The position numbers and the translations under genes were made by a program. From Candidatus Woesearchaeota archaeon (lineage in GTDB: Archaea > Nanobdellota > Nanobdellia > Woesearchaeales > GW2011-AR15): a stretch of DNA of 64,000 nt. Positions within the stretch are counted from its first letter, which is position 1, and each line of letters starts with the position of its first letter. Below, piece by piece: positions 1-64,000 of this stretch. A model generated the notes under the pieces. It was given only the letters and a program-made list of their open reading frames with translations, had not been told where the DNA came from and did no database searches. The stretch is taken from contig JAVZBY010000003.1 of NCBI GenBank assembly GCA_038874655.1, forward strand, positions 57,326 to 121,325. Reading direction: 5' to 3'.

Positions 1-50
1 TATATTCAATATGGAAAAATATATAAATTTATTTACTACAATAAACAATT

Positions 51-377
51 ATGAGAGGTAGACCTTCTTATTCTAAGATAAGAGAAAACATATCTGAGAT
101 TCTATTTTATATGGAAAAAGCTCATGGCTATGATATTTATAAAATCTATTGTGAAATCTTTCCCAAAGTAACACAAAGGTCTATATATTATAATTTAAAA
201 AAAGGTTATGAACTTAATGAATTTGAAATTGAGGTTAAAAAAGAGGAAGGTAATTACTCATGGGGCAACCTTGCTGAAAAAGTTTATTACAAATTAGGAA
301 AAAACGCTAAAGTTAGTCATAATGAATTAGTTGCCGATTATTTTTTTAAAAAAAATAAGGAATCTAATAAAACATAA
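51..377 (+). CDS. Putative winged-helix (PadR-like) DNA-binding protein
   Basis: HGYDIYK...SIYYNL...KVYYKL pattern resembles PadR-type wHTH; TATATAAA at 20-27 about 30 nt upstream of the ATG. Confidence 0.5.
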   Translation: MRGRPSYSKIRENISEILFYMEKAHGYDIYKIYCEIFPKVTQRSIYYNLKKGYELNEFEIEVKKEEGNYSWGNLAEKVYYKLGKNAKVSHNELVADYFFKKNKESNKT

Positions 378-416
378 TTTAATATATCTAATTAGATTAA
401 GATGTAATTATACAAA

Positions 417-1085
417 ATGGTAGAACAACAAATCATAGAATATATCAAATCATTAAAAGAAAAAGGTATTGATGATGAAACAATAAAAAATCATCTATTA
501 AAATACAATTATAGCCCTGATCTAATAAAAGAATGCTTTGATGAACTAAATAAACAATCCTTAAATATTGTTCTTCCTTCAATTACAAATAACAACAATT
601 TAACAAACAACAACAATTTGAATAACCAAAACATAAAAATTGAGAATAAAGAAAATAAAAAAAATAAAACTAATAAAAATTTATTAAGCCCTGTCCTAAT
701 TATTTTGGTTTTAATTACTTTAATAAGTGGAATATTTTTATTTAAAGATTTAATTTTAAACTTATTTGAAAATCCTAATTGCAAAGATGCTTCCATAAAA
801 ATATTTGAATCAAATAATAATGAAATTTTATGTTCATTTCCAGATAACTCTAAAGTTCAAATGATACTAGAAAATAATGGAAATAAAAAAATTGAAAAAA
901 TAGATATATTCTTAAACAACAACAAAGTTGATACATCAATTATAAATTTAATGCCTGATCAAGTTTTAACAAAAGTAATTGATAATAACCTAAAACAAGA
1001 TATAAATGGAATAAAAATAATTCCTTATTTAGAGAACAATATAAGATGTAAGGAACTCATAAAGAAAAACATTAAAAAATGCTAA
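417..1085 (+). CDS. Single-pass membrane protein (N-terminal helical domain, Asn-rich linker, extracellular Ig-like domain)
   Basis: Central hydrophobic stretch PVLIILVLITLISGIFLF; C-terminal ENNG motif. Confidence 0.55.
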   Translation: MVEQQIIEYIKSLKEKGIDDETIKNHLLKYNYSPDLIKECFDELNKQSLNIVLPSITNNNNLTNNNNLNNQNIKIENKENKKNKTNKNLLSPVLIILVLITLISGIFLFKDLILNLFENPNCKDASIKIFESNNNEILCSFPDNSKVQMILENNGNKKIEKIDIFLNNNKVDTSIINLMPDQVLTKVIDNNLKQDINGIKIIPYLENNIRCKELIKKNIKKC

Positions 1086-1139
1086 ACTTATTTTATATGT
1101 TTTTTATTTTTTATATCTTTTTTATATCCCTTTATTTTT

Positions 1140-1868
1140 TTATCTATTATTAATTAATTTTTTATTTAACTTTCTTAAAAAACCTATAACTGCAAAAGCT
1201 TCTCTTTTTGTAATCATTGATTTTTCAAAAATATTTTTCCAAACCTTTTTTTGTGTTTCTTTTTTTTCTTTTGTTGAAAAATCTATTATATCTAAAATTT
1301 TGTATAAATTATCGTATATAATCTCTTTTTCTTTTCTAGTTGCTAATTTTAAATGACTTGTTATTTTATTCTCCCCAATTTTTTTATAAATTTCGTAAAG
1401 GATTATGGCAACAGCATGACTTAAATTCATGGAAGGATATTTTTTTGATGTTTCTATAGTAATTACAAAATCACAAATCTCTAATTCATTATTTGTTAAA
1501 CCAATTCCTTCATTTCCAAATACAATCGCAATATTATTTTTTTTTGTATCATAAGACCTTAATTTTTTAGAAAAAAAATCACTTGATAATGGTATTCTTT
1601 TAATATTGTAGTCTGTTCCTAAAACAGAGGTTGTTCCTATAATTAAATCAAAATCATTTCTTAATTTAAAGTAATCCTCATAATTTATTTTTTTTGCTTT
1701 TTTTAAAATCTCTTTTGCATGCATGCTTTTTTTTAATGCATCATTATCTAAGAAATCACATAAAGGTTCAACTATGATTAAATTATCAAGATCAAAATTA
1801 GCCATTATCCTAGCTATAAAACCAATATTTCCTGATGTTTCTGGTTTTACTAAAATAACAGATATCAC
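1140..1868 (-). CDS. trmJ: TrmJ/TrmH-family SPOUT tRNA 2'-O-methyltransferase
   Basis: VILVKPETSGNIGFIARIMANF, FGNEGIGLTN and SMNLSHAV SPOUT motifs. Confidence 0.85.
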   Translation of the reverse strand: MISVILVKPETSGNIGFIARIMANFDLDNLIIVEPLCDFLDNDALKKSMHAKEILKKAKKINYEDYFKLRNDFDLIIGTTSVLGTDYNIKRIPLSSDFFSKKLRSYDTKKNNIAIVFGNEGIGLTNNELEICDFVITIETSKKYPSMNLSHAVAIILYEIYKKIGENKITSHLKLATRKEKEIIYDNLYKILDIIDFSTKEKKETQKKVWKNIFEKSMITKREAFAVIGFLRKLNKKLINNR

Positions 1869-1945
1869 ATTAAAGAAAAAAACAAATTATAATAAAAATC
1901 TTTTTGATAAAACTAATAGAAAATTTAAAAAAATAAAGAAATTTT

Positions 1946-2608
1946 TTAAATCTCCATAATCTTTACTTGGCAAAAAGTACATAATTTTTTAAATTTCTCA
2001 GCATCACTAACTTCACCAACTATTTTTCCATAATGCATTGGTATTGCAACTTTAGGCATTATTTTTCTAGCTGCTTCAACTGCCTCATTCACATTCATTA
2101 CATAAGTTCCTGAAACAGGTAAAAAAGCAACATCGCATGAAATTTCAGACATCTCTGGGATAAAATCACTATCTCCTGTATGATAAAATTTTATTCCATT
2201 TATAGTAAAAATAAAACCTAACCATTCATTTTGTCTAGGATGAAAGGGCTTATTTATATTATAAGAAGGAACAGCTTCTATAATAACATCTTTATAACTT
2301 AGTTTATCGTTTGGTTTCATTTTATTAAAATTTGCTTTTATAGTTTTTAATTTATCTGGCACATCATAAGGACAAAATATTTGTGTTTTCTCGGAAATTA
2401 TTTTTTTTAAATCTTTTTCTGAACAATGATCATAATGACTATGTGTTATTAAAACAATATCAGATTTATCTCTTAATTTTTCATCCTTAGCTTCAAAAGG
2501 ATCAATATACAAAAACAAACCATTATAATAAAATTTAAACCCATCATGTCCAAGCCATTCAACCTTCACATTATTGAAATCCAATATTTCCGCCATTTTT
2601 TCACCCAA
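1946..2608 (-). CDS. MBL-fold metallo-hydrolase (UlaG-like)
   Basis: WLGH, IDP, THSHYDH, YHTGD and IPMHYG motifs. Confidence 0.9.
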   Translation of the reverse strand: MGEKMAEILDFNNVKVEWLGHDGFKFYYNGLFLYIDPFEAKDEKLRDKSDIVLITHSHYDHCSEKDLKKIISEKTQIFCPYDVPDKLKTIKANFNKMKPNDKLSYKDVIIEAVPSYNINKPFHPRQNEWLGFIFTINGIKFYHTGDSDFIPEMSEISCDVAFLPVSGTYVMNVNEAVEAARKIMPKVAIPMHYGKIVGEVSDAEKFKKLCTFCQVKIMEI

Positions 2609-2702
2609 GTTATTAAAAATATAAAAGATTCATTTAAAAAATTAAAGCATAATAAAAACATAATTTATAAAACATACTAAAATTATTTTTTAATTTACAT
2701 AT

Positions 2703-3383
2703 CTAATTCATAATTAATTTTCTCAATTCTTTAATTTCTTTTTTTTTATCTCTTGAATTAAATATAGCACTACCTATTACAAAAATATTAGAGCCAGCTT
2801 CTTTTGCTAATTTTATTGTATCTTTATTAATACCTCCATCTATCTCTATATCTTTTTGAAATGTTAACTTTTCCCTTAATAATTTTACTTTATCTAATAC
2901 ATTAGGAATAAATTTTTGCCCACCAAAACCTGCATAAACACTCATTATTAAAACATAATCTATTTCATCTAACACATACTTTATTAAATCAATCTTTTTA
3001 TCAGGATTTAAAGCTAAACCAACTTTTACATCTAATTTTTTTATTTTTTGAATAGCTTCTTTTAATTTTTTAATTTCTTTTTTTGTATTATTCTTGTTAA
3101 ATAACTCAGGATGAAAACTTATCATTGAAATATTATTACAATTTTCTTTAAATACAGGTGCATACTTTAATGGATCTTCTATCATAAAATGAACATCTAA
3201 ACTTAATCTTGTTTTTATCCATTTAATAACTTCATAACCAAAGCTAATATTTGGAACTAAATGACCATCCATTACATCTATATGTAATAAATCTGAGTAG
3301 GTTTCAATTTCTTTTATTTCATTATTTAAACTTCCAAAATTAGCTGACAAAATAGATGGTGCAATTTTATAATTTATTTTCAT
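2703..3383 (-). CDS. rpe: Ribulose-phosphate 3-epimerase
   Basis: IAPSILS, HIDVMDGH, GFGGQKF and DGGIN motifs. Confidence 0.95.
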   Translation of the reverse strand: MKINYKIAPSILSANFGSLNNEIKEIETYSDLLHIDVMDGHLVPNISFGYEVIKWIKTRLSLDVHFMIEDPLKYAPVFKENCNNISMISFHPELFNKNNTKKEIKKLKEAIQKIKKLDVKVGLALNPDKKIDLIKYVLDEIDYVLIMSVYAGFGGQKFIPNVLDKVKLLREKLTFQKDIEIDGGINKDTIKLAKEAGSNIFVIGSAIFNSRDKKKEIKELRKLIMN

Positions 3384-3445
3384 TTTAAGTTAAGTATAAT
3401 TAAATTTTTCATAAATTTTTATTTATAAACTTAATTATTGTATCC

Positions 3446-3922
3446 TCATTTATATAAAATTTCTTCTAGTTCTTTAATTTTTTTTAATCTTCTTTTATGT
3501 CTTTCTTCATTACTAAATTCTGTATTAAGCCAAGCTAAAATAATTCTTTTTGCTAATTTCTCATTAACCCAATCCCCTGAAATTCCAATAACATTAGTAT
3601 CATTATGCAACCTAGAATGCTTTGCTGACTTAACATCAAAAACAGAAACTGCTCTTACATTCTTAAATTTATTAGCTGCTATTATCATTCCTGCTGAGCT
3701 TCTACAAAATAAAATTCCTTTTGCCCTATCTTTCCATTTTTTTGAATCATCATCTTCTTTTGAAACCATCTCTGCCACTAAAAAAGCGTAATCAGGATAA
3801 TCGTCATCTTTATCATATACTTTATTCCCTAAATCAACAAACAAGTATCCTTTTTTTTCTAAAAACTTTTTTATTTTTTCTTTTAATCTAAAACCACCAT
3901 GATCACTTCCTAAATATATCAT
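3446..3922 (-). CDS. rpiB: Ribose-5-phosphate isomerase B
   Basis: GSDHGG, DYPD, ANK, R.HND.N and RH.RR motifs; adjacent to rpe. Confidence 0.92.
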   Translation of the reverse strand: MIYLGSDHGGFRLKEKIKKFLEKKGYLFVDLGNKVYDKDDDYPDYAFLVAEMVSKEDDDSKKWKDRAKGILFCRSSAGMIIAANKFKNVRAVSVFDVKSAKHSRLHNDTNVIGISGDWVNEKLAKRIILAWLNTEFSNEERHKRRLKKIKELEEILYK

Positions 3923-4044
3923 ATAAAGTTATAATTAGTACTCTTTTTTATAAGTTTCTTTTTTATAAAAAAGTAATAAAAAGAGAAAAATGCCTACCTC
4001 TAAAAAATAAAATTAGATAAAAAAGTAGAAACTCTAAAAAAATA

Positions 4045-4464
4045 TTAAACCTTTTTAAAAACAACTGTTGTTATTCCATTATATTTTCCTAAGCTATAAT
4101 TACCTACATTACAATAAAATATTACTGATTTTGTTTCATTAGATTTTAAAATAAAATCATTGTCTGAAACAGTTATCATAGGACTTATATTTCCATCAAC
4201 TTTAATAGATACATAAACATCTTTATTATAATTATTTTGTAATGTTATTGCTCTTTTTCCTACATTTCCACTAGATATTTTATCAAAATACAACCCATCA
4301 GTGTTTAAATTTATACCTACAATAGCTTTATCAACTACTTCAACACTTAAAGGCAATTTTTTAACTTCAACTAAAACATTAAAATTATAATAAAGTAAAT
4401 ACGCAGATATAGCTAACAAAAAGATTATTAAAAAAGACATAAAAAAAATATAAATTTTTTTCAT
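4045..4464 (-). CDS. Membrane-anchored small Ig-like or minor pilin-like protein
   Basis: N-terminal TM; GINLNTDGLYFD ... GKYNGITTV pattern echoes neighbouring subunits. Confidence 0.5.
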   Translation of the reverse strand: MKKIYIFFMSFLIIFLLAISAYLLYYNFNVLVEVKKLPLSVEVVDKAIVGINLNTDGLYFDKISSGNVGKRAITLQNNYNKDVYVSIKVDGNISPMITVSDNDFILKSNETKSVIFYCNVGNYSLGKYNGITTVVFKKV

Positions 4465-4559
4465 AAATATAGAAAAAATAAGCTAGTTTTTAACCCTTTC
4501 TATTAAATTACAATAGATTAAAAATAAAAAAATAAATATCTCAAAGAAATTAAAAAGAA

Positions 4560-5999
4560 CTATTTATTTTTATTTAAATAATTAAACAATTTATCAACTT
4601 TAGCAGGATTCCAACCTTTTTTTATCAATTTCTCTTTGATTTCTTCATTACTAAACAATTTCTGTAGATCTCTAATTTTATTTAATGTTTCTTCATCAAA
4701 AAGCAAATCATCAAAATTAGACGAATTAACAAATGATTTTGAAATATTTTCTTTCTCTATTGATTTTGATTTAAAAATTGTATAAACTAAATATAAGGAT
4801 AATAAAACAAAAATTATCAATAGAAAAACTAAAACATTAACTAAAGTTATATTTGATATAATATTTGAAACAAATTTCTTCATACTAAATGTTCCTGGGA
4901 TTTCTTCAACAACATTTTTATTTATATTCTCATCTATAATAATAAAATCTTCCAAACTTGAAGTACTTCCTTCATAATTTAAAGTGATAACTATCTTATA
5001 TTTACCTTTATCAAAATTTCTTGCATCCAAATAAGATTCTAATGTTTTTTTTTCTAATCTCCCTAAATTGGTATCAAAACTTCTAAAATTAGTTAATTTT
5101 GTTTTTTTATCTTCGGTATAAACATCAACAATAGCATATATATTATTAATTTCCTTATTCCATTCGCTCTCTACTTCAATATCAAATTTATTAATACTTC
5201 TATATTCAATTAATTTTGTAAAATTTAAGATTTTAACATTTTTTTGTCCTATTCTAAAATAATATGTTTGATTGCTTATATTACCATCATAATTAAGATA
5301 TGCTATAGCATAATATTCTCCTGATAATAAACCATTTGCATCAAAAGAAGTTGTCAATGATTTTTCTTCCTTAGATTTCAAATTATATATTTCATTTGTT
5401 CTTAATTGTCTTATTTGTTGATTATCAATATTATAAACATAAATATCTGCATATGCTTTTTCTATTGTTGGCACACCGATATTTTTAACATTTATATTAA
5501 AATCTTGTTTATCATTTAAATTCATAGGTGGCAAACTAATAGTCCATTCAACTGCCTTCCATGGATATAAAACATAAATTAAATATCTTAATCCAACAAC
5601 AGGCCTAGCAACTAAACCACCATAAGTATCTTTTGCAATATCTCTTAAAAAAACAATAATTTCATTTTCACCTGGAGAATCTAAATTATTCGGCAAATTA
5701 ATTAAAACCTTAAATTTTCTTGTTTCTCCTGCAGGAACATCTTTAAAAGTATTAGGTTCTATAATAACATATTGTCTTAAATCAACTTTACTTTTAGATT
5801 CAACAAAAAACTCATAATCAGCCAAATAACCATCGTTTGCTATTAGTTCATAATCAAAAACATATTTTTTATTTGGTTCATAATCAAATCTCCTTAAAAA
5901 ATCACCACTATTTGAAGAAATCCCTAACCCATAAATAAAAAAACTAGTTACAATAAGATTCAAAATAAGAAAAAATAAAAAATAAATTTTTTTTTTCAT
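4560..5999 (-). CDS. Secreted multi-Ig-domain protein with C-terminal TM anchor
   Basis: Signal peptide; KNIG..IEKA and GEY/GKY Ig-like motifs; C-terminal TM; paralog of 7796..8962. Confidence 0.7.
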   Translation of the reverse strand: MKKKIYFLFFLILNLIVTSFFIYGLGISSNSGDFLRRFDYEPNKKYVFDYELIANDGYLADYEFFVESKSKVDLRQYVIIEPNTFKDVPAGETRKFKVLINLPNNLDSPGENEIIVFLRDIAKDTYGGLVARPVVGLRYLIYVLYPWKAVEWTISLPPMNLNDKQDFNINVKNIGVPTIEKAYADIYVYNIDNQQIRQLRTNEIYNLKSKEEKSLTTSFDANGLLSGEYYAIAYLNYDGNISNQTYYFRIGQKNVKILNFTKLIEYRSINKFDIEVESEWNKEINNIYAIVDVYTEDKKTKLTNFRSFDTNLGRLEKKTLESYLDARNFDKGKYKIVITLNYEGSTSSLEDFIIIDENINKNVVEEIPGTFSMKKFVSNIISNITLVNVLVFLLIIFVLLSLYLVYTIFKSKSIEKENISKSFVNSSNFDDLLFDEETLNKIRDLQKLFSNEEIKEKLIKKGWNPAKVDKLFNYLNKNK

Positions 6000-6051
6000 T
6001 TTTACATTAAAAGAGTTTAATTAAAAAATATAAAAATTAAAATTATAAAAA

Positions 6052-6708
6052 TTAAACTTGTGTTGTATAAAATTCTATTGTACTATTTTCATATGTTCCT
6101 GCAGGTAAATCTACTGGAATTAGTACATTAACATCAACAGCAATACTATCTTCTGTATCAGGATAATATTTTAATCGTTGACATAATGTAACATTCTCTG
6201 ATAATTCTACCCATGGCCAAGTATATAATCCTGTTGCACATGAATTTGCTTCATTCTCTCTTGCTACAACAGTCAAATTATAACCTAATGCACCATTATA
6301 ATTATTGAAAAAACTTTTTGCAGATGGTCCTCTTACTGAAACAGATACATTAACATTACCATTATTTTCTATTATAAAGCTTGTTGGTGTTGTATTTCCT
6401 GTCCAGCAATCAGTATTATCAATAAAAGTTAATCCTGCTGTTAGATTTGCAAATGTCTTTCCATTTAAATTAATTTCATCACAACTAGAATTTATAAAGC
6501 CTACTCCAAAATCTATTACAGAATTTAATAATGCTATACTAATAGAATTTTGCACACTTAAATTTATTCTACCCATTTCTGTTGCTTTTGCTGTCGGATA
6601 TGTGCTAATCGCAATTTTATTTAATTGATTCATCAATAAAAAAGTAGATGAAACAGAAAAAAAAATTGATAGCATTATAACAAATGCTAAAAACTTATTA
6701 CTAACCAT
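6052..6708 (-). CDS. Putative fibre/pilin-like subunit (paralog 2)
   Basis: N-terminal TM; GRINLSV, IDFG, ENNGNV and DVNVLIPVDLPAGTY motifs; strongly similar to 6729..7379. Confidence 0.65.
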   Translation of the reverse strand: MVSNKFLAFVIMLSIFFSVSSTFLLMNQLNKIAISTYPTAKATEMGRINLSVQNSISIALLNSVIDFGVGFINSSCDEINLNGKTFANLTAGLTFIDNTDCWTGNTTPTSFIIENNGNVNVSVSVRGPSAKSFFNNYNGALGYNLTVVARENEANSCATGLYTWPWVELSENVTLCQRLKYYPDTEDSIAVDVNVLIPVDLPAGTYENSTIEFYTTQV

Positions 6709-6728
6709 GTTTTCACCTATTAGTTTTA

Positions 6729-7379
6729 TTAAACTTGCACAGCATAAAATTCAATAGTGCTATTTTCATAAGTTCCTGCTGGTAAATCAACTGGAATTAA
6801 TACATTAACATCTATTGCAATACTATCTTGTGAGTCTGGATAATATTTTAAACGAGTGCAAAATGATGCATTATTATTTAATTGCACATAACTTGATTGT
6901 AATGTGCCTGCACATGAATTTGCTTCATAATTCCTTGCCAATGCTGTTAAATTATATGTGAAAGAACCATTATACATACCAAAAAATGCTCTTGGATCTG
7001 GTCCTCTTATTGAAACAGATACATTAACATTACCATTATTCTCTACTATTATACTTGTTGGTGTTTTGTTGCCTGTCCAACAATCACTTGTATCAATAAA
7101 AGCTGCGCCTGCTGTCAAATTTGCTGCTGTCTTGCTATTTGATAAAATCTCTGAACAACTAACATTAACAAAACCTGTGCCAAAATCAACTGTTGCATTA
7201 TAAAGTATTATACTAATTGAATTCTGAACTGATAAATTTACTTTTCCAGGAACATTTTGTGCTTGGCCAGTAATCCCAAAAGGATTTAATTTATTTAATG
7301 AATAAATTGTTACTCCCAAAGAAACAACAATTGACATAACCAAAAAAAGTGCTAATGTTCTATTTGAAATATCATCCAT
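6729..7379 (-). CDS. Putative fibre/pilin-like subunit (paralog 1)
   Basis: TM followed by ITGQA, GKVNLSV, VDFG, ENNGNV and IPVDLPAGTY. Confidence 0.65.
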   Translation of the reverse strand: MDDISNRTLALFLVMSIVVSLGVTIYSLNKLNPFGITGQAQNVPGKVNLSVQNSISIILYNATVDFGTGFVNVSCSEILSNSKTAANLTAGAAFIDTSDCWTGNKTPTSIIVENNGNVNVSVSIRGPDPRAFFGMYNGSFTYNLTALARNYEANSCAGTLQSSYVQLNNNASFCTRLKYYPDSQDSIAIDVNVLIPVDLPAGTYENSTIEFYAVQV

Positions 7380-7390
7380 TTTTTTACCTC

Positions 7391-7642
7391 CTATTCTTCC
7401 TTTAAAACTTGGAATATTATTTTACCTGTTGTTTTAATTCCACTTGGTGCATTTGGATCAATAACTTGTAAAGAAATTTTCGCATTCTGACTACTTGTGC
7501 CTTGCTGTACTGGCGCATTATTCAATCTGTTAATCTCTGTCAATACAGTAAAAGTACCAAGAATTGATATAACAACTGCCAAAACAACTAATATCACAAC
7601 TATGCTTTTTGGCAAATCTTCTTTTTCATCCATAAACCCCAC
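7391..7642 (-). CDS. Small membrane protein carrying two pilin-like beta-strand motifs
   Basis: TM helix followed by NAKISLQV and TGKIIFQV. Confidence 0.55.
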   Translation of the reverse strand: MGFMDEKEDLPKSIVVILVVLAVVISILGTFTVLTEINRLNNAPVQQGTSSQNAKISLQVIDPNAPSGIKTTGKIIFQVLKEE

Positions 7643-7795
7643 CCATTACAAAGTAATAACAAATAATTAAATTATATTTAACAAATTTTTTTTATTATTA
7701 ACTAATATATAAACTTTACTCTTTTTAAATACTAAAAAAAAAAGTAAGATATAAAATACTAAATCTACTTAATTTCTCCTAAATCTAAAAATTTA

Positions 7796-8962
7796 TTAGT
7801 TATTTCTCTTTTTAAGAATAAAAATAATCAAAATTATATTCAATAAAATTAAAATTATAACACCTATAATTAAAATATTTAATTGAAATTTATTTCCTTG
7901 TCCAATAACTTTTGCACTCACATAATTTTTAAAATTCACCGAATCTGGTGATACATAAGCAGTATAAGTTTTTTCAGAAATTTTATCTTCATAAATAACC
8001 TTTGTAGAGAGCTCATATTCACCTATAGTTAAACCTTCTGTATTCCAATACGCATTCATAATTGAAGTTGATTTTTCATTAATACTAACAGGAATTGCAT
8101 TAAAAGTTGAAATTAATTTATTATCTTTAAAAACATCAACTTTTCCTTCTGCCTTAATTTGCTTGTTCCATTTATTTCTTAAATAGATATCTAGTTTTGC
8201 AATTTGACCTATTTTAAAATTATTTATTTCTATTTTTTCAATTTCAACTTCTAAATTTCCAACATCAAATTTTTGATAGAATTCTAAAATCTTAGAATCA
8301 TATTCTAATGTTGCTTCTAAAACATAGCTTCCAGAATGTTCAGTTTGCCAGGTTAAAATAAAACTTTCTTCTTTATTCGACTCTATTGACTTTGATTCTG
8401 ATGTTGCTTTATATAATTCTTCATTTGTTGGACCCTTAATTACTAAATTAATTTTTGCATTTTCTATTTTTTCCTTTCCAAAATTTTTTATTGCAAATGT
8501 AAAAATAATAGGCTCATTAACTTTTGTATTTGTTATAAATAAATTACCCTCTGCATATTTTCCAGGATAGGGTACATTAACTATTATTTTATGCATTACT
8601 GCAGGAGCTGCCATTATAACATCATTTTGCATTTCTCTAGGTAATTCCAAAACAATTAAAGAACATGATCTTTCACCTGGAGGTAATTCATTTGGTAGTT
8701 GAATCTTATAATTAATCCATGTTTCTTTATTTTCAATAATCATCGTTTCTTTATCAAGTGAAATATATTTTGCTAATTCTCCTTCTTTCGAAATTATTAT
8801 TTTAGTAGGTGTATCATCAACAACTACTCTAAAAGCCCCTTCTTGTTGAAATTGATTAAAATCAAACTTATTTTTAGCAGGAGCTATTCCTAATCCAAAG
8901 ATCATATTTATATTTACTAAAAACATAATTAACATAATAAATTTTAAAAATATTTTTCTCAT
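7796..8962 (-). CDS. Secreted multi-Ig-domain protein with C-terminal TM anchor
   Basis: Signal peptide then LGIAPAK; VPYPGKY and KNFG motifs; C-terminal TM with basic tail; start overlaps the stop of the giant ORF. Confidence 0.7.
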   Translation of the reverse strand: MRKIFLKFIMLIMFLVNINMIFGLGIAPAKNKFDFNQFQQEGAFRVVVDDTPTKIIISKEGELAKYISLDKETMIIENKETWINYKIQLPNELPPGERSCSLIVLELPREMQNDVIMAAPAVMHKIIVNVPYPGKYAEGNLFITNTKVNEPIIFTFAIKNFGKEKIENAKINLVIKGPTNEELYKATSESKSIESNKEESFILTWQTEHSGSYVLEATLEYDSKILEFYQKFDVGNLEVEIEKIEINNFKIGQIAKLDIYLRNKWNKQIKAEGKVDVFKDNKLISTFNAIPVSINEKSTSIMNAYWNTEGLTIGEYELSTKVIYEDKISEKTYTAYVSPDSVNFKNYVSAKVIGQGNKFQLNILIIGVIILILLNIILIIFILKKRNN

Positions 8963-11900
8963 GCCTGCTCACCCACTATATAAATTGTTACATATTTTGG
9001 GCCGCCAGGCTCATACATCGGAACTGTTATATTAATATCAATTTGTGCAGTATCATGTTCATCACTATAATTTAAATTTCTTAATAATGTGGAATTTGAA
9101 ATTGATATATCTGTCATATTTGCCCATTCTGTTTGTGAATTTGCATAATCAAAAGAAGGCATTTCACTAGTATTATCTGCTTTATATCTAAAATAAATTG
9201 TATTTAAAGGCGCCATTATAAATGGTGATTGATTAGCACCAATTCTTGTAATATTAACAACAATATTACCATTATTCTCTATTATTAGAGGTGGATAACC
9301 ATTATCAGTATCTTTTGATTCTAAAATATTCATTATTCCAAAATCAATTGAATTAACAGTTAAATTTATACTTAAAAAAGATTCAATTGTAAAGTTCCAT
9401 GCTAGACTCCATAGACTATAATTAAAACCATCATATGCCCGAACACTCCAATTAATTAGTCTATCAACACAAAAATCATAATTTGGTTGATAACTTGTAT
9501 CAGAAACATTAATACTAACATCTGGACCACATTCGAAAGTAGAGGAAAAACTAATATTTATTGTATAATTTATATCATCATAATCTAAATCTGAGCTATT
9601 AAACAGAAATAAAGGTTTTCTTTCATGTATAGTATGATTATTGTTTGTTGGGGTTATTAATATTGGAATAGTTGGTGGACTATTAACAATTGTTGTTTTT
9701 GTTGAATTATAATTACTTGAATCAATACCATCGTATGCTTTTATAGTGCAGTTCCATATTTCATTCTTTTTTGTATTAGAACTGGCTATAAATGATATTA
9801 AAGTATTTGTGTTATTATTCACACTAACATTTCCTGATGAAAATAAATTAGTTCCATTATACCAAAAATATTCAACTCTTAAAGAGGTGTTTAAATCATC
9901 AACGATAGTTGCATAACAATTTAAATTTGATGTGGTATTTGGCTCATTAGGTAAAATTTGTATGTTTGAAACTCTTGGAGGGGAATTTAAATTAATTCTT
10001 ACCTTTGTACTATTTTTAGTAATTCCATCTTGATAACCATCATTAGGTGTTACTGAGCAAATTAGTTCATCGTTTAAATTAAACGCATATCTTAATAATT
10101 CATTATTAGTTCTATTTAATATACCATAATTATATTCATTTAGAATTTCTTCATCAGATAAAATATAATTATATATTTTGATTTCATCTATAAACCCATT
10201 ATAAGGTGCTTTTCCTGTATTATGTAAAGCCCAATTTGACAAACCACTAGATGCACCAATAACTAAATTTAAAATTGAGTTTGAAATATTACTATTCACT
10301 TGAGAAGAATTTTTATTCATACCATTAACATATAATTTAAAAATATCTCTATTTAAAGTTAATAACAAATGTGTCCAATTATTTTGTTTTATCGTCTCAT
10401 TACTAATCACTTCATTTCCAAACTTTCTAATAATTAATGCTGAATCTGTTGTGTTTATTGAATATCTACCACCTAATATTAAATTTTCCCTGGAATCAAA
10501 GGTACCTACTTGAAAAACATCCTTATAATTAGATAAATCTAAAGTAAAATTATAAACCTGTGAACCTGTTTTATTCAATTTAAATACAAAAATAACATTA
10601 TTTGTTGAATTTAACCAATAAAAACCTAGGCCATAAATATCATTATTTGAATCAATTAAAATTTTCTGTATGCTATCATTAAATGGTGTTGGATTTAAAA
10701 TATAATTCCATAAGTTATTACCATTTTTATCAAACTTCATCACATTAATATAGCTATCTATTGGTTGATTTGCGATTCCTGCAATTATTAAATTATCTTC
10801 ACTATCTACCTTCATATCTTGAAGTGTATCATTATATATTGTTGGGTTTGTAGTAATATTGAAAAGATTCACTCCTGTAGGTGAAAATTTCACTATTCTA
10901 TACTGAAAATTACCTAAAAGTTGATCATATCCTCCTATATAATACGAACCATCTAATGCCTTAACAATAATATTAGCAGAATCAATTCCTGAACTAATTT
11001 GAGGAGTATAATTCCACAAATTTACACCATTTTCATTAAAAGCTGAAACAAACCAATCATAAACAGTTGTTGCTTTAATCCCCACTGCAATTATCAATGT
11101 ATCATTATAAACTAAAACATCATTATAAAGATCTGTTCCTGATGTCGGATTAAATGTTCTATTCCATAAATAAGTTCCTGTAGAATTATATTTAACTAAA
11201 TAATGACTATGCCCTACTACTGAATCATATATATATCCTGCTACATAAATGTTATTTCTTGAATCTACATCTACACCTAAATATCTATCATGACCTAAAT
11301 TTGGATAAGTATAATTAAAAAGTAAAGTTCCATTTGGTGAAAATTTCATAATTATTTGATCAATAGAATAAGGGTTATTATTACCTGCTCCAACAGCTAT
11401 AAAATTATCTTCATTATCAACTATTAAATCTGTTAAATATTCATAATATGTATCATCATTTAAATCATTTAAAAAGTAATTTTTTCTAAATTCATATAAA
11501 GTTTTGTTTTTATTATTTTCATTTAAAGAAACTCCTGGATAACCATTAAGTAAAAATATTGAATATATTCCATTACTCAGAATATTATCTATTACATCAA
11601 ACCTTGTAGGCTTTATCCATAATGAAATAGAGATATTATTACTTTTTAGTAAATTTGTATTATTAACATAAATAAAATTAGTGCCATTAAAATTATATCC
11701 TCCAAATACCTTACCAAATTTTCTTGACCAATTTAAATTATTTGAAAAATTTATACTAGTATTATAGCCACTGTAATCTTTTGTAAAAGTATTATTACTT
11801 CCTCCTTCAAACGGCAAATACAACAAATAAATACTTTGATTATTTTTATACCAAGTAGTTATATTTACAACTTGATCTCCATCTGCATCAAAAACATTAT

Positions 11901-14900
11901 TAGCATTACAAGTCAAATTATTAAAAGTATAAGCAGGATCAGGCGTGATATAAGGATTATCATGTGTTGGTGCATCATTAAGTTTTATTTTCACACTTGA
12001 GCTGTTTTTAGTTATGCCATCCTGATAACCATCATTGGGTGTTATAGAACATTTCCATTCATCTTCAAAATTAGTATTTGTAAAAGATATAATATTACTT
12101 AATTTTCCTGAAATTCCTAAAAGATAATCATTATATATCTGCTGATCTGATAATACAAAATTATACACCTTAACCTCATCAATTGTACCATTAAAAAATT
12201 GTGTATTTGGTAAACCTATTCCCCCTCTTCTACCTATGTTGATAGATTTATTTACAGTATAAATAACATTACCATTTGCTTGCTTACTATTATCCAAAAC
12301 CCCATTTACATATAAAAGTAATTTCGAATTATCATATACTCCTACTATATAATACCATTTTCTTTTTCCTAATACTGTATTAGAGGTAATATTTTGAGAT
12401 GCAAAACCATTGTTATTCGATGCGAAAAACCTAACTCTACTTTCATTAGAAATTTGTAATCCATAGCCATCATCTCCCCCACCATCTTCATCAGTACTTA
12501 TAATCATTTGATAAGTATTATTATCAAAAAGATATATCCATGCAGAAACACTAAAATTATTATAAGGCCTTAAATTAGGATTTGAAGGAAAAACAATATA
12601 TTGATAATTTCCATTAAACACATAAGCACCTCCTATTATACCTGCAGTTGTGTCAAATGTAGCATTAACCACAGATGCATTAGTAAAACTTACATAATCT
12701 AATGTTGAACCATTTTTTGAATATGTTCCAGTTATTGAACCTCCTTCAAACGGCAAATACAACAAATAAATACTTTGATTATTTTTATACCAAGTAGTTA
12801 TATTTACAACTTGATCTCCCTCTGCATCAAAAACATTATTAGCATTACAAGTCAAATCACTAAAAATATTTGCTGGATTAGGTGTGATATAAGGATCATC
12901 ATGTGTTGGTGCAGAAGGATATATTTTAACAGAACTACTGTTTTTAGTTATCCCATCTACATAGCCATCATTTGGAGTTATAGAGCATTTAATTTCATCA
13001 TTTAATTTTAAATTTAAATATTTTAAATCTAAAAATTGTTCCTTATTTGAGAAAGAAAAAGGATAAATTATTGAATTAATATATGAAATAGAGAGAGGAA
13101 TATTAAAAATTTTAACTTCATCAATAATACCATTAAAAAATTCTGTATTAGGTTGATAAGTACCACCTATTCTACCTATATTTATAGAATTATTAACAGT
13201 ATATACTACATTTCCATTTCCTATTTTTCTACCAACTAATAAACCATTAATATAAAGAGATATTTCAGAATTATTATAAACTCCAACAATATTATACCAT
13301 ATATTTTTTCCTAAAGTAATATTTGAAGTTACATTTTGTAAAGCATAGCCATTAGAATTTAAAACTGCAAAGCTAACTCTTCCTTGATCAGTTATTCTTA
13401 AAAAATATCCATCATCATTACCTCCATCACTATCTGAAGAAATAATTGTTTGATTTGTATTATTTGAATTTAAACTTATCCAAACTGAGATACTAAAATT
13501 ATTATAAGGCCTTAAATCATTATTAGAAGGCACGGAGATATAATCATAATCCCCATCAAAAAAATATGCTCCTCCTATTATACCTGAAAACTGCAAATAT
13601 GTTGCATTTACTACACTAACATTTTTTAAAGAAACATAATCTCTTGTAGAACCATTTGAAAAATTATCGCCACTAGTTGAACCTCCTTCAAAAGGTAAAT
13701 TTAATGAATAAATACTTTTATTATTAATATACCATGTTGTTATGTTTCTAATAAAATGATCCTCATAATCTATTAGATTTGTAGTATCACAAAAGATTGT
13801 TTTATTTAAAGTTGGTGTTTGTGGGTTAATTTGTGGATTATCATGTATAGGTTCTGTATTATTAATAAAAAACCACAATCCTTCTTCGTAAAAATAAATT
13901 ATATCTGGAAACTCTCCTATTTCAGAGGAATATATAATTCTATCACTATTATTAAACTCTATACAATGAACTATTAGATCTATAGCTTGAGATGCTAAAA
14001 TATGATAATATACTGAAATATTATGTTCTCTAACAACACAAGATTGTGGTAAAGTAATATTGTTATTAAGATTAGAAATAATTTTAACATTGGTAACATT
14101 ATTTGGTTTATAATAAATTGAGGAGATATAATAATCATTTGCTTCACTACCAGTAAACCAATTACCATCAAAGAAAGCTTGTGCATTAACACATCCTCCT
14201 ACTGCATTACAACCACTTATATTACTAAATTCAACATAATAATAATAACTAGGATCATAAGCATAATCACTTACATAAGCTAAATCATTTTCAAACTCAA
14301 AAAGCAAAGTAGCATAACCAGCTTTAATCATGTAATTTTTTAGATAAGCAGTTTGATTACATTCAAAATTTGGAATAAACAATTTTTTGATTTTAACAGA
14401 GTTTTCAGATAAATCAGAGTAATTATAAGTGATATTATTAACATCAACTATTAATAATTTATCTAGGAGAGGGTAATTACCACAACTTAGGTTTAAAAAT
14501 AACATTTCATCAAAAGTTTGATTATTATCAACAGAGATTTCAGTCCAATTAGCATTAGTAGAGCTAATAGATAAATTAGCAATTCCGCTAGTATTAAAAG
14601 CCACAATCCATATTTCATTATCTTTTAGATAGGTGTAAGGATTCAGTACAATTATAGAAATTTCAAAAGTTTGATTACTTAGATGAGGCACAATCCATTC
14701 AATTTTATCAATTAAGCCATTATCATTAGTATCAAAATAATTAACATTTTCAAACAATATTTTCTGATCATCTTTAAACCAATAAACCTTTATATTTTCT
14801 TTTTTAGATTCTTTAATATTAGTATAAGCTAGGACATTTTCATAATGCAAATCTGATGAAATAACAACATGTTTTTTATTTTCATTTAATATAATTTCAT

Positions 14901-16416
14901 CAGCTTTAGGTGGTTCAGTATAGAAAGATAATTCTAAGATCTCACTTTCATGATTACTTTCAGATAAATTTTCAGAATCATTTTTCTCAAAGACTAAAAC
15001 AACATCATTAACATTATCTAAATTCAAGTTTATGTTATTAAGATTTTGTAATTCAGAATTAAGTTCATTCAATTTATTTAACAATAAATTAGCTTTATCT
15101 TTGCTTACAGGTTTTTCTAATTCTTTTAACTCTGATTTAATTTTTTTAACTTTATTAAATTGTTCAACATCAATTAAGTTTTTATCTGCATACACATATG
15201 GCTTAATATCATCATTACTAAAAGAGATGTTAAAAGCAGATTTAGGCAATATAGTATAATTAGTAATAGACAAATTAATTTTCTTTTTCCATAAAACTGG
15301 CTCATTAATTTTAGCACTATAATTAAAATCAATAACACCAATTTCCTCAGAACTTAGATTCAAAGTTAAATTAATTATTTGCAATGTTTCATTAACTAAA
15401 GTTTCATTCAAAGTTTCATTTAAGAAAGTTTCATTTAAACTCTCATTAACAAAAACATTTTCAATAAAAGTGTATTCAATTGAACTTAAATTTAAAACAG
15501 CATTCTCAACTATAATCTGTAAAACTATTTCATCGCCATAATTATACAATTTGCATGTTTCTAAACAATAATTACTGAATAAAAGCACTCTTTCTTCAAT
15601 AGTTATATTTTCACTAGCATTACTCTCTGTGATTGTTTCATTAATAATTATTTCTGGAATAATTACATCTGTAAAATTGGTTTCATTAAACTCATATGCT
15701 ATATTTGTATTGTTATCTATAATATTTTCTTCAATTATAGTTTCATTTAATATTGTTGTTTCATTTAAACTTTGATTTAAACTTATTTCAATTATTTCCT
15801 CATTAATAACTTCATGACTATTATTTAAAGAAATATTTTCTAAATTAGAACTTTCTCCAACAGAAAAATTTTCATTAATTATATTATTTTCTTCAATGGT
15901 TTGAGTTTCTTCTGTAATTTCAATTAACTCTTGATTATTAACAGAGGGATTAACCTCATTATTAGTTAAATTATTTTCTTGATTATATTCTTGAACAATA
16001 TCTTCAACAACTAAACCTGTTAAAATATTTTTTCTATTAAGTTCATTTGAATCAAAAACCAATTTTGAATTATTACTTTTATCAATCAATAAAACCTTTA
16101 CAGAACCATTTCCTATTATAGAACCAGTTATTTTTAGAGATGTTAAATTTCCATTAACATTAAATCTTAGAACATTATTATCATAAAACTCTTGATTAAC
16201 ATTAATAACTTCTTTTATTTCTGTATTGCCAAAAATTAAAAACCCTGTTAAATTTTGACCAAATAAATTATAAAATAAACCTATTGAAAATATTGTTATT
16301 ATAAATAATAACACATACGACTCATGCTTCATTAACCTCTTTATTTTTCTATCTCTTTGCTCTCTCCTCTCTGCCTCTCTAATTGCCTTTATAAACTCTT
16401 GTAAGGGTGATGTCAT
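8959..16416 (-). CDS. Giant (2485 aa) surface adhesin with three LamG/ConA-like domains, a beta-propeller and a C-terminal pilin-like domain
   Basis: SISVWI...W.HL...LYING...IG...FNG.IDEVKI repeated three times; VDS..NIYVAG propeller repeats; many NxS/T sequons. Confidence 0.85.
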   Translation of the reverse strand: MTSPLQEFIKAIREAERREQRDRKIKRLMKHESYVLLFIITIFSIGLFYNLFGQNLTGFLIFGNTEIKEVINVNQEFYDNNVLRFNVNGNLTSLKITGSIIGNGSVKVLLIDKSNNSKLVFDSNELNRKNILTGLVVEDIVQEYNQENNLTNNEVNPSVNNQELIEITEETQTIEENNIINENFSVGESSNLENISLNNSHEVINEEIIEISLNQSLNETTILNETIIEENIIDNNTNIAYEFNETNFTDVIIPEIIINETITESNASENITIEERVLLFSNYCLETCKLYNYGDEIVLQIIVENAVLNLSSIEYTFIENVFVNESLNETFLNETLNETLVNETLQIINLTLNLSSEEIGVIDFNYSAKINEPVLWKKKINLSITNYTILPKSAFNISFSNDDIKPYVYADKNLIDVEQFNKVKKIKSELKELEKPVSKDKANLLLNKLNELNSELQNLNNINLNLDNVNDVVLVFEKNDSENLSESNHESEILELSFYTEPPKADEIILNENKKHVVISSDLHYENVLAYTNIKESKKENIKVYWFKDDQKILFENVNYFDTNDNGLIDKIEWIVPHLSNQTFEISIIVLNPYTYLKDNEIWIVAFNTSGIANLSISSTNANWTEISVDNNQTFDEMLFLNLSCGNYPLLDKLLIVDVNNITYNYSDLSENSVKIKKLFIPNFECNQTAYLKNYMIKAGYATLLFEFENDLAYVSDYAYDPSYYYYVEFSNISGCNAVGGCVNAQAFFDGNWFTGSEANDYYISSIYYKPNNVTNVKIISNLNNNITLPQSCVVREHNISVYYHILASQAIDLIVHCIEFNNSDRIIYSSEIGEFPDIIYFYEEGLWFFINNTEPIHDNPQINPQTPTLNKTIFCDTTNLIDYEDHFIRNITTWYINNKSIYSLNLPFEGGSTSGDNFSNGSTRDYVSLKNVSVVNATYLQFSGIIGGAYFFDGDYDYISVPSNNDLRPYNNFSISVWISLNSNNTNQTIISSDSDGGNDDGYFLRITDQGRVSFAVLNSNGYALQNVTSNITLGKNIWYNIVGVYNNSEISLYINGLLVGRKIGNGNVVYTVNNSINIGRIGGTYQPNTEFFNGIIDEVKIFNIPLSISYINSIIYPFSFSNKEQFLDLKYLNLKLNDEIKCSITPNDGYVDGITKNSSSVKIYPSAPTHDDPYITPNPANIFSDLTCNANNVFDAEGDQVVNITTWYKNNQSIYLLYLPFEGGSITGTYSKNGSTLDYVSFTNASVVNATFDTTAGIIGGAYVFNGNYQYIVFPSNPNLRPYNNFSVSAWIYLFDNNTYQMIISTDEDGGGDDGYGLQISNESRVRFFASNNNGFASQNITSNTVLGKRKWYYIVGVYDNSKLLLYVNGVLDNSKQANGNVIYTVNKSINIGRRGGIGLPNTQFFNGTIDEVKVYNFVLSDQQIYNDYLLGISGKLSNIISFTNTNFEDEWKCSITPNDGYQDGITKNSSSVKIKLNDAPTHDNPYITPDPAYTFNNLTCNANNVFDADGDQVVNITTWYKNNQSIYLLYLPFEGGSNNTFTKDYSGYNTSINFSNNLNWSRKFGKVFGGYNFNGTNFIYVNNTNLLKSNNISISLWIKPTRFDVIDNILSNGIYSIFLLNGYPGVSLNENNKNKTLYEFRKNYFLNDLNDDTYYEYLTDLIVDNEDNFIAVGAGNNNPYSIDQIIMKFSPNGTLLFNYTYPNLGHDRYLGVDVDSRNNIYVAGYIYDSVVGHSHYLVKYNSTGTYLWNRTFNPTSGTDLYNDVLVYNDTLIIAVGIKATTVYDWFVSAFNENGVNLWNYTPQISSGIDSANIIVKALDGSYYIGGYDQLLGNFQYRIVKFSPTGVNLFNITTNPTIYNDTLQDMKVDSEDNLIIAGIANQPIDSYINVMKFDKNGNNLWNYILNPTPFNDSIQKILIDSNNDIYGLGFYWLNSTNNVIFVFKLNKTGSQVYNFTLDLSNYKDVFQVGTFDSRENLILGGRYSINTTDSALIIRKFGNEVISNETIKQNNWTHLLLTLNRDIFKLYVNGMNKNSSQVNSNISNSILNLVIGASSGLSNWALHNTGKAPYNGFIDEIKIYNYILSDEEILNEYNYGILNRTNNELLRYAFNLNDELICSVTPNDGYQDGITKNSTKVRINLNSPPRVSNIQILPNEPNTTSNLNCYATIVDDLNTSLRVEYFWYNGTNLFSSGNVSVNNNTNTLISFIASSNTKKNEIWNCTIKAYDGIDSSNYNSTKTTIVNSPPTIPILITPTNNNHTIHERKPLFLFNSSDLDYDDINYTINISFSSTFECGPDVSINVSDTSYQPNYDFCVDRLINWSVRAYDGFNYSLWSLAWNFTIESFLSINLTVNSIDFGIMNILESKDTDNGYPPLIIENNGNIVVNITRIGANQSPFIMAPLNTIYFRYKADNTSEMPSFDYANSQTEWANMTDISISNSTLLRNLNYSDEHDTAQIDINITVPMYEPGGPKYVTIYIVGEQA
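11801..12857. repeat. Intragenic direct repeat of 118 bp (11801-11918 and 12740-12857), one mismatch
   Basis: cctccttcaaacggcaaatacaac...attacaagtcaaat occurs twice. Confidence 0.9.
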
Positions 16417-16628
16417 TTTTTATCACCCCTCTTCTTCTTTAATGCCCTATTATATATTGTCCAAATAGTTCTATCATCTCTATTCAAAGAATCTGCAATA
16501 TCATGATAACTCATATTAAGAGTTTCTTTCATGTAAAAAACAACAGATTCCATAAAAGAAAAATCTCTATTATTAAATATAGACAGAGGTATATTTATTT
16601 CATTATTATTCTTTTTACCCACCCTCAC
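16413..16628 (-). CDS. Small HTH protein (sigma-70 region 4-like), likely regulator
   Basis: MSYHDIADSLNRDDRTIWTIYNRA HTH pattern; first gene of the surface operon. Confidence 0.7.
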   Translation of the reverse strand: MRVGKKNNNEINIPLSIFNNRDFSFMESVVFYMKETLNMSYHDIADSLNRDDRTIWTIYNRALKKKRGDKK

Positions 16629-16636
16629 AAGAAATA

Positions 16637-16741
16637 ACTTACATTGTAAGTATTTATACTTTTTGGTTTTTTACTTACATTGTAAGTATTATAAAAAAAT
16701 AAATTAAAATAAAAAATAAAATATTTACTTACAATGTAAGT
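16637..16741. promoter_or_regulatory. Three copies of palindrome ACTTACA-W-TGTAAGT (16637-16651, 16673-16687, 16727-16741)
   Basis: Exact 15-bp dyads; copies 1 and 2 flank a minus-strand TATA (TATAAATA, 16651-16658). Confidence 0.85.
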
Positions 16742-16819
16742 ATAAATCAATTTAAAAAATCAAACAAAAAACTCAGTAAATTATTTAAATTAATATCTAA
16801 TCCATTAATAAATATTAAT

Positions 16820-16892
16820 GCCTCGATAGCTTAGTAGGTAGAGCGATGGACTGTTAATCCATAGGTCGCCAGTTCGAGTCTGGCTCGAGGCG
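16820..16892 (+). tRNA. tRNA-Asn(GTT)
   Basis: Acceptor GCCTCGA/TCGAGGC, anticodon arm ATGGA-CTGTTAA-TCCAT, T-loop TTCGAGT; CCA not encoded. Confidence 0.96.
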
Positions 16893-16932
16893 CTTTTTAA
16901 AAAATTTTTTAGAAAAAACATAAAATTTCTTT

Positions 16933-19149
16933 TTAAATATTTCCAACTAAGTTTGTATTTTGAAGAACTGTTGCTGCAATTAAATTAAAAACCAAAATCA
17001 CAAAAAAAGCAATTAAACAATAAAGTAAACCACTTTTTTTAAAATAAACACCTAACAAATATTTTTCATTCAAAGGGTCATAACCATTTTCAATAGTATT
17101 TAACATAGTTGTTAATAAATATGTTACTTGAATTATATAAATTCCAATAACAACTTGAAAATAAAAACTAGGGATTGAGTCTCTAAACAAATCTAACATT
17201 GAACCAAATTGTTGTGCATTTGCAGCACCACCTGCTTCTCTAGTTAAAATATCCATTTGAGCAGATAATTTATTTAATATTGTTGTTATCATGGATGTCA
17301 AACCTATGACAACACCCGCAATTAAAGGCGCTAAAAAACTTATTTGACTTTTCATACTACTAGTAATTTCTGACATTAAATCCTTTAATCTTTCTTCAAC
17401 TTTATGCATTTCTTTAACATAATTAGAAATATTTATCAACGCCTCAGATGCAATCAAAGGTCCTTTTTTTGCACTTTCCACAAAAACTTTCATAGAACTC
17501 TGAATCAATGCAGATGGAAACTTATTAATTGCACCATATTTTTTATCAAAAATAGCATCTTCAACACCCATTCCCAAATTAGAAATATTATTATAAACTA
17601 ATTCAAAAAATTTTCCTGCATTAGTATTTTGAGTGATTTGGCTTACTTTATAGAAAGCAATCTCAGCAGGCAACCCATCTCCTACTCTATTTCCTAATTG
17701 AAACAAAGCTGCAGCAAACTCATTTTCTAACTCTCTTGTTTTATTCCTAATTTCAATTAATTTTCTAGTATAAGTTAAATAATAGAAACTCAACCCTAGT
17801 GTTAATCCTAAAGGCAATAAAATACTCAAAAGTGTTGAAAAAATTCCATAAGGTCCAATTATCTTACCTTGACTATTTTCTTTATAACCTAAAAAAGTAA
17901 AAGAATATTCTTTTACTTTGTCCATTGAAGTTATTATCTCAAAATCATAATCATTTGTTAAACCAATATCCCAATAACTACCTGAAAGATTATTAATCCC
18001 ATAAATAACTAAAGGTAAGAAAGCTATAAAAACAAAAAAACCAGTTATCCCTAATGAAATCCATAAAGGATTTACTCTATATTCTTTATTAAAAAACTTA
18101 ATATTCAAATATGCATATTTCTTTAACTCTTCATTAACCTCAGTAATATCTGCTTGTCCATAACCACTTGGTCTTGTAGACAAAATAATCTTGCCGAAAT
18201 ACCATACAAGCAAAGGCAAAAAGAGATTATATAAAATAGCAATATGATACCATTCAACACCTCCTAAAAAACCAACAACTAAAGGCAAAATAACTAAACC
18301 TAATATTGGCAAAATAACACCTAACATATGTAAAGTTGTTATAGGGCTTTTTAATTCCTGTGCAAAGTGAAGCATTTTTTCATAAGTTGATTCTAACATA
18401 ACTGACATTGCTTTTTCTAAAGATTCAAGTCTCTTTTTTTCACTTGGCTCATATAAAGAAGCTTCAATCAAATGCATACTTTCAACAAACTCCATATTAT
18501 ATTTTTTCCATCTTTCTAAATAATTATCTAAGGAATCTTTCAATGAATGAAACTTTCCTGTTTCTAAATTCCAAATAATTTTTTTAAAATCAATACTTAA
18601 AGGAGGTTGTAAATGATCAGAAGTAAATTTTATTGCTAATTCTAGATTTGAAGTATGTCTCATAAAAGAAACAATATAAAAAATAGACATAACCATCTGA
18701 TTGCTTGCTTTTAATCGCCAAGAATTAGCCATAATAAATGGTAAATTCATTAAGGGAATAATTGAAATAAAACCAAAAAAAAGCCAAACCATAATAAAAA
18801 AGACTATGCCTTCGCCATTAAAAAGCAAGCCATTAATTAAAAAAGTTAATAATATTGAAATTAAAACAAAACTTAAAGGAACTAAAACAGCAAAAGAATT
18901 AACTCCTTCTGGAGTAGTTTTTAAATGACATGTTTCTAAGGCTTCTTCAATCTCCTTTCTTTTTTTCTCATCTACTTTAAAAGATATTATCTTTGCACAG
19001 AAATTACAAGATTTTTCATAAAAAGAATAATGACTAGGCAAAATCTCGTTTTCAAAATCTTGAAAATCATCTGTCTTAACCCCTAAATTTTGATTTTTAT
19101 ATCTTTTTGTAAATTCTTCTATCTCTTTTTTAATTTGCTCTTCGTCCAA
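16933..19149 (-). CDS. Type II secretion system F / TadC-ArlJ-like pilus platform membrane protein
   Basis: Multi-TM protein with two T2SSF-like soluble segments (NLELAI..PLS.DF; ALFQLGNRVGDGLPAEIA). Confidence 0.75.
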   Translation of the reverse strand: MDEEQIKKEIEEFTKRYKNQNLGVKTDDFQDFENEILPSHYSFYEKSCNFCAKIISFKVDEKKRKEIEEALETCHLKTTPEGVNSFAVLVPLSFVLISILLTFLINGLLFNGEGIVFFIMVWLFFGFISIIPLMNLPFIMANSWRLKASNQMVMSIFYIVSFMRHTSNLELAIKFTSDHLQPPLSIDFKKIIWNLETGKFHSLKDSLDNYLERWKKYNMEFVESMHLIEASLYEPSEKKRLESLEKAMSVMLESTYEKMLHFAQELKSPITTLHMLGVILPILGLVILPLVVGFLGGVEWYHIAILYNLFLPLLVWYFGKIILSTRPSGYGQADITEVNEELKKYAYLNIKFFNKEYRVNPLWISLGITGFFVFIAFLPLVIYGINNLSGSYWDIGLTNDYDFEIITSMDKVKEYSFTFLGYKENSQGKIIGPYGIFSTLLSILLPLGLTLGLSFYYLTYTRKLIEIRNKTRELENEFAAALFQLGNRVGDGLPAEIAFYKVSQITQNTNAGKFFELVYNNISNLGMGVEDAIFDKKYGAINKFPSALIQSSMKVFVESAKKGPLIASEALINISNYVKEMHKVEERLKDLMSEITSSMKSQISFLAPLIAGVVIGLTSMITTILNKLSAQMDILTREAGGAANAQQFGSMLDLFRDSIPSFYFQVVIGIYIIQVTYLLTTMLNTIENGYDPLNEKYLLGVYFKKSGLLYCLIAFFVILVFNLIAATVLQNTNLVGNI

Positions 19150-19378
19150 TTTAAGCCTCTTTTTTTAAAAAAATTATATTCAAATAAGGTAAGAAATTGC
19201 CATTTAAAAGGATTTCTATAAAAAATGAGAATCCATAAAATAAATAATTGCAAAAGAATGTATTTTTTATAAATCCTCAATTTTTTATAATTAAATAAAA
19301 TTATAATAAAATTTTTATACTAACATTCATAATCTAATAATTGGTAAAAAAAATTGTAAAATAAAAAAGGAGTTAAAA

Positions 19379-22300
19379 ATGAAAAAAAATCAAGTTTCTA
19401 TTTTTTTAATAATTGGTATTATGATTATAACACTCGTTTTATCGATAATCTTATTAAATAAAGATAATAAAGTTGGTTCTACCTATAGTTCTGTATTATT
19501 TACAACAAAAATACAAGAATATTCCAATTTTAGAGATTTATGCATTGAGAAATCAGTTAATAACGCATTAACATATAATCTCATAAAAGAAGAAAACAAA
19601 AAAGATATAGAGAATTACATTAAATATTATCTATATTATTGCTTATTAGATAGCCCATTAAAAAACACTGATTACAATATACAAATAGAAACTCCTTTAA
19701 GTAAAGATTATATTATAGAAGTTAATATTTATGAAGACAGTATTCATGTAAAAGGAGAATTACCTATAAAAGTTAGTTATCAAGATAATAATAAAGAATT
19801 TAAAAAATTTGAATATATCTTAAAAAAAGAAAAAATTGAAAAAATAAAAGAAAGTCAAAAATTTAATTTAATATCTACAGATAAATATTTCATACTTCAA
19901 ATACCAGAGAACACTAAAATTTATTCAAAGGATAATTTTCAGATTGACTTATTAAGTGCAAAATTTGATGATAAAGAAAAAATATCCCAAAACCCTTATT
20001 TAGAAGGAACAAAAGTATATTATATAACAGATTCAAAATTTAGCAATAAAGTAAAAGCATGTATTAATTATATTGAAGATATGTTAAATGAAGATAGTGA
20101 TGAAAAAAATCTTGCACTAGCATGGTATGATGAAGAAAGAAAAGTTTGGGTTGCAAGAGAAAGTGAGATAAATACAAAAAACAAAATAATTTGTGCAGAT
20201 TTTGATCATTTTAGTCCAGTTGCTTTAGTAAAAAATACTTACACTGAAGAAAAAAATAAAGAAAAAACTTTAAAATGGGATTTTTTTATAGAACACATAC
20301 ATAGACCATGTTCTTCTTCACCTGATAATATCCCAAAAGGAAAAATAATTGAACAAAGACCAGAAATAGATAAAAGATACACCGGATTATTTAACAAAAA
20401 TATTGGAACAAAAGAATATGAAGAATTTTATGAAACTAGATGGAAATTTAATGATTTTAAAGAAAAAGATGAAAGAGATGCCCCACATAGATATGGTGTT
20501 TATGCTACTCCACAAATGTATCAAACATTATTAATAAGAGGACATGACAATTTAAATACTGAATATATTCATATTTCAGGGATTAGAGCATTAAAAAGTG
20601 AATTATATAATGAACAAAATATTTGGAAATTTGAAGATTTAAATGAAAATCAAGAGATTAATATACAGGAAACAAAAAATGATAGAATAACGGGAAGTGA
20701 TATGAGTTTAATAAAATATAAATATAGTAATATAAATGATTGGATAATAATTCCTAGCTTTGAACCTAATGAACATGCTGAATTATCTATTGAAGATTGG
20801 GATGATGATGATTTATATTCAATAACAGATAATTATTGTGATGATAAACCCTGTCTAAAATGTATTGATATAACTAATGATAAAAATGCTATTGAAGTAT
20901 CTTGTGATTTATATAAAGAAGATTGCCTAAAAAAATGTAAATCAAAAGCAAAAGAAATTTATTTAGAATTCGAAAAAAAAGGTTGGGCTCCTTGGAATCC
21001 AAGTAATGATGGTATTTTAGATTATAAATATATATCTAAAGAGCAATTAATTCCTAACTTAGTAGAATGTAAAATAGAACATGGAACAGTTATTGGAACA
21101 ATTATTGATTGTAATATTGACGAAACTGATATAGCTACACCAATGTTTTGGGGTTATGGAAATAAAAAAACAGGATTAAGATCTAGTCAAGGTAATTATA
21201 AAGATAGCCCAGATTTTGGTTATGAAGGTGCTGGAAATAATGATCATCCTGTCACTTATGATTTTGAGATAATTTCACCTATATGTGATGAAACTGAAGC
21301 AAAATTAAAAATAAAATGTTCTGAAAAAGACTTATGTATTATTAATTTAAACAACCACGAATTTAGATGTGAAAATAAAGAATGTATCATGGATGTGAAA
21401 AACCTATTAATAGGATCTGAAAAAGGGAAAAACAAAATAACAGGTTATGTAATAAACAAAAGAGAAAGTCAAGATGTCTGTGCTTATGTTTCTGCTGAAT
21501 TAATATTAACTGAGTGCCCTTCAAAAGAAAAAATAGAATGTGGTGATGGAATTATTAATCAAAACTGGGAACAATGTGATATTAATCCAGAAGGAATTGG
21601 AAAAGAATGTGATAATGGACAATGTATAATGTCAGGTGATTTAAAATGCACATGTCCTTCCATAGGAGTTTATTGTGGTGATGGAATTATTAATCAAAAA
21701 TTTGAGCAATGCGATTTAAAACCTGATGGTTCAGGAGTTAATTGTCAAAAAGGGATTTGTATAATGACTAGCAAACAAAGATGTATATGTAAAGAAGAAA
21801 AAAATTACTGCGGTGATAACATAATTCAAAGACCTAATGATGATGGTTTTATTGAAGAATGTGATGGCACAGATGACAAATCTTGTCCTGGACAATGTAA
21901 AAGTGATTGTACTTGTCCTAATAGCATAAATACTTTATGTAAGGTGTGTCATTGGGATCAAGGCCAACCTGGTTGTTTTAGAGAATATACCTCTAATTGC
22001 CCAAACTCTTGGAATGGACACAATTCACATCAGTATGATATACTCGTTTGTGATCCTAACAATCCTCCAATATATTCAAATGGCAAAAAGGTTGATCCTT
22101 CAGAATGCAAACCTGAGTCTTTATGTAATCCAAAATGTTATGGAACAGGTTTATGTAATAAAAATAATATATGTGATTATAAAGAAAGTTGTGATAATTG
22201 TCCTCAAGATTGTGGAAAATGTCCATCTCCTACACCCCAACCTAATGAATGCAAAAAAAATGAAATAAAATGTGGAAACTATTGTTGTAGTAGTAATGAA

Positions 22301-22504
22301 GAATGTAAAAATAATATATGTATAAAAAAAGATAATCCACCTAAAGAAGAAAATCCACAACCTCCAAACCCTCCTGAAAATCCACCTAATCCACCAACAA
22401 ATAAATGCAAAGAAGGAGAAATTGAATGTGGTACAGAATGCTGTAATTCATATAAACCTATATGTGAACAAAAAAACAATAAATATCAATGTAAAAACAA
22501 ATAA
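19379..22504 (+). CDS. Large secreted protein with class III (pilin-like) signal peptide and Cys-rich repeats
   Basis: MKKNQVSIFLIIG N-terminus; CGDGIINQ..EQCD repeats; Pro-rich tail. Confidence 0.7.
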   Translation: MKKNQVSIFLIIGIMIITLVLSIILLNKDNKVGSTYSSVLFTTKIQEYSNFRDLCIEKSVNNALTYNLIKEENKKDIENYIKYYLYYCLLDSPLKNTDYNIQIETPLSKDYIIEVNIYEDSIHVKGELPIKVSYQDNNKEFKKFEYILKKEKIEKIKESQKFNLISTDKYFILQIPENTKIYSKDNFQIDLLSAKFDDKEKISQNPYLEGTKVYYITDSKFSNKVKACINYIEDMLNEDSDEKNLALAWYDEERKVWVARESEINTKNKIICADFDHFSPVALVKNTYTEEKNKEKTLKWDFFIEHIHRPCSSSPDNIPKGKIIEQRPEIDKRYTGLFNKNIGTKEYEEFYETRWKFNDFKEKDERDAPHRYGVYATPQMYQTLLIRGHDNLNTEYIHISGIRALKSELYNEQNIWKFEDLNENQEINIQETKNDRITGSDMSLIKYKYSNINDWIIIPSFEPNEHAELSIEDWDDDDLYSITDNYCDDKPCLKCIDITNDKNAIEVSCDLYKEDCLKKCKSKAKEIYLEFEKKGWAPWNPSNDGILDYKYISKEQLIPNLVECKIEHGTVIGTIIDCNIDETDIATPMFWGYGNKKTGLRSSQGNYKDSPDFGYEGAGNNDHPVTYDFEIISPICDETEAKLKIKCSEKDLCIINLNNHEFRCENKECIMDVKNLLIGSEKGKNKITGYVINKRESQDVCAYVSAELILTECPSKEKIECGDGIINQNWEQCDINPEGIGKECDNGQCIMSGDLKCTCPSIGVYCGDGIINQKFEQCDLKPDGSGVNCQKGICIMTSKQRCICKEEKNYCGDNIIQRPNDDGFIEECDGTDDKSCPGQCKSDCTCPNSINTLCKVCHWDQGQPGCFREYTSNCPNSWNGHNSHQYDILVCDPNNPPIYSNGKKVDPSECKPESLCNPKCYGTGLCNKNNICDYKESCDNCPQDCGKCPSPTPQPNECKKNEIKCGNYCCSSNEECKNNICIKKDNPPKEENPQPPNPPENPPNPPTNKCKEGEIECGTECCNSYKPICEQKNNKYQCKNK

Positions 22505-22539
22505 AAACCTTTTAATATTTTTTCTTTATCTAAATTATA

Positions 22540-22998
22540 ATGCTAAAAAAAAAATATTCTGAATTGCAAAAAAAATATAATCTTCCTGATTACAATTTAA
22601 TTAATCAGGAATTTGACATAGAAGATATAAATGAAGAATCTGATTTAATCTTACAAAAAATAAGATTAAAAATATATGAAAAAATTGCTTTTTATTCTGA
22701 AATGTTTGAAAATATCTTACAACCAGAATCAAGCTTAGCTGATTTATATGAAGCACATTATATTGAAGAAAGTACAAAAAATAGCGCCTATTCAATTTAT
22801 AAAAAATTAATAAAAATATTAAGAAAATCCTCATTAGTTTCATTAAACAATAGTGAACAAGAAAATGCAAAATTTATAATAGAAAGCTATAACGAATGGA
22901 ACAACTTAAAAAGTGAAATAGAAAAACACTTAAAAAGAAGATTAACTTTATGGGAAAAAGAAACTGATATAAGAGAAGATTTAAGTTATTTTGGATAA
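22540..22998 (+). CDS. Hypothetical helical protein
   Basis: 152-aa ORF with codon usage typical of the window. Confidence 0.6.
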   Translation: MLKKKYSELQKKYNLPDYNLINQEFDIEDINEESDLILQKIRLKIYEKIAFYSEMFENILQPESSLADLYEAHYIEESTKNSAYSIYKKLIKILRKSSLVSLNNSEQENAKFIIESYNEWNNLKSEIEKHLKRRLTLWEKETDIREDLSYFG

Positions 22999-23079
22999 AA
23001 GGTTTTTGGATAAAAAGTTATTAAAATTATATAATATAAAAAAAATAACAATATAAAATAATAATATTGATGTGAGAGA

Positions 23080-23727
23080 ATGAATATAATATTTTTAGGT
23101 CCTCCTGGTTCTGGAAAGGGAACTCAAGCAAAATTACTTTCTGAAAAATTAAAAATACCACATATATCAACAGGAGATATTTTTAGAGAAAACATAAAAA
23201 ATCAAACAGAACTAGGCAAAAAAGCATCTGAATTTATTAATAATGGTTTACTAGTCTCTGATGAAATCACAAATAATATGATAAAAGAAAGATTAAATAG
23301 AAACGATTGTAAAAATGGTTTTATATTAGATGGCTATCCAAGAACAATAGCACAAGCAGAATTTCTAGACACAATAGCTAAAATAGATAAAATAATAAAC
23401 TTTGAATTAGATGACGAAGAAATAATAAAAAGAATTTCTGGCAGAAGAACTTGTCCTAATTGTAATTCTGTTTATAATATTTATAGTGCAAAACCTAAAA
23501 AAGAAAATATATGTGATAAATGTGGTTCAGAATTAAAGCAAAGAGATGATGAAAAACCTGGTGTAGTTAAAAAAAGATTAGAAGTATATAGAAAAGAAAC
23601 AAAACCTTTAATAGATTATTATAAAAAAAAAAATAAAGACTTATTCTATAATATTAGTGCATATTCTAAAATAGAGGAAGTATTTAAAAAATTATTAGAT
23701 ACTATTAACTTATATAAAATTAGATAA
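23080..23727 (+). CDS. adk: Adenylate kinase (bacterial-type, Zn LID)
   Basis: GPPGSGKGTQA, HISTGD, LDGYPR, and CxxC...CxxC LID. Confidence 0.97.
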   Translation: MNIIFLGPPGSGKGTQAKLLSEKLKIPHISTGDIFRENIKNQTELGKKASEFINNGLLVSDEITNNMIKERLNRNDCKNGFILDGYPRTIAQAEFLDTIAKIDKIINFELDDEEIIKRISGRRTCPNCNSVYNIYSAKPKKENICDKCGSELKQRDDEKPGVVKKRLEVYRKETKPLIDYYKKKNKDLFYNISAYSKIEEVFKKLLDTINLYKIR

Positions 23728-23839
23728 AAAAATAGATAAAACACTATAAAACGAAAAAATATTTAAACTTGATTTCTTATCAAAAAAATGTATACTGGTT
23801 TATAAATTATTTTGTTATTATAAATAGGAAAATCAAGAG

Positions 23840-26800
23840 GTGGGGAGAATGAATAAGAAAAAAATTTTCTTATTTTTCATAAGTATAATCATATTATCTA
23901 TTATCTTAAACTTTACATTTGGACAATTTAATACATTAAAAAAAGTTGCTTGTACAGATGATATGAAACAATGTCCTGATGGGAGTTATGTTACTAGAAA
24001 CCCTCTTAATAATTGTAATTTTTATCCTTGCCCTGGAGAAGAGACTAACATAAACCAATGCATTGATAGTGATGGATTAAATTTTACAAAAAAAAGCACT
24101 ACAATTAATAATCTAGAAAGAAAAACTGATAGTTGCTTATTAGATATAAATAATAAAGAATCATTTTATATTTATGGAAAATATTTAGCTGAATATTATT
24201 GTAATAATAATAAAATTAATGTCACTTATATAGATTGTCGCTATGGCTGTATTGATGGTGCATGCTACACTAAAGAACCAAATTGCACAACTATTGGAAC
24301 AGTAATGTATGTTGATCCTTATGGTTATGGTTATATTGGCTGTGATATTATTGCTGAAGGGCCAATTGATCCTGATAAAAGTATATGCATTAGTTCAAAA
24401 ACAAGAAAAAATATTTCTTTATTAATACAGGAAAAAGTTAAAGAAAATATTTATCATTATTATAACACATTAACGGGTTTAGATCCAAATGAAGAAGTTA
24501 GAGTTTATATCAGAACTTTTTATAATGGAACTAAAGAATGTTATCCTCCATTAAATAAAAAAGAATCACTCTATTCTATACAAACAAATACCACAAATCA
24601 AGAAACAAATACAACTAATTTAAATTGTAGCAAAGAAGGAGAAATGTGTGGTGGCTTTGCAGGTTATTTATGCTGTGATGGATTAAAATGTAAATATGAG
24701 AATGGTTTTATAACTTATCCTGATGAATCTGGAGTTTGTGTTCCTATACAAGAAAAAATTCAATGTCAAGATACTGATTATTATAATCTAAGCATTCCTG
24801 GAAATTCAACCAAAGGTAATATAATTAAAAAAGACACATGCTATTATGATGATAATTTAAAAGAATTTTCAGCTTCAAGATCTGGAAAATACCTAGCAGA
24901 ATATTATTGTGATAATAACAATATTAATGTTAGCTATGAAGAATGTTTTATGGGTTGTTATAAATCTGCATGTTATGATAAACTCCCTAAATGTAAAACT
25001 CTTCCAACAACCATAGACAATCAAGGAACTATTGTATGTAACATTTTAGTTGAGGGCCCTATTGATCAATTTAATAGTTATTGTATTGGTGAAAGCACTC
25101 GTAAAAATAAAAGTTTTGCTTATCAAAGAGAAATAAATCAAACAACAGATTTATATTCAACAACCTTAACAAATTTAAACCCCACTGAAAAAGTAAGAGC
25201 CTTCATAAAAAGTTATTATTATAATTCTACATTTGAGTGTTATCCTCAATTAAATAGTCTCTCACAAAACAATGTGAATAATTTATTAGAAGAATCCCTA
25301 TCATATAAAAGTGCTTATTGGATATGTCAAGATGGAACTGAAGTCAATCAAGAAAGTCAAACCTCTTGTAATACTTATGCAGGTTGGTTTACAATCGCAA
25401 ATGAATTTTGTAAAGATAAATGCTCTTTAATTAATAATTCATGTGGTATATTAAATTTCATAATCGGTGAACAATGTAATAATATTGAACATGAATCCCC
25501 CCTAATATCTTATACCTTAGAAACAAATAAAAAAGTATATGAATATGGTGAAACTGTAAAAATAATTGGCACAGTAATCGGTACTAATAACTCTGAAGTA
25601 AAAACTTGGATTCAAACACCTGATAAAAAAATAAGATTATTAAATGTTAATAAAGAATGTGAACGATGCACTTTAATAAATTGTATTAACAAATGCTACT
25701 ATACTAGTGAATATAAAATAGGTGATGAAACCTCATTTAGAAGCAATGAAGAAATAGAACCTCCTACACCAATAAGACAAGATACTAGTACTTCTACCAA
25801 CATGATGACTGGATATGTTGTACTACCTAATCAAGTATATAATGTTTTTTCAAGAGCAATAACTATTATCAACAATACTGAATATGTTAATAATGCAACA
25901 ACTTCTTTTGGTGTATCTATTAATGAGACTAATATTGAGCTAAAGGTTAACGCAAACGAATTACCTTTTGTGGCAGTCCTATTAAAGAATAAGGAAAAGC
26001 TACCTGTAGAGATCCAGGTTAAAGATATAAAAATCTATAAATATATAAATAATGAAAAAGTAGAATTAAAAGATTTATGTAATTCAAATATAAAAAATAG
26101 AGATGTAAATATAGGTTCTAATGAACTTATAGAGATTTCTAGTTGGAATAAAAAATTAAAAAATCAAGAAAATAATGAATGTAACTATAATGCAAACTCT
26201 GGAATTTACGAAGCTGAAGTTGAATACTCAATAAAAAATACTGATACAAGCATATTCAAATCTAAAACATTTTTAGTATTAGACCCTCAAGCAAATAGTT
26301 GTAATCCTGTTTGTAAAGCAATTTCTACTAATAATGAAGGATGGTATAATTCATGTACAGGTGTTTTATTAAAGTATGAAAAATGTAGTATTACCTCAAA
26401 AGAATACAATCAACCTAAAGAAAATGGAGAATATTGTTTAGCGAATAAAGAGTGTATTAGTAATAGTTGTTCTAATAATAAATGTACAAAGAAAGAAAGC
26501 ATTTTAGATATTATAAAAAGATGGCTAAATGGTTGCACTCCAAGTGATGAAATATGTGATGGAAAAGATAATAACTGCAATAATTTAGTTGACGAAGGCT
26601 GTATATACTGTAGTGATACTGACAAAGGATTTAATGTATATACAAAAGGTATAGTCAATGGAAGAGATAATATAAATATTTATACAAAAACAGACAACTG
26701 CAGAGATAATTATAATTTAACTGAATTTTATTGTTATAAGGACATAGTTTACAATAAAACATATAGATGTCCTTATGGATGTAATGATGGAAGATGTTTA

Positions 26801-27694
26801 GAAACTAGTAATCCTAAAACAGTTAATGTAATGGTAATAAATATAGAACCAAAAATAAACGGAATCAATTTAACAAGATATATGAAATGGAATAGTATTG
26901 ACTATTTAATTGATGGTTATATTAAAGACATTTATAATGCTAGTAATGGATATATCAAATATAAAGTTGTAAATTATACTTATAGTGATGAATTTCCAAT
27001 TAAAAAAGATGGATTTAGATATAATGAAAATACTTATCTACAATGTTTGAATAATCATGAACTATGCCATATGCCTGATGAAGTTGATTATGAAATATTA
27101 TTATCAAAATTTAAAGTATGTGATTTAGTTAATAAAGGTTTAATTACAGAAGTTTGGATTTTTAATGGACCATTTTTTGGATTTTACGAAGCAAATATGG
27201 CTGGTCCTGGTTGGGAGACAAACGGTCCTGTAATTGAAAATACAGATTGCTTAAAACCTGTTCATATTATGGGATTTAGTTATGAAAGACAAATTGAAGA
27301 GATGTTAGAAGACTTTGGACATCGTGTTGAGGGAACAATGGAATATTTTGTTTTTAATGAAATTCCAAATAACCCATGGAAAAATTTTACATATAATCAT
27401 AATAGTAAAGAAAAATTAAAACCAATAGATGTGTTTGGTTGTGGTAATGTGCATTTTGCACCTAATAGTCACCAAGACTATGAATGGAGTAACAAAGAAA
27501 CAGTAAAATCCAATTGTGATGATTGGTATAACTATCCAAATCTAAAAGGAATAGTTACTAATGTTAATTGCGATATTTGGGATTGTAATGCAAGAGAACA
27601 TAAAAAATGGTGGCTTAAACATATACCTAATGCACCAGGAAAAACAAACGGTATTTCAAATAATTGGTGGGACTATTTTGTAATAACTAGATAA
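23840..27694 (+). CDS. Large Cys-rich secreted protein with C-terminal putative metallopeptidase-like domain
   Basis: Signal peptide; CT.D..CPDGS.V.R module; C.DSDG repeats; EICDGKDNNC motif; EDFGHRVE. Confidence 0.7.
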   Translation: MGRMNKKKIFLFFISIIILSIILNFTFGQFNTLKKVACTDDMKQCPDGSYVTRNPLNNCNFYPCPGEETNINQCIDSDGLNFTKKSTTINNLERKTDSCLLDINNKESFYIYGKYLAEYYCNNNKINVTYIDCRYGCIDGACYTKEPNCTTIGTVMYVDPYGYGYIGCDIIAEGPIDPDKSICISSKTRKNISLLIQEKVKENIYHYYNTLTGLDPNEEVRVYIRTFYNGTKECYPPLNKKESLYSIQTNTTNQETNTTNLNCSKEGEMCGGFAGYLCCDGLKCKYENGFITYPDESGVCVPIQEKIQCQDTDYYNLSIPGNSTKGNIIKKDTCYYDDNLKEFSASRSGKYLAEYYCDNNNINVSYEECFMGCYKSACYDKLPKCKTLPTTIDNQGTIVCNILVEGPIDQFNSYCIGESTRKNKSFAYQREINQTTDLYSTTLTNLNPTEKVRAFIKSYYYNSTFECYPQLNSLSQNNVNNLLEESLSYKSAYWICQDGTEVNQESQTSCNTYAGWFTIANEFCKDKCSLINNSCGILNFIIGEQCNNIEHESPLISYTLETNKKVYEYGETVKIIGTVIGTNNSEVKTWIQTPDKKIRLLNVNKECERCTLINCINKCYYTSEYKIGDETSFRSNEEIEPPTPIRQDTSTSTNMMTGYVVLPNQVYNVFSRAITIINNTEYVNNATTSFGVSINETNIELKVNANELPFVAVLLKNKEKLPVEIQVKDIKIYKYINNEKVELKDLCNSNIKNRDVNIGSNELIEISSWNKKLKNQENNECNYNANSGIYEAEVEYSIKNTDTSIFKSKTFLVLDPQANSCNPVCKAISTNNEGWYNSCTGVLLKYEKCSITSKEYNQPKENGEYCLANKECISNSCSNNKCTKKESILDIIKRWLNGCTPSDEICDGKDNNCNNLVDEGCIYCSDTDKGFNVYTKGIVNGRDNINIYTKTDNCRDNYNLTEFYCYKDIVYNKTYRCPYGCNDGRCLETSNPKTVNVMVINIEPKINGINLTRYMKWNSIDYLIDGYIKDIYNASNGYIKYKVVNYTYSDEFPIKKDGFRYNENTYLQCLNNHELCHMPDEVDYEILLSKFKVCDLVNKGLITEVWIFNGPFFGFYEANMAGPGWETNGPVIENTDCLKPVHIMGFSYERQIEEMLEDFGHRVEGTMEYFVFNEIPNNPWKNFTYNHNSKEKLKPIDVFGCGNVHFAPNSHQDYEWSNKETVKSNCDDWYNYPNLKGIVTNVNCDIWDCNAREHKKWWLKHIPNAPGKTNGISNNWWDYFVITR

Positions 27695-27747
27695 AAAATA
27701 AAAGGGAAAATAAAACAAAAAATATAAAATTTTAGGAGGAATTAAAA

Positions 27748-30201
27748 ATGAATAAAAAATTAAAAACAAAAACTATTTTTTTATTTTTTATAATAAGTGT
27801 TTTTCTTATAACTTTTGTTTATGGACAAATTAGTAATTCACTATCAAGAATTGCTTGTACTAATGATGTTTTACAATGCACTGATGGAAGTTTTGTTACA
27901 AGAAACCCAAATAATAACTGCAATTTCTATCCTTGTCCTAATGAACAAGCAACAACCTCTTGTACAGACAGCGATGGTTTAGATTATCAAAAAAAAGGTT
28001 TTACTACATGGTATGTTAATAATGAAAAAATAACTTATGAGGACATGTGTGTATTACAAACAACAAACATAAACTATGAAAAAAAAGATTCTTGTAGCGG
28101 TAAAAATTGTTTTTTAGTTGAAAATTTTTGTAGTGATAATACTGCAAAAACAAAAATTATTTCTTGTGAAGATGGTTGCTCTGAAGGTTTTTGTTCATCT
28201 AAAATTCCAGAAGAACCAACCTGTCAAACTATTAAAAGTGAAATGATAATAGATTATGATGGAACTGGATATATATATTGTAATGTTTCTGTTTCTGGAA
28301 ATTTTAATATAGAAAAAAGTTATTGTATGAGTGAAAAAGGTAAAATATCTTATTTAAGAAAAACTAGTACTAATAATTTATATTATACTATATTATATAA
28401 TTTAGATCCTACAGAAGAGGTTAATGCATTTATAGTTACAAATACAGGAAAAACAATACTTTGTTTACCAACTTTAAATCAAAATAAGTTACATTTAGAA
28501 GGTGTTGAAGTAGAAGTACTTAATTCTAAGCAGGATGTTATTGTTAATGAATCTTTATTTATTCATGTATATTTTATAAATGATGGTGAATCTAATATTA
28601 TATTACAAAAATTACAAGAATTTGTCCCAATGATTGTTGGTCAATCGTTATATAAAGTTAAAGATTTTCAAGGTATTTGGACAGATATTAATGGAAATGA
28701 ATTAAATTATAAAAATTACCCCTATGGCATACCAAAAGGTGTAAAAGTAAAATATACCTTAAAAGGATATTTTACACAATCAGGTAATAATATTATATTA
28801 GCCTATTCAAAAGGTTCTAAAGTATCAAAAAATATAGAAGTTAAAGAATCTAACAATCAATACTTAAATAATTATTTTAGAAAAATTACATTTATATGTC
28901 AAAATGGTGTTTCTTATAGTCAAGGGAGTTTTTCATGTAAGTCATCTAGCGAATGGCTAAAAATTGCAAATTCAATTTGTAAAGAAAAATGTAAAGAAGA
29001 TACTTGTGGTGTTGCCTCATATTACTTTGATTATGAATGCAAAGAAGAAAAAAAGGATAACATCATCTTTAAAATAAAAACTGATAAAGAATTTTATAAC
29101 TATGGTGAAACTGTTAATATTTTAGGTATATTAGAAGGTTCAAAATATTTCGAAGTAAAAACTTATGTCCAAACCTCTGAAGAGATATATGAATTACCTG
29201 TAAATAAAAATTGTGAAAAGACTTGTATAGAAAACCAATGTAATATAATATGCTATTACAATAGTAATTATATTATAGGCAATAAATATCCTCTTGCTGA
29301 AATTTCTAAAGAAGAATTTAAAAATAAATATTTATCATCTCAAATAACAGGTTTAGTTGTTATGCCATCAAACAATTATAATGTGTATTCAGAAGCAAAA
29401 GACATTTCTAATAATATCTACCAAGCATCGACATCATTCAGCGTATATTTAAAAGAAGAAGATATATTATTAAATTTGAATTTAATTGAAGATGAAAATA
29501 CACTATCTCTAAATGTATATAATCCTAATAATATTGAGGTTATAGCAAATATAGAAGATATTAAAATATATAAATACATAAATGGTGTTGAATATGAATT
29601 AGCAAAAAATTGTGAAAATACTGCCTTTAAAACACAATTTAGATTATATCCAAAGGAGAATACAAGATTTTATGTCTGGGATAAATATTTTTACATAACC
29701 AAAGATTCAAATTGTGAAAAAGTTTTAGCTGATAATGGTTTATATAAAATTGAAGTAATATATAATTTACAACAGCTTACACAAACAAAAAAAATAAGCA
29801 AAATATTTGAAATAAAAAAAAGTAGTAGTAATAGCAATAACAATAATTGCGAACTAAAATGTGCTGCAATAGGAACTGAAAAAGAAGGTTGGTATGATTC
29901 ATGTACAGGAATTTTAGTAAAATATGAAAAATGCAGCAATTGTGATGGTTGTTATGTAAAAAATAAATGTCTACCCTATGGAGCTAGAATAAAAGAAGAG
30001 GGAATTGCTTATTATTGCTCTTTTGACAATAAATTAGAACTTCAAAAACAGAATGAAGAAAGATGCATAAATAACTTTGAATGTTTAAGCAATACTTGTT
30101 TAAATGAATTGTGCATTGATGTTTCAAAAGAAATAAACGAAACCAAAAGTTTAGTCCAAACAATTATAGATTTTTTACAAAAAATCTTTGGAAGAAAATA
30201 G
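27748..30201 (+). CDS. Cys-rich secreted protein, tandem paralog of 23840..27694
   Basis: Shared modules (ACTND..CTDGS, LDPTEEV, YGETV, EGWYDSCTG); GGAGG SD upstream. Confidence 0.75.
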   Translation: MNKKLKTKTIFLFFIISVFLITFVYGQISNSLSRIACTNDVLQCTDGSFVTRNPNNNCNFYPCPNEQATTSCTDSDGLDYQKKGFTTWYVNNEKITYEDMCVLQTTNINYEKKDSCSGKNCFLVENFCSDNTAKTKIISCEDGCSEGFCSSKIPEEPTCQTIKSEMIIDYDGTGYIYCNVSVSGNFNIEKSYCMSEKGKISYLRKTSTNNLYYTILYNLDPTEEVNAFIVTNTGKTILCLPTLNQNKLHLEGVEVEVLNSKQDVIVNESLFIHVYFINDGESNIILQKLQEFVPMIVGQSLYKVKDFQGIWTDINGNELNYKNYPYGIPKGVKVKYTLKGYFTQSGNNIILAYSKGSKVSKNIEVKESNNQYLNNYFRKITFICQNGVSYSQGSFSCKSSSEWLKIANSICKEKCKEDTCGVASYYFDYECKEEKKDNIIFKIKTDKEFYNYGETVNILGILEGSKYFEVKTYVQTSEEIYELPVNKNCEKTCIENQCNIICYYNSNYIIGNKYPLAEISKEEFKNKYLSSQITGLVVMPSNNYNVYSEAKDISNNIYQASTSFSVYLKEEDILLNLNLIEDENTLSLNVYNPNNIEVIANIEDIKIYKYINGVEYELAKNCENTAFKTQFRLYPKENTRFYVWDKYFYITKDSNCEKVLADNGLYKIEVIYNLQQLTQTKKISKIFEIKKSSSNSNNNNCELKCAAIGTEKEGWYDSCTGILVKYEKCSNCDGCYVKNKCLPYGARIKEEGIAYYCSFDNKLELQKQNEERCINNFECLSNTCLNELCIDVSKEINETKSLVQTIIDFLQKIFGRK

Positions 30202-31275
30202 AAATTTTATAAAAATTGTTGCATAACTTCCTTTACTTAATGTAAAGGAAATTTTTATTTTTTTCTTTTCTATTTTTGATTCTTTTTCTAAGTTATTTTT
30301 TAAATCATCTACACCATAATCTAAAACATTAATATCACTAGCACTTGTAATTAAATCTCTATAACTACCAAATGCTGTTAAATCTGGAATCTGTCTTATA
30401 ACAAAATCACTTAATAAGATATTCTCTCTTTTTAATATTTTTTCATAAATTTCTGTAATTTCTTTCTTTTCAAATGAAGTATCAAAAGAAATTAAAGGAA
30501 CTTCAATATTTTCAATTTTCTCATTAGTAAAAACAAATTTTTTTATTATCTTTTTTTTTGTTTCACCTAGATGATAATCAACCTCAAAATAACTTTTTAC
30601 CTTTTTTTTAATATATTCTGCACAAAACTCATTAAATAAATAACTTTGAACAGAATTTATATACATTGTTAATATATTAAAAGGCATTTTTTTTATTGCT
30701 CCAACATAATCATTTTTATTAAGAGTTAAATATTTTTTAACTTCATTTGAATCAATTAATTCTGATGCTCTTTTAAAATCCTTTTTTATTAGAGAATATC
30801 CAATCTCATAATTATTCTTACTAAATCTTTGCTCATCAAAATAATTAATAAAATCAATATTCTTATGGGAATTTTTTTTATTATATAATTTAGCCAAAAG
30901 AAAGTCCATCTCTTTTTTAGATAAATCTCTTATAGTTATTGTAAATTTATTCCCTTTCAAACAACCTAATGAAATTGGCTCATTATAAAAACCTAAAAAT
31001 TTTATTTTAAAAAAATCTCTTTCTAAATTATTTATTTTTTTATTTGTTTTTATTGAAAAATATTGTCTAGTAATTGCCTTTCTATCTTTATTTCCAGCAT
31101 ATGAAAAAAATTTTCTGTGAATTTTAAAAATCTCACTTAATTTTTGGATTACCTTTTCTGTATCATAATCTTTCTTTTCAAGCAAAAAAATTTGATAATC
31201 CCCCTTATCTAATAGATTTGTAAACAGAGGTATTTCTTCTACAATAAAATCCTCTGGAATTTGTTTAATTATCAT
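30175..31275 (-). CDS. truD: tRNA pseudouridine(13) synthase
   Basis: KQIPEDFIVEE, YAGNKDRKAITRQ, GNKFTI, NYFDEQRF and GSYAT motifs. Confidence 0.95.
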   Translation of the reverse strand: MIIKQIPEDFIVEEIPLFTNLLDKGDYQIFLLEKKDYDTEKVIQKLSEIFKIHRKFFSYAGNKDRKAITRQYFSIKTNKKINNLERDFFKIKFLGFYNEPISLGCLKGNKFTITIRDLSKKEMDFLLAKLYNKKNSHKNIDFINYFDEQRFSKNNYEIGYSLIKKDFKRASELIDSNEVKKYLTLNKNDYVGAIKKMPFNILTMYINSVQSYLFNEFCAEYIKKKVKSYFEVDYHLGETKKKIIKKFVFTNEKIENIEVPLISFDTSFEKKEITEIYEKILKRENILLSDFVIRQIPDLTAFGSYRDLITSASDINVLDYGVDDLKNNLEKESKIEKKKIKISFTLSKGSYATIFIKFLFSSKDFL

Positions 31276-31345
31276 AAAAAAAAGAAATAAAAAGAAGATA
31301 ATAAAATTATCCTAAGCATATTTAATAAACATTTATTTAAAATAA

Positions 31346-32239
31346 CTATCTTAAAAACTTCAAAAATTTTTCAAAAATACTAATTTTATTTTGTTTCAAA
31401 TCTTTTTCAATAAATTCATTAACATATGCTTCCTTTTTTTTATCACTTAAACTATTTACAAAATCATTTAATAACATTTTTTTTCCAACATTATCAAATT
31501 GTTCTAATTTTTGGTTATAACTTGTTTCAGAAAAAGTATTATGTTGTCCAAAAGGCAGTAATGGAGGTGGTGGCATTATCGGTTTTTTTGTTATTGAATC
31601 TTTTTCTATTTCTAAAGTTTTGTCTTTATTAAAATTATTTGATATTAAAGAATTTGACAAAAGTTCTTTATTTAAACTAAAATTTTGATTACTATTTGAT
31701 AAACTGGAAGTATCTATTTTGTTAGTTAAAGTTTTTTGAAAATCTAAATTTTGAAAACTTAATATTTTCTTAAAGTCAATATCCTCTAATTTTTCAAAGA
31801 TATGAAACTCTGGATTAAATTCAATCTGCCTATTTGAGAATATCTTGTTATCATTTGTATTAGTGAGATTATAAAAATTATTTTGCAACTCATATTTATA
31901 TAAATCATATAACTTATTACCTAATTTTAATATTCCCTTTTTATTTTTATTAAATTTCTCATGCAATAATACATAATTTAGTTTTTCGGCTATCTTTTCT
32001 ACAGCTTCTTTTGAATTTTTAGCGTTTCTTAACTCATCAGCTAACTCCTTATCTAAAAAAACATGCTCTATCCAATTTGAAAAATGATTTTCTTTTTCAT
32101 TGACATAAGAAAAATAAAAATCATCACCTCTTTCTTGTAATTCTTTTTTTAATTCATACAAATTTTTTAATTCTCCAAAATAAGTTTTAAAAGTTTTTTC
32201 TAGAGGACAATCTCTATTAATAAGAAATTCATCATACAT
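31346..32239 (-). CDS. Hypothetical protein with N-terminal DUF5752-like domain
   Basis: NHFSNWIEHVFLDKELADEL motif. Confidence 0.5.
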   Translation of the reverse strand: MYDEFLINRDCPLEKTFKTYFGELKNLYELKKELQERGDDFYFSYVNEKENHFSNWIEHVFLDKELADELRNAKNSKEAVEKIAEKLNYVLLHEKFNKNKKGILKLGNKLYDLYKYELQNNFYNLTNTNDNKIFSNRQIEFNPEFHIFEKLEDIDFKKILSFQNLDFQKTLTNKIDTSSLSNSNQNFSLNKELLSNSLISNNFNKDKTLEIEKDSITKKPIMPPPPLLPFGQHNTFSETSYNQKLEQFDNVGKKMLLNDFVNSLSDKKKEAYVNEFIEKDLKQNKISIFEKFLKFLR

Positions 32240-32473
32240 TTATCCCACCAATTCATGTTAAAAAACATAAATTATTAAATCTATCGATTTTTAAAAATTT
32301 AATCTAAAAAGTAAAAATATACAATAGCTTTATAAAAAAGATATTAAAAATATAAAAAATAAGAAAAATTTATTAAATCAAAGTTTCTATTAAAAAATAT
32401 TAGCATTAAAAGAATAATTATAAAAGCATAATAAGTTTTATAAATGACTTAAAATTCTAAAAGGTTGATAAAA

Positions 32474-32875
32474 ATGGCAGGTACAAAATTAGCTTCAGTA
32501 AGTAGCCTTAAAAAAGGCAGCTATGTTGTTATTGAAGGTGCAGCTTGCATAGTTCAAGATACACAAACATCAAGGCCTGGAAAACACGGCCATGCAAAAA
32601 CAAGAATATTAGCTGTTGGCATGTTAGACGGAAAAAAAAGAGATGTTGTTATGCCAGGACATGATAATGTTGAAGTTCCTATTATTGATAAACTAGATGC
32701 AAATGTTTTATCTGTTAATGGAGATGTTGCTAATGTTATGGATATGCAAACATACATGACTTTTGATCTAAAAATCCCAGAAGAATTAAAAGATAAAGTC
32801 AAGCCTGGTGTTAATATAATTTATTGGGACATATTAGGAGAAAAGGTAATGAAACAATTAAAGTCATCTGAGTAA
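32474..32875 (+). CDS. eif5a: Translation factor aIF5A
   Basis: SRPGKHGHAK hypusine motif; ATG at 32474 preferred as start. Confidence 0.95.
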   Translation: MAGTKLASVSSLKKGSYVVIEGAACIVQDTQTSRPGKHGHAKTRILAVGMLDGKKRDVVMPGHDNVEVPIIDKLDANVLSVNGDVANVMDMQTYMTFDLKIPEELKDKVKPGVNIIYWDILGEKVMKQLKSSE

Positions 32876-32938
32876 AATAATCAAAAATAGAGTTTAAAAA
32901 TAAAATAATAATAAATTGAAAAACAAAAAGGTGTTAAA

Positions 32939-33100
32939 ATGGTTAAATTCCCTGAAGCTGAAAAAAGAATGTTTAAAAATTTATTTATATGCAGAGATTG
33001 TAATTCAAAAATCAGAGCACCAAATTTAAAGGTTTTAGCTAAAAAAGTGACTTGTAAAAAATGCGGAAGCCATAATTTTAGGCCTGTTAGAAAAAAATAA
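32939..33100 (+). CDS. rpl40e: 50S ribosomal protein L40e (not in ORF track)
   Basis: MVKFPEAEKRMFKNLFICRDCNSK...CKKCGSHNFRPVRKK, 53 aa. Confidence 0.9.
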   Translation: MVKFPEAEKRMFKNLFICRDCNSKIRAPNLKVLAKKVTCKKCGSHNFRPVRKK

Positions 33101-33108
33101 ATTGAAAA

Positions 33109-34353
33109 ATGAGTTTTTTAAACAACTTTTATTCTGTTTTAGATCAATATAAATTTGTAATTTTATTTTATTCTGCACTCCTTTTAATAATATATTTAAA
33201 TAGAAAAAAACTCAAAGAAGAAGCACCCTTTATTTATCTATATAGAACAAAATTTGGCATAAATTTTATGAAAAAAACTAGCGAAAAATTTAGAGACATA
33301 ATCAAAATTTTAGGATATATAGGAATCTTTTTTGCATACCTTGGAATTATAATTGTTTCTGGATTATTAATAAAAAATGCATATGAAATTATAATTCAAA
33401 AACCAGGTGCAATTGGGGGTAGTCCTGTTATTCCTGGTTTACCTATTGCTGGCTTGGGAATAACTTTTCCACTAATTATCGGTTGGATAAGTTTATTTAT
33501 TATAATGATTGTCCATGAATTTTCTCATGGTATTGTTGCAAAAGCACATAATGTAAAAATAAAAAACTCTGGAATTGCATTTTTTGGCCCAATATTAGGC
33601 GCATTTGTAGAGCCTGATGAAAAAGATCTTAAAAAGCAACCTGATGAAGTTCAATTATCCATATTTTCAGCTGGGCCAATATCAAATGTAGTTTTATGGA
33701 TAATATGCATAATTATTTTAATTGGGTTAAGCAATGTTGTTTTAAGCATGACCTATAGTGATGGTGTCAAAATAGGAATAATCAAAAATGAAACACTTCC
33801 TGCATATAGTTCTGGAATAAAAGATAATTCAATCATAATAAAAATTAATGAATATAACATAAAAAATAGAACAGATTTAGAATTTGCTTTAGAAAATTTA
33901 AAACCTAATCAAGAAACAAACATTTTAATAAAAGAAATTGATGAAAACAAAAAAGAAATAAAAAAAGAATACAAAATAATTCCAACTATACATCCGAAAA
34001 ATGAAACAAAAGCATATTTAGGAATACTAATTCTAGAAGAACAAAGAACATTAAAAAATAATAATCAATTTAATAATATAATCTACAAAATATTATTATG
34101 GTTTTATGAACTATTTTCATGGACATCTTTTATTAGCATTAACATTGGATTAATTAATTTATTTCCAATTTTTATAACAGATGGTGCCCAAATGCTAAGA
34201 AAAAACTTTGAAACATTATTCAAAAATAATAAAGAAAAAGGCCTATTAATCTGGAAAAATATTAATTTAATGGGTTTAATAATCATTGGTATATTAATTC
34301 TTTATAATCCTTTAAGAAACTTATTTAATATTTTAATTAGCATCATATTCTAA
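33109..34353 (+). CDS. Site-2 protease (M50) with PDZ-like insert
   Basis: HEFSHG, GAFVEP, AGP.SN and NLFP...DG motifs. Confidence 0.93.
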   Translation: MSFLNNFYSVLDQYKFVILFYSALLLIIYLNRKKLKEEAPFIYLYRTKFGINFMKKTSEKFRDIIKILGYIGIFFAYLGIIIVSGLLIKNAYEIIIQKPGAIGGSPVIPGLPIAGLGITFPLIIGWISLFIIMIVHEFSHGIVAKAHNVKIKNSGIAFFGPILGAFVEPDEKDLKKQPDEVQLSIFSAGPISNVVLWIICIIILIGLSNVVLSMTYSDGVKIGIIKNETLPAYSSGIKDNSIIIKINEYNIKNRTDLEFALENLKPNQETNILIKEIDENKKEIKKEYKIIPTIHPKNETKAYLGILILEEQRTLKNNNQFNNIIYKILLWFYELFSWTSFISINIGLINLFPIFITDGAQMLRKNFETLFKNNKEKGLLIWKNINLMGLIIIGILILYNPLRNLFNILISIIF

Positions 34354-34397
34354 ATAGATTATAAAATAATCTCAATAAAAAGAACAAATAAAATAAA

Positions 34398-34667
34398 TGA
34401 GGCACGCCCAAGAATCGATACCTTGCTTAAGCAATAATTGCCTTGACTTCTTCTCCATCCCGCTACCCTGAAAGCACCCATTTTTTTGATTATCACTGCT
34501 CCCTTCCGGGCCTGATGAGGTTCTCAAAAAAACAGGTCAATCAGGACAGGACTTCTCAGTTGAAGCCAAGATTATTGCTTAAACAAAAATACCTTTTCCT
34601 GGGCTTCGGCTCCCTCTTACATCCGTTTAGGGTTACAGGGCAGGACGAGCACCCCAGCCTAGCCTCA
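34398..34667 (-). ncRNA. Archaeal SRP (7S) RNA
   Basis: GC-rich island; minus strand has helix-8 CAGGCCCGGAAGGGAGCAG, Alu-type 5' end GGCTAGGCTGGGG...CTGTAACCC, and complementary termini TGAGGC/GCCTCA. Confidence 0.92.
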
Positions 34668-34702
34668 TAAAAATATAAAAAGAGGATATTTTTAAAGATT
34701 AC

Positions 34703-35257
34703 CTAAGCTAATGCATTATAAAAATTAGCAAAATGCTTTCCTAGTAAAACCCTTTGTTCTGAATATCTACCCCAATAACTTGGATGGTAAGTTGCATAAA
34801 TAAAAGAATCCCTATAAATAATAACCATTCCTTTATCTAACTTTAAACTTTCTCCTTCAATATTTAAATTTAAAACAGAGGACAATGAATCTAAAACAGG
34901 CCTACCCCACGTAATTAAAACCTTTGGATTAAAACTATTAACTATATCAAAAAGATGTAATTGAAGACATCTCTTTAATTCTTTCTGTGTAGGAGCATCA
35001 TCAACACTCTTTTTTAAACACCTATAGGAATTAACAAAAAATATATCTTCCATAGACAAACCAGAAACTCCTAGAAAATATTTTATAAAATACTTTCCAG
35101 TTAAGGAATTTGTAAAGGGTTCTAACCAATTATCATCAATTACACGATAATCTGCAAAATGACCTAAAACAAGAATTTTAGTTATATCTGAATTTTTTCC
35201 TTTATATCCTAAAAAAGAAGTTGGGATAATATTTTCACATAAATCACATAAGGGCAT
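34703..35257 (-). CDS. Uracil-DNA glycosylase superfamily protein (family 4-like, divergent)
   Basis: CxxC, PF...G, N..RC, P...E...C, PKVLITWG and TYHPS motifs. Confidence 0.8.
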   Translation of the reverse strand: MPLCDLCENIIPTSFLGYKGKNSDITKILVLGHFADYRVIDDNWLEPFTNSLTGKYFIKYFLGVSGLSMEDIFFVNSYRCLKKSVDDAPTQKELKRCLQLHLFDIVNSFNPKVLITWGRPVLDSLSSVLNLNIEGESLKLDKGMVIIYRDSFIYATYHPSYWGRYSEQRVLLGKHFANFYNALA

Positions 35258-35313
35258 ATTCTTTTAAAAAAATAATTAATTTAAAAATTTATAAACTAAA
35301 AAACTATAAAAAG

Positions 35314-35868
35314 TTAATATATTATTGCAACAACAACCCTTTTTATTTGATTAAACCTTATTTTTCCAGGGTCATTTCTTTGATTATTGTCACCTTTTGC
35401 TATTGCATACCATCCTTTCTCATCATATCCAATTTCTATTACTCTATGGATAATAATTCCATCTGCATAATCTGAAACATAAGAAATAATATCTCCTACA
35501 TGAATATCTGCTTCTGTCTTTGGTATAACCTGAATAGCATTTGCACCCACATCAATAACTGGATCCATACTATTTGTATCTGTAAATTTAGACCATTGTG
35601 GATTGTCAATAGTTATTATAACTTTATCTTTTTCCACTCTTATTTTATCTTCTGTAATTCTGTCATAAGGACTTGGCTTTTCTTCTGGTGTTCCTACAAC
35701 TCTAGCAACTATATTTCCATCTTGTGCTTTTTCTATTATTGTTGTTGTTTGTTTAACTGATTTATCTTCTATTAAATAACTAAAAGTTATTGTAGTAAAA
35801 ACACCTAACATAAACACAAATACAAGTAGAAATAATAACCTTAACCTAAACCTATCAAAGTAAATCAT
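35314..35868 (-). CDS. Signal peptidase I (S26, Sec11/SipW-type)
   Basis: TNSMDP, GDII, IIHRV and KGDNN motifs. Confidence 0.85.
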   Translation of the reverse strand: MIYFDRFRLRLLFLLVFVFMLGVFTTITFSYLIEDKSVKQTTTIIEKAQDGNIVARVVGTPEEKPSPYDRITEDKIRVEKDKVIITIDNPQWSKFTDTNSMDPVIDVGANAIQVIPKTEADIHVGDIISYVSDYADGIIIHRVIEIGYDEKGWYAIAKGDNNQRNDPGKIRFNQIKRVVVAIIY

Positions 35869-35974
35869 AATTACTAAAAAGTAGTATCAATTTATAAATT
35901 TTTCTTTTTTTACTATTAAAAAGTAATAAATAATTAAACACTATTAAAAATTATCTTTAAAAATAAAGAAAAAA

Positions 35975-36883
35975 CTATTTTAATTCTATCCCTAATTCTT
36001 TTATTTTTAGTAAAATTTTAGTTATTATATCTTTTCTTTCTAAATAATCTGATCTAAAAACAATAGTCATAAAAATCCCATCTTTATCACTATTTAAAAA
36101 AACTTTACAATTGTAATTTAAAAACTCTTTTTCTAATTTTTTTGAAATAACTTCAAAATTCTTTGGAATAGATTTTAAATAAAGATTTACTTTATCTAAA
36201 ACATTTTCTCTGCCAAAATTAATAATAGGTTTTTCTATAAATGTCCTATTAGGAACTCTTATAAAATCATCTCTATGGGTAGGTGTATTATCCAATAAAA
36301 CATAAAAAGTTCCTATGTGTTGAACTTTTCCTTCTTCATCACCAATTTTTATATAATCCCCAATTCTAAAAGGTTTCTTTGTAAGAAGCATAAACCATAT
36401 TATATAAGATAAAATAACCTCTCTTATGGCAAAAGCAAATCCTGTTGTTGCCAAACCTAATATAACTGATAAATTATTCAATGAAAATCCTAGCTTAATT
36501 AAAACAGCTGAAAACGCAATCAAATAAATGACAAAACTATAAAACTTTTGTAGAAATAAAATTTGTTCAATATTATCTTCTTTTGATAAAAACCCTATAA
36601 AAATTTTTGAAGTAAATCTTATAAAAACACTTGACAAAAAAAATGCCAATGCTATAAAGATTATTAATTTAATAATATTAGAGATATTTCCAGGCAAATA
36701 ATAATATTTATTATTCAAATAAATTATTAACTGAAAAATTGCTAGTATAACAAAAAACAAAATAATTGCTCTATTAATATTTGTAAATTTGATAATATCA
36801 TCAACTTTTCTATTAATGTTATTATTAAATTTATCTTTAATTGAATTACTTTTTTCAGTTTCTTTTTCCATATTGTTGTTCAT
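35975..36883 (-). CDS. MscS-family mechanosensitive channel
   Basis: GFAFA, KPFRIGDYI, G.V..IG and VPN motifs. Confidence 0.9.
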   Translation of the reverse strand: MNNNMEKETEKSNSIKDKFNNNINRKVDDIIKFTNINRAIILFFVILAIFQLIIYLNNKYYYLPGNISNIIKLIIFIALAFFLSSVFIRFTSKIFIGFLSKEDNIEQILFLQKFYSFVIYLIAFSAVLIKLGFSLNNLSVILGLATTGFAFAIREVILSYIIWFMLLTKKPFRIGDYIKIGDEEGKVQHIGTFYVLLDNTPTHRDDFIRVPNRTFIEKPIINFGRENVLDKVNLYLKSIPKNFEVISKKLEKEFLNYNCKVFLNSDKDGIFMTIVFRSDYLERKDIITKILLKIKELGIELK

Positions 36884-36974
36884 AAATTTAATTAAAAAGA
36901 CATCTTTTTAAATTTATTCTTTTAAATAAATAAAAAAAAACAAATTTTAAAATAAACAATGTTTTCAAAATAAA

Positions 36975-38033
36975 ATGACAGATTTAGAAAAAAAAAGAGA
37001 AGATACTATAAAAGAATTTTTAATCAAAATAAAGGATAACTCACTAAGAGATTTAATTTTAAAGGCCAATTCTATTTATAATCAAAATTTTGAAAATATT
37101 ACATGGTTTGAAAGAGCAATTTTCATTTCTTGGTTTTGTGCTAAACCAACATGCAAATTTTGTTACATGTATACAATAAAAGATAGAATAAAAAAACCTT
37201 CTTATGCTAGAAGAAGATTAGAATCAATTTTAGCAGAAACATTAATTACAAAAATATATGGTTGGGAGATTGGTTTTTTAAGTGCTGGCATATCCTCTTG
37301 GTCTACAAAAGACCTAAAAGAAGTTCTTTCAGGAATGCATAAAATAACAAAAAAGAAAATTTGGCTTAACTTAGGCACTTTAAGAGAAACACAAATTAAA
37401 GAATTATTGCCCTATGTAGAGGGTTTAACAGGCACAGTAGAATGTGTAAATGAAGAATTAAGAAAAGATATTGTTCCAGATAAACCTTTAGATAAGATTG
37501 ATGAAATGTTTAAAATTGCTGATAAATACAATTTAAAAAAAACAATAACAATTATAATTGGTTTAGGTGAAACAATAGAGGATTTCCCAAAATTAGAATA
37601 TTTAATAAAAAAATGGAATTTAGATAGAATAAACTTTTATAGATTAGTTCCTCATGAAAACACTATTTTTAAAAAAGGACCTGAAACTGAATATTATATA
37701 GAATGGATAGCAAAAACAAGAATTTCTTTTCCTAAATTAATTATAGTAAGCGGCTCTTGGCCTGATAAAACAGAAGAAATTCCTCTATTGTTGTTAGCAG
37801 GGTCTAATTCTATAACTAAATTACCTGCAATAAAAAACTTTGGAAAAAAACCTGCTTATGAAATTGAAAATGGCTCTAAATTAGTTGGCAGAGAATTTAT
37901 TGGAACTTTAACCAAATATAAAAAAATCAATTTAGATAAAGAATTAAAAGATATTGATTTTAAAGAAGAACTAAAAGAAAAAATAAAAAAAGCTTACTTA
38001 AAATATGAAAAAAAATTAGGCAAAACTGAATAG
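36975..38033 (+). CDS. Radical SAM protein, BioB/HmdB-like
   Basis: ISWFCAKPTCKFCYM Cys motif and IIGLGET. Confidence 0.85.
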   Translation: MTDLEKKREDTIKEFLIKIKDNSLRDLILKANSIYNQNFENITWFERAIFISWFCAKPTCKFCYMYTIKDRIKKPSYARRRLESILAETLITKIYGWEIGFLSAGISSWSTKDLKEVLSGMHKITKKKIWLNLGTLRETQIKELLPYVEGLTGTVECVNEELRKDIVPDKPLDKIDEMFKIADKYNLKKTITIIIGLGETIEDFPKLEYLIKKWNLDRINFYRLVPHENTIFKKGPETEYYIEWIAKTRISFPKLIIVSGSWPDKTEEIPLLLLAGSNSITKLPAIKNFGKKPAYEIENGSKLVGREFIGTLTKYKKINLDKELKDIDFKEELKEKIKKAYLKYEKKLGKTE

Positions 38034-38107
38034 ATCATATTTTTAATAATTTATTATAAACTTTTAAATTAGCAAAATTTATATTCTAATTAGTATTAAT
38101 TATTATT

Positions 38108-38284
38108 ATGGGAAAATCACCTAGTCATAAAAAAACTCATGTTGTTATTCCAAAATGGGCTATTCTTCAAGATAGATTAGCAAAAAAACATTATCCTAAT
38201 TGCAGAGGCACTTTTCCAGATTGTCCTAAGATAATAAATGAACAGCCTGCTCAACAATGTTTAACTTGTCCCTTTTATAAATAA
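38108..38284 (+). CDS. Small Cys-rich protein, 58 aa (not in ORF track)
   Basis: MGKSPSHKK...NCRGTFPDCP...CLTCPFYK; GC-richer than flanks; TATA-like element upstream. Confidence 0.6.
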   Translation: MGKSPSHKKTHVVIPKWAILQDRLAKKHYPNCRGTFPDCPKIINEQPAQQCLTCPFYK

Positions 38285-38308
38285 TAATTATAATTTAATT
38301 ATAATTTA

Positions 38309-38346
38309 ACACTGGACACTAGACATTTTTCTGTAAAATATATAAA
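38309..38346 (+). promoter_or_regulatory. ACACTGGACACTAGACATTTT motif plus TATA box
   Basis: 20/21 identical to 60103-60123; TATATAAA begins 30 nt after motif start. Confidence 0.7.
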
Positions 38347-38368
38347 TTACAATTATTTTTAAAAGTTA

Positions 38369-39049
38369 ATGCCTTATTCATTAAGTCCTTCAACCATAAA
38401 TCTTTTTTTAGATTGTCCTAAATGTTTTTGGCTTCAATTTAGAAAAAATATAAAAAGACCTGAGGGAATTTTTCCCTCATTACCTAGTGGAATAGATAGA
38501 ATATTAAAAGAACATTTTGATTCATATATTGAAAAAAATGACATTCCACCTGTTTTAAAAAAACACAATGTTGATGCAAAGCTATTTTCTAATTTAGAAT
38601 TATTAAATAAATGGAGAGATCAAAAAATTGGATTATCTTTTACTGATAATAAAGGCAATATTTTAAGAGGTGCTGTTGACAATCTATTAATAAAAGATAA
38701 TAAATTAATTGTTTTAGATTATAAAACCAGGGGTTATGAAGTAAAAAATGACACTCATGAACATTATAGAGTTCAATTAGATTTATACAATTTTCTTTTA
38801 AGAAAAAACGGATATGAAACAGAAAATTATTCTTATCTATTATTTTATCATCCTGATAAGATAGTAGAGAATGTTTTTTTATTCCATACACATTTAGTTA
38901 AAATTGATGTTAATATAAAAGAAGCTGAAAAAATATGGAAAGATGCACTTAAACTACTTGATGAATCTATGCCAAATTCATCTGAAAATTGTGAATATTG
39001 TAAATACAGAGAAACAAAAATTGACACAAATCTAAAAGATTATTATTAA
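38369..39049 (+). CDS. PD-(D/E)XK nuclease, RecB/Cas4-like (solo)
   Basis: LSPS...CPKCF, GAVD, LDYKT, QLDLY and CEYC motifs. Confidence 0.88.
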   Translation: MPYSLSPSTINLFLDCPKCFWLQFRKNIKRPEGIFPSLPSGIDRILKEHFDSYIEKNDIPPVLKKHNVDAKLFSNLELLNKWRDQKIGLSFTDNKGNILRGAVDNLLIKDNKLIVLDYKTRGYEVKNDTHEHYRVQLDLYNFLLRKNGYETENYSYLLFYHPDKIVENVFLFHTHLVKIDVNIKEAEKIWKDALKLLDESMPNSSENCEYCKYRETKIDTNLKDYY

Positions 39050-39102
39050 AATCATAAATTATATTAAAATTAAAAAAATAATTATTAATTTATACAAATT
39101 TT

Positions 39103-39861
39103 TTACTTTATACCAATTTTCTTTTTCAAAAAATCTAAACTAACTTCTTTATATTGCGCAATTTTTAAATTTAATTCCTTTAAATTTAAATCATTAATAG
39201 AAATTCTTTCTAATTTCAAAACTTTATTATTTATAGCCTCAAATATTTTTCTAACCTCTCTTTTTTTACCCTCATTTAATGTAATAAGCAATTTTCTTTC
39301 TGAAATCAATTTTATTTTAAATGGCTGTGTTTTATATTTCATATATTTTCCATCGATTTCAACATTTATAACTACACCTTGTTCTATTTCTTTGACTTTC
39401 TTTTCTGTTATTGGTTTTTCTAAAACAACATAATAAGTTTTTTTTATATTATACTTTGGATGTGCTATCTTAAAACCGAGTTTTCCATCATTAGTAATGA
39501 TTAACACCCCTGATGTATCTTCATCTAATCTGCCAACACAAAACAAAGTTCTTTTTATTTTTTCCTCTACATCCAACAAATCAAAAACACTTTTCTTTTT
39601 ATTATGTATATCTAAACTTGTTAATCTTGTAGATAAATAACCAACAGGTTTATTTATAACAAAATAATATTTTTTATCAATTATATTTAATATTTTACCT
39701 TTGTATTTAACAACCTTTTTTAATGGATTAAATCTATACATAGGATTAACAATTATCTGATCATCTACACTAACAAATCCATTTTTAATTTCATTTATTA
39801 ATTCTTGTTTATTTTTAAATACTCCTGTCCTAGAAAGAAATTGATGTAAATGAATTTTCAT
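39103..39861 (-). CDS. RsuA/RluB-family rRNA pseudouridine synthase with S4 domain
   Basis: NKPVGY, VGRLDEDTSG, K.Y.V and EGKKREVR motifs. Confidence 0.93.
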   Translation of the reverse strand: MKIHLHQFLSRTGVFKNKQELINEIKNGFVSVDDQIIVNPMYRFNPLKKVVKYKGKILNIIDKKYYFVINKPVGYLSTRLTSLDIHNKKKSVFDLLDVEEKIKRTLFCVGRLDEDTSGVLIITNDGKLGFKIAHPKYNIKKTYYVVLEKPITEKKVKEIEQGVVINVEIDGKYMKYKTQPFKIKLISERKLLITLNEGKKREVRKIFEAINNKVLKLERISINDLNLKELNLKIAQYKEVSLDFLKKKIGIK

Positions 39862-39913
39862 AAAAAAATAGAAAAAATATTAATTTAAAAAGCTTATATA
39901 AAAAGCGAAAAAA

Positions 39914-42301
39914 TCAATTTATCATAATATTATCAATATATTGTTCTATCTTTTTGTCATCCATTATTAAATTTAAAATAAATTTAAATTCACCTAAATT
40001 ATAACTTGGTTTATAATTTTTATTAATTCCTGGTTGATAGAATCCATTAGTTATTAAGAAATAATTGCTATTATCATTTTTTTCTGCTTTAATTAATAAA
40101 ACATCTCCTTTTTCCAATATAACATAATTTTTATCTTTATTTTTCAAATCATTACTAACATCTAAATTATTTAGATAGGCACTATAAGTTATTTCTTTTA
40201 CCTCTGGTTTTTCATTTGTATAATCAACTGCAATATAATCTATTGCATATATCCCTTGATAAAATTCAATTTTAATTTTATCTGTTTTTATATCTTCTAA
40301 ATCAATTATAAAATCTTTCTGTGAAAAAGTAATAAACTCATCAACAAAAACCCATTTATCATCAACATATGCATAAACCTTTCCATATCCATACTTTTTT
40401 AGTTTATTTTGAATTATATCATATATAATATCATAATTTAATAATTTATATATGGTTGGTAATATACCATTAATATCCTTTTCTGATAATTTATATTCAA
40501 AAACACCAATCTTATCAGTCATGCTTGCAGAAATAATTAATTTTGCATTTTCTTGTTTTTTTGGTAATGTTAGAATTAAATAATCAAATTTATCATCATT
40601 AAAATTATTATTATAATTTTGTTTAATTTTTTCTATATTTGTAGAATAAGCTTTTACATTATAATCTGTTGATTTTATTATTCTCAGTTTATCTACATCA
40701 ATAGAAGGTGAAAAATACCCTGCATCTTTTCTTGATATTATGTTTGTACAATCATCACCCTCTTTTGTCTCACATAAAACCTTTTCAGGATTTTTTATTG
40801 AAACAACATTTCCTTTATTTGAAATATAACTATTTTTATCAGACTTTAAAAGTTTTATATTATCTAAATAAGTTCTTTCATTTAAATGTTCTTTTATAAC
40901 AATTGATTCAAAATAATTATTCAAATTTGTATAATAATAATCATTATTTTCAGAATACTTTAAAACAAGCAAATCCTCTTCTAATATTTCATTTCCTTTA
41001 TCATCAATACTATAAACATAAGGACATGATCCAGTATTTGTTTTTTGATTGTTTTGTGTATTTTGATTAGTTTGTGGAGATTCACATTGGTAAATTGGTT
41101 GTAATTCACAAATACTTTGACAAATTTTTATTATTCCTGGACAATTACAATCATTTTCTTTTGCCCATATTCCATTTCCTGTCCATAGATTTTTTTCATT
41201 TATGTGCGGACAACATAGATTATATTGTGTTTTATAACATAAAGGATAGCATTTATTGTCTCCTGTACAATAACCCATTATACTTTCCCATGTTTTTTGA
41301 ACACAATAACCATTTGTTTTTTGATTAGGATCGTTTGGATTATAAATATAACTAGAGTCTCCTTCTTTTATAGATAAATCTAATTCTATTATACTTTCAC
41401 AACCATATTTTTCTGATAAAGTTAATTTATTTAAATTAAGGTCATATAAATCATTATTTCTTTTACAGCTTTCTGTTTCTTTATACCCAACTACTTTGCA
41501 ATTATTAGTATTGCCACAATTTTCTTGACATAGTTCATAGTCATATTTTGGTGAAAGACATTTATATAGATAAAACCCAACATTCATACATGTAAATCTT
41601 TGATTAATAATACAATCCTGTGGAAAATCTTTACTTATTTCATTACAATTTATTTGTTTTACATAACATTCATCATTCTCATTTCTAGGTTTTCCATTAA
41701 TATAACCACAATACGGGTCCATTTTATTCTGTGCAACACAATTAAAATAATTCACATCCCTATTACAACCCAAATCATAAAATCTACTTTCTTGATTTTT
41801 ATTATTAAAATCATTTTTTAATTCATTATAATAATCAAAAAAATTTTTCCAATTTTCATTTATATTAAAATTATCATTTAATTGATTAGCACCATTTGCA
41901 ATAAAGTTTAAAACTTTAAAAAATTCATCTCTAATTCCAAAAATTGTTAAAGCTCTATCTAAAAAAGACACTGTCCAGGATGTTGCATCCATTCCTGTTA
42001 TAAATTGACAAACCCCTTTAACATCGCCTGCAACAGAACAAGGTGGCATATTTGGATTTTGACTGCAATAATTTAATCCTTCCTTTGCTGTATTTAAAAC
42101 ACATCTACATGCTGAACTTAAACCTACTGCATTTATATTTTGACAATTCCTATTTAGGTTATAAATTCTTTGAGTTTCCACAGATAAAACATTGAAGCTT
42201 AATAAGGATAATATAAATATTGTAATTAATCCATAAAAAACCACTTTTCTTTTCACTTTAACCACCCATAAAAATAACTTTTTCACAACCTTCTTTAACA
42301 T
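39914..42301 (-). CDS. Cys-rich secreted protein (true start probably GTG at about 42256)
   Basis: Signal peptide after KRK; many Cys; C-terminal domain starting GSCPYVY. Confidence 0.65.
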   Translation of the reverse strand: MLKKVVKKLFLWVVKVKRKVVFYGLITIFILSLLSFNVLSVETQRIYNLNRNCQNINAVGLSSACRCVLNTAKEGLNYCSQNPNMPPCSVAGDVKGVCQFITGMDATSWTVSFLDRALTIFGIRDEFFKVLNFIANGANQLNDNFNINENWKNFFDYYNELKNDFNNKNQESRFYDLGCNRDVNYFNCVAQNKMDPYCGYINGKPRNENDECYVKQINCNEISKDFPQDCIINQRFTCMNVGFYLYKCLSPKYDYELCQENCGNTNNCKVVGYKETESCKRNNDLYDLNLNKLTLSEKYGCESIIELDLSIKEGDSSYIYNPNDPNQKTNGYCVQKTWESIMGYCTGDNKCYPLCYKTQYNLCCPHINEKNLWTGNGIWAKENDCNCPGIIKICQSICELQPIYQCESPQTNQNTQNNQKTNTGSCPYVYSIDDKGNEILEEDLLVLKYSENNDYYYTNLNNYFESIVIKEHLNERTYLDNIKLLKSDKNSYISNKGNVVSIKNPEKVLCETKEGDDCTNIISRKDAGYFSPSIDVDKLRIIKSTDYNVKAYSTNIEKIKQNYNNNFNDDKFDYLILTLPKKQENAKLIISASMTDKIGVFEYKLSEKDINGILPTIYKLLNYDIIYDIIQNKLKKYGYGKVYAYVDDKWVFVDEFITFSQKDFIIDLEDIKTDKIKIEFYQGIYAIDYIAVDYTNEKPEVKEITYSAYLNNLDVSNDLKNKDKNYVILEKGDVLLIKAEKNDNSNYFLITNGFYQPGINKNYKPSYNLGEFKFILNLIMDDKKIEQYIDNIMIN

Positions 42302-44195
42302 CTTTATTTAAAGGTGTACATATTTCACATAAAGAAGTTTCTTTTTCATCTGTCCAATCAACTAGTTGTGGTTTTCCATTAACTAAATCACATTTCTTTT
42401 TAATTTTACAAAAAGCACTTCCTAGCATTTCATAATTGCATAAGCACTCTTCTTCATTAACCATTTCATCTGAAGTCATATAAACACCATTACTTAATTT
42501 ACATTTTCTACAAGAAAACAAACCCTCTTCATAAACAAACTTAGCAGTTTCATTATCATTACAAACATTATTTATAGTGTAATTTTCAATTCCAATACCA
42601 TTAAATTTTATTCTGACACCACAATTAGCACAAAAACCTTCATCTGGTTCTTTAACATTTATAGAATTTATAATAACACCAAAATTATTATCCTTCATTA
42701 AATTATAATTTAAATTACATTTAGAACTATTCTCAAGACCATTATAAATAGAAACTATTTCAACCTCTTTATCTTCAAAAATACATGCATTTCCATTATC
42801 CATAAAATTCAATTGTAAAATAAAACCATCGTTATTTCCATCTTCAACTTTTCCACCTATACACTTTTTATTATTATAACCTATTATTTTTTTTCTAACC
42901 TTTTCATACAAACTAGAATCTTGTGGACAAATGCTTTGTTCTTTATAATTAAATATATAATATTCTTTAGCCCAGCATTCTTGCTGACTTAAAGGTTTAT
43001 CTAAGCATGATTCTGGAATTCCATCATTATTATTATCTGTACAACAGCAATAAACATTAACTAATGCTTCTTCTTCACAAAAATCTGTGCCATCAAAAAA
43101 ATATTTTTCTTTATCTAAAACCTGTTTATTTAGTTCTATTTTTGCATCATCATTTTTTAAAATTTTTAAAAACTCTTCTCTTGTAGGGCTAATTGTTTCA
43201 TCATCATTTATTAACCAAAATGGCTCTTTTTTATTTTCAATAACCTCATTTCTACAAAAACCTAAAATAAAATCATTATATCTTTTAACAAAATCTTCTT
43301 CTTTTTCATTATCTTTTTTAACTAAATTATAACCATATTTCTGTTGAAATAATGCTGGAACATCAATAATATTATTATTAGATTTTTCATTACAACCCAA
43401 AACAATAGCAAATTTTGTAAAATGATTAACTTTTGTTATTAATTTATTATCTTTTAATTCCGATTTTAATCCTTTCCAGATCTTAGATTTTTCATCCCAA
43501 TATGCTATTGTTGCTTGACTTAAATCAAAAAAGTCATTATTAGGCAAATCTAGCTCTAAATCCAAAGGTTGGTTAAAACTTAAACCATCTGGCAAGAATT
43601 CATAAACATTGCTTACAACAATATCATTTTTTAAATTATCAAAATTTTTATCAACAACCTTTACAGATAAGATATCATTTATTCCAGAATTTTTCTTTAT
43701 GAATAATCTAGCTTGTTTATCTGCTGAAAAAATAATTCCTTCATAATTATTATTTATTTTATAGCTGTTAGTTAAAGGAACATTAATAAAAAATGAATCA
43801 ATTTTATAATTTTCATTATCTTTAGTTATCTGAATATAATAATCAACATTTACAAAAAATGAATCTTCGCTAATTTCGATATTTATTTTAGGTTCTGAAT
43901 TTATTACATTATATCCTTTATTTATATAATATGAAAATAGGTCATTACCACAATTTCTAATTTTTGTATTCAAATATAAACTATTCTTATTATAATTTAA
44001 ACCATTTTCCTTAATAGATTCATATACTTTTGTTTCAACACAACTCTTTAATTCTGTTAAAATATTATTTTTAAAAGAAACTTCTGTTTTTTGAAAATAT
44101 GGTTTTCTATTAAAAGATAAAAATATAACTGCTGATATAATCACAATTAATCCAATAATAAAAAAAATTGTTATTTGTGTTTTATTTTTCATCAT
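42258..44195 (-). CDS. Secreted protein with class III signal peptide, paralog of 19379..22504
   Basis: KNKTQITIFFIIG N-terminus; shared W.E....W...S...HF(S/T) domain. Confidence 0.7.
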   Translation of the reverse strand: MMKNKTQITIFFIIGLIVIISAVIFLSFNRKPYFQKTEVSFKNNILTELKSCVETKVYESIKENGLNYNKNSLYLNTKIRNCGNDLFSYYINKGYNVINSEPKINIEISEDSFFVNVDYYIQITKDNENYKIDSFFINVPLTNSYKINNNYEGIIFSADKQARLFIKKNSGINDILSVKVVDKNFDNLKNDIVVSNVYEFLPDGLSFNQPLDLELDLPNNDFFDLSQATIAYWDEKSKIWKGLKSELKDNKLITKVNHFTKFAIVLGCNEKSNNNIIDVPALFQQKYGYNLVKKDNEKEEDFVKRYNDFILGFCRNEVIENKKEPFWLINDDETISPTREEFLKILKNDDAKIELNKQVLDKEKYFFDGTDFCEEEALVNVYCCCTDNNNDGIPESCLDKPLSQQECWAKEYYIFNYKEQSICPQDSSLYEKVRKKIIGYNNKKCIGGKVEDGNNDGFILQLNFMDNGNACIFEDKEVEIVSIYNGLENSSKCNLNYNLMKDNNFGVIINSINVKEPDEGFCANCGVRIKFNGIGIENYTINNVCNDNETAKFVYEEGLFSCRKCKLSNGVYMTSDEMVNEEECLCNYEMLGSAFCKIKKKCDLVNGKPQLVDWTDEKETSLCEICTPLNKDVKEGCEKVIFMGG

Positions 44196-44288
44196 CTACG
44201 ATAAATAAAAAAAAAACATTTAAAAATTTTATTGTTAATAAAAAAACAAAAATAAACTAACGAAAAAAAATATTATTGATAAAAAACA

Positions 44289-44879
44289 TTAAATTAAAAA
44301 AACCTCATTTTTAGAGAATCTATATTTTTTTCTTGGTTTATCATCTGCATAACCAATTGGCAATAAAACACTAGGCACTAAATTATCTGGTAATTTTAAA
44401 ACTTCTTTAAATTTATCTGGCATAAATCCTTCCATAGGACATGAATCAAAACCTAGTGATTTTGCTCCTAACATTGCAAAACCTAATGCAATATAAACTT
44501 GCCTTTGCGCCCAGCTTAATTTTTGTTCTTCATTCATTTGAGAAACAAAACCTCTCATCATATTAACATACTCTGTTGCATTAGGAAATGCCTTCGCTAA
44601 CTTATCTATGTTTTTTTCTATATCCTTATTTGCGCAAAAAACTAGTAAATGACTACAAGTTATTATTTGAGGTTGATTAAACCCAAATTGCAATAATTTT
44701 TCTTTTGTTTCTTTATCCTTTACAACCTTTATTACCCAAGGTTGTATATTAAAAGAAGATGGACTATATCTTATAATCTCAAACAATTCTTTTACTTTTG
44801 ATTCAGGAATCTTTTTTCCATTAAACTTTTTTGTTGCATATCTACTTAAAACAATATCTTTAAAATTCATATTAATCAC
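44289..44879 (-). CDS. Nitroreductase (NfsB-like)
   Basis: RYATKKF, PSSFNIQPW and DSCPMEGF motifs. Confidence 0.93.
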   Translation of the reverse strand: MINMNFKDIVLSRYATKKFNGKKIPESKVKELFEIIRYSPSSFNIQPWVIKVVKDKETKEKLLQFGFNQPQIITCSHLLVFCANKDIEKNIDKLAKAFPNATEYVNMMRGFVSQMNEEQKLSWAQRQVYIALGFAMLGAKSLGFDSCPMEGFMPDKFKEVLKLPDNLVPSVLLPIGYADDKPRKKYRFSKNEVFLI

Positions 44880-45007
44880 CTATTTTCTAAAATAATAGGT
44901 TATTTAAAAAAATTATATTTAACTAAATAAATTAAAAGTTTTCAAAAAAAATAACTTTTATAAAAATTTAAAAAAGAAAAAGTTTAAAATTAGTATAAAA
45001 AAGATTT

Positions 45008-45496
45008 TTATTCCAAATACCCTATAAATGTTTGCTCAAATAAAATTTCGTTTTTACTTGTTCCGTGTTTTTTTGTAAATCCTTCTTGAAATTGATCTGC
45101 TGTTCCACAATATTTTAATATTGCATCAACTCCACCTGGGTGTTTTCCTAAATACTGTGTTACATCATAAACCTTTTTATCATATGCAACCCAACAGTCA
45201 TTTCTTGAGTTATGCTTAGATAATTCACTTAAAGAAATTTTTTCATTATTCCTATTTTCTTGAATATTGTTTTCTTGATTATTTTCTTGAACATTATTGT
45301 TTTCTTGAATATCATTATTTTTATCATTATTATTTGTATATTCTATAATTTGTTGTTGGTTTTCTTCATTAGAATTTGTTTCTATTTTTTTAGCATCTTT
45401 CTCTTCATTTATAATTGATTTTTCTTGAACATTTACACATGCACTAACAAATAAAACTAATACTAAAAGTAAAAAATATTTATTCATTAACATCAC
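45008..45496 (-). CDS. Lipoprotein with cytochrome b5-like heme-binding domain
   Basis: Lipobox VSAC; KHNSRNDCW, VYDVT, HPGG and a second His. Confidence 0.88.
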   Translation of the reverse strand: MMLMNKYFLLLVLVLFVSACVNVQEKSIINEEKDAKKIETNSNEENQQQIIEYTNNNDKNNDIQENNNVQENNQENNIQENRNNEKISLSELSKHNSRNDCWVAYDKKVYDVTQYLGKHPGGVDAILKYCGTADQFQEGFTKKHGTSKNEILFEQTFIGYLE

Positions 45497-45544
45497 CCTA
45501 CAAAAAGAAAAAAAACAAGTATTATAAAACTTTTGTTTAATTAT

Positions 45545-47212
45545 TCATAATTCATCAAATAACTTAATTGCTTTATCTTTTATTACTAATAAGAAAGGTG
45601 CCAATTTTGGGCCTTTTTCTTTGCCTAATAAAACCAAATATGCAGCTTTAAATAATTCTTGTGGCTCAATATTTACCTCATCTCTTGCAATAGTATAAAA
45701 TTCATTAAATAAAGTTTGTTCTGTCCATTTGCCATGCTTTAATCTTTGAGCAATTAACTTTAAAGCTTGTTTTTGCTTATCTGTTAATTTTTCTTTATTC
45801 TCATCTAAAAGTTTCTCTTGCAATTTGAATTTATATTGTTCATCTGCAAATTCATTTACCCATTTTCTTGCAAACTTTAGCCTATCTTTTACATAATTAA
45901 TTTCTTCTTTTGTCGCATCTTCATATATATGGCCAGATTCCTTTAATTTTTCAATAATGAGATCATCATTTTCAAATAATTGAACCATAACAGATGCATG
46001 TATCAAAGATATTTGTGGTGGACATCTTTCTGGAATTTTTCCAACATGACTTAACTCATAAATTCTTTTTTGTTTTATTGCTTCTTTTTCATCTACTTTT
46101 TCTAAACCAAAATATATTCTTTCTGCTTTATCATATCTCTCATATAAAAGTATTAAATCATTAGTTCCATATGGATCAAAATCTATAACTGCATTAGGCC
46201 TAGTTCTTATTAACAAATATCTTAACATTTTAGCAGGTGCAAAATTAATGCTCTCTGCAAAACCAATTCCTCTTCCTTTAGAAGTGGACATCTTTTTTCC
46301 ACCTACTGTAAAGAACTCATAACCAGGACCTTCATTATAGCCATTGCTTGGATATGGCGGTGGGTAATTAAAAACATCAACAGATATTCTACAAGCAGCT
46401 GTTCTTGAACCACCTTTAGTAAAATGATCTTTTCCTGCTGTTTCAACTATAACTCCTTTAGATGGCCATTTTGCTGCCCATTCAACTTTCCATGGAAATT
46501 TACCATTTCCATTATAGGGGCTAATCCACCCTTTATAGCCACAGCCTGATGCCCAAGCCACAACACCATCTTTGCATTCAAAATAAAGCAATTCTTTTTT
46601 AGAATTCCATTCTAATGCAATTGTAGTTGCTATTTTTCCACAATTTGGACATCTAACATTAAAAGGTAATTTATTTGCTGCTGCAACTTCTTCACCATAT
46701 AAATCTGCAAAAATCTTTTGAATTTTTTCTGCATTATCCAATGCAATTTTTATTGTTCTATTAAAAGTGCCTTTTTCATATTCTTGGCCTGTGCTTTCTA
46801 ATTCTGCCTCAATTCCAAAATCTGGAAACAAATTTGTGCATTGTTTAAAATAATAGTCCCCATAACTCTCATATCCCTGCATTGGACTTGGAATATATCT
46901 AAATGGAATACCCATATATTTTTCATATTCTTTTTTATCCAAATAAGAGGGAATTTTATCCATAGGATCCATATCATCTGAACTTAATACAAATCTAGCA
47001 TTTTTTCCCTTGCTTCTTAATGCTTTTGCAATAGCATCATGGATAATCCAACCTCTTCCAGAACCAATATGAATTATTCCTGAAGGTGTTTTTTCATCAT
47101 AAACAAAATAGCCATTTTTATCTACTAATTTTTTCAACTCGGGATTATTTTCAACCCTTTCAATAACTTCATCTGCAATTTGGTCTGCCCAGTGTTTTAC
47201 ATCTTCGCTCAT
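45545..47212 (-). CDS. lysS: Lysine--tRNA ligase, class I
   Basis: HWAD, PSGIIHIG, GKDH, KMSTSKG and KGPKL motifs. Confidence 0.95.
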   Translation of the reverse strand: MSEDVKHWADQIADEVIERVENNPELKKLVDKNGYFVYDEKTPSGIIHIGSGRGWIIHDAIAKALRSKGKNARFVLSSDDMDPMDKIPSYLDKKEYEKYMGIPFRYIPSPMQGYESYGDYYFKQCTNLFPDFGIEAELESTGQEYEKGTFNRTIKIALDNAEKIQKIFADLYGEEVAAANKLPFNVRCPNCGKIATTIALEWNSKKELLYFECKDGVVAWASGCGYKGWISPYNGNGKFPWKVEWAAKWPSKGVIVETAGKDHFTKGGSRTAACRISVDVFNYPPPYPSNGYNEGPGYEFFTVGGKKMSTSKGRGIGFAESINFAPAKMLRYLLIRTRPNAVIDFDPYGTNDLILLYERYDKAERIYFGLEKVDEKEAIKQKRIYELSHVGKIPERCPPQISLIHASVMVQLFENDDLIIEKLKESGHIYEDATKEEINYVKDRLKFARKWVNEFADEQYKFKLQEKLLDENKEKLTDKQKQALKLIAQRLKHGKWTEQTLFNEFYTIARDEVNIEPQELFKAAYLVLLGKEKGPKLAPFLLVIKDKAIKLFDEL

Positions 47213-47292
47213 AAGAAAATGAAATAATGCAATAATTATAAATATAACTATTAGCTATTAAAAAATTTATATAAAAAGCAAAAAAACAAAAA

Positions 47293-47763
47293 ATGACACT
47301 AATCTTATCTTATGCAGTAAAACCCTCAAAAAAAATAAGAAATATATCTAACTTAGAGACTTTTATTGAAAATTACAAAAAAAGTATAGAAAGATTAAAA
47401 GATACTAATTTAGAAGTTATCCTTTCAGAAAATCATAATCAAAATATTGATACTATGTTCCTTTTTATTAATTATGCTCAAAAAAAAAGATTTTTTTGCA
47501 GATATCTTGGTTTGGGTTATACCATATATACTGAAAATGACTTAAAGCAAATATTAGACTTTTTAAAAATAAGAAATCCTTTGTGGAATCCTGAAATCAA
47601 ATTAGACATTAATATAAGAGAAATAGAAAATGATCTTAATAAAAAGTTAAAAAAACCTTTTTATTATAAAATTAATCAAGGCTCTATTTTAATCCCTAGC
47701 CAAACTGCATTAAACTTTTATTTAGATTATTTATATTATAGAAGTTTAGAAATTCCTCAATAA
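47293..47763 (+). CDS. Hypothetical protein
   Basis: 156-aa ORF filling an intergenic gap; no motif recognised. Confidence 0.5.
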   Translation: MTLILSYAVKPSKKIRNISNLETFIENYKKSIERLKDTNLEVILSENHNQNIDTMFLFINYAQKKRFFCRYLGLGYTIYTENDLKQILDFLKIRNPLWNPEIKLDINIREIENDLNKKLKKPFYYKINQGSILIPSQTALNFYLDYLYYRSLEIPQ

Positions 47764-47825
47764 ATTTAATTATAAGGTTATTTGAGAAAATGAATTTTAA
47801 AAAAAAATTAACTAAAAAGATTATT

Positions 47826-49010
47826 TCAATTAATAACCTTTTCAATAATACTAACTGCCTCATCAACATTTTCTTTACTAAAAATTATAGGTGGTAATAA
47901 TCTCAAAATATTAGACAATGTTGGAATTACAATTAATCCATTATCCTGCAGTTTCTTTGTGTATTCTGTATTTTTTGTTTTTAATTCGATTGCTATCATC
48001 AATCCCTTTCCTCTAACTTCTCTTATTACAGATTTATTTAAATTTTTTAATTTATCCAAAAAATAATTTCCTACCTCTTCAGCATTTTTTAATAAATTAT
48101 TTTTTTCAATATAATCTAAAACAGCAATTCCTGCTGCGCTTATCAATGGATTTCCGCCAAAGGTATTTGTATGACAACCTGGATATAATTTTTCAGAAAC
48201 TTTATTATTAATTAAAACAGCACCAGCAGGCAAGCCTCCTGAAATGCCTTTTGCCAAACACATTATATCTGGTTTAATTCCAAAATGCTCAATAGCAAAT
48301 AATTTTCCTGTTCTTCCAAAACCTGTTTGAATCTCATCTACAATTAATAAAATATTTTTTTCATCGCAAATTTTCCTAACTTCTTTAAAGAAAGTATCAC
48401 TTGGCAATCTAATTCCTCCTTCTCCTTGTATTGGCTCCAATATTATTGCTGCAGTTTCCTCAGAAATAATTGATTTTAAACTTTCAATATCATCATAACT
48501 AAAATGATTTACATGTTGTAATAGAGGCAAAAATGGCTCATTATACTTAGGCATTGTTTTTGTTAAGCTTAAAGCTCCAATTGTTTTTCCATGATAGCCC
48601 ATTTTTGCAGCTAAAATTTCTTTCTTTCCAGTAAACAAACGAGCAAATTTGATTGCTGCTTCAACTGCCTCTGCTCCGGAATTACAAAAAAAAACTTTAT
48701 CTAAACCTGCTTTTTCACATAACTTCTTTGAGAAAATTGCTCTTTTAGAGTTCATATAACTCCCATGCAAGTTTGTTATTAAATCTAATTGCTCAATTAT
48801 AGCTTCTTTAACTGCCTTATTATTATGGCCTAAAACATTGACACCCATATTAGAAAAACAATCTAAATATTTTTTTCCATTATTATCATATAAATAAACA
48901 CCCTCTCCTTTTTCAATAAACAAACCTCTGTTTCCATATGTTGGTGCAACATAAGTATTATGCATATTTGCTAATTCTTCATAATCAAAATTATTTTTAT
49001 TGAAACTCAT
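47826..49010 (-). CDS. lysJ: [LysW]-aminoadipate semialdehyde transaminase (class III PLP aminotransferase)
   Basis: NSGAEA.E, EPIQGEGG, DEIQTG.GRTG and LAKG motifs; operon context. Confidence 0.88.
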   Translation of the reverse strand: MSFNKNNFDYEELANMHNTYVAPTYGNRGLFIEKGEGVYLYDNNGKKYLDCFSNMGVNVLGHNNKAVKEAIIEQLDLITNLHGSYMNSKRAIFSKKLCEKAGLDKVFFCNSGAEAVEAAIKFARLFTGKKEILAAKMGYHGKTIGALSLTKTMPKYNEPFLPLLQHVNHFSYDDIESLKSIISEETAAIILEPIQGEGGIRLPSDTFFKEVRKICDEKNILLIVDEIQTGFGRTGKLFAIEHFGIKPDIMCLAKGISGGLPAGAVLINNKVSEKLYPGCHTNTFGGNPLISAAGIAVLDYIEKNNLLKNAEEVGNYFLDKLKNLNKSVIREVRGKGLMIAIELKTKNTEYTKKLQDNGLIVIPTLSNILRLLPPIIFSKENVDEAVSIIEKVIN

Positions 49011-49094
49011 TTTCTATCACCTTTTTATTTTATATTTTTATTTTCTAATATTTTTATCTCGTTTTTCAATTCTTATTATTTATTTCTCATTTAA

Positions 49095-49919
49095 CTAATT
49101 TTTTGTGATAATTGTTCCATTTTCATTTAAAGCATTCATCAATGGACTTTCAATTCTGCCGTCTGCCAAAATAATCTTTAAATTTGGATTAATATACTCT
49201 GACTCAAACAACTTTTTTATAGCATAAATTTTTCTTTTCATTCTTCCCTCAACTTTCTGTTCCATTATTTCCAAATCACTGAAATTTAATTTTTTAATTA
49301 GTGTATTTTCATCATTTTTATCCTCTAAAAAACCTCTTGCTTCTATAAAACTTATAATTAAATCTGCATTTAATTTTTCATTCAATAATGAAACAATATC
49401 ATCATTTTCTGTATTTATTGCAAAATTATTTTCATCTAATATAGGAATGCTAATTATAGGAATATACTTATTATCAAGCAGCAAAATCAATAAATTAAGA
49501 TTAATTGATTTTGGTTTTCCTGAAAAATCTCTGACAATTTTTATTTTACCATTATCATTTATTCTAATTCCTTGATTTCTCTGCCCAACAACTAAAGAAC
49601 CATCTATCCCAGATAATCCAATAGCATTCAACCCATTTTGTAAAAATTTTTCAACAATTCTTTTATTTTTTAAACCGCTGTAAGACATTAAAATTAAATC
49701 AATAGCTTCTTCATCACTATACACACTTTCAAAGCCCTTTATTGATTTCAAGACCTTTTTTTCAACATTCAATTTTTTTGCTAACTCATCTCTCAAATAA
49801 TTTGCGCCATGAACAACAACGATTTTTTCATTATTGTTTTTTTCTAAAAAAATTTTCAAGTCCTTTGCAATCCCATTAATATTTATTTCTTTACCACCGC
49901 CTATTTTTATTATAATCAT
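49095..49919 (-). CDS. lysZ: [LysW]-aminoadipate kinase
   Basis: IKIGG, VVHGA, GLSGIDG, FSGKP and GRMKRK motifs. Confidence 0.9.
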   Translation of the reverse strand: MIIIKIGGGKEININGIAKDLKIFLEKNNNEKIVVVHGANYLRDELAKKLNVEKKVLKSIKGFESVYSDEEAIDLILMSYSGLKNKRIVEKFLQNGLNAIGLSGIDGSLVVGQRNQGIRINDNGKIKIVRDFSGKPKSINLNLLILLLDNKYIPIISIPILDENNFAINTENDDIVSLLNEKLNADLIISFIEARGFLEDKNDENTLIKKLNFSDLEIMEQKVEGRMKRKIYAIKKLFESEYINPNLKIILADGRIESPLMNALNENGTIITKN

Positions 49920-49959
49920 TTTTCCCTCCTAAAATAATAAAAAAAATTAAAAAACAAAC

Positions 49960-50655
49960 CTAAAAAACATATAATCCTAAATTTAGTTTTTTCCAATTTT
50001 CTTTATTTTCGTTTTCAAATTCTTGTGAGCAAATTATTAATCTTTCATTTTTGTTAGTTTCATTATTTTTTTTATTTTCATTAATCTCTTTTTTCATTCT
50101 TAAACAAAAATAATCCTCATCTGTTGTAAAATAATTATTGACAAAAACCTTTTCTTTATTAGCAATAATTATATTCAATGCTTTTATGTAATCAGTTCTT
50201 TTTTTTATTATAGAAATAGCTTTTTCCATTGCATTTTTCATACTTTCTTTTGAATCTTTTTTATCAAACCTCTTAATAAAATTGAATATTTTTTCTGCTC
50301 CTATTCTACCATGCTCTTTTATTTTAACTCCTCTTAATTCACCATTAAATATAAAAACATAATTTTCATCATAAAAAGGCATATTATTTTCAATTCTAAT
50401 GTCTTTATCCTCAAAAGCGCTTCTTGCATGTGCAATTAAAATTTTTGTTTTTTTATTTTTAGTAAAACTAAAATCCTCAGTCCATATTGGATTTATATTT
50501 TTGTAATAATTAAAATTATTTTTTTCATCTAAATAAGCCAACCCCCATCCATGTCCTTGATTTTCTTTGCTATTTTTACAAATAACTGCAAATTTTTCTA
50601 AATAAGGATTAATATCAAAAACTTCATTTGATTTAATATATAGCAATCTGCACAT
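49960..50655 (-). CDS. Class II glutamine amidotransferase-like Ntn hydrolase (YafJ/EgtC/Dug3-like)
   Basis: N-terminal MCRLL nucleophile; GWG, AHARSA, ENNMPF and FNG motifs; single domain. Confidence 0.88.
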   Translation of the reverse strand: MCRLLYIKSNEVFDINPYLEKFAVICKNSKENQGHGWGLAYLDEKNNFNYYKNINPIWTEDFSFTKNKKTKILIAHARSAFEDKDIRIENNMPFYDENYVFIFNGELRGVKIKEHGRIGAEKIFNFIKRFDKKDSKESMKNAMEKAISIIKKRTDYIKALNIIIANKEKVFVNNYFTTDEDYFCLRMKKEINENKKNNETNKNERLIICSQEFENENKENWKKLNLGLYVF

Positions 50656-50686
50656 TTTTTATAATTTTTATATAAAGATTAAAATA

Positions 50687-51724
50687 TTAAATTGGATGCA
50701 ATCCACTAAATTCTAATCCTAAGGTTTCATCAAACCCAAACATTAAATTCATGCATTGAACTGCTTGTCCTGCTGAACCCTTCATTAAATTATCTATTGC
50801 ACTTATGACAACTAATCTTTTTTTATCATTTTCATCTAATTCAAACCCAATATCACAATAATTTGTTCCCCACAATATTTTTGGCTCTGGATATCTATAA
50901 ATACCTTGCTTCTCTTTAACAAATCTTATAAATGGTTCATTTTGATATTCACTTCTGAAAATTTTCCAAATATCTTTTTCTTCCATTTCATTTTTCAAAT
51001 AAAGATGTGCTGTCATTAAAATTCCTCTCACAATTCCAATACTTGTTGCACTAAATCCAAAATAATTTGTTTTTAATTCTTGCATAATTTCTGCCATATG
51101 CCTATGTCCTGTTGGTTGATAACTTCTAACACAATCATTTCTCTCTGGATGATGGCTTGCTTCACTTGGCTTACTTCCACCTTGAGAGCTGCCTGCTTTT
51201 ACTTCAACAATTGTTCTTGATTCTTCAACAACATTATTTTTATAAAGAGGGTATAAACCTAAAATTGTTGCAGTAGAATTACAGCCGGCACATGCAACAT
51301 AATCTGCTTTTTTTATTTCTTCTCTATGTAATTCTGGAAGCCCATAAACAAATTTTTCAATTAACTCAGGATTTGGATGTTCCATACCATACCATTTAAC
51401 ATAGTCATCTTTATTTTTTAATCTGTAATCACTTCCTTTATCAATAATCTTTTTTGCTTTACTCATAAAATACTTCATTTTTTGACTGCTTAATCCATGT
51501 GGCAATCCTAAAAATAAAACATCAACCTCTTCCAGATTATTCATACTTGTAAATTTTAAGCTTGTTTTTTTCCTCAAATTAGGATGTATTTGATGCACAA
51601 ATTTACCAATATTACTTTCAGAGGTTATTTGCTTAACTTCAACATAAGGATGATTAAGCAATAATCTCAATACTTCGCCTCCTGTGTAGCCAGAAGCTCC
51701 TATAATTGAAGCTGTTATTTTCAT
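50687..51724 (-). CDS. lysY: [LysW]-aminoadipate-phosphate reductase (ArgC family)
   Basis: GASGYTGGE, YGLPEL, GCN.T and IDNLMKG.AGQA motifs. Confidence 0.92.
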   Translation of the reverse strand: MKITASIIGASGYTGGEVLRLLLNHPYVEVKQITSESNIGKFVHQIHPNLRKKTSLKFTSMNNLEEVDVLFLGLPHGLSSQKMKYFMSKAKKIIDKGSDYRLKNKDDYVKWYGMEHPNPELIEKFVYGLPELHREEIKKADYVACAGCNSTATILGLYPLYKNNVVEESRTIVEVKAGSSQGGSKPSEASHHPERNDCVRSYQPTGHRHMAEIMQELKTNYFGFSATSIGIVRGILMTAHLYLKNEMEEKDIWKIFRSEYQNEPFIRFVKEKQGIYRYPEPKILWGTNYCDIGFELDENDKKRLVVISAIDNLMKGSAGQAVQCMNLMFGFDETLGLEFSGLHPI

Positions 51725-52578
51725 TTTTTACCTCCTTGCTCCAAAACATAATCAACCATTAATTTTGGAATATTAACTCCTGTTGTTATAATTGAATTTC
51801 TAAACTCCATTGTATGATTTACTTCATTTACCATTAAACCATTTTTTGTCTCAAAAATATCTATTGCTAATAAACCACCTTTTTTATCTGTTATTGCATC
51901 TGCTGTTTTTTTACATAATTCATCAATCTCTTTTGTGATAGGACAATTTTCTGCTTTACCTCCTCTAGCTGTATTTGTAATCCAATGTTCAGAATTTCTA
52001 TAGATTGCTGCAATTGTTTTATTCCCTATTACAAAAGCTCTAATATCTCTCCCAGGTTTTTCAATATATTCTTGAATGTAAAAAATGGAATGATTATAGC
52101 CGCCTAATGTTGCTTTGTGTTCTATTATTGACTCTGCTTCTTCCCTTGATTTTACTTTAGCCATTAATCTACCCCATGAACCAATAACTGGTTTTAAAAC
52201 ACAAGGATATCCTAAAAAATCACATGCATTTAAAGCAGATTCTTCTGAAAAAGCCATAAAAACTTTAGGTGTTGGAATTTTATTATTTACTAAAATCTGA
52301 CTTGTAATATATTTATCACCACATCTCTCAGCAATAAAACTAGGATTAATTACTTTAACATTTTGTGCTTCAAATAATTTTGATATATATAATCCTCTGC
52401 TATAAGAAACGCTTCTTTCAAACAAAACATCAATATCATACTTTTTTTTTGATATGTCAAAAAATTCAATATTATCATCAATTATAATTAAATCAACATC
52501 TCTTTTTCTTAATTCATCTAACAAAAATTTTTCTTCTGCTCTTAATTTTGTCATCAAAAAACCTATTTTTAATTTCAT
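51721..52578 (-). CDS. lysX: Alpha-aminoadipate--LysW ligase (ATP-grasp)
   Basis: KPVIGSWGR, QEYI.KPGRDIR, WITNTARG and EVNHTMEFRNS motifs. Confidence 0.93.
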   Translation of the reverse strand: MKLKIGFLMTKLRAEEKFLLDELRKRDVDLIIIDDNIEFFDISKKKYDIDVLFERSVSYSRGLYISKLFEAQNVKVINPSFIAERCGDKYITSQILVNNKIPTPKVFMAFSEESALNACDFLGYPCVLKPVIGSWGRLMAKVKSREEAESIIEHKATLGGYNHSIFYIQEYIEKPGRDIRAFVIGNKTIAAIYRNSEHWITNTARGGKAENCPITKEIDELCKKTADAITDKKGGLLAIDIFETKNGLMVNEVNHTMEFRNSIITTGVNIPKLMVDYVLEQGGKK

Positions 52579-52613
52579 GATTTCACCATTTTTTTATCTT
52601 TGTTTTTTTATCA

Positions 52614-53648
52614 TTATTTTAAAAAATTAAGGACTTTTTCTCTTATTTTCTCAGCAACCTCTTTTGTTGTTTTATTGCCACCTAAATCATAAGTAGTATT
52701 ATTTTCCTTTATTGTTTCATAAACTGCTTTTTCAATTATTTCTGCATAATAAGTTTCATTAAGATATTCCAACATCATTTTTGCAGATAGGATTGCTGCA
52801 ATAGGATTTGCTTTATTCAAACCTGCATTTTTTGGATTACTACCATGTACTGGCTCAAATATCGCATTATTTTTTCCTATATTACCTGAATATGCAATTC
52901 CTAAGCCACCTACTAGCATAGAAGCCTCATCACTTAAGATATCACCAAATAAATTTGTTGTTATAATTATTTCAAATTGGCTTGGATTCTTTATTAATTG
53001 CATTGCACAAGCATCAACATGCATTTCATCCATTTGTATATTAAATTGATTGTATTTTGATTTATATTCATCATAAATCTCATAAGCAATTTTTCTAAAT
53101 AACCCACATGTCTCTCTCATTACATTTGCTTTATGCACTATAGTTATCTTTTTTCTATTTTGTTTTACTGCTAATTCAAAACCAAATCTTATAATTTTTT
53201 CACTTGCTTCTCTTGTAATAACTCTTTCTGTTATTGCTTTATTTCCATTATCTTCAATTCTTTCAATCCCAGAATAAAGATCTTCTGTATTTTCTCGAAC
53301 AATGACTAAATCAACATCTTGTCTAGAAATAGGATGCGGAATTGATCTACATGGTCTTACATTTGCATATAAATCAAATAATTTTCTTAATTTTATTATT
53401 GCAGAACTATAATTTTTAATATCTGGCGGTGTTGTTACTGCACCAAATAATGTTGCATTTGTATTTTTTATATTTTCAATTGTATCTTCAGGTAAATTAG
53501 TTCCTTTTTTTAAATATGTTTCATAACCAATCTCAGAAAAAACAAAATCAAATTTTAAAGGTAATGCATTTAAAACTAATAAAGCACTATCAATTACTTC
53601 TTTTCCAATTCCATCTCCAGGCATAACATTTATTTTGTAGGTTTTCAT
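52614..53648 (-). CDS. Homoisocitrate dehydrogenase (ICDH/IPMDH family)
   Basis: GDGIG.EV, RENTEDLY, HKANV, NLFGDILSD and EPVHGS motifs; lysine operon context. Confidence 0.85.
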   Translation of the reverse strand: MKTYKINVMPGDGIGKEVIDSALLVLNALPLKFDFVFSEIGYETYLKKGTNLPEDTIENIKNTNATLFGAVTTPPDIKNYSSAIIKLRKLFDLYANVRPCRSIPHPISRQDVDLVIVRENTEDLYSGIERIEDNGNKAITERVITREASEKIIRFGFELAVKQNRKKITIVHKANVMRETCGLFRKIAYEIYDEYKSKYNQFNIQMDEMHVDACAMQLIKNPSQFEIIITTNLFGDILSDEASMLVGGLGIAYSGNIGKNNAIFEPVHGSNPKNAGLNKANPIAAILSAKMMLEYLNETYYAEIIEKAVYETIKENNTTYDLGGNKTTKEVAEKIREKVLNFLK

Positions 53649-53680
53649 TTTTCTGTTTTGATATTTCTAAAATATTTCAA

Positions 53681-54193
53681 TTAATTATTTAGTTCTTCTA
53701 AATCATGCTCTTTTAAGTAATTAATAATGCCACCTGAATTTCTTATTTTTAAGATAAATTCTGGCATCTTCTTTGCTTCTATAACTATATTTTTTGTTAT
53801 GTTTTTTATTATTCCTTTTTCTAAATCAACTTCTAAAATGTCATTTTCATCTATTTTATCAGTATCACATTCCAAAATTGGCAATCCAATGTTTATAGCA
53901 TTTCTATAAAAAATTCTAGAAAACGATTTTGCTAAAACAACAACATTTTTCCCTTTTAATGCGACAGCAGCATGCTCTCTTGATGAGCCGCATCCAAAGT
54001 TATAACCAGCAACAACAAAATCATTTTCATTTGCATTTTTAAAATCAGGCCTTACTTCACAAAAAACATTTTTTGCTAATTCCTTAGGGTCAATTGTAAT
54101 ATTATATCTGGCAGGTATAATCTCATCTGTATTCATATTATCTGAAAATTTCCATACTTTTCCTTTAATTAAATTATTTTGAGTTTTATCCAT
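53681..54193 (-). CDS. Homoaconitase small subunit (LeuD/HacB family)
   Basis: NTDEIIP, NFGCGSSREHA and IFYRNAIN.G motifs. Confidence 0.88.
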   Translation of the reverse strand: MDKTQNNLIKGKVWKFSDNMNTDEIIPARYNITIDPKELAKNVFCEVRPDFKNANENDFVVAGYNFGCGSSREHAAVALKGKNVVVLAKSFSRIFYRNAINIGLPILECDTDKIDENDILEVDLEKGIIKNITKNIVIEAKKMPEFILKIRNSGGIINYLKEHDLEELNN

Positions 54194-54210
54194 TTTTTCA
54201 CCTATGTTAA

Positions 54211-55488
54211 TTAATTCAAATACTTTCTAGGATCTGTAATTTTGCCTTCTATTGCTGTTGCAGCTGCAGAAGCAGGACTTCCTAAATAAATTTCTGCTTC
54301 TGGGCTTCCCATTCTTCCTATAAAATTTCTGTTCATTGTTGTAAATGCTCTTTCTTTTGGTGCTAACAAACCACCATGTCTGCCAATACATGCACCACAT
54401 CCTGGATTTGTTATTGTGCAACCAGCATCAATGAAAATTTTTATTAAACCATTTTTCAATGCTTTTTCATATATAGTATTGCTAGCTGGTGTTATTATAG
54501 TTCTAGTAAATTTACTCACCTTTCTTCCTTTTAAAATAGAAGCTGCTATTTCTAAATCTTCATATCTCGCATTTGTACATGTTCCTATAAAAACTTCATC
54601 TATTTCTAAACCTTCAACCTCTTTTAACTTTTTTACATTATCAACATCTGGATGACAAGAAACCATCGGCTCTATTTCATTCACATTAATATCTATAATC
54701 TTCTCATAAATAGGATTCTTTGGATGAATCTCAATCAAATCTTTTTCACTTATAGTATCTTTAAATCTCTCTAATAATTTAGTTTCATTTTTTAAAAAGT
54801 CAATTGTTTTTTTATCAGAACTTATTAAACCACATTTTGCTCCAATTTCTGTACTCATATTAGAAAAAACGATTCTTTCATGCATTGGCAAATTTTTAAT
54901 AAATTCTCCAGAAAACTCAACGCTTTTATATGTTGCTCCATCCATTCCTAATAATCCAGCAATATAAATCATAACATCTTTTGCATAAACACCTTTTTTT
55001 AAATTACCTGTCATATTAATCAAAATTGTTTCTGGAACCTTAAACCATAATTTTCCTGTAATCCAAGCAACTGCTATTTCTGTTGAGCCATAACCAGATG
55101 AAAAACATCCTAATGCACCATAAGTATTAGAATGTGAATCTGCGCCAATCACAATATTTCCAGGAATAATAAATCCCTCTTCAATCATTACTTGATGGCA
55201 AACACCTTTTTTAAAAAAATTCTCTATTTTCTGCTCTTTAATAAAATCAGTAATCTTTTTTTGTGCTTCTGCTGCTAATAAATTAGGTGCTGGATATGCA
55301 TGATCAAAATGAATAACAATCTTATTTTTATCTTTAAGTGGTTTCCCGACTTCTCTAAAAGATTTTATTGCTAATGGCGTAGTATTATCATGGCTCATTA
55401 TAAAATCAACATCAGCAATAACTAAATCTCCTGCTTTTACTTCTTTATTTAATTTTCTTGAAAAAATTTCCTCTACTAATGTTCCCAT
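54211..55488 (-). CDS. Homoaconitase large subunit (LeuC/HacA family)
   Basis: DH, GVCHQ, DSH, GTCTNAR, CGAC and NRNF.GRMG motifs. Confidence 0.9.
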   Translation of the reverse strand: MGTLVEEIFSRKLNKEVKAGDLVIADVDFIMSHDNTTPLAIKSFREVGKPLKDKNKIVIHFDHAYPAPNLLAAEAQKKITDFIKEQKIENFFKKGVCHQVMIEEGFIIPGNIVIGADSHSNTYGALGCFSSGYGSTEIAVAWITGKLWFKVPETILINMTGNLKKGVYAKDVMIYIAGLLGMDGATYKSVEFSGEFIKNLPMHERIVFSNMSTEIGAKCGLISSDKKTIDFLKNETKLLERFKDTISEKDLIEIHPKNPIYEKIIDINVNEIEPMVSCHPDVDNVKKLKEVEGLEIDEVFIGTCTNARYEDLEIAASILKGRKVSKFTRTIITPASNTIYEKALKNGLIKIFIDAGCTITNPGCGACIGRHGGLLAPKERAFTTMNRNFIGRMGSPEAEIYLGSPASAAATAIEGKITDPRKYLN

Positions 55489-56888
55489 TAAAATTCACCT
55501 TTATTCTCATTAAGATAACCATTATGTTTTTTCAATACTATTTTTGTATTGGTTTGTTTTATTCCTTTTACTAATCTTAATTCTTCAATTAAGTTGTTTA
55601 ATTCTGCTGTACTATTTACTTTAACATATATAGAAATATCATGCTCTCCTGTTATTTCAAAAACACTTTTTACGTGTTTAAAATTTTTTAAAATTCTAAC
55701 AACTGAGCTAGTATAAACTTCTGATTCAACAGAAATTAAAATTAAAGCATTTATTCCTTCTGGAATTATATTTGTATTTTTTCCAATAACCTTTTCTGCA
55801 ATTTCTATAATATCTATATCATGTAATATCTTTCTTTCATCTCCTACTTTCTTTATTTCATAAACAATTTTCTCTAATTGCTCATCATTAACCTGAATAT
55901 CATATTCACTTAATTTTGATTTTACAGCTGCTTTTCCAGTGTATTTATCAACAATAATTTTTCTTTCTCTACCTATTAAACTTGGTTCAAAAGGCTCATA
56001 TGTTTTAGGATTTTTCAAAACACCATTAGTATGAGAAAATGCATTTATTCCTGTAATTGGCTTATTAGGTGCAATAAAAAAACCTGATATTTTTTCTAAA
56101 TAATTACTAGCTTCAATCAAATATTTTTCATTAAACTTATTTAATCCATAAAGAACTTTAAAAGTCATAATAACTTCTGCTAAATCAGGAATTCCTGTTC
56201 TTTCACCCATACCATTTATTGTGGTATGTATGCAATCTGCTCCTGCTTCAATTGCCATTATTGCATTTGCTAATGCTAAACCAAAATCATTATGACAATG
56301 CACATCTAAACCACATGGCAATAATTTTTCTTTTAATCTTTTTACATTTTGATAAAAAACATTTGGCAGCATTATTCCTAGTGTATCTGCATAACTTATT
56401 CTGTCTGCTCCTGCTTTTATTGCTGTATTACATGCTTCAACCAAAAAATCAAAATCAGTTCTTGTGGCATCTTCTGGTGTAAATCTTACTTTTAAACCAA
56501 GAGATTTTGCATATGAAACATTTTCTTTTATTATTTCCAAAGCTTCTCTTTCAGTTTTCTTTACTTTTGTTTCTAAATGTATTTTTGAAGTAGGATAAAA
56601 AACAACAATTCTTTTTGCTCCTGTTTTCTTTGCATTATCAATATTTTGTTTTATTGCTAATGAATGTGCAACAATCTCTGCCTTTAAATTCAATTTTACA
56701 ATTTCTGAAATTGCCTCAAATATTTTTGGTGAAACACTAGGATCACCAGCCTCAATCATATCAACTCCAATTTTATCTAAATATTTTGCAATCTCTATTT
56801 TCTCATCGACACTAAAATTTACATAGGGTGTTTGTTCTCCTTCTCTTAATGTTGTATCCAATATTTTTACATCTATTTGATTTATCAT
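55488..56888 (-). CDS. Homocitrate synthase with C-terminal Lrp/AsnC (RAM) regulatory domain
   Basis: DTTLREGEQ, HCHND and GERTG motifs; tail FEITGEHDI...TNTKIVL typical of RAM. Confidence 0.88.
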   Translation of the reverse strand: MINQIDVKILDTTLREGEQTPYVNFSVDEKIEIAKYLDKIGVDMIEAGDPSVSPKIFEAISEIVKLNLKAEIVAHSLAIKQNIDNAKKTGAKRIVVFYPTSKIHLETKVKKTEREALEIIKENVSYAKSLGLKVRFTPEDATRTDFDFLVEACNTAIKAGADRISYADTLGIMLPNVFYQNVKRLKEKLLPCGLDVHCHNDFGLALANAIMAIEAGADCIHTTINGMGERTGIPDLAEVIMTFKVLYGLNKFNEKYLIEASNYLEKISGFFIAPNKPITGINAFSHTNGVLKNPKTYEPFEPSLIGRERKIIVDKYTGKAAVKSKLSEYDIQVNDEQLEKIVYEIKKVGDERKILHDIDIIEIAEKVIGKNTNIIPEGINALILISVESEVYTSSVVRILKNFKHVKSVFEITGEHDISIYVKVNSTAELNNLIEELRLVKGIKQTNTKIVLKKHNGYLNENKGEF

Positions 56889-56933
56889 TTTTTAAAAAAA
56901 TTTTTTGAAAATTTATTGAATTACTTTAGTTAT

Positions 56934-57095
56934 TTATTGACCCCAGTCTTCTGCTTCTTGAGGAGCCAATTCTAAAACAACAGGATTTAATTTCCTAACC
57001 TCTAATTCAGAACCACAATCTTGGCAATTTAAAATTTCGCCAATTTCAACATTTTCAGCTTTAATTTCTGCACCACATTCTGGACATTCTGCCAT
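56934..57095 (-). CDS. lysW: LysW amino-group carrier protein ending in Gln (not in ORF track)
   Basis: MAECPECGAE...CQDCGSELEV...LAPQEAEDWGQ*, 53 aa; GGAGG SD upstream. Confidence 0.95.
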   Translation of the reverse strand: MAECPECGAEIKAENVEIGEILNCQDCGSELEVRKLNPVVLELAPQEAEDWGQ

Positions 57096-57312
57096 ATTTT
57101 TTCCCCTCCATATAATATTTGATTTATCTCAATTAATTTTACAATTTTAAAAAAATAAAAAATAAATTAATTTGAATATTAGATTTCAAAAATCAAAAAA
57201 TAATAAAAACATAATGTTAAAATATTAAAAAAAATAAAATAAAAAAATTATTATTATAACTTTATGTTAAAATTTTATTTAATTAGATTATACGCTATTT
57301 TACTACACTATA

Positions 57313-57951
57313 CTATTTTATAATATTAAGAAAAAAAGGCGCTATAAAATAGAAAACCCATGCATTAAAAATAATGTGTGTAATAAAGAAAATAAAACTT
57401 TTATAGATATTACTACCTGTTAAGATATATAATGGTAAAATAATTACATCATAAATTATTGTCATTAATATTCCTAAATAAAATAAAGGCAAGTCAAAAA
57501 AAGGCACTATTAATGAAATTAACGGCAAAGTAAAAATTGAAATAAAAGAAGTTGGTTTAAAACTTCCAGAAAGAATATAGCCTCCAATTAAAGAAGCAAA
57601 AGCAACAAACACACCATATTTTCTTCCATATGCTAATGTTATTAAAACAACAGCCATCATACATAATTCAAAACCAATAAAGCTCATAAATCTAAATTTT
57701 TGAGGCAATAAAGACAAAATAGCCAAAAAAATTAAAAAAAAAGTCCAAAAAATCTTCTTAAAATAATCAGAAAGAATAAACTTGATTATAGAAAAGATTA
57801 TTAAAGATAATATTAAAGATAATATAAATAATTTTTTATCTGAAAAAATTTTTTTAAATAAATAATTAGAAAACAACAAAAACTTATAAACTAAATTTTC
57901 CTTTGTTTTTTCTCTTACTTTGGATTGTATTTTTTTTATATAGTGAATCAT
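57313..57951 (-). CDS. Multi-pass membrane protein (possibly ECF S-component-like)
   Basis: About six hydrophobic segments; LAYG...G pattern. Confidence 0.45.
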   Translation of the reverse strand: MIHYIKKIQSKVREKTKENLVYKFLLFSNYLFKKIFSDKKLFILSLILSLIIFSIIKFILSDYFKKIFWTFFLIFLAILSLLPQKFRFMSFIGFELCMMAVVLITLAYGRKYGVFVAFASLIGGYILSGSFKPTSFISIFTLPLISLIVPFFDLPLFYLGILMTIIYDVIILPLYILTGSNIYKSFIFFITHIIFNAWVFYFIAPFFLNIIK

Positions 57952-57960
57952 TCTATTATT

Positions 57961-58173
57961 TTACTTACTTTCTTTAGGTCTAAATAATATGCCTGCTAAC
58001 AAATTTAGCAAAAATGCATCTATGATAGTTAATCTAGGTAAACCAAATAATCTTGGCATTAAGTAATTCCATATAAGCCAAACTGGCAAAGCATATAATA
58101 ATGCTCCTAATAAGATAAAAAAAGCTGTTATTAATAAAACACCAAAAGTATTAGGAATAAATTTTATTTGCAT
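57961..58173 (-). CDS. Small membrane protein
   Basis: 70 aa, hydrophobic, WNYLMP.LFGLP motif; GGTGA SD. Confidence 0.6.
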   Translation of the reverse strand: MQIKFIPNTFGVLLITAFFILLGALLYALPVWLIWNYLMPRLFGLPRLTIIDAFLLNLLAGILFRPKESK

Positions 58174-58207
58174 ATTATCACCTTTTTTTAATTCATACTC
58201 TAAAATT

Positions 58208-60022
58208 TTATTTTTTAAAATTTTCTTTCTTAATAAAATCTAATTTTATATGCAATTCTTTTAATTGTTTTTCATCAACCTCACTAGGACTACCTACCAT
58301 AAGTTCTTCTGCATTTTTGTTTTTTGGAAATGCAGTTATTTCTCTAATGTTTGGCTCTCCTCTTAAAATCATAACTAATCTTTCAATACCAGGAGCAAAA
58401 CCACAATGTGGTGGTGCGCCATATTTAAATGCTTTAATCATATGCCCAAATTTCTTATCTACTACTTCTTTTCCATAACCAGCTATTTCAAAAGCTTTAT
58501 ACATAATTTCAGGAACATTATTTCTAACTGCTCCTGAGCTTAATTCAACTCCATTACAAACAATATCATATTGATAAGCTAAAATATCCAAAGGATCTTT
58601 TGTTTTTAATGCTTCTAAACCTCCTTGAGGCATTGAAAAAGGATTATGACAAAAATCAATTTTTCCTTCTTCTTCATTAAATTCATACATTGGAAAATCA
58701 ACTACCCATAACCAAGCCAAAATATTTTCATCAATCAAATTTAATCTTTTTCCTAATTCTAATCTAACTTGAGATAATGACTTACATACAATTTTTTCTT
58801 TTTCTGCTGCAAAAAATATTATATCATTTTCTTCTGCTTTCATCTCATTTAATATTTTACTTGTTATTTCATCACCTAAATATTTTGTAATAGGTGATTT
58901 TATTTCTCCATCTTTTAAAGTAATATAAGCCAATCCTTTTAAACCATGACTTTTTGCTAATTCTGTTAGTTCCTCAATATCCTTTCTTGTAAAAAGATTT
59001 GCTGCTTTTTTTGCATTTATTGCTCTAACAACACCTTTGTTTTTAATTACATTAGAAAAAACCTCAAAATTTGTATTTTTTACTATTTGTGTTATGTCTT
59101 GTATTTCTAATCCAAACCTTATATCAGGTTTATCTGTTCCATATTTTAACATTACATCTTTATACTTTAATCTTGGAAATGGTTGATGTAATATCTTTTT
59201 ATTAGTGAATTTTTTTGTTAATTCTATAAATAAAGGTTCCATTAAATCAAAAAACTCATCTTGAGTTAAAAAACTAGTTTCACAATCTAATTGATAAAAT
59301 TCACCTGGGCTTCTATCTGCTCTTGCATCTTCATCTCTCATACATGGAGCAATTTGAAAATATTTATCAAAACCAGCTACCATTAATAATTGCTTATATT
59401 GCTGTGGCGCCTGTGGTAAAGCATAAAACTTTCCTGGATGTAATCTTGACGGAACTAAAAAATCCCTTGCTCCTTCTGGAGAGCTTACAGTTAATATTGG
59501 TGTTTCTATTTCTGTAAAACCATGTGAAAACATCCAATCTCTTATAAATTTAACCACATGACTTCTAAAAATAATATTTTCTTGTAATCTTTTTCTTCTT
59601 AAATCTAAAAATCTGTATTTTAATCTTATTTCTTCAGAAACATCGATTCTATCATCAATCTCAAAAGGAGGTGTATCTGCTTTATTTAATATTTCAACAT
59701 TATCAACTAAAACTTCTATTTCTCCTGTTTCTAAATTTGGATTTTCTAAACCTTCACCTCTATATCTTACTTTTCCTTTCGCATGAATCACAAACTCTCT
59801 TCTTAAAGTTTCTGCAATTTTATGACTATCTTTATCATGACTAGGATCAAAAACTAATTGTGTAATTCCATATCTATCTCTTAAATCAATGAATATCTTT
59901 CCACCATGATCTCTATAAGAATTTACCCAACCTGACAATTTGACTTCTTTTCCAATATCTGATTTTCTTAATTCTCCACAAGTATGTGTTCTTAATTTTG
60001 TATTCATAAACAACAACCTCAC
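58208..60022 (-). CDS. aspS: Aspartate--tRNA ligase, bacterial-type with GAD insert (start probably 60007)
   Basis: RTHTCGEL, RDHGG, EGARDFLVPSR, QAPQQYKQLLM and GAPPH motifs. Confidence 0.95.
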   Translation of the reverse strand: MRLLFMNTKLRTHTCGELRKSDIGKEVKLSGWVNSYRDHGGKIFIDLRDRYGITQLVFDPSHDKDSHKIAETLRREFVIHAKGKVRYRGEGLENPNLETGEIEVLVDNVEILNKADTPPFEIDDRIDVSEEIRLKYRFLDLRRKRLQENIIFRSHVVKFIRDWMFSHGFTEIETPILTVSSPEGARDFLVPSRLHPGKFYALPQAPQQYKQLLMVAGFDKYFQIAPCMRDEDARADRSPGEFYQLDCETSFLTQDEFFDLMEPLFIELTKKFTNKKILHQPFPRLKYKDVMLKYGTDKPDIRFGLEIQDITQIVKNTNFEVFSNVIKNKGVVRAINAKKAANLFTRKDIEELTELAKSHGLKGLAYITLKDGEIKSPITKYLGDEITSKILNEMKAEENDIIFFAAEKEKIVCKSLSQVRLELGKRLNLIDENILAWLWVVDFPMYEFNEEEGKIDFCHNPFSMPQGGLEALKTKDPLDILAYQYDIVCNGVELSSGAVRNNVPEIMYKAFEIAGYGKEVVDKKFGHMIKAFKYGAPPHCGFAPGIERLVMILRGEPNIREITAFPKNKNAEELMVGSPSEVDEKQLKELHIKLDFIKKENFKK

Positions 60023-60102
60023 AACCTAAATTGATAAATAATAAATTGAAATACAAAAAGTTTTAAAATATGTGAGAATATATAAAGGTTTTTTTGGAAC
60101 AT

Positions 60103-60140
60103 ACACTGGACACTGGACATTTTCAAGTAAGATTTATAAA
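60103..60140 (+). promoter_or_regulatory. ACACTGGACACTGGACATTTT motif plus TATA box of the cas operon
   Basis: Tandem 7-mer; TTTATAAA at 60133-60140; matches 38309-38329. Confidence 0.7.
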
Positions 60141-60165
60141 TAATATTATTATTTTTAAATCATTA

Positions 60166-60894
60166 ATGAGATTAATTCTCAAATTAAAATCTAGAAAGGA
60201 CAGTATTTATGATACAAAATATTACCATAAGTTAAGAGGTTTTATTTATAATTTGTTAAAAAATTCTATATTTGATATTCATGACAAAAGAAAATATAAG
60301 TTTTTTTGTTTTTCAAATATTTTTCCAATTGAAGAAATCAAAACTGATAAAATTAGGAATTTATTAATTTCTAGTCCAAATAAAGATTTTATTTACTGGC
60401 TAAAAGGAAAAATTTCTGAAGAGAAAATTATAGAGATTGGTGAAATGCAATTTGAATTAGTTGATTTAAAAATTATAAATCAAGAATTGTATAATCGTTT
60501 AATTACTGGAACACCTATAGTAGTAAGAATTCCAAAAAATAGATATAAAGAATATAATATTATTAGTAATAGACCTTACGAATATTGGAAAACAGAATAT
60601 GAAACAAAGCCATTTATAAAACAGTTAACAGAGAACTTAATTAAAAAGTATAATTTATATTATAATAAAGAAATGGATTATACAAAAATATTTGAATTTT
60701 TTAATTTTAAAAAAGAGGTTTGTGTTCATGTAATTGAAAATGGAAAAGAACATCCTGTTGTTGGAACATTATGGGAGTTTGAATTTAGCCACTTAAATGA
60801 CATACAAAGAAAAATACTAGAATTTGGCATTGAAACAGGATTTGGAGAATTAAATAGCTCAGGATTTGGTTTTATAAATCCAATAAAAAAATAA
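60166..60894 (+). CDS. cas6: CRISPR-associated endoribonuclease Cas6
   Basis: YKFFCFS, ISSP, TPIVV and G-rich loop GFGELNSSGFG; ATG 60166 preferred over 60094. Confidence 0.93.
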   Translation: MRLILKLKSRKDSIYDTKYYHKLRGFIYNLLKNSIFDIHDKRKYKFFCFSNIFPIEEIKTDKIRNLLISSPNKDFIYWLKGKISEEKIIEIGEMQFELVDLKIINQELYNRLITGTPIVVRIPKNRYKEYNIISNRPYEYWKTEYETKPFIKQLTENLIKKYNLYYNKEMDYTKIFEFFNFKKEVCVHVIENGKEHPVVGTLWEFEFSHLNDIQRKILEFGIETGFGELNSSGFGFINPIKK

Positions 60895-60895
60895 A

Positions 60896-64000: not shown

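Follow-up and report, generated by a model that had tools for sequence, protein, structure and literature searches.

In the Woesearchaeota genome under study (G000) and its relatives, the sequence CACTRGACA is, on the comparative evidence below, a genuine promoter signal of genes for DNA repair and DNA cutting, and it is very probably the site of a regulator. What is new here is the best candidate for that regulator, a second Orc1/Cdc6 paralogue, whose DNA-reading helix changes by lineage in step with the letters of the box and which is therefore the likely switch. That the paralogue reads the box and thereby switches a recombination and repair regulon is, taken as a whole, the reading that we moderately favour.

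The window (the whole stretch of DNA that was analysed, 64,000 nt) carries two copies of a 21-nt element. The first-pass annotation had placed them at 38309–38329 and 60103–60123 with 20/21 identity, a TATA box starting 30 nt past the motif start in both and an ATG 30–33 nt past the TATA start, and each of these details was exact: the TATA boxes start at 38339 (TATATAAA) and 60133 (TTTATAAA), and the ATG codons stand 30 and 33 nt further on, at 38369 and 60166. The features concerned are as follows.

38309..38329, + strand: first copy of the 21-nt match, with overlapping boxes at 38310–38318 and 38317–38325 (TATA-proximal), plus flanks
38339..38346, + strand: TATA box of the solo nuclease promoter, assigned from its sequence and from spacing as at other box sites
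38369..39049, + strand: solo PD-(D/E)XK nuclease, 226 amino acids, Cas4/AddB-like, with conserved D-x(n)-DYK and Q-xxx-Y motifs and two CxxC-type pairs
60103..60123, + strand: second copy of the 21-nt match, with boxes at 60104–60112 and 60111–60119 (TATA-proximal)
60133..60140, + strand: TATA box of the cas operon promoter
60166..60894, + strand: cas6, which opens the type I-B operon (Pfam Cas_Cas6_C; over cut-off for TIGR01877)
60896..62353, + strand: large subunit, cas8b-like, without a family match and labelled from position only
62350..62694, + strand: 114-amino-acid ORF, small-subunit-like, without a family match and labelled from position only
62693..63745, + strand: cas7 (Cst2/DevR; TIGR02585 over cut-off)
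63738..64000, + strand: start of cas5, inside which the window ends

The match had been judged too good for chance, and none of 100 dinucleotide shuffles gave any match at three or fewer mismatches. No further copy occurs in the 1.26-Mb genome, whose next closest match differs at five positions, and the two form the sole pair with a common 21-mer (>=20/21, >=7 G+C) among the 100-nt windows upstream of 1067 ORFs. The full 21-mer was nevertheless rejected as the unit, as it occurs only twice genome-wide and a 9-mer accounts for all sites.

That unit is the asymmetric 9-bp box CACTRGACA, which lies upstream of the BRE in one orientation only and ends 15 nt before a TWTAWA hexamer. The spacing to TATA is fixed rather than scattered, as had been anticipated, with TWTAWA at the 15-nt gap in 116 of 124 tandem-box matches. 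The proposal of a 7-bp direct repeat upstream of the BRE held for the position but not for the unit, the 7-bp tandem being one arrangement of the box: in 90 sampled sites there was no extra upstream copy in 57, one at 7 bp in 17 and one at 9 bp in 9, and the other three G000 sites have spacings of 9, 9 and 15 bp. An order-wide scan returned 544 sites in 123/151 genomes by comparison with one for the reversed control; G000 itself has five sites with no mismatch and none with one. In several genomes all sites have shifted together, to CAYTTGCCA (G108), CACYCGCCA (G083), CACARGACA (G044, G154 and G234) or CACTRGCCA (G020 and G143), which fits one trans-acting factor.

The 21-nt identity could also stem from a copied promoter cassette or micro-element with no common regulator. 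The C4 and C5 sites of G000 have about 29 nt in common and in G479 a 30-nt stretch is the same at six of seven sites; given such extended flanks common to sites within a genome, copying probably helps the promoter to spread. Across some 130 families, however, conservation is limited to the 9-mer, the TATA box and the distance between them, while the 15-nt spacer varies, and orthologous genes retain the box despite diverged flanks. As a full explanation copying is largely refuted, and we give it very little credence.

The first-pass annotation had proposed a defence or DNA-damage regulon that includes the solo nuclease, and a genome scan for the motif and its downstream genes. The five box promoters of G000 precede the solo nuclease, the type I-B cas operon, a small gene before radA, a repair radical-SAM gene and two tiny ORFs. 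Repair genes do stand behind the sites and the nuclease is a member; the CRISPR leader of G000 has no box, and the centre of the set is repair and recombination, not CRISPR. Order-wide, sites lie mostly before repair/recombination and mobile nuclease genes, an enrichment that was judged by inspection. Ninety sampled sites gave 77 ORFs, the 13 sites without an ORF being left out. Repair, recombination or replication proteins make up 26 of the 77 (Hef, 6; Hel308 and XerA, 3 each; Hjc, Cas4-like and the Cdc6 paralogue, 2 each; also Lhr, EndoIV, OGG, Nre, RadC, MCM, RNase H-like and SPL-like radical SAM proteins), 13 are the small gene found before radA in G000, 24 are of mobile or defence type (LAGLIDADG, 7; Bro-N, 4; methylases, 4; and others), 5 are HTH proteins and 9 are other. 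RadA, DinB and Tag glycosylase were also found among box-associated genes; the hef, radC and RNase H-like genes of G000 lack the box. For the small gene before radA, PC4/SSB-like is a provisional label: neither Pfam, PHROGs and PDB nor any named Atlas cluster gave a match.

The solo nuclease matches Pfam PDDEXK_1 (7e-15) and the active site (D, DyK and Q...Y) is kept in 20 homologues. Cas4 proteins have a cluster motif of one N-terminal Cys plus a C-terminal CxxC-x5-C; the consensus of the solo nuclease instead has two Cys near each end and no third C-terminal Cys. Against TIGR00372 (cas4) it scores 46.3 bits, under the cut-off of 65 which the operon cas4 passes with 69.5. The protein is Cas4/AddB-like but not Cas4 proper. 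A box was present upstream in 12/13 loci of the same nuclease family, and the transcript is probably leaderless.

Beyond the window, cas5 is followed by cas3, cas4, cas1, cas2 and a 15-repeat array. The type I-B assignment rests on cas6, cas7, cas3, cas4, cas1b and cas2 over cut-off, with cas5b partial and under cut-off and cas8b placed by position only. A CRISPR-centred regulon was considered and rejected: among 301 genomes searched, the box is at the cas operon in one of the eight that bear cas6 (one of these loci being cut by a contig end and one partly masked), so the cas link is a one-off. None of seven metagenomic cas6 relatives had a box (three are partial matches, and one of the seven has 49 nt upstream), and congeners have neither cas genes nor box at aspS (0/5 loci).

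G000 encodes two Orc1/Cdc6 paralogues, and the candidate reader is the second, of 355 amino acids (G000:C2:164577-165641), with Walker A/B motifs, a Cdc6 lid, a predicted winged helix and an Orc1 fold. Modelled from 25 sequences the fold reached pLDDT 86 (46 from the single sequence), with the Orc1–DNA complexes 2v1u and 2qby as top matches. In a profile comparison it scores 152 bits with Orc1-1, against 41 for A. pernix ORC2 and 51 for P. aerophilum Cdc6; the best NCBIfam match is PRK00411.1-2, under cut-off. The paralogue occurs in 144/151 Woesearchaeales genomes, annotated only as AAA ATPase or Cdc6, and in 59/80 genomes of other orders, most of which have 0–1 sites. Its own gene is preceded by a box in 4/30 loci, G000 not among them.

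In the discovery set, which leaves out six genomes (box state not known or sequence truncated) and whose grouping was drawn after the helix had been seen, positions 297 (8/8 versus 1/40) and 317 (7/8 versus 1/40) top the 355 columns. In held-out genomes residue 317 ranked 1/355 against box positions 4–5 (8/8 versus 5/26), several variant genomes there being family mates of discovery genomes and the set excluding three paralogues cut off at contig ends, G184, which gave no evidence of a box, and two genomes not yet published. For the discovery set, a quick tree of 48 taxa gives five changes but is poorly resolved, and a single origin is possible. In two families of other orders 317 again tracked the box (5/5 versus 0/3, two unrelated columns tying with it), and branches with good support require two changes there; the coupling of 297 fell to rank 126 outside the order. 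Residue 314 is the first-ranked column for box position 7 (6/7 versus 3/63). Both 314 and 317 lie inside predicted helix 313–325, whose counterpart in the alignment with S. solfataricus Orc1-1 is the TQRR helix. Exceptions at 317 are G058 (H317) and G178 (S317) with canonical boxes, G083 with Q317 and C at position 5, and G419 and G389 with K/R317 and 1–2 canonical sites; those at 314 are G093 (K314 with C7) and three genomes with R314 and A7. G185 (T317) is only an apparent exception, its canonical sites being joined by five of the form CACAAGACA. In the five genomes that lack the paralogue, relaxed matching gave 14 box matches against 15 in the control, i.e. the box is absent from them. On these grounds the paralogue is likely to be the reader.

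Three candidate readers were compared. The same regulon might be read by a 160-amino-acid winged-helix-like protein (G000:C2:208596-209078), by the canonical Orc1/Cdc6 or by a further factor. The 160-amino-acid gene is present in 138/151 genomes, and has a box upstream in 9/28 loci, more commonly than the paralogue; the paralogue itself was not found in four box-bearing assemblies of 50–190 contigs (G029, G099, G124 and G212), in the first three of which only canonical Cdc6 was found. Against this, no co-variation with the box was seen for the 160-amino-acid protein (lowest p 0.012 among 156 columns); it is intact in G059, G160 and G132, which have no box, and did not turn up in 12 genomes that have one. 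All five box-less genomes encode canonical Cdc6. A second wHTH family occurs in only 45/151 genomes and is absent from G000; both winged-helix candidates were ranked below the Cdc6 paralogue, and we consider another reader unlikely.

One trans-acting factor, the origin-unlinked second paralogue and presumably a non-initiator, would thus bind CACTRGACA immediately upstream of the BRE, at a distance of 15 nt from the TATA hexamer, and switch a recombination and repair regulon both in Woesearchaeales and in some further families of Nanobdellota. It may read the asymmetric box as a monomer through its winged-helix recognition helix (317 against positions 4–5, 314 against position 7), with extra upstream copies adding occupancy. 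The solo nuclease would be an inherited member in its family and the type I-B cas operon a recent addition in this lineage. We infer binding, activation, a damage trigger and co-transcription of radA and the distal cas genes from box promoters.

The region upstream of the BRE is the usual position of an activator. The available text of PMC5817253 supports this position, and from it and the analogy with Sulfolobus Orc1-2 the paralogue is probably an activator, and the regulon is just as probably damage-induced. The paralogue might bind the box yet answer to cell-cycle or host-attachment state, as in a replication/S-phase regulon, or act as a repressor: it comes from the initiator family, its targets include MCM, Hel308, methylases and itself, and these cells are host-dependent. 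Damage-specific enzymes (DinB, Tag, OGG, EndoIV, SPL-like, Nre, Hef and Hjc) and integrases and mobile nucleases typical of SOS-type capture dominate, however, and a repressor would sit oddly with the activator position; we hold this improbable.

In its available text, Sun et al. (2018; PMC6061795) leave open whether Orc1/Cdc6 paralogues regulate damage genes outside Sulfolobales, and a literature search for DPANN/Nanobdellota found no DNA-damage regulon or regulator. The proposal comes down to one protein, one 9-bp site and two mutations predicted to swap specificity, and is testable without culturing the organism. If the code is true, K314R should prefer CACTRGCCA, Q317H should prefer CACTTGACA (CACTT boxes), and Q317T should admit A at position 4. 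A widespread Woesearchaeales paralogue would then gain a function, unannotated box genes could be read as repair candidates and an acquired CRISPR-Cas operon would have been wired into a host damage switch.

Bacterial SOS regulons combine a recombination and repair core with captured integrases, mobile nucleases and toxin–antitoxin genes, under LexA, a self-cleaving repressor. The box regulon resembles them in its repair core and captured mobile genes; unlike the LexA box, a palindromic operator overlapping the core promoter, the Nanobdellota box is asymmetric, in one orientation and upstream of the BRE, and the candidate reader is an AAA+ winged-helix activator. As far as the available texts go, Orc1-2 of Sulfolobales binds an asymmetric element (DDRE, ANTTTC) upstream of the BRE and activates damage genes (PMC6061795, PMC9738581, PMC5817253). 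Alike here are a short asymmetric element that precedes BRE/TATA in the promoters of repair genes and a candidate reader with AAA+ and winged-helix domains that is separate from the initiator, its non-initiator status being inferred. The element differs (CACTRGACA and lineage variants), as do the targets (radA operon, hef, hjc, glycosylases and integrases, versus ups, ced and tfb3); autoregulation would be weak here, and it is co-variation and co-loss that tie the candidate reader to the box. The regulon may work like that of Orc1-2, a class of which it is at most a putative member.

The Halobacterium UV motif TTTCACTTTCA, described in the available text of PMC2556686 without a named regulator, is found at radA and further UV-induced genes, ahead of TATA and some 50 nt before the start codon. 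Position, radA, an internal direct repeat and the CACTT of the CACTTGMCA variants are shared with the box; the Halobacterium motif is T-rich with a 5-bp repeat unit, and stems from UV transcriptomics, ours from comparative genomics alone. Csa3a of S. islandicus, by the available text of PMC7515695, couples CRISPR adaptation and repair genes. There too cas and repair genes are under one factor; the direction here is the reverse, a repair switch having apparently captured a cas operon, the cas locus has no csa3-like ORF, the site is non-palindromic and the leader is box-free. Finally, the core CCACTRGA is common with ORB-like elements (Orc1-1; PDB 2v1u, 2qby) that precede the canonical cdc6 of relatives, not the candidate paralogue (CCACTAGAAA in G210; CCACTGGAAC, reverse strand, in G124), whereas the five G000 sites have neither dyad nor G-string and stand in promoters, not at an origin. 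A bolder and tentative idea, to which we give about one chance in a few, is that archaea ancestrally have their counterpart of the SOS switch in non-initiator Orc1/Cdc6 proteins: the box of Nanobdellota, the Sulfolobus ACTTTC element and the Halobacterium motif would be ORB-derived sites of one ancient activator system, with a residue-to-base code (314/317) readable in Nanobdellota and a CRISPR-Cas operon taken over here.

Both 21-mers that the first-pass annotation had seen as joining a solo Cas4-like nuclease to the cas operon lie where it placed them, differ at a single base and have the TATA and ATG spacing that it described:

38309-38329: 21-mer with two boxes
38369-39049: solo nuclease
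60103-60123: 21-mer with two boxes
60166-60894: cas6

None of 100 shuffles of the sequence produced a 21-mer match, in keeping with the claim that a chance match is unlikely; no further copy at ≤ 4 mismatches occurs in the whole genome (G000; 1.26 Mb, 25% GC), and this is the sole GC-containing shared pair of its kind among 1067 upstream windows. The shared promoter element is a real feature. The second copy does head the cas operon, its downstream gene being type I-B cas6; the 15-repeat CRISPR array of this operon lies past the end of the window. The solo gene encodes a PD-(D/E)XK nuclease, although it does not reach the Cas4 cut-off. A Cys-rich 58-aa ORF (38108-38284, plus strand; no Pfam match) with its own TATA-like upstream sequence stops 25 nt before the nuclease box.

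The upstream site is shared by nuclease homologues, but all that is retained is the 9-bp box CACTRGACA, 51–56 nt before the ATG, in 12/20 loci (12/13 within the same family, 0/7 outside). G000 has 13 exact 9-mers, 10 of them intergenic and arranged as five pairs; requiring TWTAWA after a 15-nt gap leaves five exact sites, and tolerating mismatches adds no site at one mismatch and 13 at two. The exact sites precede:

the nuclease
cas6
a 97-aa gene immediately before radA
a radical-SAM/HhH protein (a homologue matches TIGR03916, under cut-off)
two tiny ORFs

A tandem-box scan of all species genomes gave at least 122 loci, and the fixed TATA spacing held, with a 15-nt gap in 116 of the 124 matches listed. 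Among 80 titles listed, 60 were Woesearchaeota/Nanoarchaeota/Nanoarchaeia, 19 Methanosarcinales (probably mislabelled, judging by shared downstream proteins), one archaeon and none bacterial. Across the order we found 544 sites in 123 of 151 genomes versus one control site, a tally that includes unpublished G119 and G138, as do those for the paralogue and the rival winged-helix protein below. A slightly relaxed pattern matched in 68 of 80 further genomes (unpublished G181, G197 and G220 included); outside the order some members of two families show the box clearly, and elsewhere it is near background. Sites within each of G479, G238 and G084 have extended spacer sequence in common, which suggests promoter copying or extra lineage-specific contacts.

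The genes behind the box were sampled at 90 of the 544 sites (30 returned loci plus 60 chosen from 150 listed, weighted to site-rich genomes). A downstream ORF was present at 77, in 35 cases beginning 50–56 nt from the box; classes were assigned from Pfam (45 of 77) and BLAST clusters.

Classes of box-downstream ORFs (these ORFs alone)
repair/recombination/replication: 26/77
small radA-linked gene: 13/77
mobile/defence-type: 24/77
HTH: 5/77
other: 9/77

The tandem-box set contributes radA, DinB and Tag besides. An exact-site scan of G000 found no box before hef, radC and two RNase H-like genes; regulon membership therefore turns over. The small radA-linked gene has a long leader, about 100 nt (contig C5, 1310-1430, minus strand; loci L375-L387, L554-L557), in which GC stretches resemble hairpins and a purine-rich word is conserved ahead of the SD; this leader is a candidate RNA element. 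This gene is present in 19/26 genomes lacking an exact site, most having a variant box in the corresponding position. Such variants hold genome-wide, a pattern that points to one trans factor reading the box.

The cas link is of narrower reach. cas6 is present in 8/301 genomes and has the box upstream in G000 alone; seven metagenomic cas6 relatives lack it, the aspS loci of five relatives have no cas genes, and the CRISPR leader contains no site. Given this distribution, the operon is a lineage-specific recruit to the box, while the nuclease site is inherited. A 12-nt word abutting the box (60094-60105) recurs about 45 nt before cas6 in a box-less, 54%-identical metagenomic relative (L400/L401) and is absent from nine other cas6 loci; the box may have been grafted into the operon's native promoter, or the recurrence may be chance. 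Short N runs break cas5 and cas1 in the assembly (L001:4323-4340 and about 8190).

Orc1/Cdc6 was taken up as candidate reader because the ORB before canonical cdc6 of relatives has a core that matches the core of the box. G000 has two such proteins; the second (the paralogue, 355 aa; C2:164577-165641) occurs in 144/151 genomes and has a predicted fold resembling Orc1. Its conserved helix 313–319 aligns with the TQRR helix, which is the recognition helix in S. solfataricus Orc1-1. When eight genomes with altered box positions 4–5 were compared with 40, a grouping made after helix variation was noticed, column 297 came top of the 355 and column 317 next (P values without kinship correction; the tree for this set is weak); a rival reader, a conserved 160-aa winged-helix-like protein (C2:208596-209078), gave nothing comparable in the same comparison. 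In held-out genomes (eight variant, 26 canonical) column 317 ranked first and 297 seventh, again without kinship correction. In two families that belong to other orders, the split at 317 was 5/5 versus 0/3, level with two other columns, and the tree forces two changes. The top-ranked column for box position 7 was 314 (6/7 versus 3/63, four of the seven seen before testing).

Four Q317 genomes with zero site count turned out to carry TG at positions 4–5; G185, first scored an exception, has five CACAAGACA sites, and G214 one. G178 stays an exception to the 317 pattern, and G058, G083, G093, G419 and G389 also run against the residue–box pattern. Box count is not above control in five paralogue-less genomes, and G240, of the same family, fits; the further tally to which G240 belongs includes unpublished G222 and G224. 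Beyond the tallies so marked, nothing here rests on unpublished genomes. Against the paralogue as reader stand four fragmented box-bearing assemblies in which none was found, and many genomes that have it yet show no detectable box. Also against it, its own promoter has a box in 4/30 loci. A box lies ≤ 1.5 kb downstream of the paralogue in 10/30; at C4:81094-81520 and in L280, L284 and L292 (downstream of the paralogue) a box promoter precedes one or two ORFs of about 25–45 aa. Between trmB and canonical cdc6, an ORB-like element with a G-string (L210:1365-1390, contig C1) is likely an origin. Before a second winged-helix family (L338-L365), TGTCGG with an AT-rich tail recurs directly upstream of TATA in many promoters, possibly as an autoregulatory site.

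The paralogue is most likely a box-binding, damage-triggered activator; we infer binding, sign and trigger alike. It would bind the box, immediately upstream of BRE, via its winged helix and, following DNA damage, stimulate TBP/TFB assembly. The weight of the finding lies in this testable regulator assignment, not in the cas link.

A literature search, with subscription papers outside its coverage, found nothing on CACTRGACA, and DNA damage, regulon, ORB and Orc1-2 do not occur in the main text of a 2026 Nanobdellota preprint. PMC7515695 and PMC12890983 supply no more than context for the regulon, and two ancient Orc1/Cdc6 clusters are described in PMC3914693. The box regulon works like the Sulfolobus Orc1-2/DDRE regulon portrayed in PMC6061795, PMC9738581 and PMC5817253, but the Woesearchaeales box differs from its motif. 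The paralogue, which scores higher against Orc1-1 (152 bits) than against A. pernix ORC2 (41) or P. aerophilum Cdc6 (51), may or may not be an Orc1-2 orthologue; on these two counts the box regulon is not classed as a member. A Halobacterium motif described in PMC2556686 occupies a position like that of the box.

Follow-up and report, generated by a model that had tools for sequence, protein, structure and literature searches.

A class II glutamine amidotransferase-like hydrolase in a variant lysW cluster is a candidate replacement for LysK

Gene content of the lysW cluster

The window, the whole stretch of DNA that was analyzed (64,000 nucleotides from a Candidatus Woesearchaeota archaeon), carries ten open reading frames (ORFs) in one co-directional run on the minus strand, in the order lysW-HCS-hacA-hacB-HICDH-lysX-lysY-[GATase-like]-lysZ-lysJ, as determined from the ORF list and by family scans (Table 1). 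An earlier note on this DNA had placed a class II glutamine amidotransferase (GATase)-like gene between lysY and lysZ, and all ten ORFs were found at the claimed places with identities that agree. With lysW, lysX, lysY, lysZ, and lysJ together with the genes for HCS, HacAB, and HICDH, the run belongs to the LysW lysine clusters. lysX, lysY, lysZ, and lysJ are single copies in the window genome (G000; 1,263,075 bases, 17 contigs, 97.31% complete). The neighbors of the hydrolase gene are lys genes only, and no egt genes were found near it.

Table 1. Genes of the lysW cluster, positions 47826 to 57095 of the window
Gene or product	Position	Strand	Family match
lysW, amino-group carrier protein, 53 aa	56934..57095	-	TIGR01206 85 bits (cut-off 53), PF21344 69 bits
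Homocitrate synthase (HCS) with C-terminal AsnC/RAM-type ligand-binding domain (residues about 383-453)	55488..56888	-	HMGL-like 260 bits, HCS_D2 73 bits, AsnC_trans_reg 44.5 bits, TIGR02146 400 bits
hacA, homoaconitase large subunit	54211..55488	-	TIGR01343 516 bits, above cut-off
hacB, homoaconitase small subunit	53681..54193	-	TIGR02087 182 bits, above cut-off
Homoisocitrate dehydrogenase (HICDH)	52614..53648	-	PF00180 347 bits; top NCBIfam AksF2/LEU3_arch, about 400 bits
lysX, ATP-grasp ligase loading 2-aminoadipate onto LysW	51721..52578	-	TIGR02144 344 bits (cut-off 276); LysX_preATP_grasp domain
lysY, [LysW]-aminoadipyl-phosphate reductase, ArgC family	50687..51724	-	TIGR01850 401 bits
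Class II GATase-like Ntn hydrolase (P0001), 231 aa, Cys2 nucleophile	49960..50655	-	PF13230 GATase_4 33.2 bits (cut-off 23)
lysZ, [LysW]-aminoadipate kinase, subfamily accompanying the hydrolase gene	49095..49919	-	NF010659 210 bits, AA_kinase 83 bits
lysJ, [LysW]-aminoadipate-semialdehyde aminotransferase	47826..49010	-	TIGR00707 448 bits, above cut-off; LysJ models 351-381 bits

The LysW pathway is the textbook case of amino acid synthesis on a carrier protein. LysK, a peptidase of the M20 (ArgE/DapE) family (TIGR01902), is the [LysW]-lysine/ornithine hydrolase and, to our knowledge, is regarded as the universal last enzyme of the pathway. The absence of an M20 peptidase gene from the operon, remarked on in the earlier note, extended to the whole genome in the search that the note had proposed: there were no matches to PF01546 (the same search was positive in 14/14 control genomes), none to TIGR01902 at E ≤ 1, and none by tblastn at E ≤ 1e-3 with the LysK of a relative as query. 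dapA was also not found in this genome, and a single lysA-like match fell below the cut-off. The LysW pathway appears to be the sole lysine route of the organism, missing merely the release step. Given the complete operon from lysW to lysJ, the lack of M20/LysK and dapA, and the sub-cut-off lysA-like match, the hydrolase is by elimination the candidate substitute for LysK. In two cultured Ignavibacteria with the cluster (G041 and G042), lysA, dapA, and LysK were likewise all not found.

Sequence and fold of the hydrolase

The first start codon that follows a stop gives the hydrolase ORF the N-terminal sequence Met-Cys-Arg-Leu (MCRL), and Cys was the second codon in 88/88 homologous ORFs, with the reading frame intact in 88/88 loci. 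C2, H76-A-R78-S-A, and N104-G105 were invariant in the family alignment, and HMMER alignments paired R78 and N104-G105 with the corresponding Arg and Asn-Gly motifs in 3MDN and EgtC; in class II GATases, as known from GlmS and PurF, Asn-Gly provides the oxyanion hole and Arg binds the glutamyl α-carboxylate. Among 32 diverse hydrolase sequences 39 columns were invariant, and archaeal sequences were 50 to 60% identical to those from at least seven bacterial phyla. The family returned 3,111 matches at E ≤ 0.001, typically of 210 to 214 amino acids, and one clean natural hydrolase-LysZ fusion was found (P0122; 481 amino acids). For the AF2 model of the hydrolase (pLDDT, 91.8; pTM, 0.90), the top Foldseek match was EgtC (E = 6e-11; TM, 0.74 to 0.76), and the Foldseek probability was 1.00 to EgtC, 1te5, 3mdn, GlmS, GFAT, and PurF. 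With Cys2, the four-layer αββα Ntn fold, the Asn-Gly and Arg motifs, and a score above the Pfam threshold, the protein meets the criteria for the class II GATase/Ntn superfamily.

EgtC, the ergothioneine-biosynthetic Ntn amidohydrolase (PDB 4zfj, 4zfk, and 4zfl), cleaves a γ-glutamyl amide and frees the amine part. It is the best structural match and has in common with the LysW hydrolase the single-domain class II GATase fold, the Cys2 nucleophile, and γ-glutamyl amide cleavage with release of an amine, which for the LysW hydrolase is predicted; however, the two are only 13 to 14% identical, and the LysW hydrolase would take its γ-glutamyl group from the last residue of a 53-amino-acid protein rather than from a free γ-glutamyl compound. 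Assignment as an EgtC equivalog (TIGR03442) was rejected: the score, 42.1 bits, fell short of the 218.65 cut-off, and there was no egt context. The YafJ-type stand-alone GATase-like proteins of unknown function (1te5 and 3mdn; GATase_4) share the Pfam family and the fold, and 3mdn was the best PDB sequence match (E = 0.0044). Unlike these, the LysW hydrolases form a tight separate group that keeps its high identity across domains and has invariant motifs of its own; copies in relatives of the window genome (L009 to L012; 24 to 37% identity), which were called YafJ-type by weak similarity only and without a family-model scan, have no lys genes within about 1.5 kb. The glutaminase domains of GlmS/GFAT and PurF resemble the LysW hydrolase in fold and in the Cys1, Arg, and Asn-Gly catalytic framework, whereas the LysW hydrolase lacks a synthase domain and an ammonia channel, and its predicted substrate is a protein-bound γ-amide. 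Membership in the LysK family was also rejected, since P0001 has no M20 match and could be a functional analogue at most.

Recurrence of the variant and mutual exclusivity with LysK

The earlier note had named a lack of recurrence of the gene in other lysW operons as one ground for refuting its reading. In public genomes the hydrolase gene was indeed observed in the same slot, with lysZ directly downstream in 78/80 loci, lysY upstream in 74/80, and lysW within reach in 60/80; three of the 80 loci (L018, L043, and L057) were off the canonical context. Around 37 loci of at least 20 kb, lysX, lysY, the hydrolase gene, lysZ, and lysJ (37 each) and HCS (35) were conserved, and no further conserved gene was found, the flanks being unrelated (rotamases, MoxR, and nuo). 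The extra gene is integral to a variant of the lysW cluster. In evenly drawn samples of lysW clusters with resolved context, the hydrolase type accounted for 11 of 12 clusters in Bacteroidota and 12 of 13 in Nanoarchaeota, with no LysK type in either, and for 6 clusters in Acidobacteriota next to 11 of the LysK type, the two never sharing a locus. Cultured hosts include Melioribacter, Rosettibacter, and Caldithrix. In G044 and G045 the cluster lacks HCS and the genomes also carry lysA and dapA; the product released there may be something other than lysine. A quick tree placed the LysZ proteins that accompany the hydrolase gene in a distinct subfamily, which the earlier note had not anticipated.

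The anticorrelation between lysK and the hydrolase gene that the note had suggested looking for was observed in every comparison. LysK above the TIGR01902 cut-off was present in 0/30 hydrolase-bearing genomes (9 of which had no match at all at E ≤ 0.001), and the hydrolase gene was present in 0/4 relatives with above-cut-off LysK (G003, G008, G009, and G013) and in 0/80 metagenomic LysK loci. G003, a congener of the window organism, has a lysY-lysZ-lysJ-lysK arrangement instead. Many hydrolase-bearing genomes do hold sub-cut-off M20 proteins (e.g., 117 bits in G406, 109 bits in G015, and 93 bits in G146), which could moonlight in the role of LysK and to that extent count against replacement. 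Two genomes with lysW (G012 and G018, both fragmented assemblies) had neither LysK nor the hydrolase detected above threshold.

The window LysW ends in ...EDWGQ, with CAA as the last codon before TAA, and does not meet the criterion of the LysW pathway that the carrier end in Glu. According to a report on Thermococcus LysW (PMC12998189), the attachment point there is Glu E53. Gln-ended proteins made up 24 of 78 distinct LysW sequences from hydrolase clusters versus 0 of 28 from LysK clusters (Fisher P = 3.5e-4; the test is uncorrected for phylogeny and counts related sequences as independent), and within Acidobacteriota alone the counts were 4/6 and 0/11, respectively. The remaining 54 of the 78 end in Glu, and the hydrolase gene is kept in all. 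This confinement of Gln-terminated LysW to hydrolase clusters was not foreseen in the earlier note.

Proposed function of the hydrolase

A model of the LysW-hydrolase complex, another test that the note had named, passed its controls, with a score of 0.61 (0.61, 0.58, and 0.63 in three runs) versus 0.12 for the best of 3 controls; in calibration, the mark was reached by 58/80 solved complexes and 2/110 mismatched pairs. The score expresses model confidence only, and the alignments were made for this analysis. The runs had at least 92% of contacts in common, with a partner pLDDT of at least 80. The modeled C-terminal tail of LysW enters the Cys2 active site, and the interface is formed by LysW residues 21 and 44 to 53 and hydrolase residues 2, 78 to 81, 103 to 113, 118 to 123, 149, and 153 to 155. 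Invariant or nearly invariant residues made up 18/25 of the interface versus 49/206 elsewhere. We know of no solved complex of LysW with a class II GATase, so recall of a known complex by the model is unlikely.

The proposal of the earlier note, that the enzyme is a nonorthologous LysK replacement, has the support of every computational test that it named, but this support comes solely from inference on comparative and structural grounds. We consider it probable, in the absence of biochemical data, that the hydrolase replaces LysK and also matures Gln-ended LysW. A stand-alone class II GATase-type Ntn hydrolase would then perform the last step of the pathway instead of the M20 metallopeptidase. 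Removal of Met1 would expose Cys2 as the N-terminal nucleophile, and the active-site groove would bind the acidic EDWG(E/Q) tail of LysW. Attack of Cys2 on the γ-carbonyl of the last LysW residue would free lysine (or possibly ornithine in some hosts) and leave a LysW-γ-glutamyl thioester, hydrolysis of which by water would return LysW with a free γ-carboxylate, available to LysX. The same chemistry may convert the gene-encoded C-terminal Gln to Glu. Such a deamidation step would be required for the Gln-ended window LysW and would explain how LysW in hydrolase clusters is able to end in Gln, a pattern that fits an enzyme hydrolyzing any γ-amide on the last residue of the carrier. Hydrolysis of LysW-γ-Lys, the covalent intermediate, and deamidation are all inferred, without enzymatic, genetic, or expression data, alongside observed gene content, slot conservation, LysK exclusivity, fold, catalytic motifs, and Gln/Glu pattern.

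The predicted reaction is that of LysK, cleavage of the isopeptide bond between the C-terminal γ-carboxyl of LysW and the α-amino group of lysine, and the place in the pathway, membership in the lysW cluster, and recognition of the EDWG tail, for the hydrolase as modeled, are also alike. The two differ in mechanism (metal-dependent M20 versus an N-terminal-nucleophile Cys with an inferred covalent thioester), in their unrelated folds and lack of sequence similarity, in gene position (lysK follows lysJ, whereas the hydrolase gene lies between lysY and lysZ), and in the exclusively Glu-terminated LysW of LysK clusters. No description of a LysK-replacing hydrolase variant was found in the literature searched.

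An enzyme that merely cares for the carrier, by deamidating the Gln of pro-LysW or by stripping wrong or dead-end acyl groups (proofreading or repair) while an unidentified hydrolase frees lysine, seems improbable, though it cannot be set aside. It would account for the confinement of Gln-ended LysW to clusters with the gene, and it could leave lysine release to one of the sub-cut-off M20 proteins; moreover, G009 has a LysK-type cluster whose lysY-lysZ slot is filled by an unrelated Ntn hydrolase (PF03417), so an accessory, non-LysK amidase role is conceivable there and may occur in lysW clusters. However, the gene is retained where LysW already ends in Glu, the window genome and 8 other hydrolase-bearing genomes have no M20/LysK-like match at E ≤ 0.001, the long loci offer no other conserved gene, and the LysK exclusivity (0/30, 0/4, and 0/80) is expected under replacement and not under an add-on role. 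We give very little credence to a true glutaminase or amidotransferase subunit that converts free glutamine to glutamate or ammonia, e.g., as amino donor for LysJ or a 2-oxoadipate aminotransferase. The Pfam clan is that of class II glutamine amidotransferases and free glutamine is also a ligand of EgtC (per the title of PDB 4zfk), but the protein is a single domain of 210 to 231 amino acids without a conserved synthase or acceptor partner nearby, the complex model has the LysW tail rather than a free amino acid at Cys2, and both the LysK exclusivity and the Gln-ended LysW would be left unexplained. A hitchhiking or decaying gene without a role in the pathway, for which the only support is the absence of experimental data, is scarcely credible and appears already disfavored by conservation of the sequence across domains and phyla, the invariant columns, the intact frames, and the fixed position.

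Replacement of LysK by the hydrolase is directly testable, since the cultured hosts Melioribacter, Rosettibacter, and Caldithrix carry the cluster. On a wider reading, for and against which we are evenly divided, a second type of carrier-protein pathway would be widespread in DPANN archaea and at least seven bacterial phyla; its carrier would be made with a Gln or Glu end, and one Cys-Ntn hydrolase would deamidate the Gln form and free the amino acid in each cycle via a carrier-enzyme thioester. The hydrolase and a coadapted LysZ would form a two-gene module that moved between bacteria and archaea and displaced lysK. If the hydrolase does perform the release step, a large family annotated merely as class II glutamine amidotransferase would gain a function, as a protein-directed γ-glutamyl hydrolase with possible use in engineered pathways, where it could act on carrier-bound intermediates; the case would be a clear nonorthologous displacement with a changed catalytic mechanism, and the gene for the carrier protein would specify an inactive form capped by an amide. 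The assignment would also close a gap in metabolic reconstruction for Ignavibacteria, other Bacteroidota, Calditrichota, Acidobacteriota, deltaproteobacterial groups, and Woesearchaeota-like DPANN archaea, lineages that without it would count as lysine auxotrophs or appear to lack part of the pathway.

Lysine operon and host genome

A co-directional run of ten minus-strand ORFs, separated by short gaps or overlapping, occupies positions 47826 to 57095; the ORFs were identified by Pfam and NCBIfam family scans. ORF calls and family scans bear out the gene order claimed in the earlier note, in which an ORF resembling class II glutamine amidotransferases (GATases; P0001, here called the hydrolase) lies between lysY and lysZ.

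Lysine operon of the window and the tRNA synthetase genes at its flanks
Feature	Position	Strand	Basis
Class I lysyl-tRNA synthetase	45545-47212	-	PF01921, 300 bits
lysJ	47826-49010	-	Pfam/NCBIfam
lysZ	49095-49919	-	Pfam/NCBIfam
Class II glutamine-amidotransferase-like protein (hydrolase)	49960-50655	-	Pfam GATase_4
lysY	50687-51724	-	Pfam/NCBIfam
lysX	51721-52578	-	Pfam/NCBIfam
Homoisocitrate dehydrogenase	52614-53648	-	Pfam/NCBIfam
Homoaconitase small subunit	53681-54193	-	Pfam/NCBIfam
Homoaconitase large subunit	54211-55488	-	Pfam/NCBIfam
Homocitrate synthase with C-terminal RAM-type domain	55488-56888	-	Pfam/NCBIfam
lysW	56934-57095	-	Pfam/NCBIfam
Aspartyl-tRNA synthetase with GAD domain	58208-60022	-	

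The lysyl-tRNA synthetase gene, directly downstream of the neighbor of lysJ, flanks the operon, so that genes for lysine synthesis and lysine charging are adjacent; the aspartyl-tRNA synthetase gene lies upstream of lysW. Residues ~376 to 455 of homocitrate synthase match an AsnC/RAM ligand-binding domain (44.5 bits), and this C-terminal domain, which also matches the regulator LysM (NF040947, 59.6 bits), may have been fused to the enzyme as a lysine sensor for feedback.

The host genome (1.26 Mb; G+C content, ~25%) is 97.3% complete. Labels on the nearest homologues suggest a DPANN archaeon resembling Woesearchaeota/Nanoarchaeota. The absence of an M20 peptidase, asserted in the earlier note for the operon, held for the whole genome: no match to the M20 family (PF01546) was found, with the same search positive in 14/14 control genomes, nor was any match to the model of LysK (TIGR01902), the M20 peptidase that usually releases lysine from the carrier protein LysW, even at an E value of ≤1, and tblastn with the LysK of a relative found nothing. 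Single copies of lysX, lysY, lysZ, lysJ, and the hydrolase gene are present. Since dapA was not found in this genome and its sole lysA-like match was far under the cutoff (75 bits versus 298), the 2-aminoadipate/LysW pathway looks like the only route to lysine in the host, and this route looks to be without exactly one known step. The genome also contains argH, the match to which (327 bits; G000:C2:169518-170684) was reported with two internal TAA stops, as was the lysA-like match (G000:C1:84053-85102) with one; the stops may point to split or decayed genes or may merely be an effect of match boundaries.

Recurrence of the hydrolase gene and its exclusivity with LysK

The hydrolase family is tight (3111 matches at E ≤ 0.001, mostly 210 to 214 aa), and identity to sequences labeled Ignavibacteria, Bacteroidetes, Calditrichaeota, Desulfobacterales, SAR324, and others is 50 to 60%. 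In 80 hydrolase loci, obtained by scanning a single genome for each species and probed for neighbors by tblastn with the proteins of the window, the gene recurred in lysW operons, with lysZ directly downstream in 78/80, lysY just upstream in 74/80, and lysW within reach in 60/80 loci; L018, L043, and L057 depart from this context. The typical bacterial unit is lysW-HCS-lysX-lysY-[hydrolase]-lysZ-lysJ (HCS, homocitrate synthase). The genes common to the 37 loci of at least 20 kb were only HCS (35/37) and the other genes of the unit (37/37); their flanks were unrelated (rotamases, MoxR ATPase, nuo genes), and no second conserved candidate hydrolase was found around the operon in these loci. Strong orthologues (E ≤ 2e-41) were present in 7/40 relatives of the window's genome, in the same slot in all 7.

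Some clusters contain additional genes. Between lysY and the hydrolase gene, genome G007 carries a D-2-hydroxyacid dehydrogenase gene (L110:8267-9292, plus strand; PF02826, 173 bits) and genome G015 an unidentified 295-aa ORF (L109:6216-7103, minus strand). Two or three lysX paralogues occur in several archaeal hydrolase clusters (L081 and L109 in G015, L112 in G014, L114 in G039, L212, and L213), and G015 has a second lysW, likewise Gln-ended, which suggests separate loading of lysine and ornithine onto carriers served by one hydrolase. HCS is missing from hydrolase clusters of Acidobacteriota (L032), a Myxococcota-labeled host (L061), Binatia (L082), and Thermodesulfobacteriota (L089), which have the order lysW-lysX-lysY-hydrolase-lysZ-lysJ. 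Both lysA and dapA are present as well in at least two of their hosts (G044 and G045), where the carrier pathway may yield ornithine or a different amino acid instead of lysine; the cultured Ignavibacteria G041 and G042, by contrast, are without lysA, dapA, and LysK.

The anticorrelation of lysK with the GATase-like gene, which the earlier note proposed as a check, was found in both directions among the sampled genomes and loci. LysK over the TIGR01902 cutoff was present in 0/30 hydrolase-bearing genomes (8 archaeal, 5 bacterial, and 17 further), 9 of which had no TIGR01902 match whatsoever at E ≤ 0.001 and many of which hold M20 proteins below the LysK cutoff. The hydrolase gene was present in none of the four relatives with LysK over the cutoff (G003, G008, G009, and G013) and in 0/80 metagenomic loci retrieved with a LysK alignment; in G003, of the window's genus, the order is lysY-lysZ-lysJ-lysK. 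Evenly drawn samples gave lysW in 12/251 genomes of Bacteroidota (11 clusters with the hydrolase gene and 1 cut by a contig end) and, over the cutoff, in 12/401 genomes of Nanoarchaeota, plus 1 just under it (12/13 clusters with the hydrolase gene and 1 on a contig that was too short). In Acidobacteriota, lysW was found in 23/251 genomes, with 6 clusters of the hydrolase type, 11 of the LysK type, and the rest cut, and the two types never shared a locus. Neither hydrolase nor LysK was detected in G012 and G018, in which lysW is present. A divergent hydrolase copy of Acidobacteriota (L236:9168-9923, minus strand; 27% identity), which starts MCRF, has an insertion, and is masked over one stretch, is found right after lysJ, the usual position of lysK, and not between lysY and lysZ.

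An accessory role, in which the hydrolase takes care of the carrier, remains conceivable in view of the LysK-type cluster of G009, in which the slot between lysY and lysZ is filled by an unrelated Ntn hydrolase of 350 aa from another family (L104:12361-13413, minus strand; PF03417, acyl-CoA:6-APA acyltransferase/C45, 72 bits; PF02275, 27 bits). The LysK of G009 is at a contig end, ~8.5 kb past lysJ.

Fold of the hydrolase and its modeled complex with LysW

The 231-residue hydrolase begins Met-Cys-Arg-Leu and matches Pfam GATase_4 (33 bits; cutoff, 23). It reached no NCBIfam model; no model specific to it was found in Pfam or NCBIfam, and in the ESM Atlas it is called merely "class II glutamine amidotransferase." Cys is the second codon in 88/88 homologous ORFs. 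When 32 diverse members were aligned, 39 columns proved invariant, including C2-R3-L4, E31/Q33-G-H-G, H76-A-R-S-A80, E89/N91-M-P-F, F103-N-G-E-L107, G116, G119, E121-K122, and N161. In alignments with 3mdn and EgtC, R78 falls on their Arg motif and N104-G105 on their Asn-Gly motif. In GlmS and PurF, this Arg binds the glutamyl alpha-carboxylate, and Asn-Gly forms the oxyanion hole. A sequence search of the PDB gave weak matches only (3mdn, E = 0.0044; EgtC, E = 0.09 to 0.16). The AlphaFold model was confident (pLDDT, 91.8; pTM, 0.90), and the PDB folds closest to it were EgtC chains (E = 6e-11 to 3e-10; TM, 0.71 to 0.77), with 1te5 and 3mdn, both stand-alone proteins, next and glutaminase domains (GFAT/GlmS and PurF) after them. 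Its fold and motifs make the hydrolase a member of the class II GATase/Ntn superfamily; it is neither EgtC nor LysK. The reading as a free-glutamine amidotransferase was rejected on the absence of a partner domain and on the position of the LysW tail in the complex model, and membership in EgtC was rejected on the NCBIfam EgtC score (42 bits; cutoff, 219) and on gene context. The bond that EgtC cleaves is a gamma-glutamyl amide, as is the lysine-LysW linkage; the hydrolase would use the chemistry of EgtC and would act on the same bond and the same carrier as LysK.

Hydrolase residues 2 to 231 and LysW, each with its own alignment, were modeled as a complex, as the earlier note had proposed. 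The LysW tail was placed at the nucleophile with scores of 0.61, 0.58, and 0.63, versus 0.12 for the best of three controls; these values express model confidence and are no measurement. In calibration, the mark was reached by 58/80 solved complexes and 2/110 mismatched pairs. At least 92% of contacts agreed between runs, with a partner pLDDT of at least 80. The confident interface comprises residue 21 and C-terminal residues 44 to 53 (APQEAEDWGQ) of LysW and residues 2, 78 to 81, 103 to 113, 118 to 120, 122 to 123, 149, and 153 to 155 of the hydrolase, covering the nucleophile, the Arg and oxyanion loops, and a conserved GRIGAEK segment. Invariant or near-invariant residues made up 18/25 interface positions versus 49/206 others (Fisher P = 3e-6). 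To our knowledge, no solved structure shows LysW bound to an enzyme with the class II GATase fold.

Gln-ended carriers and an inferred module with LysZ

Characterized LysW ends in Glu, the gamma-carboxyl of which carries the substrate (E53 in Thermococcus, according to the accessible part of PMC12998189). The LysW of the window ends in EDWGQ. From enzymology we infer that an ATP-grasp ligase is unable to activate an amide, so that a Gln end needs hydrolysis first. Gln-ended LysW was found in 24/78 cases in hydrolase clusters, from Nanoarchaeota, Ignavibacteria and other Bacteroidota, Calditrichia, and Acidobacteriota, versus 0/28 in LysK clusters (Fisher P = 3.5e-4); in the Acidobacteriota sample alone, the counts were 4/6 versus 0/11 (P = 0.006). 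Neither P value is corrected for relatedness. All collected loci were counted, with the exclusion of truncated ORFs, ORFs with masked X, duplicates, and the odd tails of L234 and L237; eight LysW in loci of unresolved type (two Gln and six Glu) were kept apart. If a glutaminase-type enzyme accepts the LysW tail, the reaction with which it liberates lysine would also turn Gln into Glu, and we propose that, given this conversion, a one-base change from Glu to Gln would be harmless only where the hydrolase is present. LysK, which is carboxypeptidase-like with an amino acid leaving group, is by inference not expected to deamidate a Gln-ended LysW.

A quick IQ-TREE phylogeny of 78 LysZ sequences (35 bacterial rows drawn at random, identical rows dropped, support by SH-aLRT only) has its deepest split supported at 99. 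One side holds 48 hydrolase-cluster rows, archaeal and bacterial intermixed, with a single LysK-type row as sister; the other holds 28 LysK-cluster rows and one hydrolase-cluster row, and the LysZ of LysK-type relatives in the window's own family falls on this LysK side. Given the split and the intermixing, the hydrolase and its LysZ behave as a module moved between domains. A clean, natural in-frame fusion of the hydrolase (~1 to 213) to LysZ (~214 to 481) occurs in P0122 (481 aa, on a 3.2-Mb contig). The fusion search gave five longer matches, of which P0123, P0124, and P0126 were not counted as fusions because of garbled stretches resembling frameshifted gene calls, and P0125 was left out of inspection.

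A full-text search, which did not cover subscription journals and supplements, found no paper linking LysW with a glutamine-amidotransferase-like or Ntn hydrolase, and within that scope the earlier note's statement that no description was known stands. The accessible part of the Caldithrix abyssi genome paper (PMC5317091) describes a LysWXZYJ+Hcs locus of eight genes and names neither LysK nor an extra gene; the parts available of PMC12998189, PMC3249071, and the GapMind 2026 preprint (bioRxiv 10.1101/2024.10.14.618325) make no mention of such an enzyme.

Replacement of LysK by the hydrolase, as first put forward in the earlier note, is supported by four independent lines: elimination, gene context and exclusivity, fold and complex model, and Gln-ended carriers. 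We consider it probable that the hydrolase replaces LysK in the LysW pathway, its enzymatic activity being inferred without assay data. What we rate as new is that the LysW pathway would here use another enzyme for release, an activity that is inferred, together with an amide-capped carrier.

What the first reader, a model, noticed from the sequence alone, without database searches (positions are those of the whole stretch)
56934..57095. LysW ends in EDWGQ, so the carrier residue is Gln and must be deamidated
Seen: minus strand reads GAA GAC TGG GGT CAA TAA. Established: LysX ligates aminoadipate to the gamma-carboxyl of the terminal Glu of EDWGE, and Gln has no free gamma-carboxyl. Inference: LysW is made as an inactive pro-carrier and matured Gln-to-Glu by the co-encoded glutaminase-fold protein (or loaded by transamidation). 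The same enzyme could perform both maturation and product release, adding a post-translational control point.
Basis: partly seen in the sequence, partly recalled or inferred. Interest (0 to 1): 0.88.

Follow-up and report, generated by a model that had tools for sequence, protein, structure and literature searches.

The report
Gln-ended LysW carrier with Ntn hydrolase
The small carrier protein of this archaeon's lysine pathway ends in glutamine instead of the glutamate it needs, and across many microbes this form occurs only where an uncharacterised cysteine hydrolase replaces the usual release enzyme, so that hydrolase probably both activates the carrier and releases lysine.

Summary
Window 57095..56934 (-) encodes a 53-aa LysW ending EDWGQ-TAA. 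The CAA codon is unchanged in contigs of three runs, one a variant strain from another study.

It is a recurrent form, not a lone SNP. Ten of 114 DWG-tailed representatives end in Q and none in anything but E or Q. Seven of 119 LysW tails in an unselected metagenome scan end in Q. At least 117 species genomes carry it.

Of 117 Q-loci, 66 hold an ortholog of the window's Cys2 "class II glutamine amidotransferase" (49960-50655). A further 41 have it elsewhere in the genome, and none has an M20 LysK nearby. Among unselected E-loci, 11 have the hydrolase and 23 have M20. No locus has both.

The window's genome has no M20 peptidase and no DapA. The hydrolase model resembles EgtC (TM 0.77). A complex model puts LysW residues 44-53 at Cys2/Arg78/Asn104-Gly105 (0.69, best control 0.00).

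Best reading (about 0.6): the hydrolase replaces LysK and also deamidates LysW-Gln, as Dop does for Pup. No biochemistry exists. The proposed "control point" is unsupported.

The parts
56934..57095 (-). lysW: a 53-aa zinc-ribbon amino-group carrier protein ending EDWGQ instead of EDWGE
   Evidence: sequence. PF21344, E 2.6e-19. TIGR01206, 85.2 bits against a cut-off of 53.2.
56937..56939 (-). CAA codon for the terminal Gln53, followed by TAA at 56934-56936
   Evidence: Unchanged in contigs of runs X1, X2 and X3.
55488..56888 (-). Homocitrate synthase with a C-terminal Lrp/AsnC-type ligand-binding domain
   Evidence: HMGL-like 2.8e-77, HCS_D2 2.8e-20, AsnC_trans_reg 1.5e-11.
54211..55488 (-). 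Homoaconitase large subunit
   Evidence: Aconitase 1.1e-98.
53681..54193 (-). Homoaconitase small subunit
   Evidence: Aconitase_C 1.2e-17.
52614..53648 (-). Homoisocitrate dehydrogenase
   Evidence: Iso_dh 1.7e-103.
51721..52578 (-). LysX, the ATP-grasp ligase that loads aminoadipate on LysW
   Evidence: TIGR02144 LysX_arch, 344 bits against a cut-off of 275.6. RimK and LysX_preATP_grasp.
50687..51724 (-). LysY, the [LysW]-aminoadipyl-phosphate reductase
   Evidence: Semialdhyde_dh and Semialdhyde_dhC_1.
49960..50655 (-). Cys2 Ntn hydrolase, annotated elsewhere as 'class II glutamine amidotransferase'. Proposed LysW-gamma-Lys hydrolase (LysK substitute) and LysW-Gln deamidase.
   Evidence: GATase_4, 33.2 bits against a cut-off of 23. 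M1 C2 R3 H76 R78 S79 N104 G105 invariant in 61 orthologs; pLDDT 95.3; EgtC is the top PDB match at TM 0.77; complex with the LysW tail; co-occurrence.
49095..49919 (-). LysZ, the [LysW]-aminoadipate kinase
   Evidence: NF010659, 209.9 bits (cut-off 223; best match, just below the cut-off).
47826..49010 (-). LysJ, the [LysW]-aminoadipate semialdehyde transaminase
   Evidence: TIGR00707 argD subfamily, 448 bits; LysJ models 381 and 351 bits (below their equivalog cut-offs).

Best explanation
This is a variant of the LysW (amino-group carrier protein) lysine pathway. The metallopeptidase LysK is replaced by a small N-terminal-cysteine (Ntn) amidohydrolase of the class-II glutaminase fold.

Proposed function (inferred): the hydrolase cuts gamma-glutamyl amide bonds at the C-terminus of LysW. 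Its main job is to hydrolyse LysW-gamma-lysine, which releases lysine and regenerates LysW-Glu. A terminal Gln is the simplest gamma-glutamyl amide, with NH3 as leaving group instead of lysine. The same active site would therefore turn newly made LysW-Gln into LysW-Glu. LysX can then load that form with ATP.

Consequence (inferred): in lineages with this hydrolase the one-base change GAA/GAG to CAA/CAG at the last codon is tolerated and has occurred repeatedly. In lineages with LysK it is not seen.

What is shown: the sequence, the gene clusters, the co-occurrence, the fold, and a predicted docking of the LysW tail at the catalytic cysteine.

What is inferred: both enzyme activities, and the idea that the Q form is a near-neutral pro-form rather than a regulatory device.
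For: 1. Q is linked to the hydrolase.
Of these, 117 are true LysW and 3 are chance matches.
- 66 of the 117 have the hydrolase in the same locus, and 0 of 117 have M20 there.
- Of the 51 loci without a hydrolase in view, 50 genomes were searched with profile A1. 41 have a strong ortholog and 9 do not. L168 was not searched.
- In the unselected E/Q metagenome scan, 119 of 120 stretches are true LysW. The 7 Q-loci split as 3 with hydrolase, 0 with M20, 4 too short. The 112 E-loci split as 11 with hydrolase, 23 with M20, 0 with both, 78 with neither in view.

2. The hydrolase stands in for LysK.
- It sits inside the operon: between LysY and LysZ in 63 of 86 loci, and after LysJ in 8.
- It never occurs in the same locus as M20.
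- The window's genome (97% complete) has no Peptidase_M20 hit better than E 0.11.
- G007, G010 and the single-contig G016 have the hydrolase-type cluster and no M20.
- No DapA was found, and the lysA match is far below its cut-off. The aminoadipate route is therefore the only lysine route found, and its only LysW ends in Q.

3. The chemistry fits.
- 86 of 87 orthologous ORFs start MC.
- C2, R78 and N104-G105 are invariant. They align with Cys, Arg and Asn-Gly of the genome's own GlmS glutaminase domain.
- The model has pLDDT 95.3. The best PDB matches are EgtC Ntn hydrolase entries at TM 0.77.

4. The complex model supports binding.
- Score 0.69, best control 0.00. The mark was reached by 58 of 80 solved complexes and 2 of 110 mismatched pairs; these counts hold only roughly because my own alignments were used.
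- The three runs agree in at least 95% of contacts, and the partner's pLDDT is at least 81.
- The interface is LysW residues 30 and 44-53 against hydrolase residues 1-2, 78-81, 92, 103-113, 118-120, 122-123 and 153-155.

5. Only E or Q occurs at the last position: 104 E, 10 Q and 0 other among 114 DWG-type tails.

6. E and Q tails are interspersed on the hydrolase tree. It needs at least 12 changes, 4 of them forced by starred branches.

7. LysX is retained in 107 of 112 Q-loci. No column of LysX, LysY, LysZ or the hydrolase separates Q from E clusters.

8. There is a precedent. Pup with a C-terminal Gln is deamidated by Dop, which is also the depupylase (PMC8223512, passages read).
Against: - No biochemical data exist for any member of this hydrolase family. 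Sources name it only 'class II glutamine amidotransferase' or 'hypothetical protein'.
- The hydrolase is present in more E-type than Q-type clusters, so its presence does not by itself indicate deamidation.
- Nine Q-type genomes showed no hydrolase. Most have lysW on short contigs. One, L123, is an orphan lysW-Q with neither lysX nor the hydrolase.
- G014, G015 and G039 have the hydrolase in the cluster and also M20 genes on other contigs. A LysK elsewhere is not excluded there.
- Related genomes are not independent, so the counts overstate the statistical weight.
- The complex score is the model's own confidence, and an enzyme-carrier pair is a hard case for it.
- Only contigs, not raw reads, back the CAA codon.
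Confidence: 0.6

Rival explanations
1. Hitch-hiking or non-specific maturation. The hydrolase only replaces LysK. The terminal Gln is converted by another amidase or spontaneously. Its link with the hydrolase reflects shared descent of one cluster type rather than function.
For: Hydrolase-type clusters form one family that seems to spread between phyla. A trait arising in it would stay associated with it. The window comes from hot-spring metagenomes, where spontaneous deamidation is faster.
Against: The tail state changes at least 4 to 12 times on the hydrolase tree, so Q is not a single inherited event. No Q tail was seen beside M20, in 0 of 117 and 0 of 7 loci, although M20 clusters are twice as common among E tails. 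Many Q-type genomes belong to Gammaproteobacteria/Arenicellales, Acidobacteriota and Ignavibacteriota MAGs, not only thermophiles. The complex model places the tail at Cys2.
Confidence: 0.14
2. Transamidation. The Ntn cysteine attacks the Gln amide (or LysW-gamma-Lys) and forms a gamma-glutamyl thioester. It then passes the LysW acyl group directly to the amino group of aminoadipate, loading the carrier without ATP.
For: A thioester acyl-enzyme intermediate is part of class-II glutaminase chemistry (established knowledge, recalled). Other Ntn enzymes such as gamma-glutamyltranspeptidase are listed in the Ntn superfamily (PMC3249071, passage read). The Gln amide is a pre-activated acyl donor.
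Against: LysX is kept in 107 of 112 Q-loci and in all 7 metagenome Q-loci. The window's LysX scores above the equivalog cut-off. E-type and Q-type clusters show no distinguishing column in LysX or the hydrolase.
Confidence: 0.08
3. The Gln form is used as it is. Aminoadipate is attached elsewhere, for example to the alpha-carboxylate as RimK does on S6, and the hydrolase cleaves that bond.
For: LysX belongs to the RimK family of alpha-L-glutamate ligases (TIGR00768, 287.9 bits).
Against: Closely related clusters switch between E and Q without any matching change in LysX. The terminal residue is only ever E or Q, which points to the side-chain carbonyl as the functional group. The fold is that of gamma-amide hydrolases.
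Confidence: 0.06
4. Artefact or decaying gene: an assembly error or a recent inactivating mutation in a dispensable pathway.
For: Most relatives have EDWGE, 10 of 12 LysW-bearing genomes. Same-genus genomes G002 and G003 show no LysW.
Against: The codon is kept in three runs, including a variant strain with 4 synonymous changes and 1 conservative change in lysW. All ten operon genes are intact. No alternative lysine route was found. Q tails were found in at least 117 species genomes.
Confidence: 0.02

Closest known systems
LysW/AmCP-mediated lysine biosynthesis of Thermus thermophilus, Sulfolobus and Thermococcus (LysW, LysX, LysZ, LysY, LysJ, LysK)
   Same: It has the same carrier fold and the same EDWG tail. 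The same LysX, LysZ, LysY and LysJ are present, preceded by homocitrate synthase, homoaconitase and homoisocitrate dehydrogenase. In T. kodakarensis aminoadipate is attached to the C-terminal Glu53 of LysW, and LysK is the hydrolase of the last step (PMC12998189, passages read).
   Different: The terminal residue is Gln, not Glu. No M20 LysK was found in the cluster or in the genome. A non-homologous Cys2 Ntn hydrolase sits in the operon instead.
Pup and Dop (pupylation in Actinobacteria)
   Same: A small protein is ligated through the side-chain carboxylate of its C-terminal Glu. In some lineages it is encoded with a C-terminal Gln. That Gln must be deamidated before ligation, and the enzyme that does so also cleaves the isopeptide product (PMC8223512, passages read). 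In both systems the E and Q forms coexist among related organisms.
   Different: Neither the carrier nor the enzyme is homologous to Pup or Dop. That Dop is a ligase-like enzyme and not an Ntn hydrolase is recalled, not tested here. The system here is a metabolic carrier, not a degradation tag. The resemblance is functional only.
EgtC, the ergothioneine-biosynthetic Ntn hydrolase (PDB 4ZFJ/4ZFK/4ZFL)
   Same: It is the best structural match (TM 0.77) and the best NCBIfam match. Both are about 230 aa, single-domain, with an N-terminal Cys. That EgtC cleaves a gamma-glutamyl amide bond is recalled. The PDB titles say only 'Ntn hydrolase ... with glutamine / with natural substrate'.
   Different: Identity is only 13-14%. 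The TIGR03442 score is 42 bits against a cut-off of 218, so it is not an EgtC. The genomic context is lysine biosynthesis, not ergothioneine. The proposed substrate is the C-terminus of a protein.

Membership tests
LysW / amino-group carrier protein (PF21344, TIGR01206) | Zinc-ribbon globular domain with two CxxC pairs, scoring above the curated cut-offs | tested here: met
   C4, C7, C24 and C27 are present. PF21344 scores 69 bits against 27. TIGR01206 scores 85.2 bits against 53.2. The four Cys are invariant in alignment A2.
LysW / amino-group carrier protein (PF21344, TIGR01206) | Acidic C-terminal tail ending EDWGE, whose terminal Glu carries the substrate | tested here: not met
   The tail is EDWGQ. 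E49, D50, W51 and G52 are invariant, but the last residue is Gln.
LysW / amino-group carrier protein (PF21344, TIGR01206) | Encoded with LysX, LysY, LysZ and LysJ | tested here: met
   All four lie in the same operon.
Class-II (Ntn) glutamine amidotransferase / GATase_4 (PF13230) | Cys directly after the initiator Met as N-terminal nucleophile | tested here: met
   The protein starts MCRLL. 86 of 87 orthologous ORFs start MC. C2 is invariant in 61 sequences.
Class-II (Ntn) glutamine amidotransferase / GATase_4 (PF13230) | Arg and Asn-Gly of the glutaminase site; Ntn sandwich fold | tested here: met
   R78 and N104-G105 are invariant. They align with HTR and HNG of the genome's own GlmS (hhalign probability is low at 14%, and only 92 columns align). 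PF13230 scores 33.2 bits against 23. Foldseek finds EgtC, PurF and GlmS glutaminase domains.
Class-II (Ntn) glutamine amidotransferase / GATase_4 (PF13230) | A fused or partner synthase domain that uses the ammonia | tested here: not met
   The protein is a single domain of 231 aa (about 211 aa in most orthologs). No synthase partner is conserved beside it. It therefore looks like a stand-alone hydrolase, as EgtC is.
EgtC (TIGR03442) | Score above the equivalog cut-off | tested here: not met
   42.1 bits against a cut-off of 218.65.
LysK (M20 [LysW]-lysine hydrolase) | Peptidase_M20 domain | tested here: not met
   The hydrolase has no M20 match. The genome's best PF01546 hit is E 0.11. Any equivalence with LysK is functional, by position and mutual exclusion only.
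Pup/Dop-type pro-form maturation | Enzymatic Gln-to-Glu conversion of the C-terminal residue before ligation | not testable with these tools
   This needs mass spectrometry or enzyme assays. Here there is only co-occurrence and a docking model.

The most novel reading that the evidence does not exclude
The Ntn hydrolase is a gamma-glutamyl transferase as well as a hydrolase. It would use the amide of the encoded Gln for the first loading, and the LysW-gamma-Lys bond for later rounds, as a ready-activated acyl donor. LysW would pass straight onto a new aminoadipate, so the carrier could cycle with little or no ATP spent at the LysX step. The Gln ending would then be an energy-saving 'pre-charged' carrier rather than a neutral pro-form.
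Probability: 0.08. Interest if true: 0.9.

Novelty: new variant of a known kind. Interest (0 to 1): 0.72.

Why it matters
The LysW pathway is the textbook case of a protein-borne protecting group in primary metabolism. Its accepted definition includes a terminal Glu and an M20 release enzyme.

- In the unselected sample, about a third of the clusters whose release enzyme is in view use a different, uncharacterised enzyme (11 + 3 of 37).
- About 6-9% of LysW genes encode a carrier that cannot work as translated.
- If the proposed dual activity holds, this is a second, independent origin of the Pup/Dop logic: an amidated pro-form matured by the same enzyme that later removes the cargo. It would be in biosynthesis rather than in protein tagging.
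- It would give a function to a family of more than 3000 sequence clusters now named only 'class II glutamine amidotransferase'.
- It would correct pathway calls that score lysine biosynthesis as incomplete when LysK is missing.
- It is directly testable. Named strains carry it: Stygiobacter electus 09-Me has lysW-Q with the hydrolase (L058), and Acanthopleuribacter pedis has a LysW ending EDWGQ.

Tried and rejected
- Sequencing error: rejected. Contigs of three runs keep the codon.
- Recent SNP: rejected. Q-ended homologs exist at 81% and 67% identity, and in at least 117 species genomes.
- A second, Glu-ended LysW in the genome: none found.
- LysK elsewhere in the genome: none found.
- DAP pathway as a back-up: DapA was not found. 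The lysA family matched only at 75 bits against a cut-off of 298, with an in-frame stop.
- A hydrolase or LysX specialised for Q clusters: no alignment column separates Q from E clusters. The largest frequency difference is 0.61, similar in all four families.
- Mapping the alpha-amino-binding Asp of classical glutaminases onto the hydrolase: hhalign stopped at column 109. The idea that invariant G119/A120 replace that Asp, making room for the LysW peptide chain, stays an untested inference built on a recalled motif.
- RNA evidence: no RNA holder was listed.
- Literature: 'EDWGQ' occurs in 0 papers. No listed paper joins LysW with deamidation, deamidase, Ntn hydrolase or EgtC; 15 of 291 two-term hits were listed and LysW occurs in none of them. 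No listed paper joins LysW with 'glutamine amidotransferase'. The single paper holding aminoadipate, LysW and amidotransferase is an unrelated review table. Subscription journals and supplements were not searchable, so prior description cannot be excluded.
- The listing of cluster members gave names for only 4 of the 10 Q-ended representatives.

Full report
**The observation**

The minus strand at 56951..56934 reads GAA GAC TGG GGT CAA TAA. The ORF 57095..56934 encodes a 53-aa protein with two CxxC pairs and the tail APQEAEDWGQ. It matches Pfam Zn_ribbon_LysW at E 2.6e-19. It matches NCBIfam lysW at 85.2 bits against a cut-off of 53.2. It is the only LysW found in the 1.26-Mb, 97%-complete genome.

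**The operon**

The genes downstream on the same strand are:
- homocitrate synthase, 56888-55488, with a C-terminal Lrp/AsnC ligand-binding domain
- homoaconitase large and small subunits, 55488-54211 and 54193-53681
- homoisocitrate dehydrogenase, 53648-52614
- LysX, 52578-51721
- LysY, 51724-50687
- a 231-aa GATase_4 protein starting MCRLL, 50655-49960
- LysZ, 49919-49095
- LysJ, 49010-47826

There is no LysK. The best Peptidase_M20 hit in the whole genome has E 0.11. DapA was not found, and lysA matched only far below its cut-off. This operon is therefore the only lysine route found.

**Is the CAA codon real?**

Only assembled contigs were available, not raw reads. A contig from X1 (possibly the source) spans the stretch without a difference. 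A contig from X3 (same study, another sample) covers 56739-56956 without a difference. A 231-nt contig from X2 (another study) differs at 9 positions, none of them in 56934-56939. Five of the nine fall inside lysW: four are synonymous and one is K35R. The Gln codon is thus kept in a diverged strain under purifying selection.

**How common is the Q ending?**

- Of the 10 nearest 90%-identity clusters, 3 end in EDWGQ: the query itself, P0002 at 81% identity and P0004 at 67%.
- Of the best 150 representatives at 50% identity, 114 have a DWG-type C-terminus. Of these, 102 end EDWGE, 1 DDWGE, 1 EDWAE and 10 EDWGQ. No terminal residue other than E or Q occurs.
- One Q form is the annotated LysW of Acanthopleuribacter pedis.
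Of those rows, 117 are real LysW genes and 3 are chance matches. The hosts include Gammaproteobacteria/Arenicellales, Acidobacteriota, Ignavibacteriota, Calditrichota, Gemmatimonadota, Planctomycetota, Methanosarcinales and candidate-phyla bacteria. Both CAA and CAG occur, with all three stop codons.
It gave 119 real tails, 112 E and 7 Q, so 5.9% Q.

**The co-occurrence test**

I searched the ORFs of all loci with the window's ten pathway proteins and with an M20 LysK taken from relative G013.

Q-loci from the genome scan (117):
- 66 hold an ortholog of the window's GATase_4 protein.
- 0 hold M20.
- The other 51 are mostly cut by the 8-kb locus edge.
- I searched 50 of those genomes with the hydrolase profile A1. 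41 have a strong ortholog (E 1e-54 or better) and 9 do not. L168 was not searched.
- Eight of the nine misses have lysW on contigs of 1.6-7.9 kb. The ninth, L123 in an Actinomycetes MAG, is an orphan lysW-Q without lysX.

Unselected metagenome sample:
- Q-loci: 3 with hydrolase, 0 with M20, 4 too short.
- E-loci: 11 with hydrolase, 23 with M20, 0 with both, 78 with neither in view (20 of these show LysY and LysZ).

Twelve LysW-bearing relatives of the window's genome:
- 7 have the hydrolase in the cluster. G000 and G015 have Q tails; in G015 both LysW copies end in Q. G007, G010, G014, G016 and G039 have E tails.
- 3 have M20 with the cluster (G009, G013, G012), all with E tails.
- G008 has M20 elsewhere, and the G018 cluster is cut.
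- G007, G010 and the single-contig G016 have no M20 at all.

Position of the hydrolase: between LysY and LysZ in 63 of 86 loci, and after LysJ in 8. The position after LysJ is where M20 lies in most M20-type loci.

**What the hydrolase is**

- 86 of 87 orthologous ORFs begin MC.
- In 61 aligned orthologs M1, C2, R3, Q33, G36, G38, W58, H76, R78, S79, P93, F103, N104, G105, G119, Y182 and S210 are invariant.
- Profile alignment to the genome's own GlmS pairs C2, HAR78 and FNG105 with the Cys, HTR and HNG of its glutaminase domain. The probability is low (14%) and only 92 columns align.
- The AlphaFold model is confident: pLDDT 95.3, pTM 0.92.
- Its best PDB matches are EgtC Ntn hydrolase entries at TM 0.77 and 13-14% identity, followed by stand-alone and fused class-II glutaminase domains.
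- By sequence, 3MDN and EgtC are the only solved relatives.
- It is not an EgtC: TIGR03442 scores 42 bits against a cut-off of 218.
- Public sources call the family 'class II glutamine amidotransferase', 'glutamine amidotransferase' or 'hypothetical protein'. There are 3107 clusters at E 1e-10 or better.

**Does it touch LysW?**

A complex prediction with alignments A1 and A2 scored 0.69 (median of three runs) against 0.00 for the best of three controls. The mark was reached by 58 of 80 solved complexes and 2 of 110 mismatched pairs. Those counts hold only roughly, because my own alignments were used. The runs agree in at least 95% of contacts, and the partner's pLDDT is at least 81.

The confident interface is LysW residue 30 and residues 44-53, that is the whole APQEAEDWGQ tail. 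On the hydrolase it is residues 1-2, 78-81, 92, 103-113, 118-120, 122-123 and 153-155, which are the invariant catalytic positions. Trp51 and Asp50 give the lowest-error contacts. The score is the model's own confidence, not a measurement. I know of no solved complex of this kind (recalled, not searched).

**Evolutionary pattern**

On a quick maximum-likelihood tree of 80 hydrolases (61 from Q clusters, 15 from E clusters, 4 unlabelled) the tail state needs at least 12 changes. Four of these are forced by well-supported branches. That is barely fewer than the shuffled mean of 13.9. Eight of the 87 ORFs were left out because they were cut or of odd length.

The Q rows come mostly from a Q-selected scan. 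The tree therefore shows repeated switching, not frequencies. No alignment column of LysX, LysY, LysZ or the hydrolase separates Q from E clusters. LysX is present in 107 of 112 called Q-loci.

**Interpretation**

LysX activates a side-chain carboxylate with ATP, and an amide cannot be activated that way. This is established knowledge of ATP-grasp ligases and of LysW, recalled. The attachment of aminoadipate to the C-terminal Glu53 of T. kodakarensis LysW is stated in PMC12998189 (passage read).

A Gln-ended LysW therefore needs conversion to Glu. The enzyme that always accompanies it has the fold and catalytic residues of enzymes that hydrolyse the gamma-amide of glutamine. It replaces LysK in position and in distribution.

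LysK's reaction, hydrolysis of LysW-gamma-Lys, and Gln deamidation are the same reaction with different leaving groups. The simplest account is one enzyme with two substrates. The Q ending would then be a tolerated, repeatedly arising pro-form in that background only.

This mirrors Pup and Dop. Pup is encoded with a C-terminal Gln in some Actinobacteria. Dop deamidates it and also removes Pup from its targets (PMC8223512, passages read).

I put this reading at about 0.6. The main rival is that the link is inherited context and the Gln is matured in some other way (0.14). Transamidation (0.08), use of the Gln form as it is (0.06) and artefact (0.02) follow. The remainder is left for mechanisms not thought of.

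**Limits**

- There is no biochemistry.
- Only contigs, not raw reads, back the codon.
- Both collection scans were truncated at 120 rows.
- Related genomes are not independent.
- M20 genes elsewhere in G014, G015 and G039 were not resolved.
- Nine Q genomes have no hydrolase found.
- Supplements and subscription journals were not searchable. The statement that this is not in print rests only.

Noticed in passing
window 55488-56888 (-): The homocitrate synthase carries a C-terminal Lrp/AsnC-type ligand-binding domain (AsnC_trans_reg, E 1.5e-11, residues 383-453). This may be a fused amino-acid-sensing regulatory domain.
   Followed up: no
window 45545-47212 (-) and 58208-60022 (-): A class I lysyl-tRNA synthetase lies just beyond the lysine operon. 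An aspartyl-tRNA synthetase with a GAD insertion lies upstream of lysW.
   Followed up: no
window 60094-64000 (+): This is a CRISPR-Cas gene set. It includes Cas6 (60094-60894), a 485-aa protein with no Pfam match (60896-62353), a DevR/Csa2 Cas7 (62678-63745) and a further ORF running off the window.
   Followed up: partly
L174 (G015:C236) and L177 (G008:C8): Two relatives carry two LysW genes and extra LysX copies in one cluster. In G015 both carriers end in Q (ECDWGQ and DEDWGQ) with a single hydrolase. In G008 both end in E. This may be a dual lysine/arginine carrier system.
   Followed up: no
L079, L114, L151, L121, L168: A divergent gammaproteobacterial LysW subgroup (tail APAVEEDWGQ, longer N-terminus) is missed by phmmer with the window's LysW. 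In L079, L114, L151 and L121 the hydrolase lies after LysJ rather than between LysY and LysZ; none is in view in L168.
   Followed up: partly
L123 (Actinomycetes MAG, G044): An orphan LysW-like gene ends DEDWGQ. No LysX lies within 7.7 kb and no hydrolase was found in the genome. It may belong to a different carrier-protein system.
   Followed up: partly
G018 (L178): A relative with LysW-E has no strong hydrolase ortholog and no M20 in a 95%-complete genome. Its cluster is cut at a contig end. Its release enzyme is unknown.
   Followed up: no
G004, G005, G006, G011, G012, G018: These genomes carry a second, distant GATase_4 paralog (26-35% identity, E 1e-8 to 1e-13). They lack the lysine-cluster type, and the paralog's function is unknown.
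   Followed up: no
window 39914-44195 (-): Two very large, Cys-rich, Asn-rich proteins of 795 and 645 aa have N-terminal hydrophobic segments. They are probably surface proteins.
   Followed up: no
G000:C1:84053-85102: A weak lysA-family match (75 bits against a cut-off of 298) has one in-frame TAA. It is probably another PLP decarboxylase or a broken gene.
   Followed up: no
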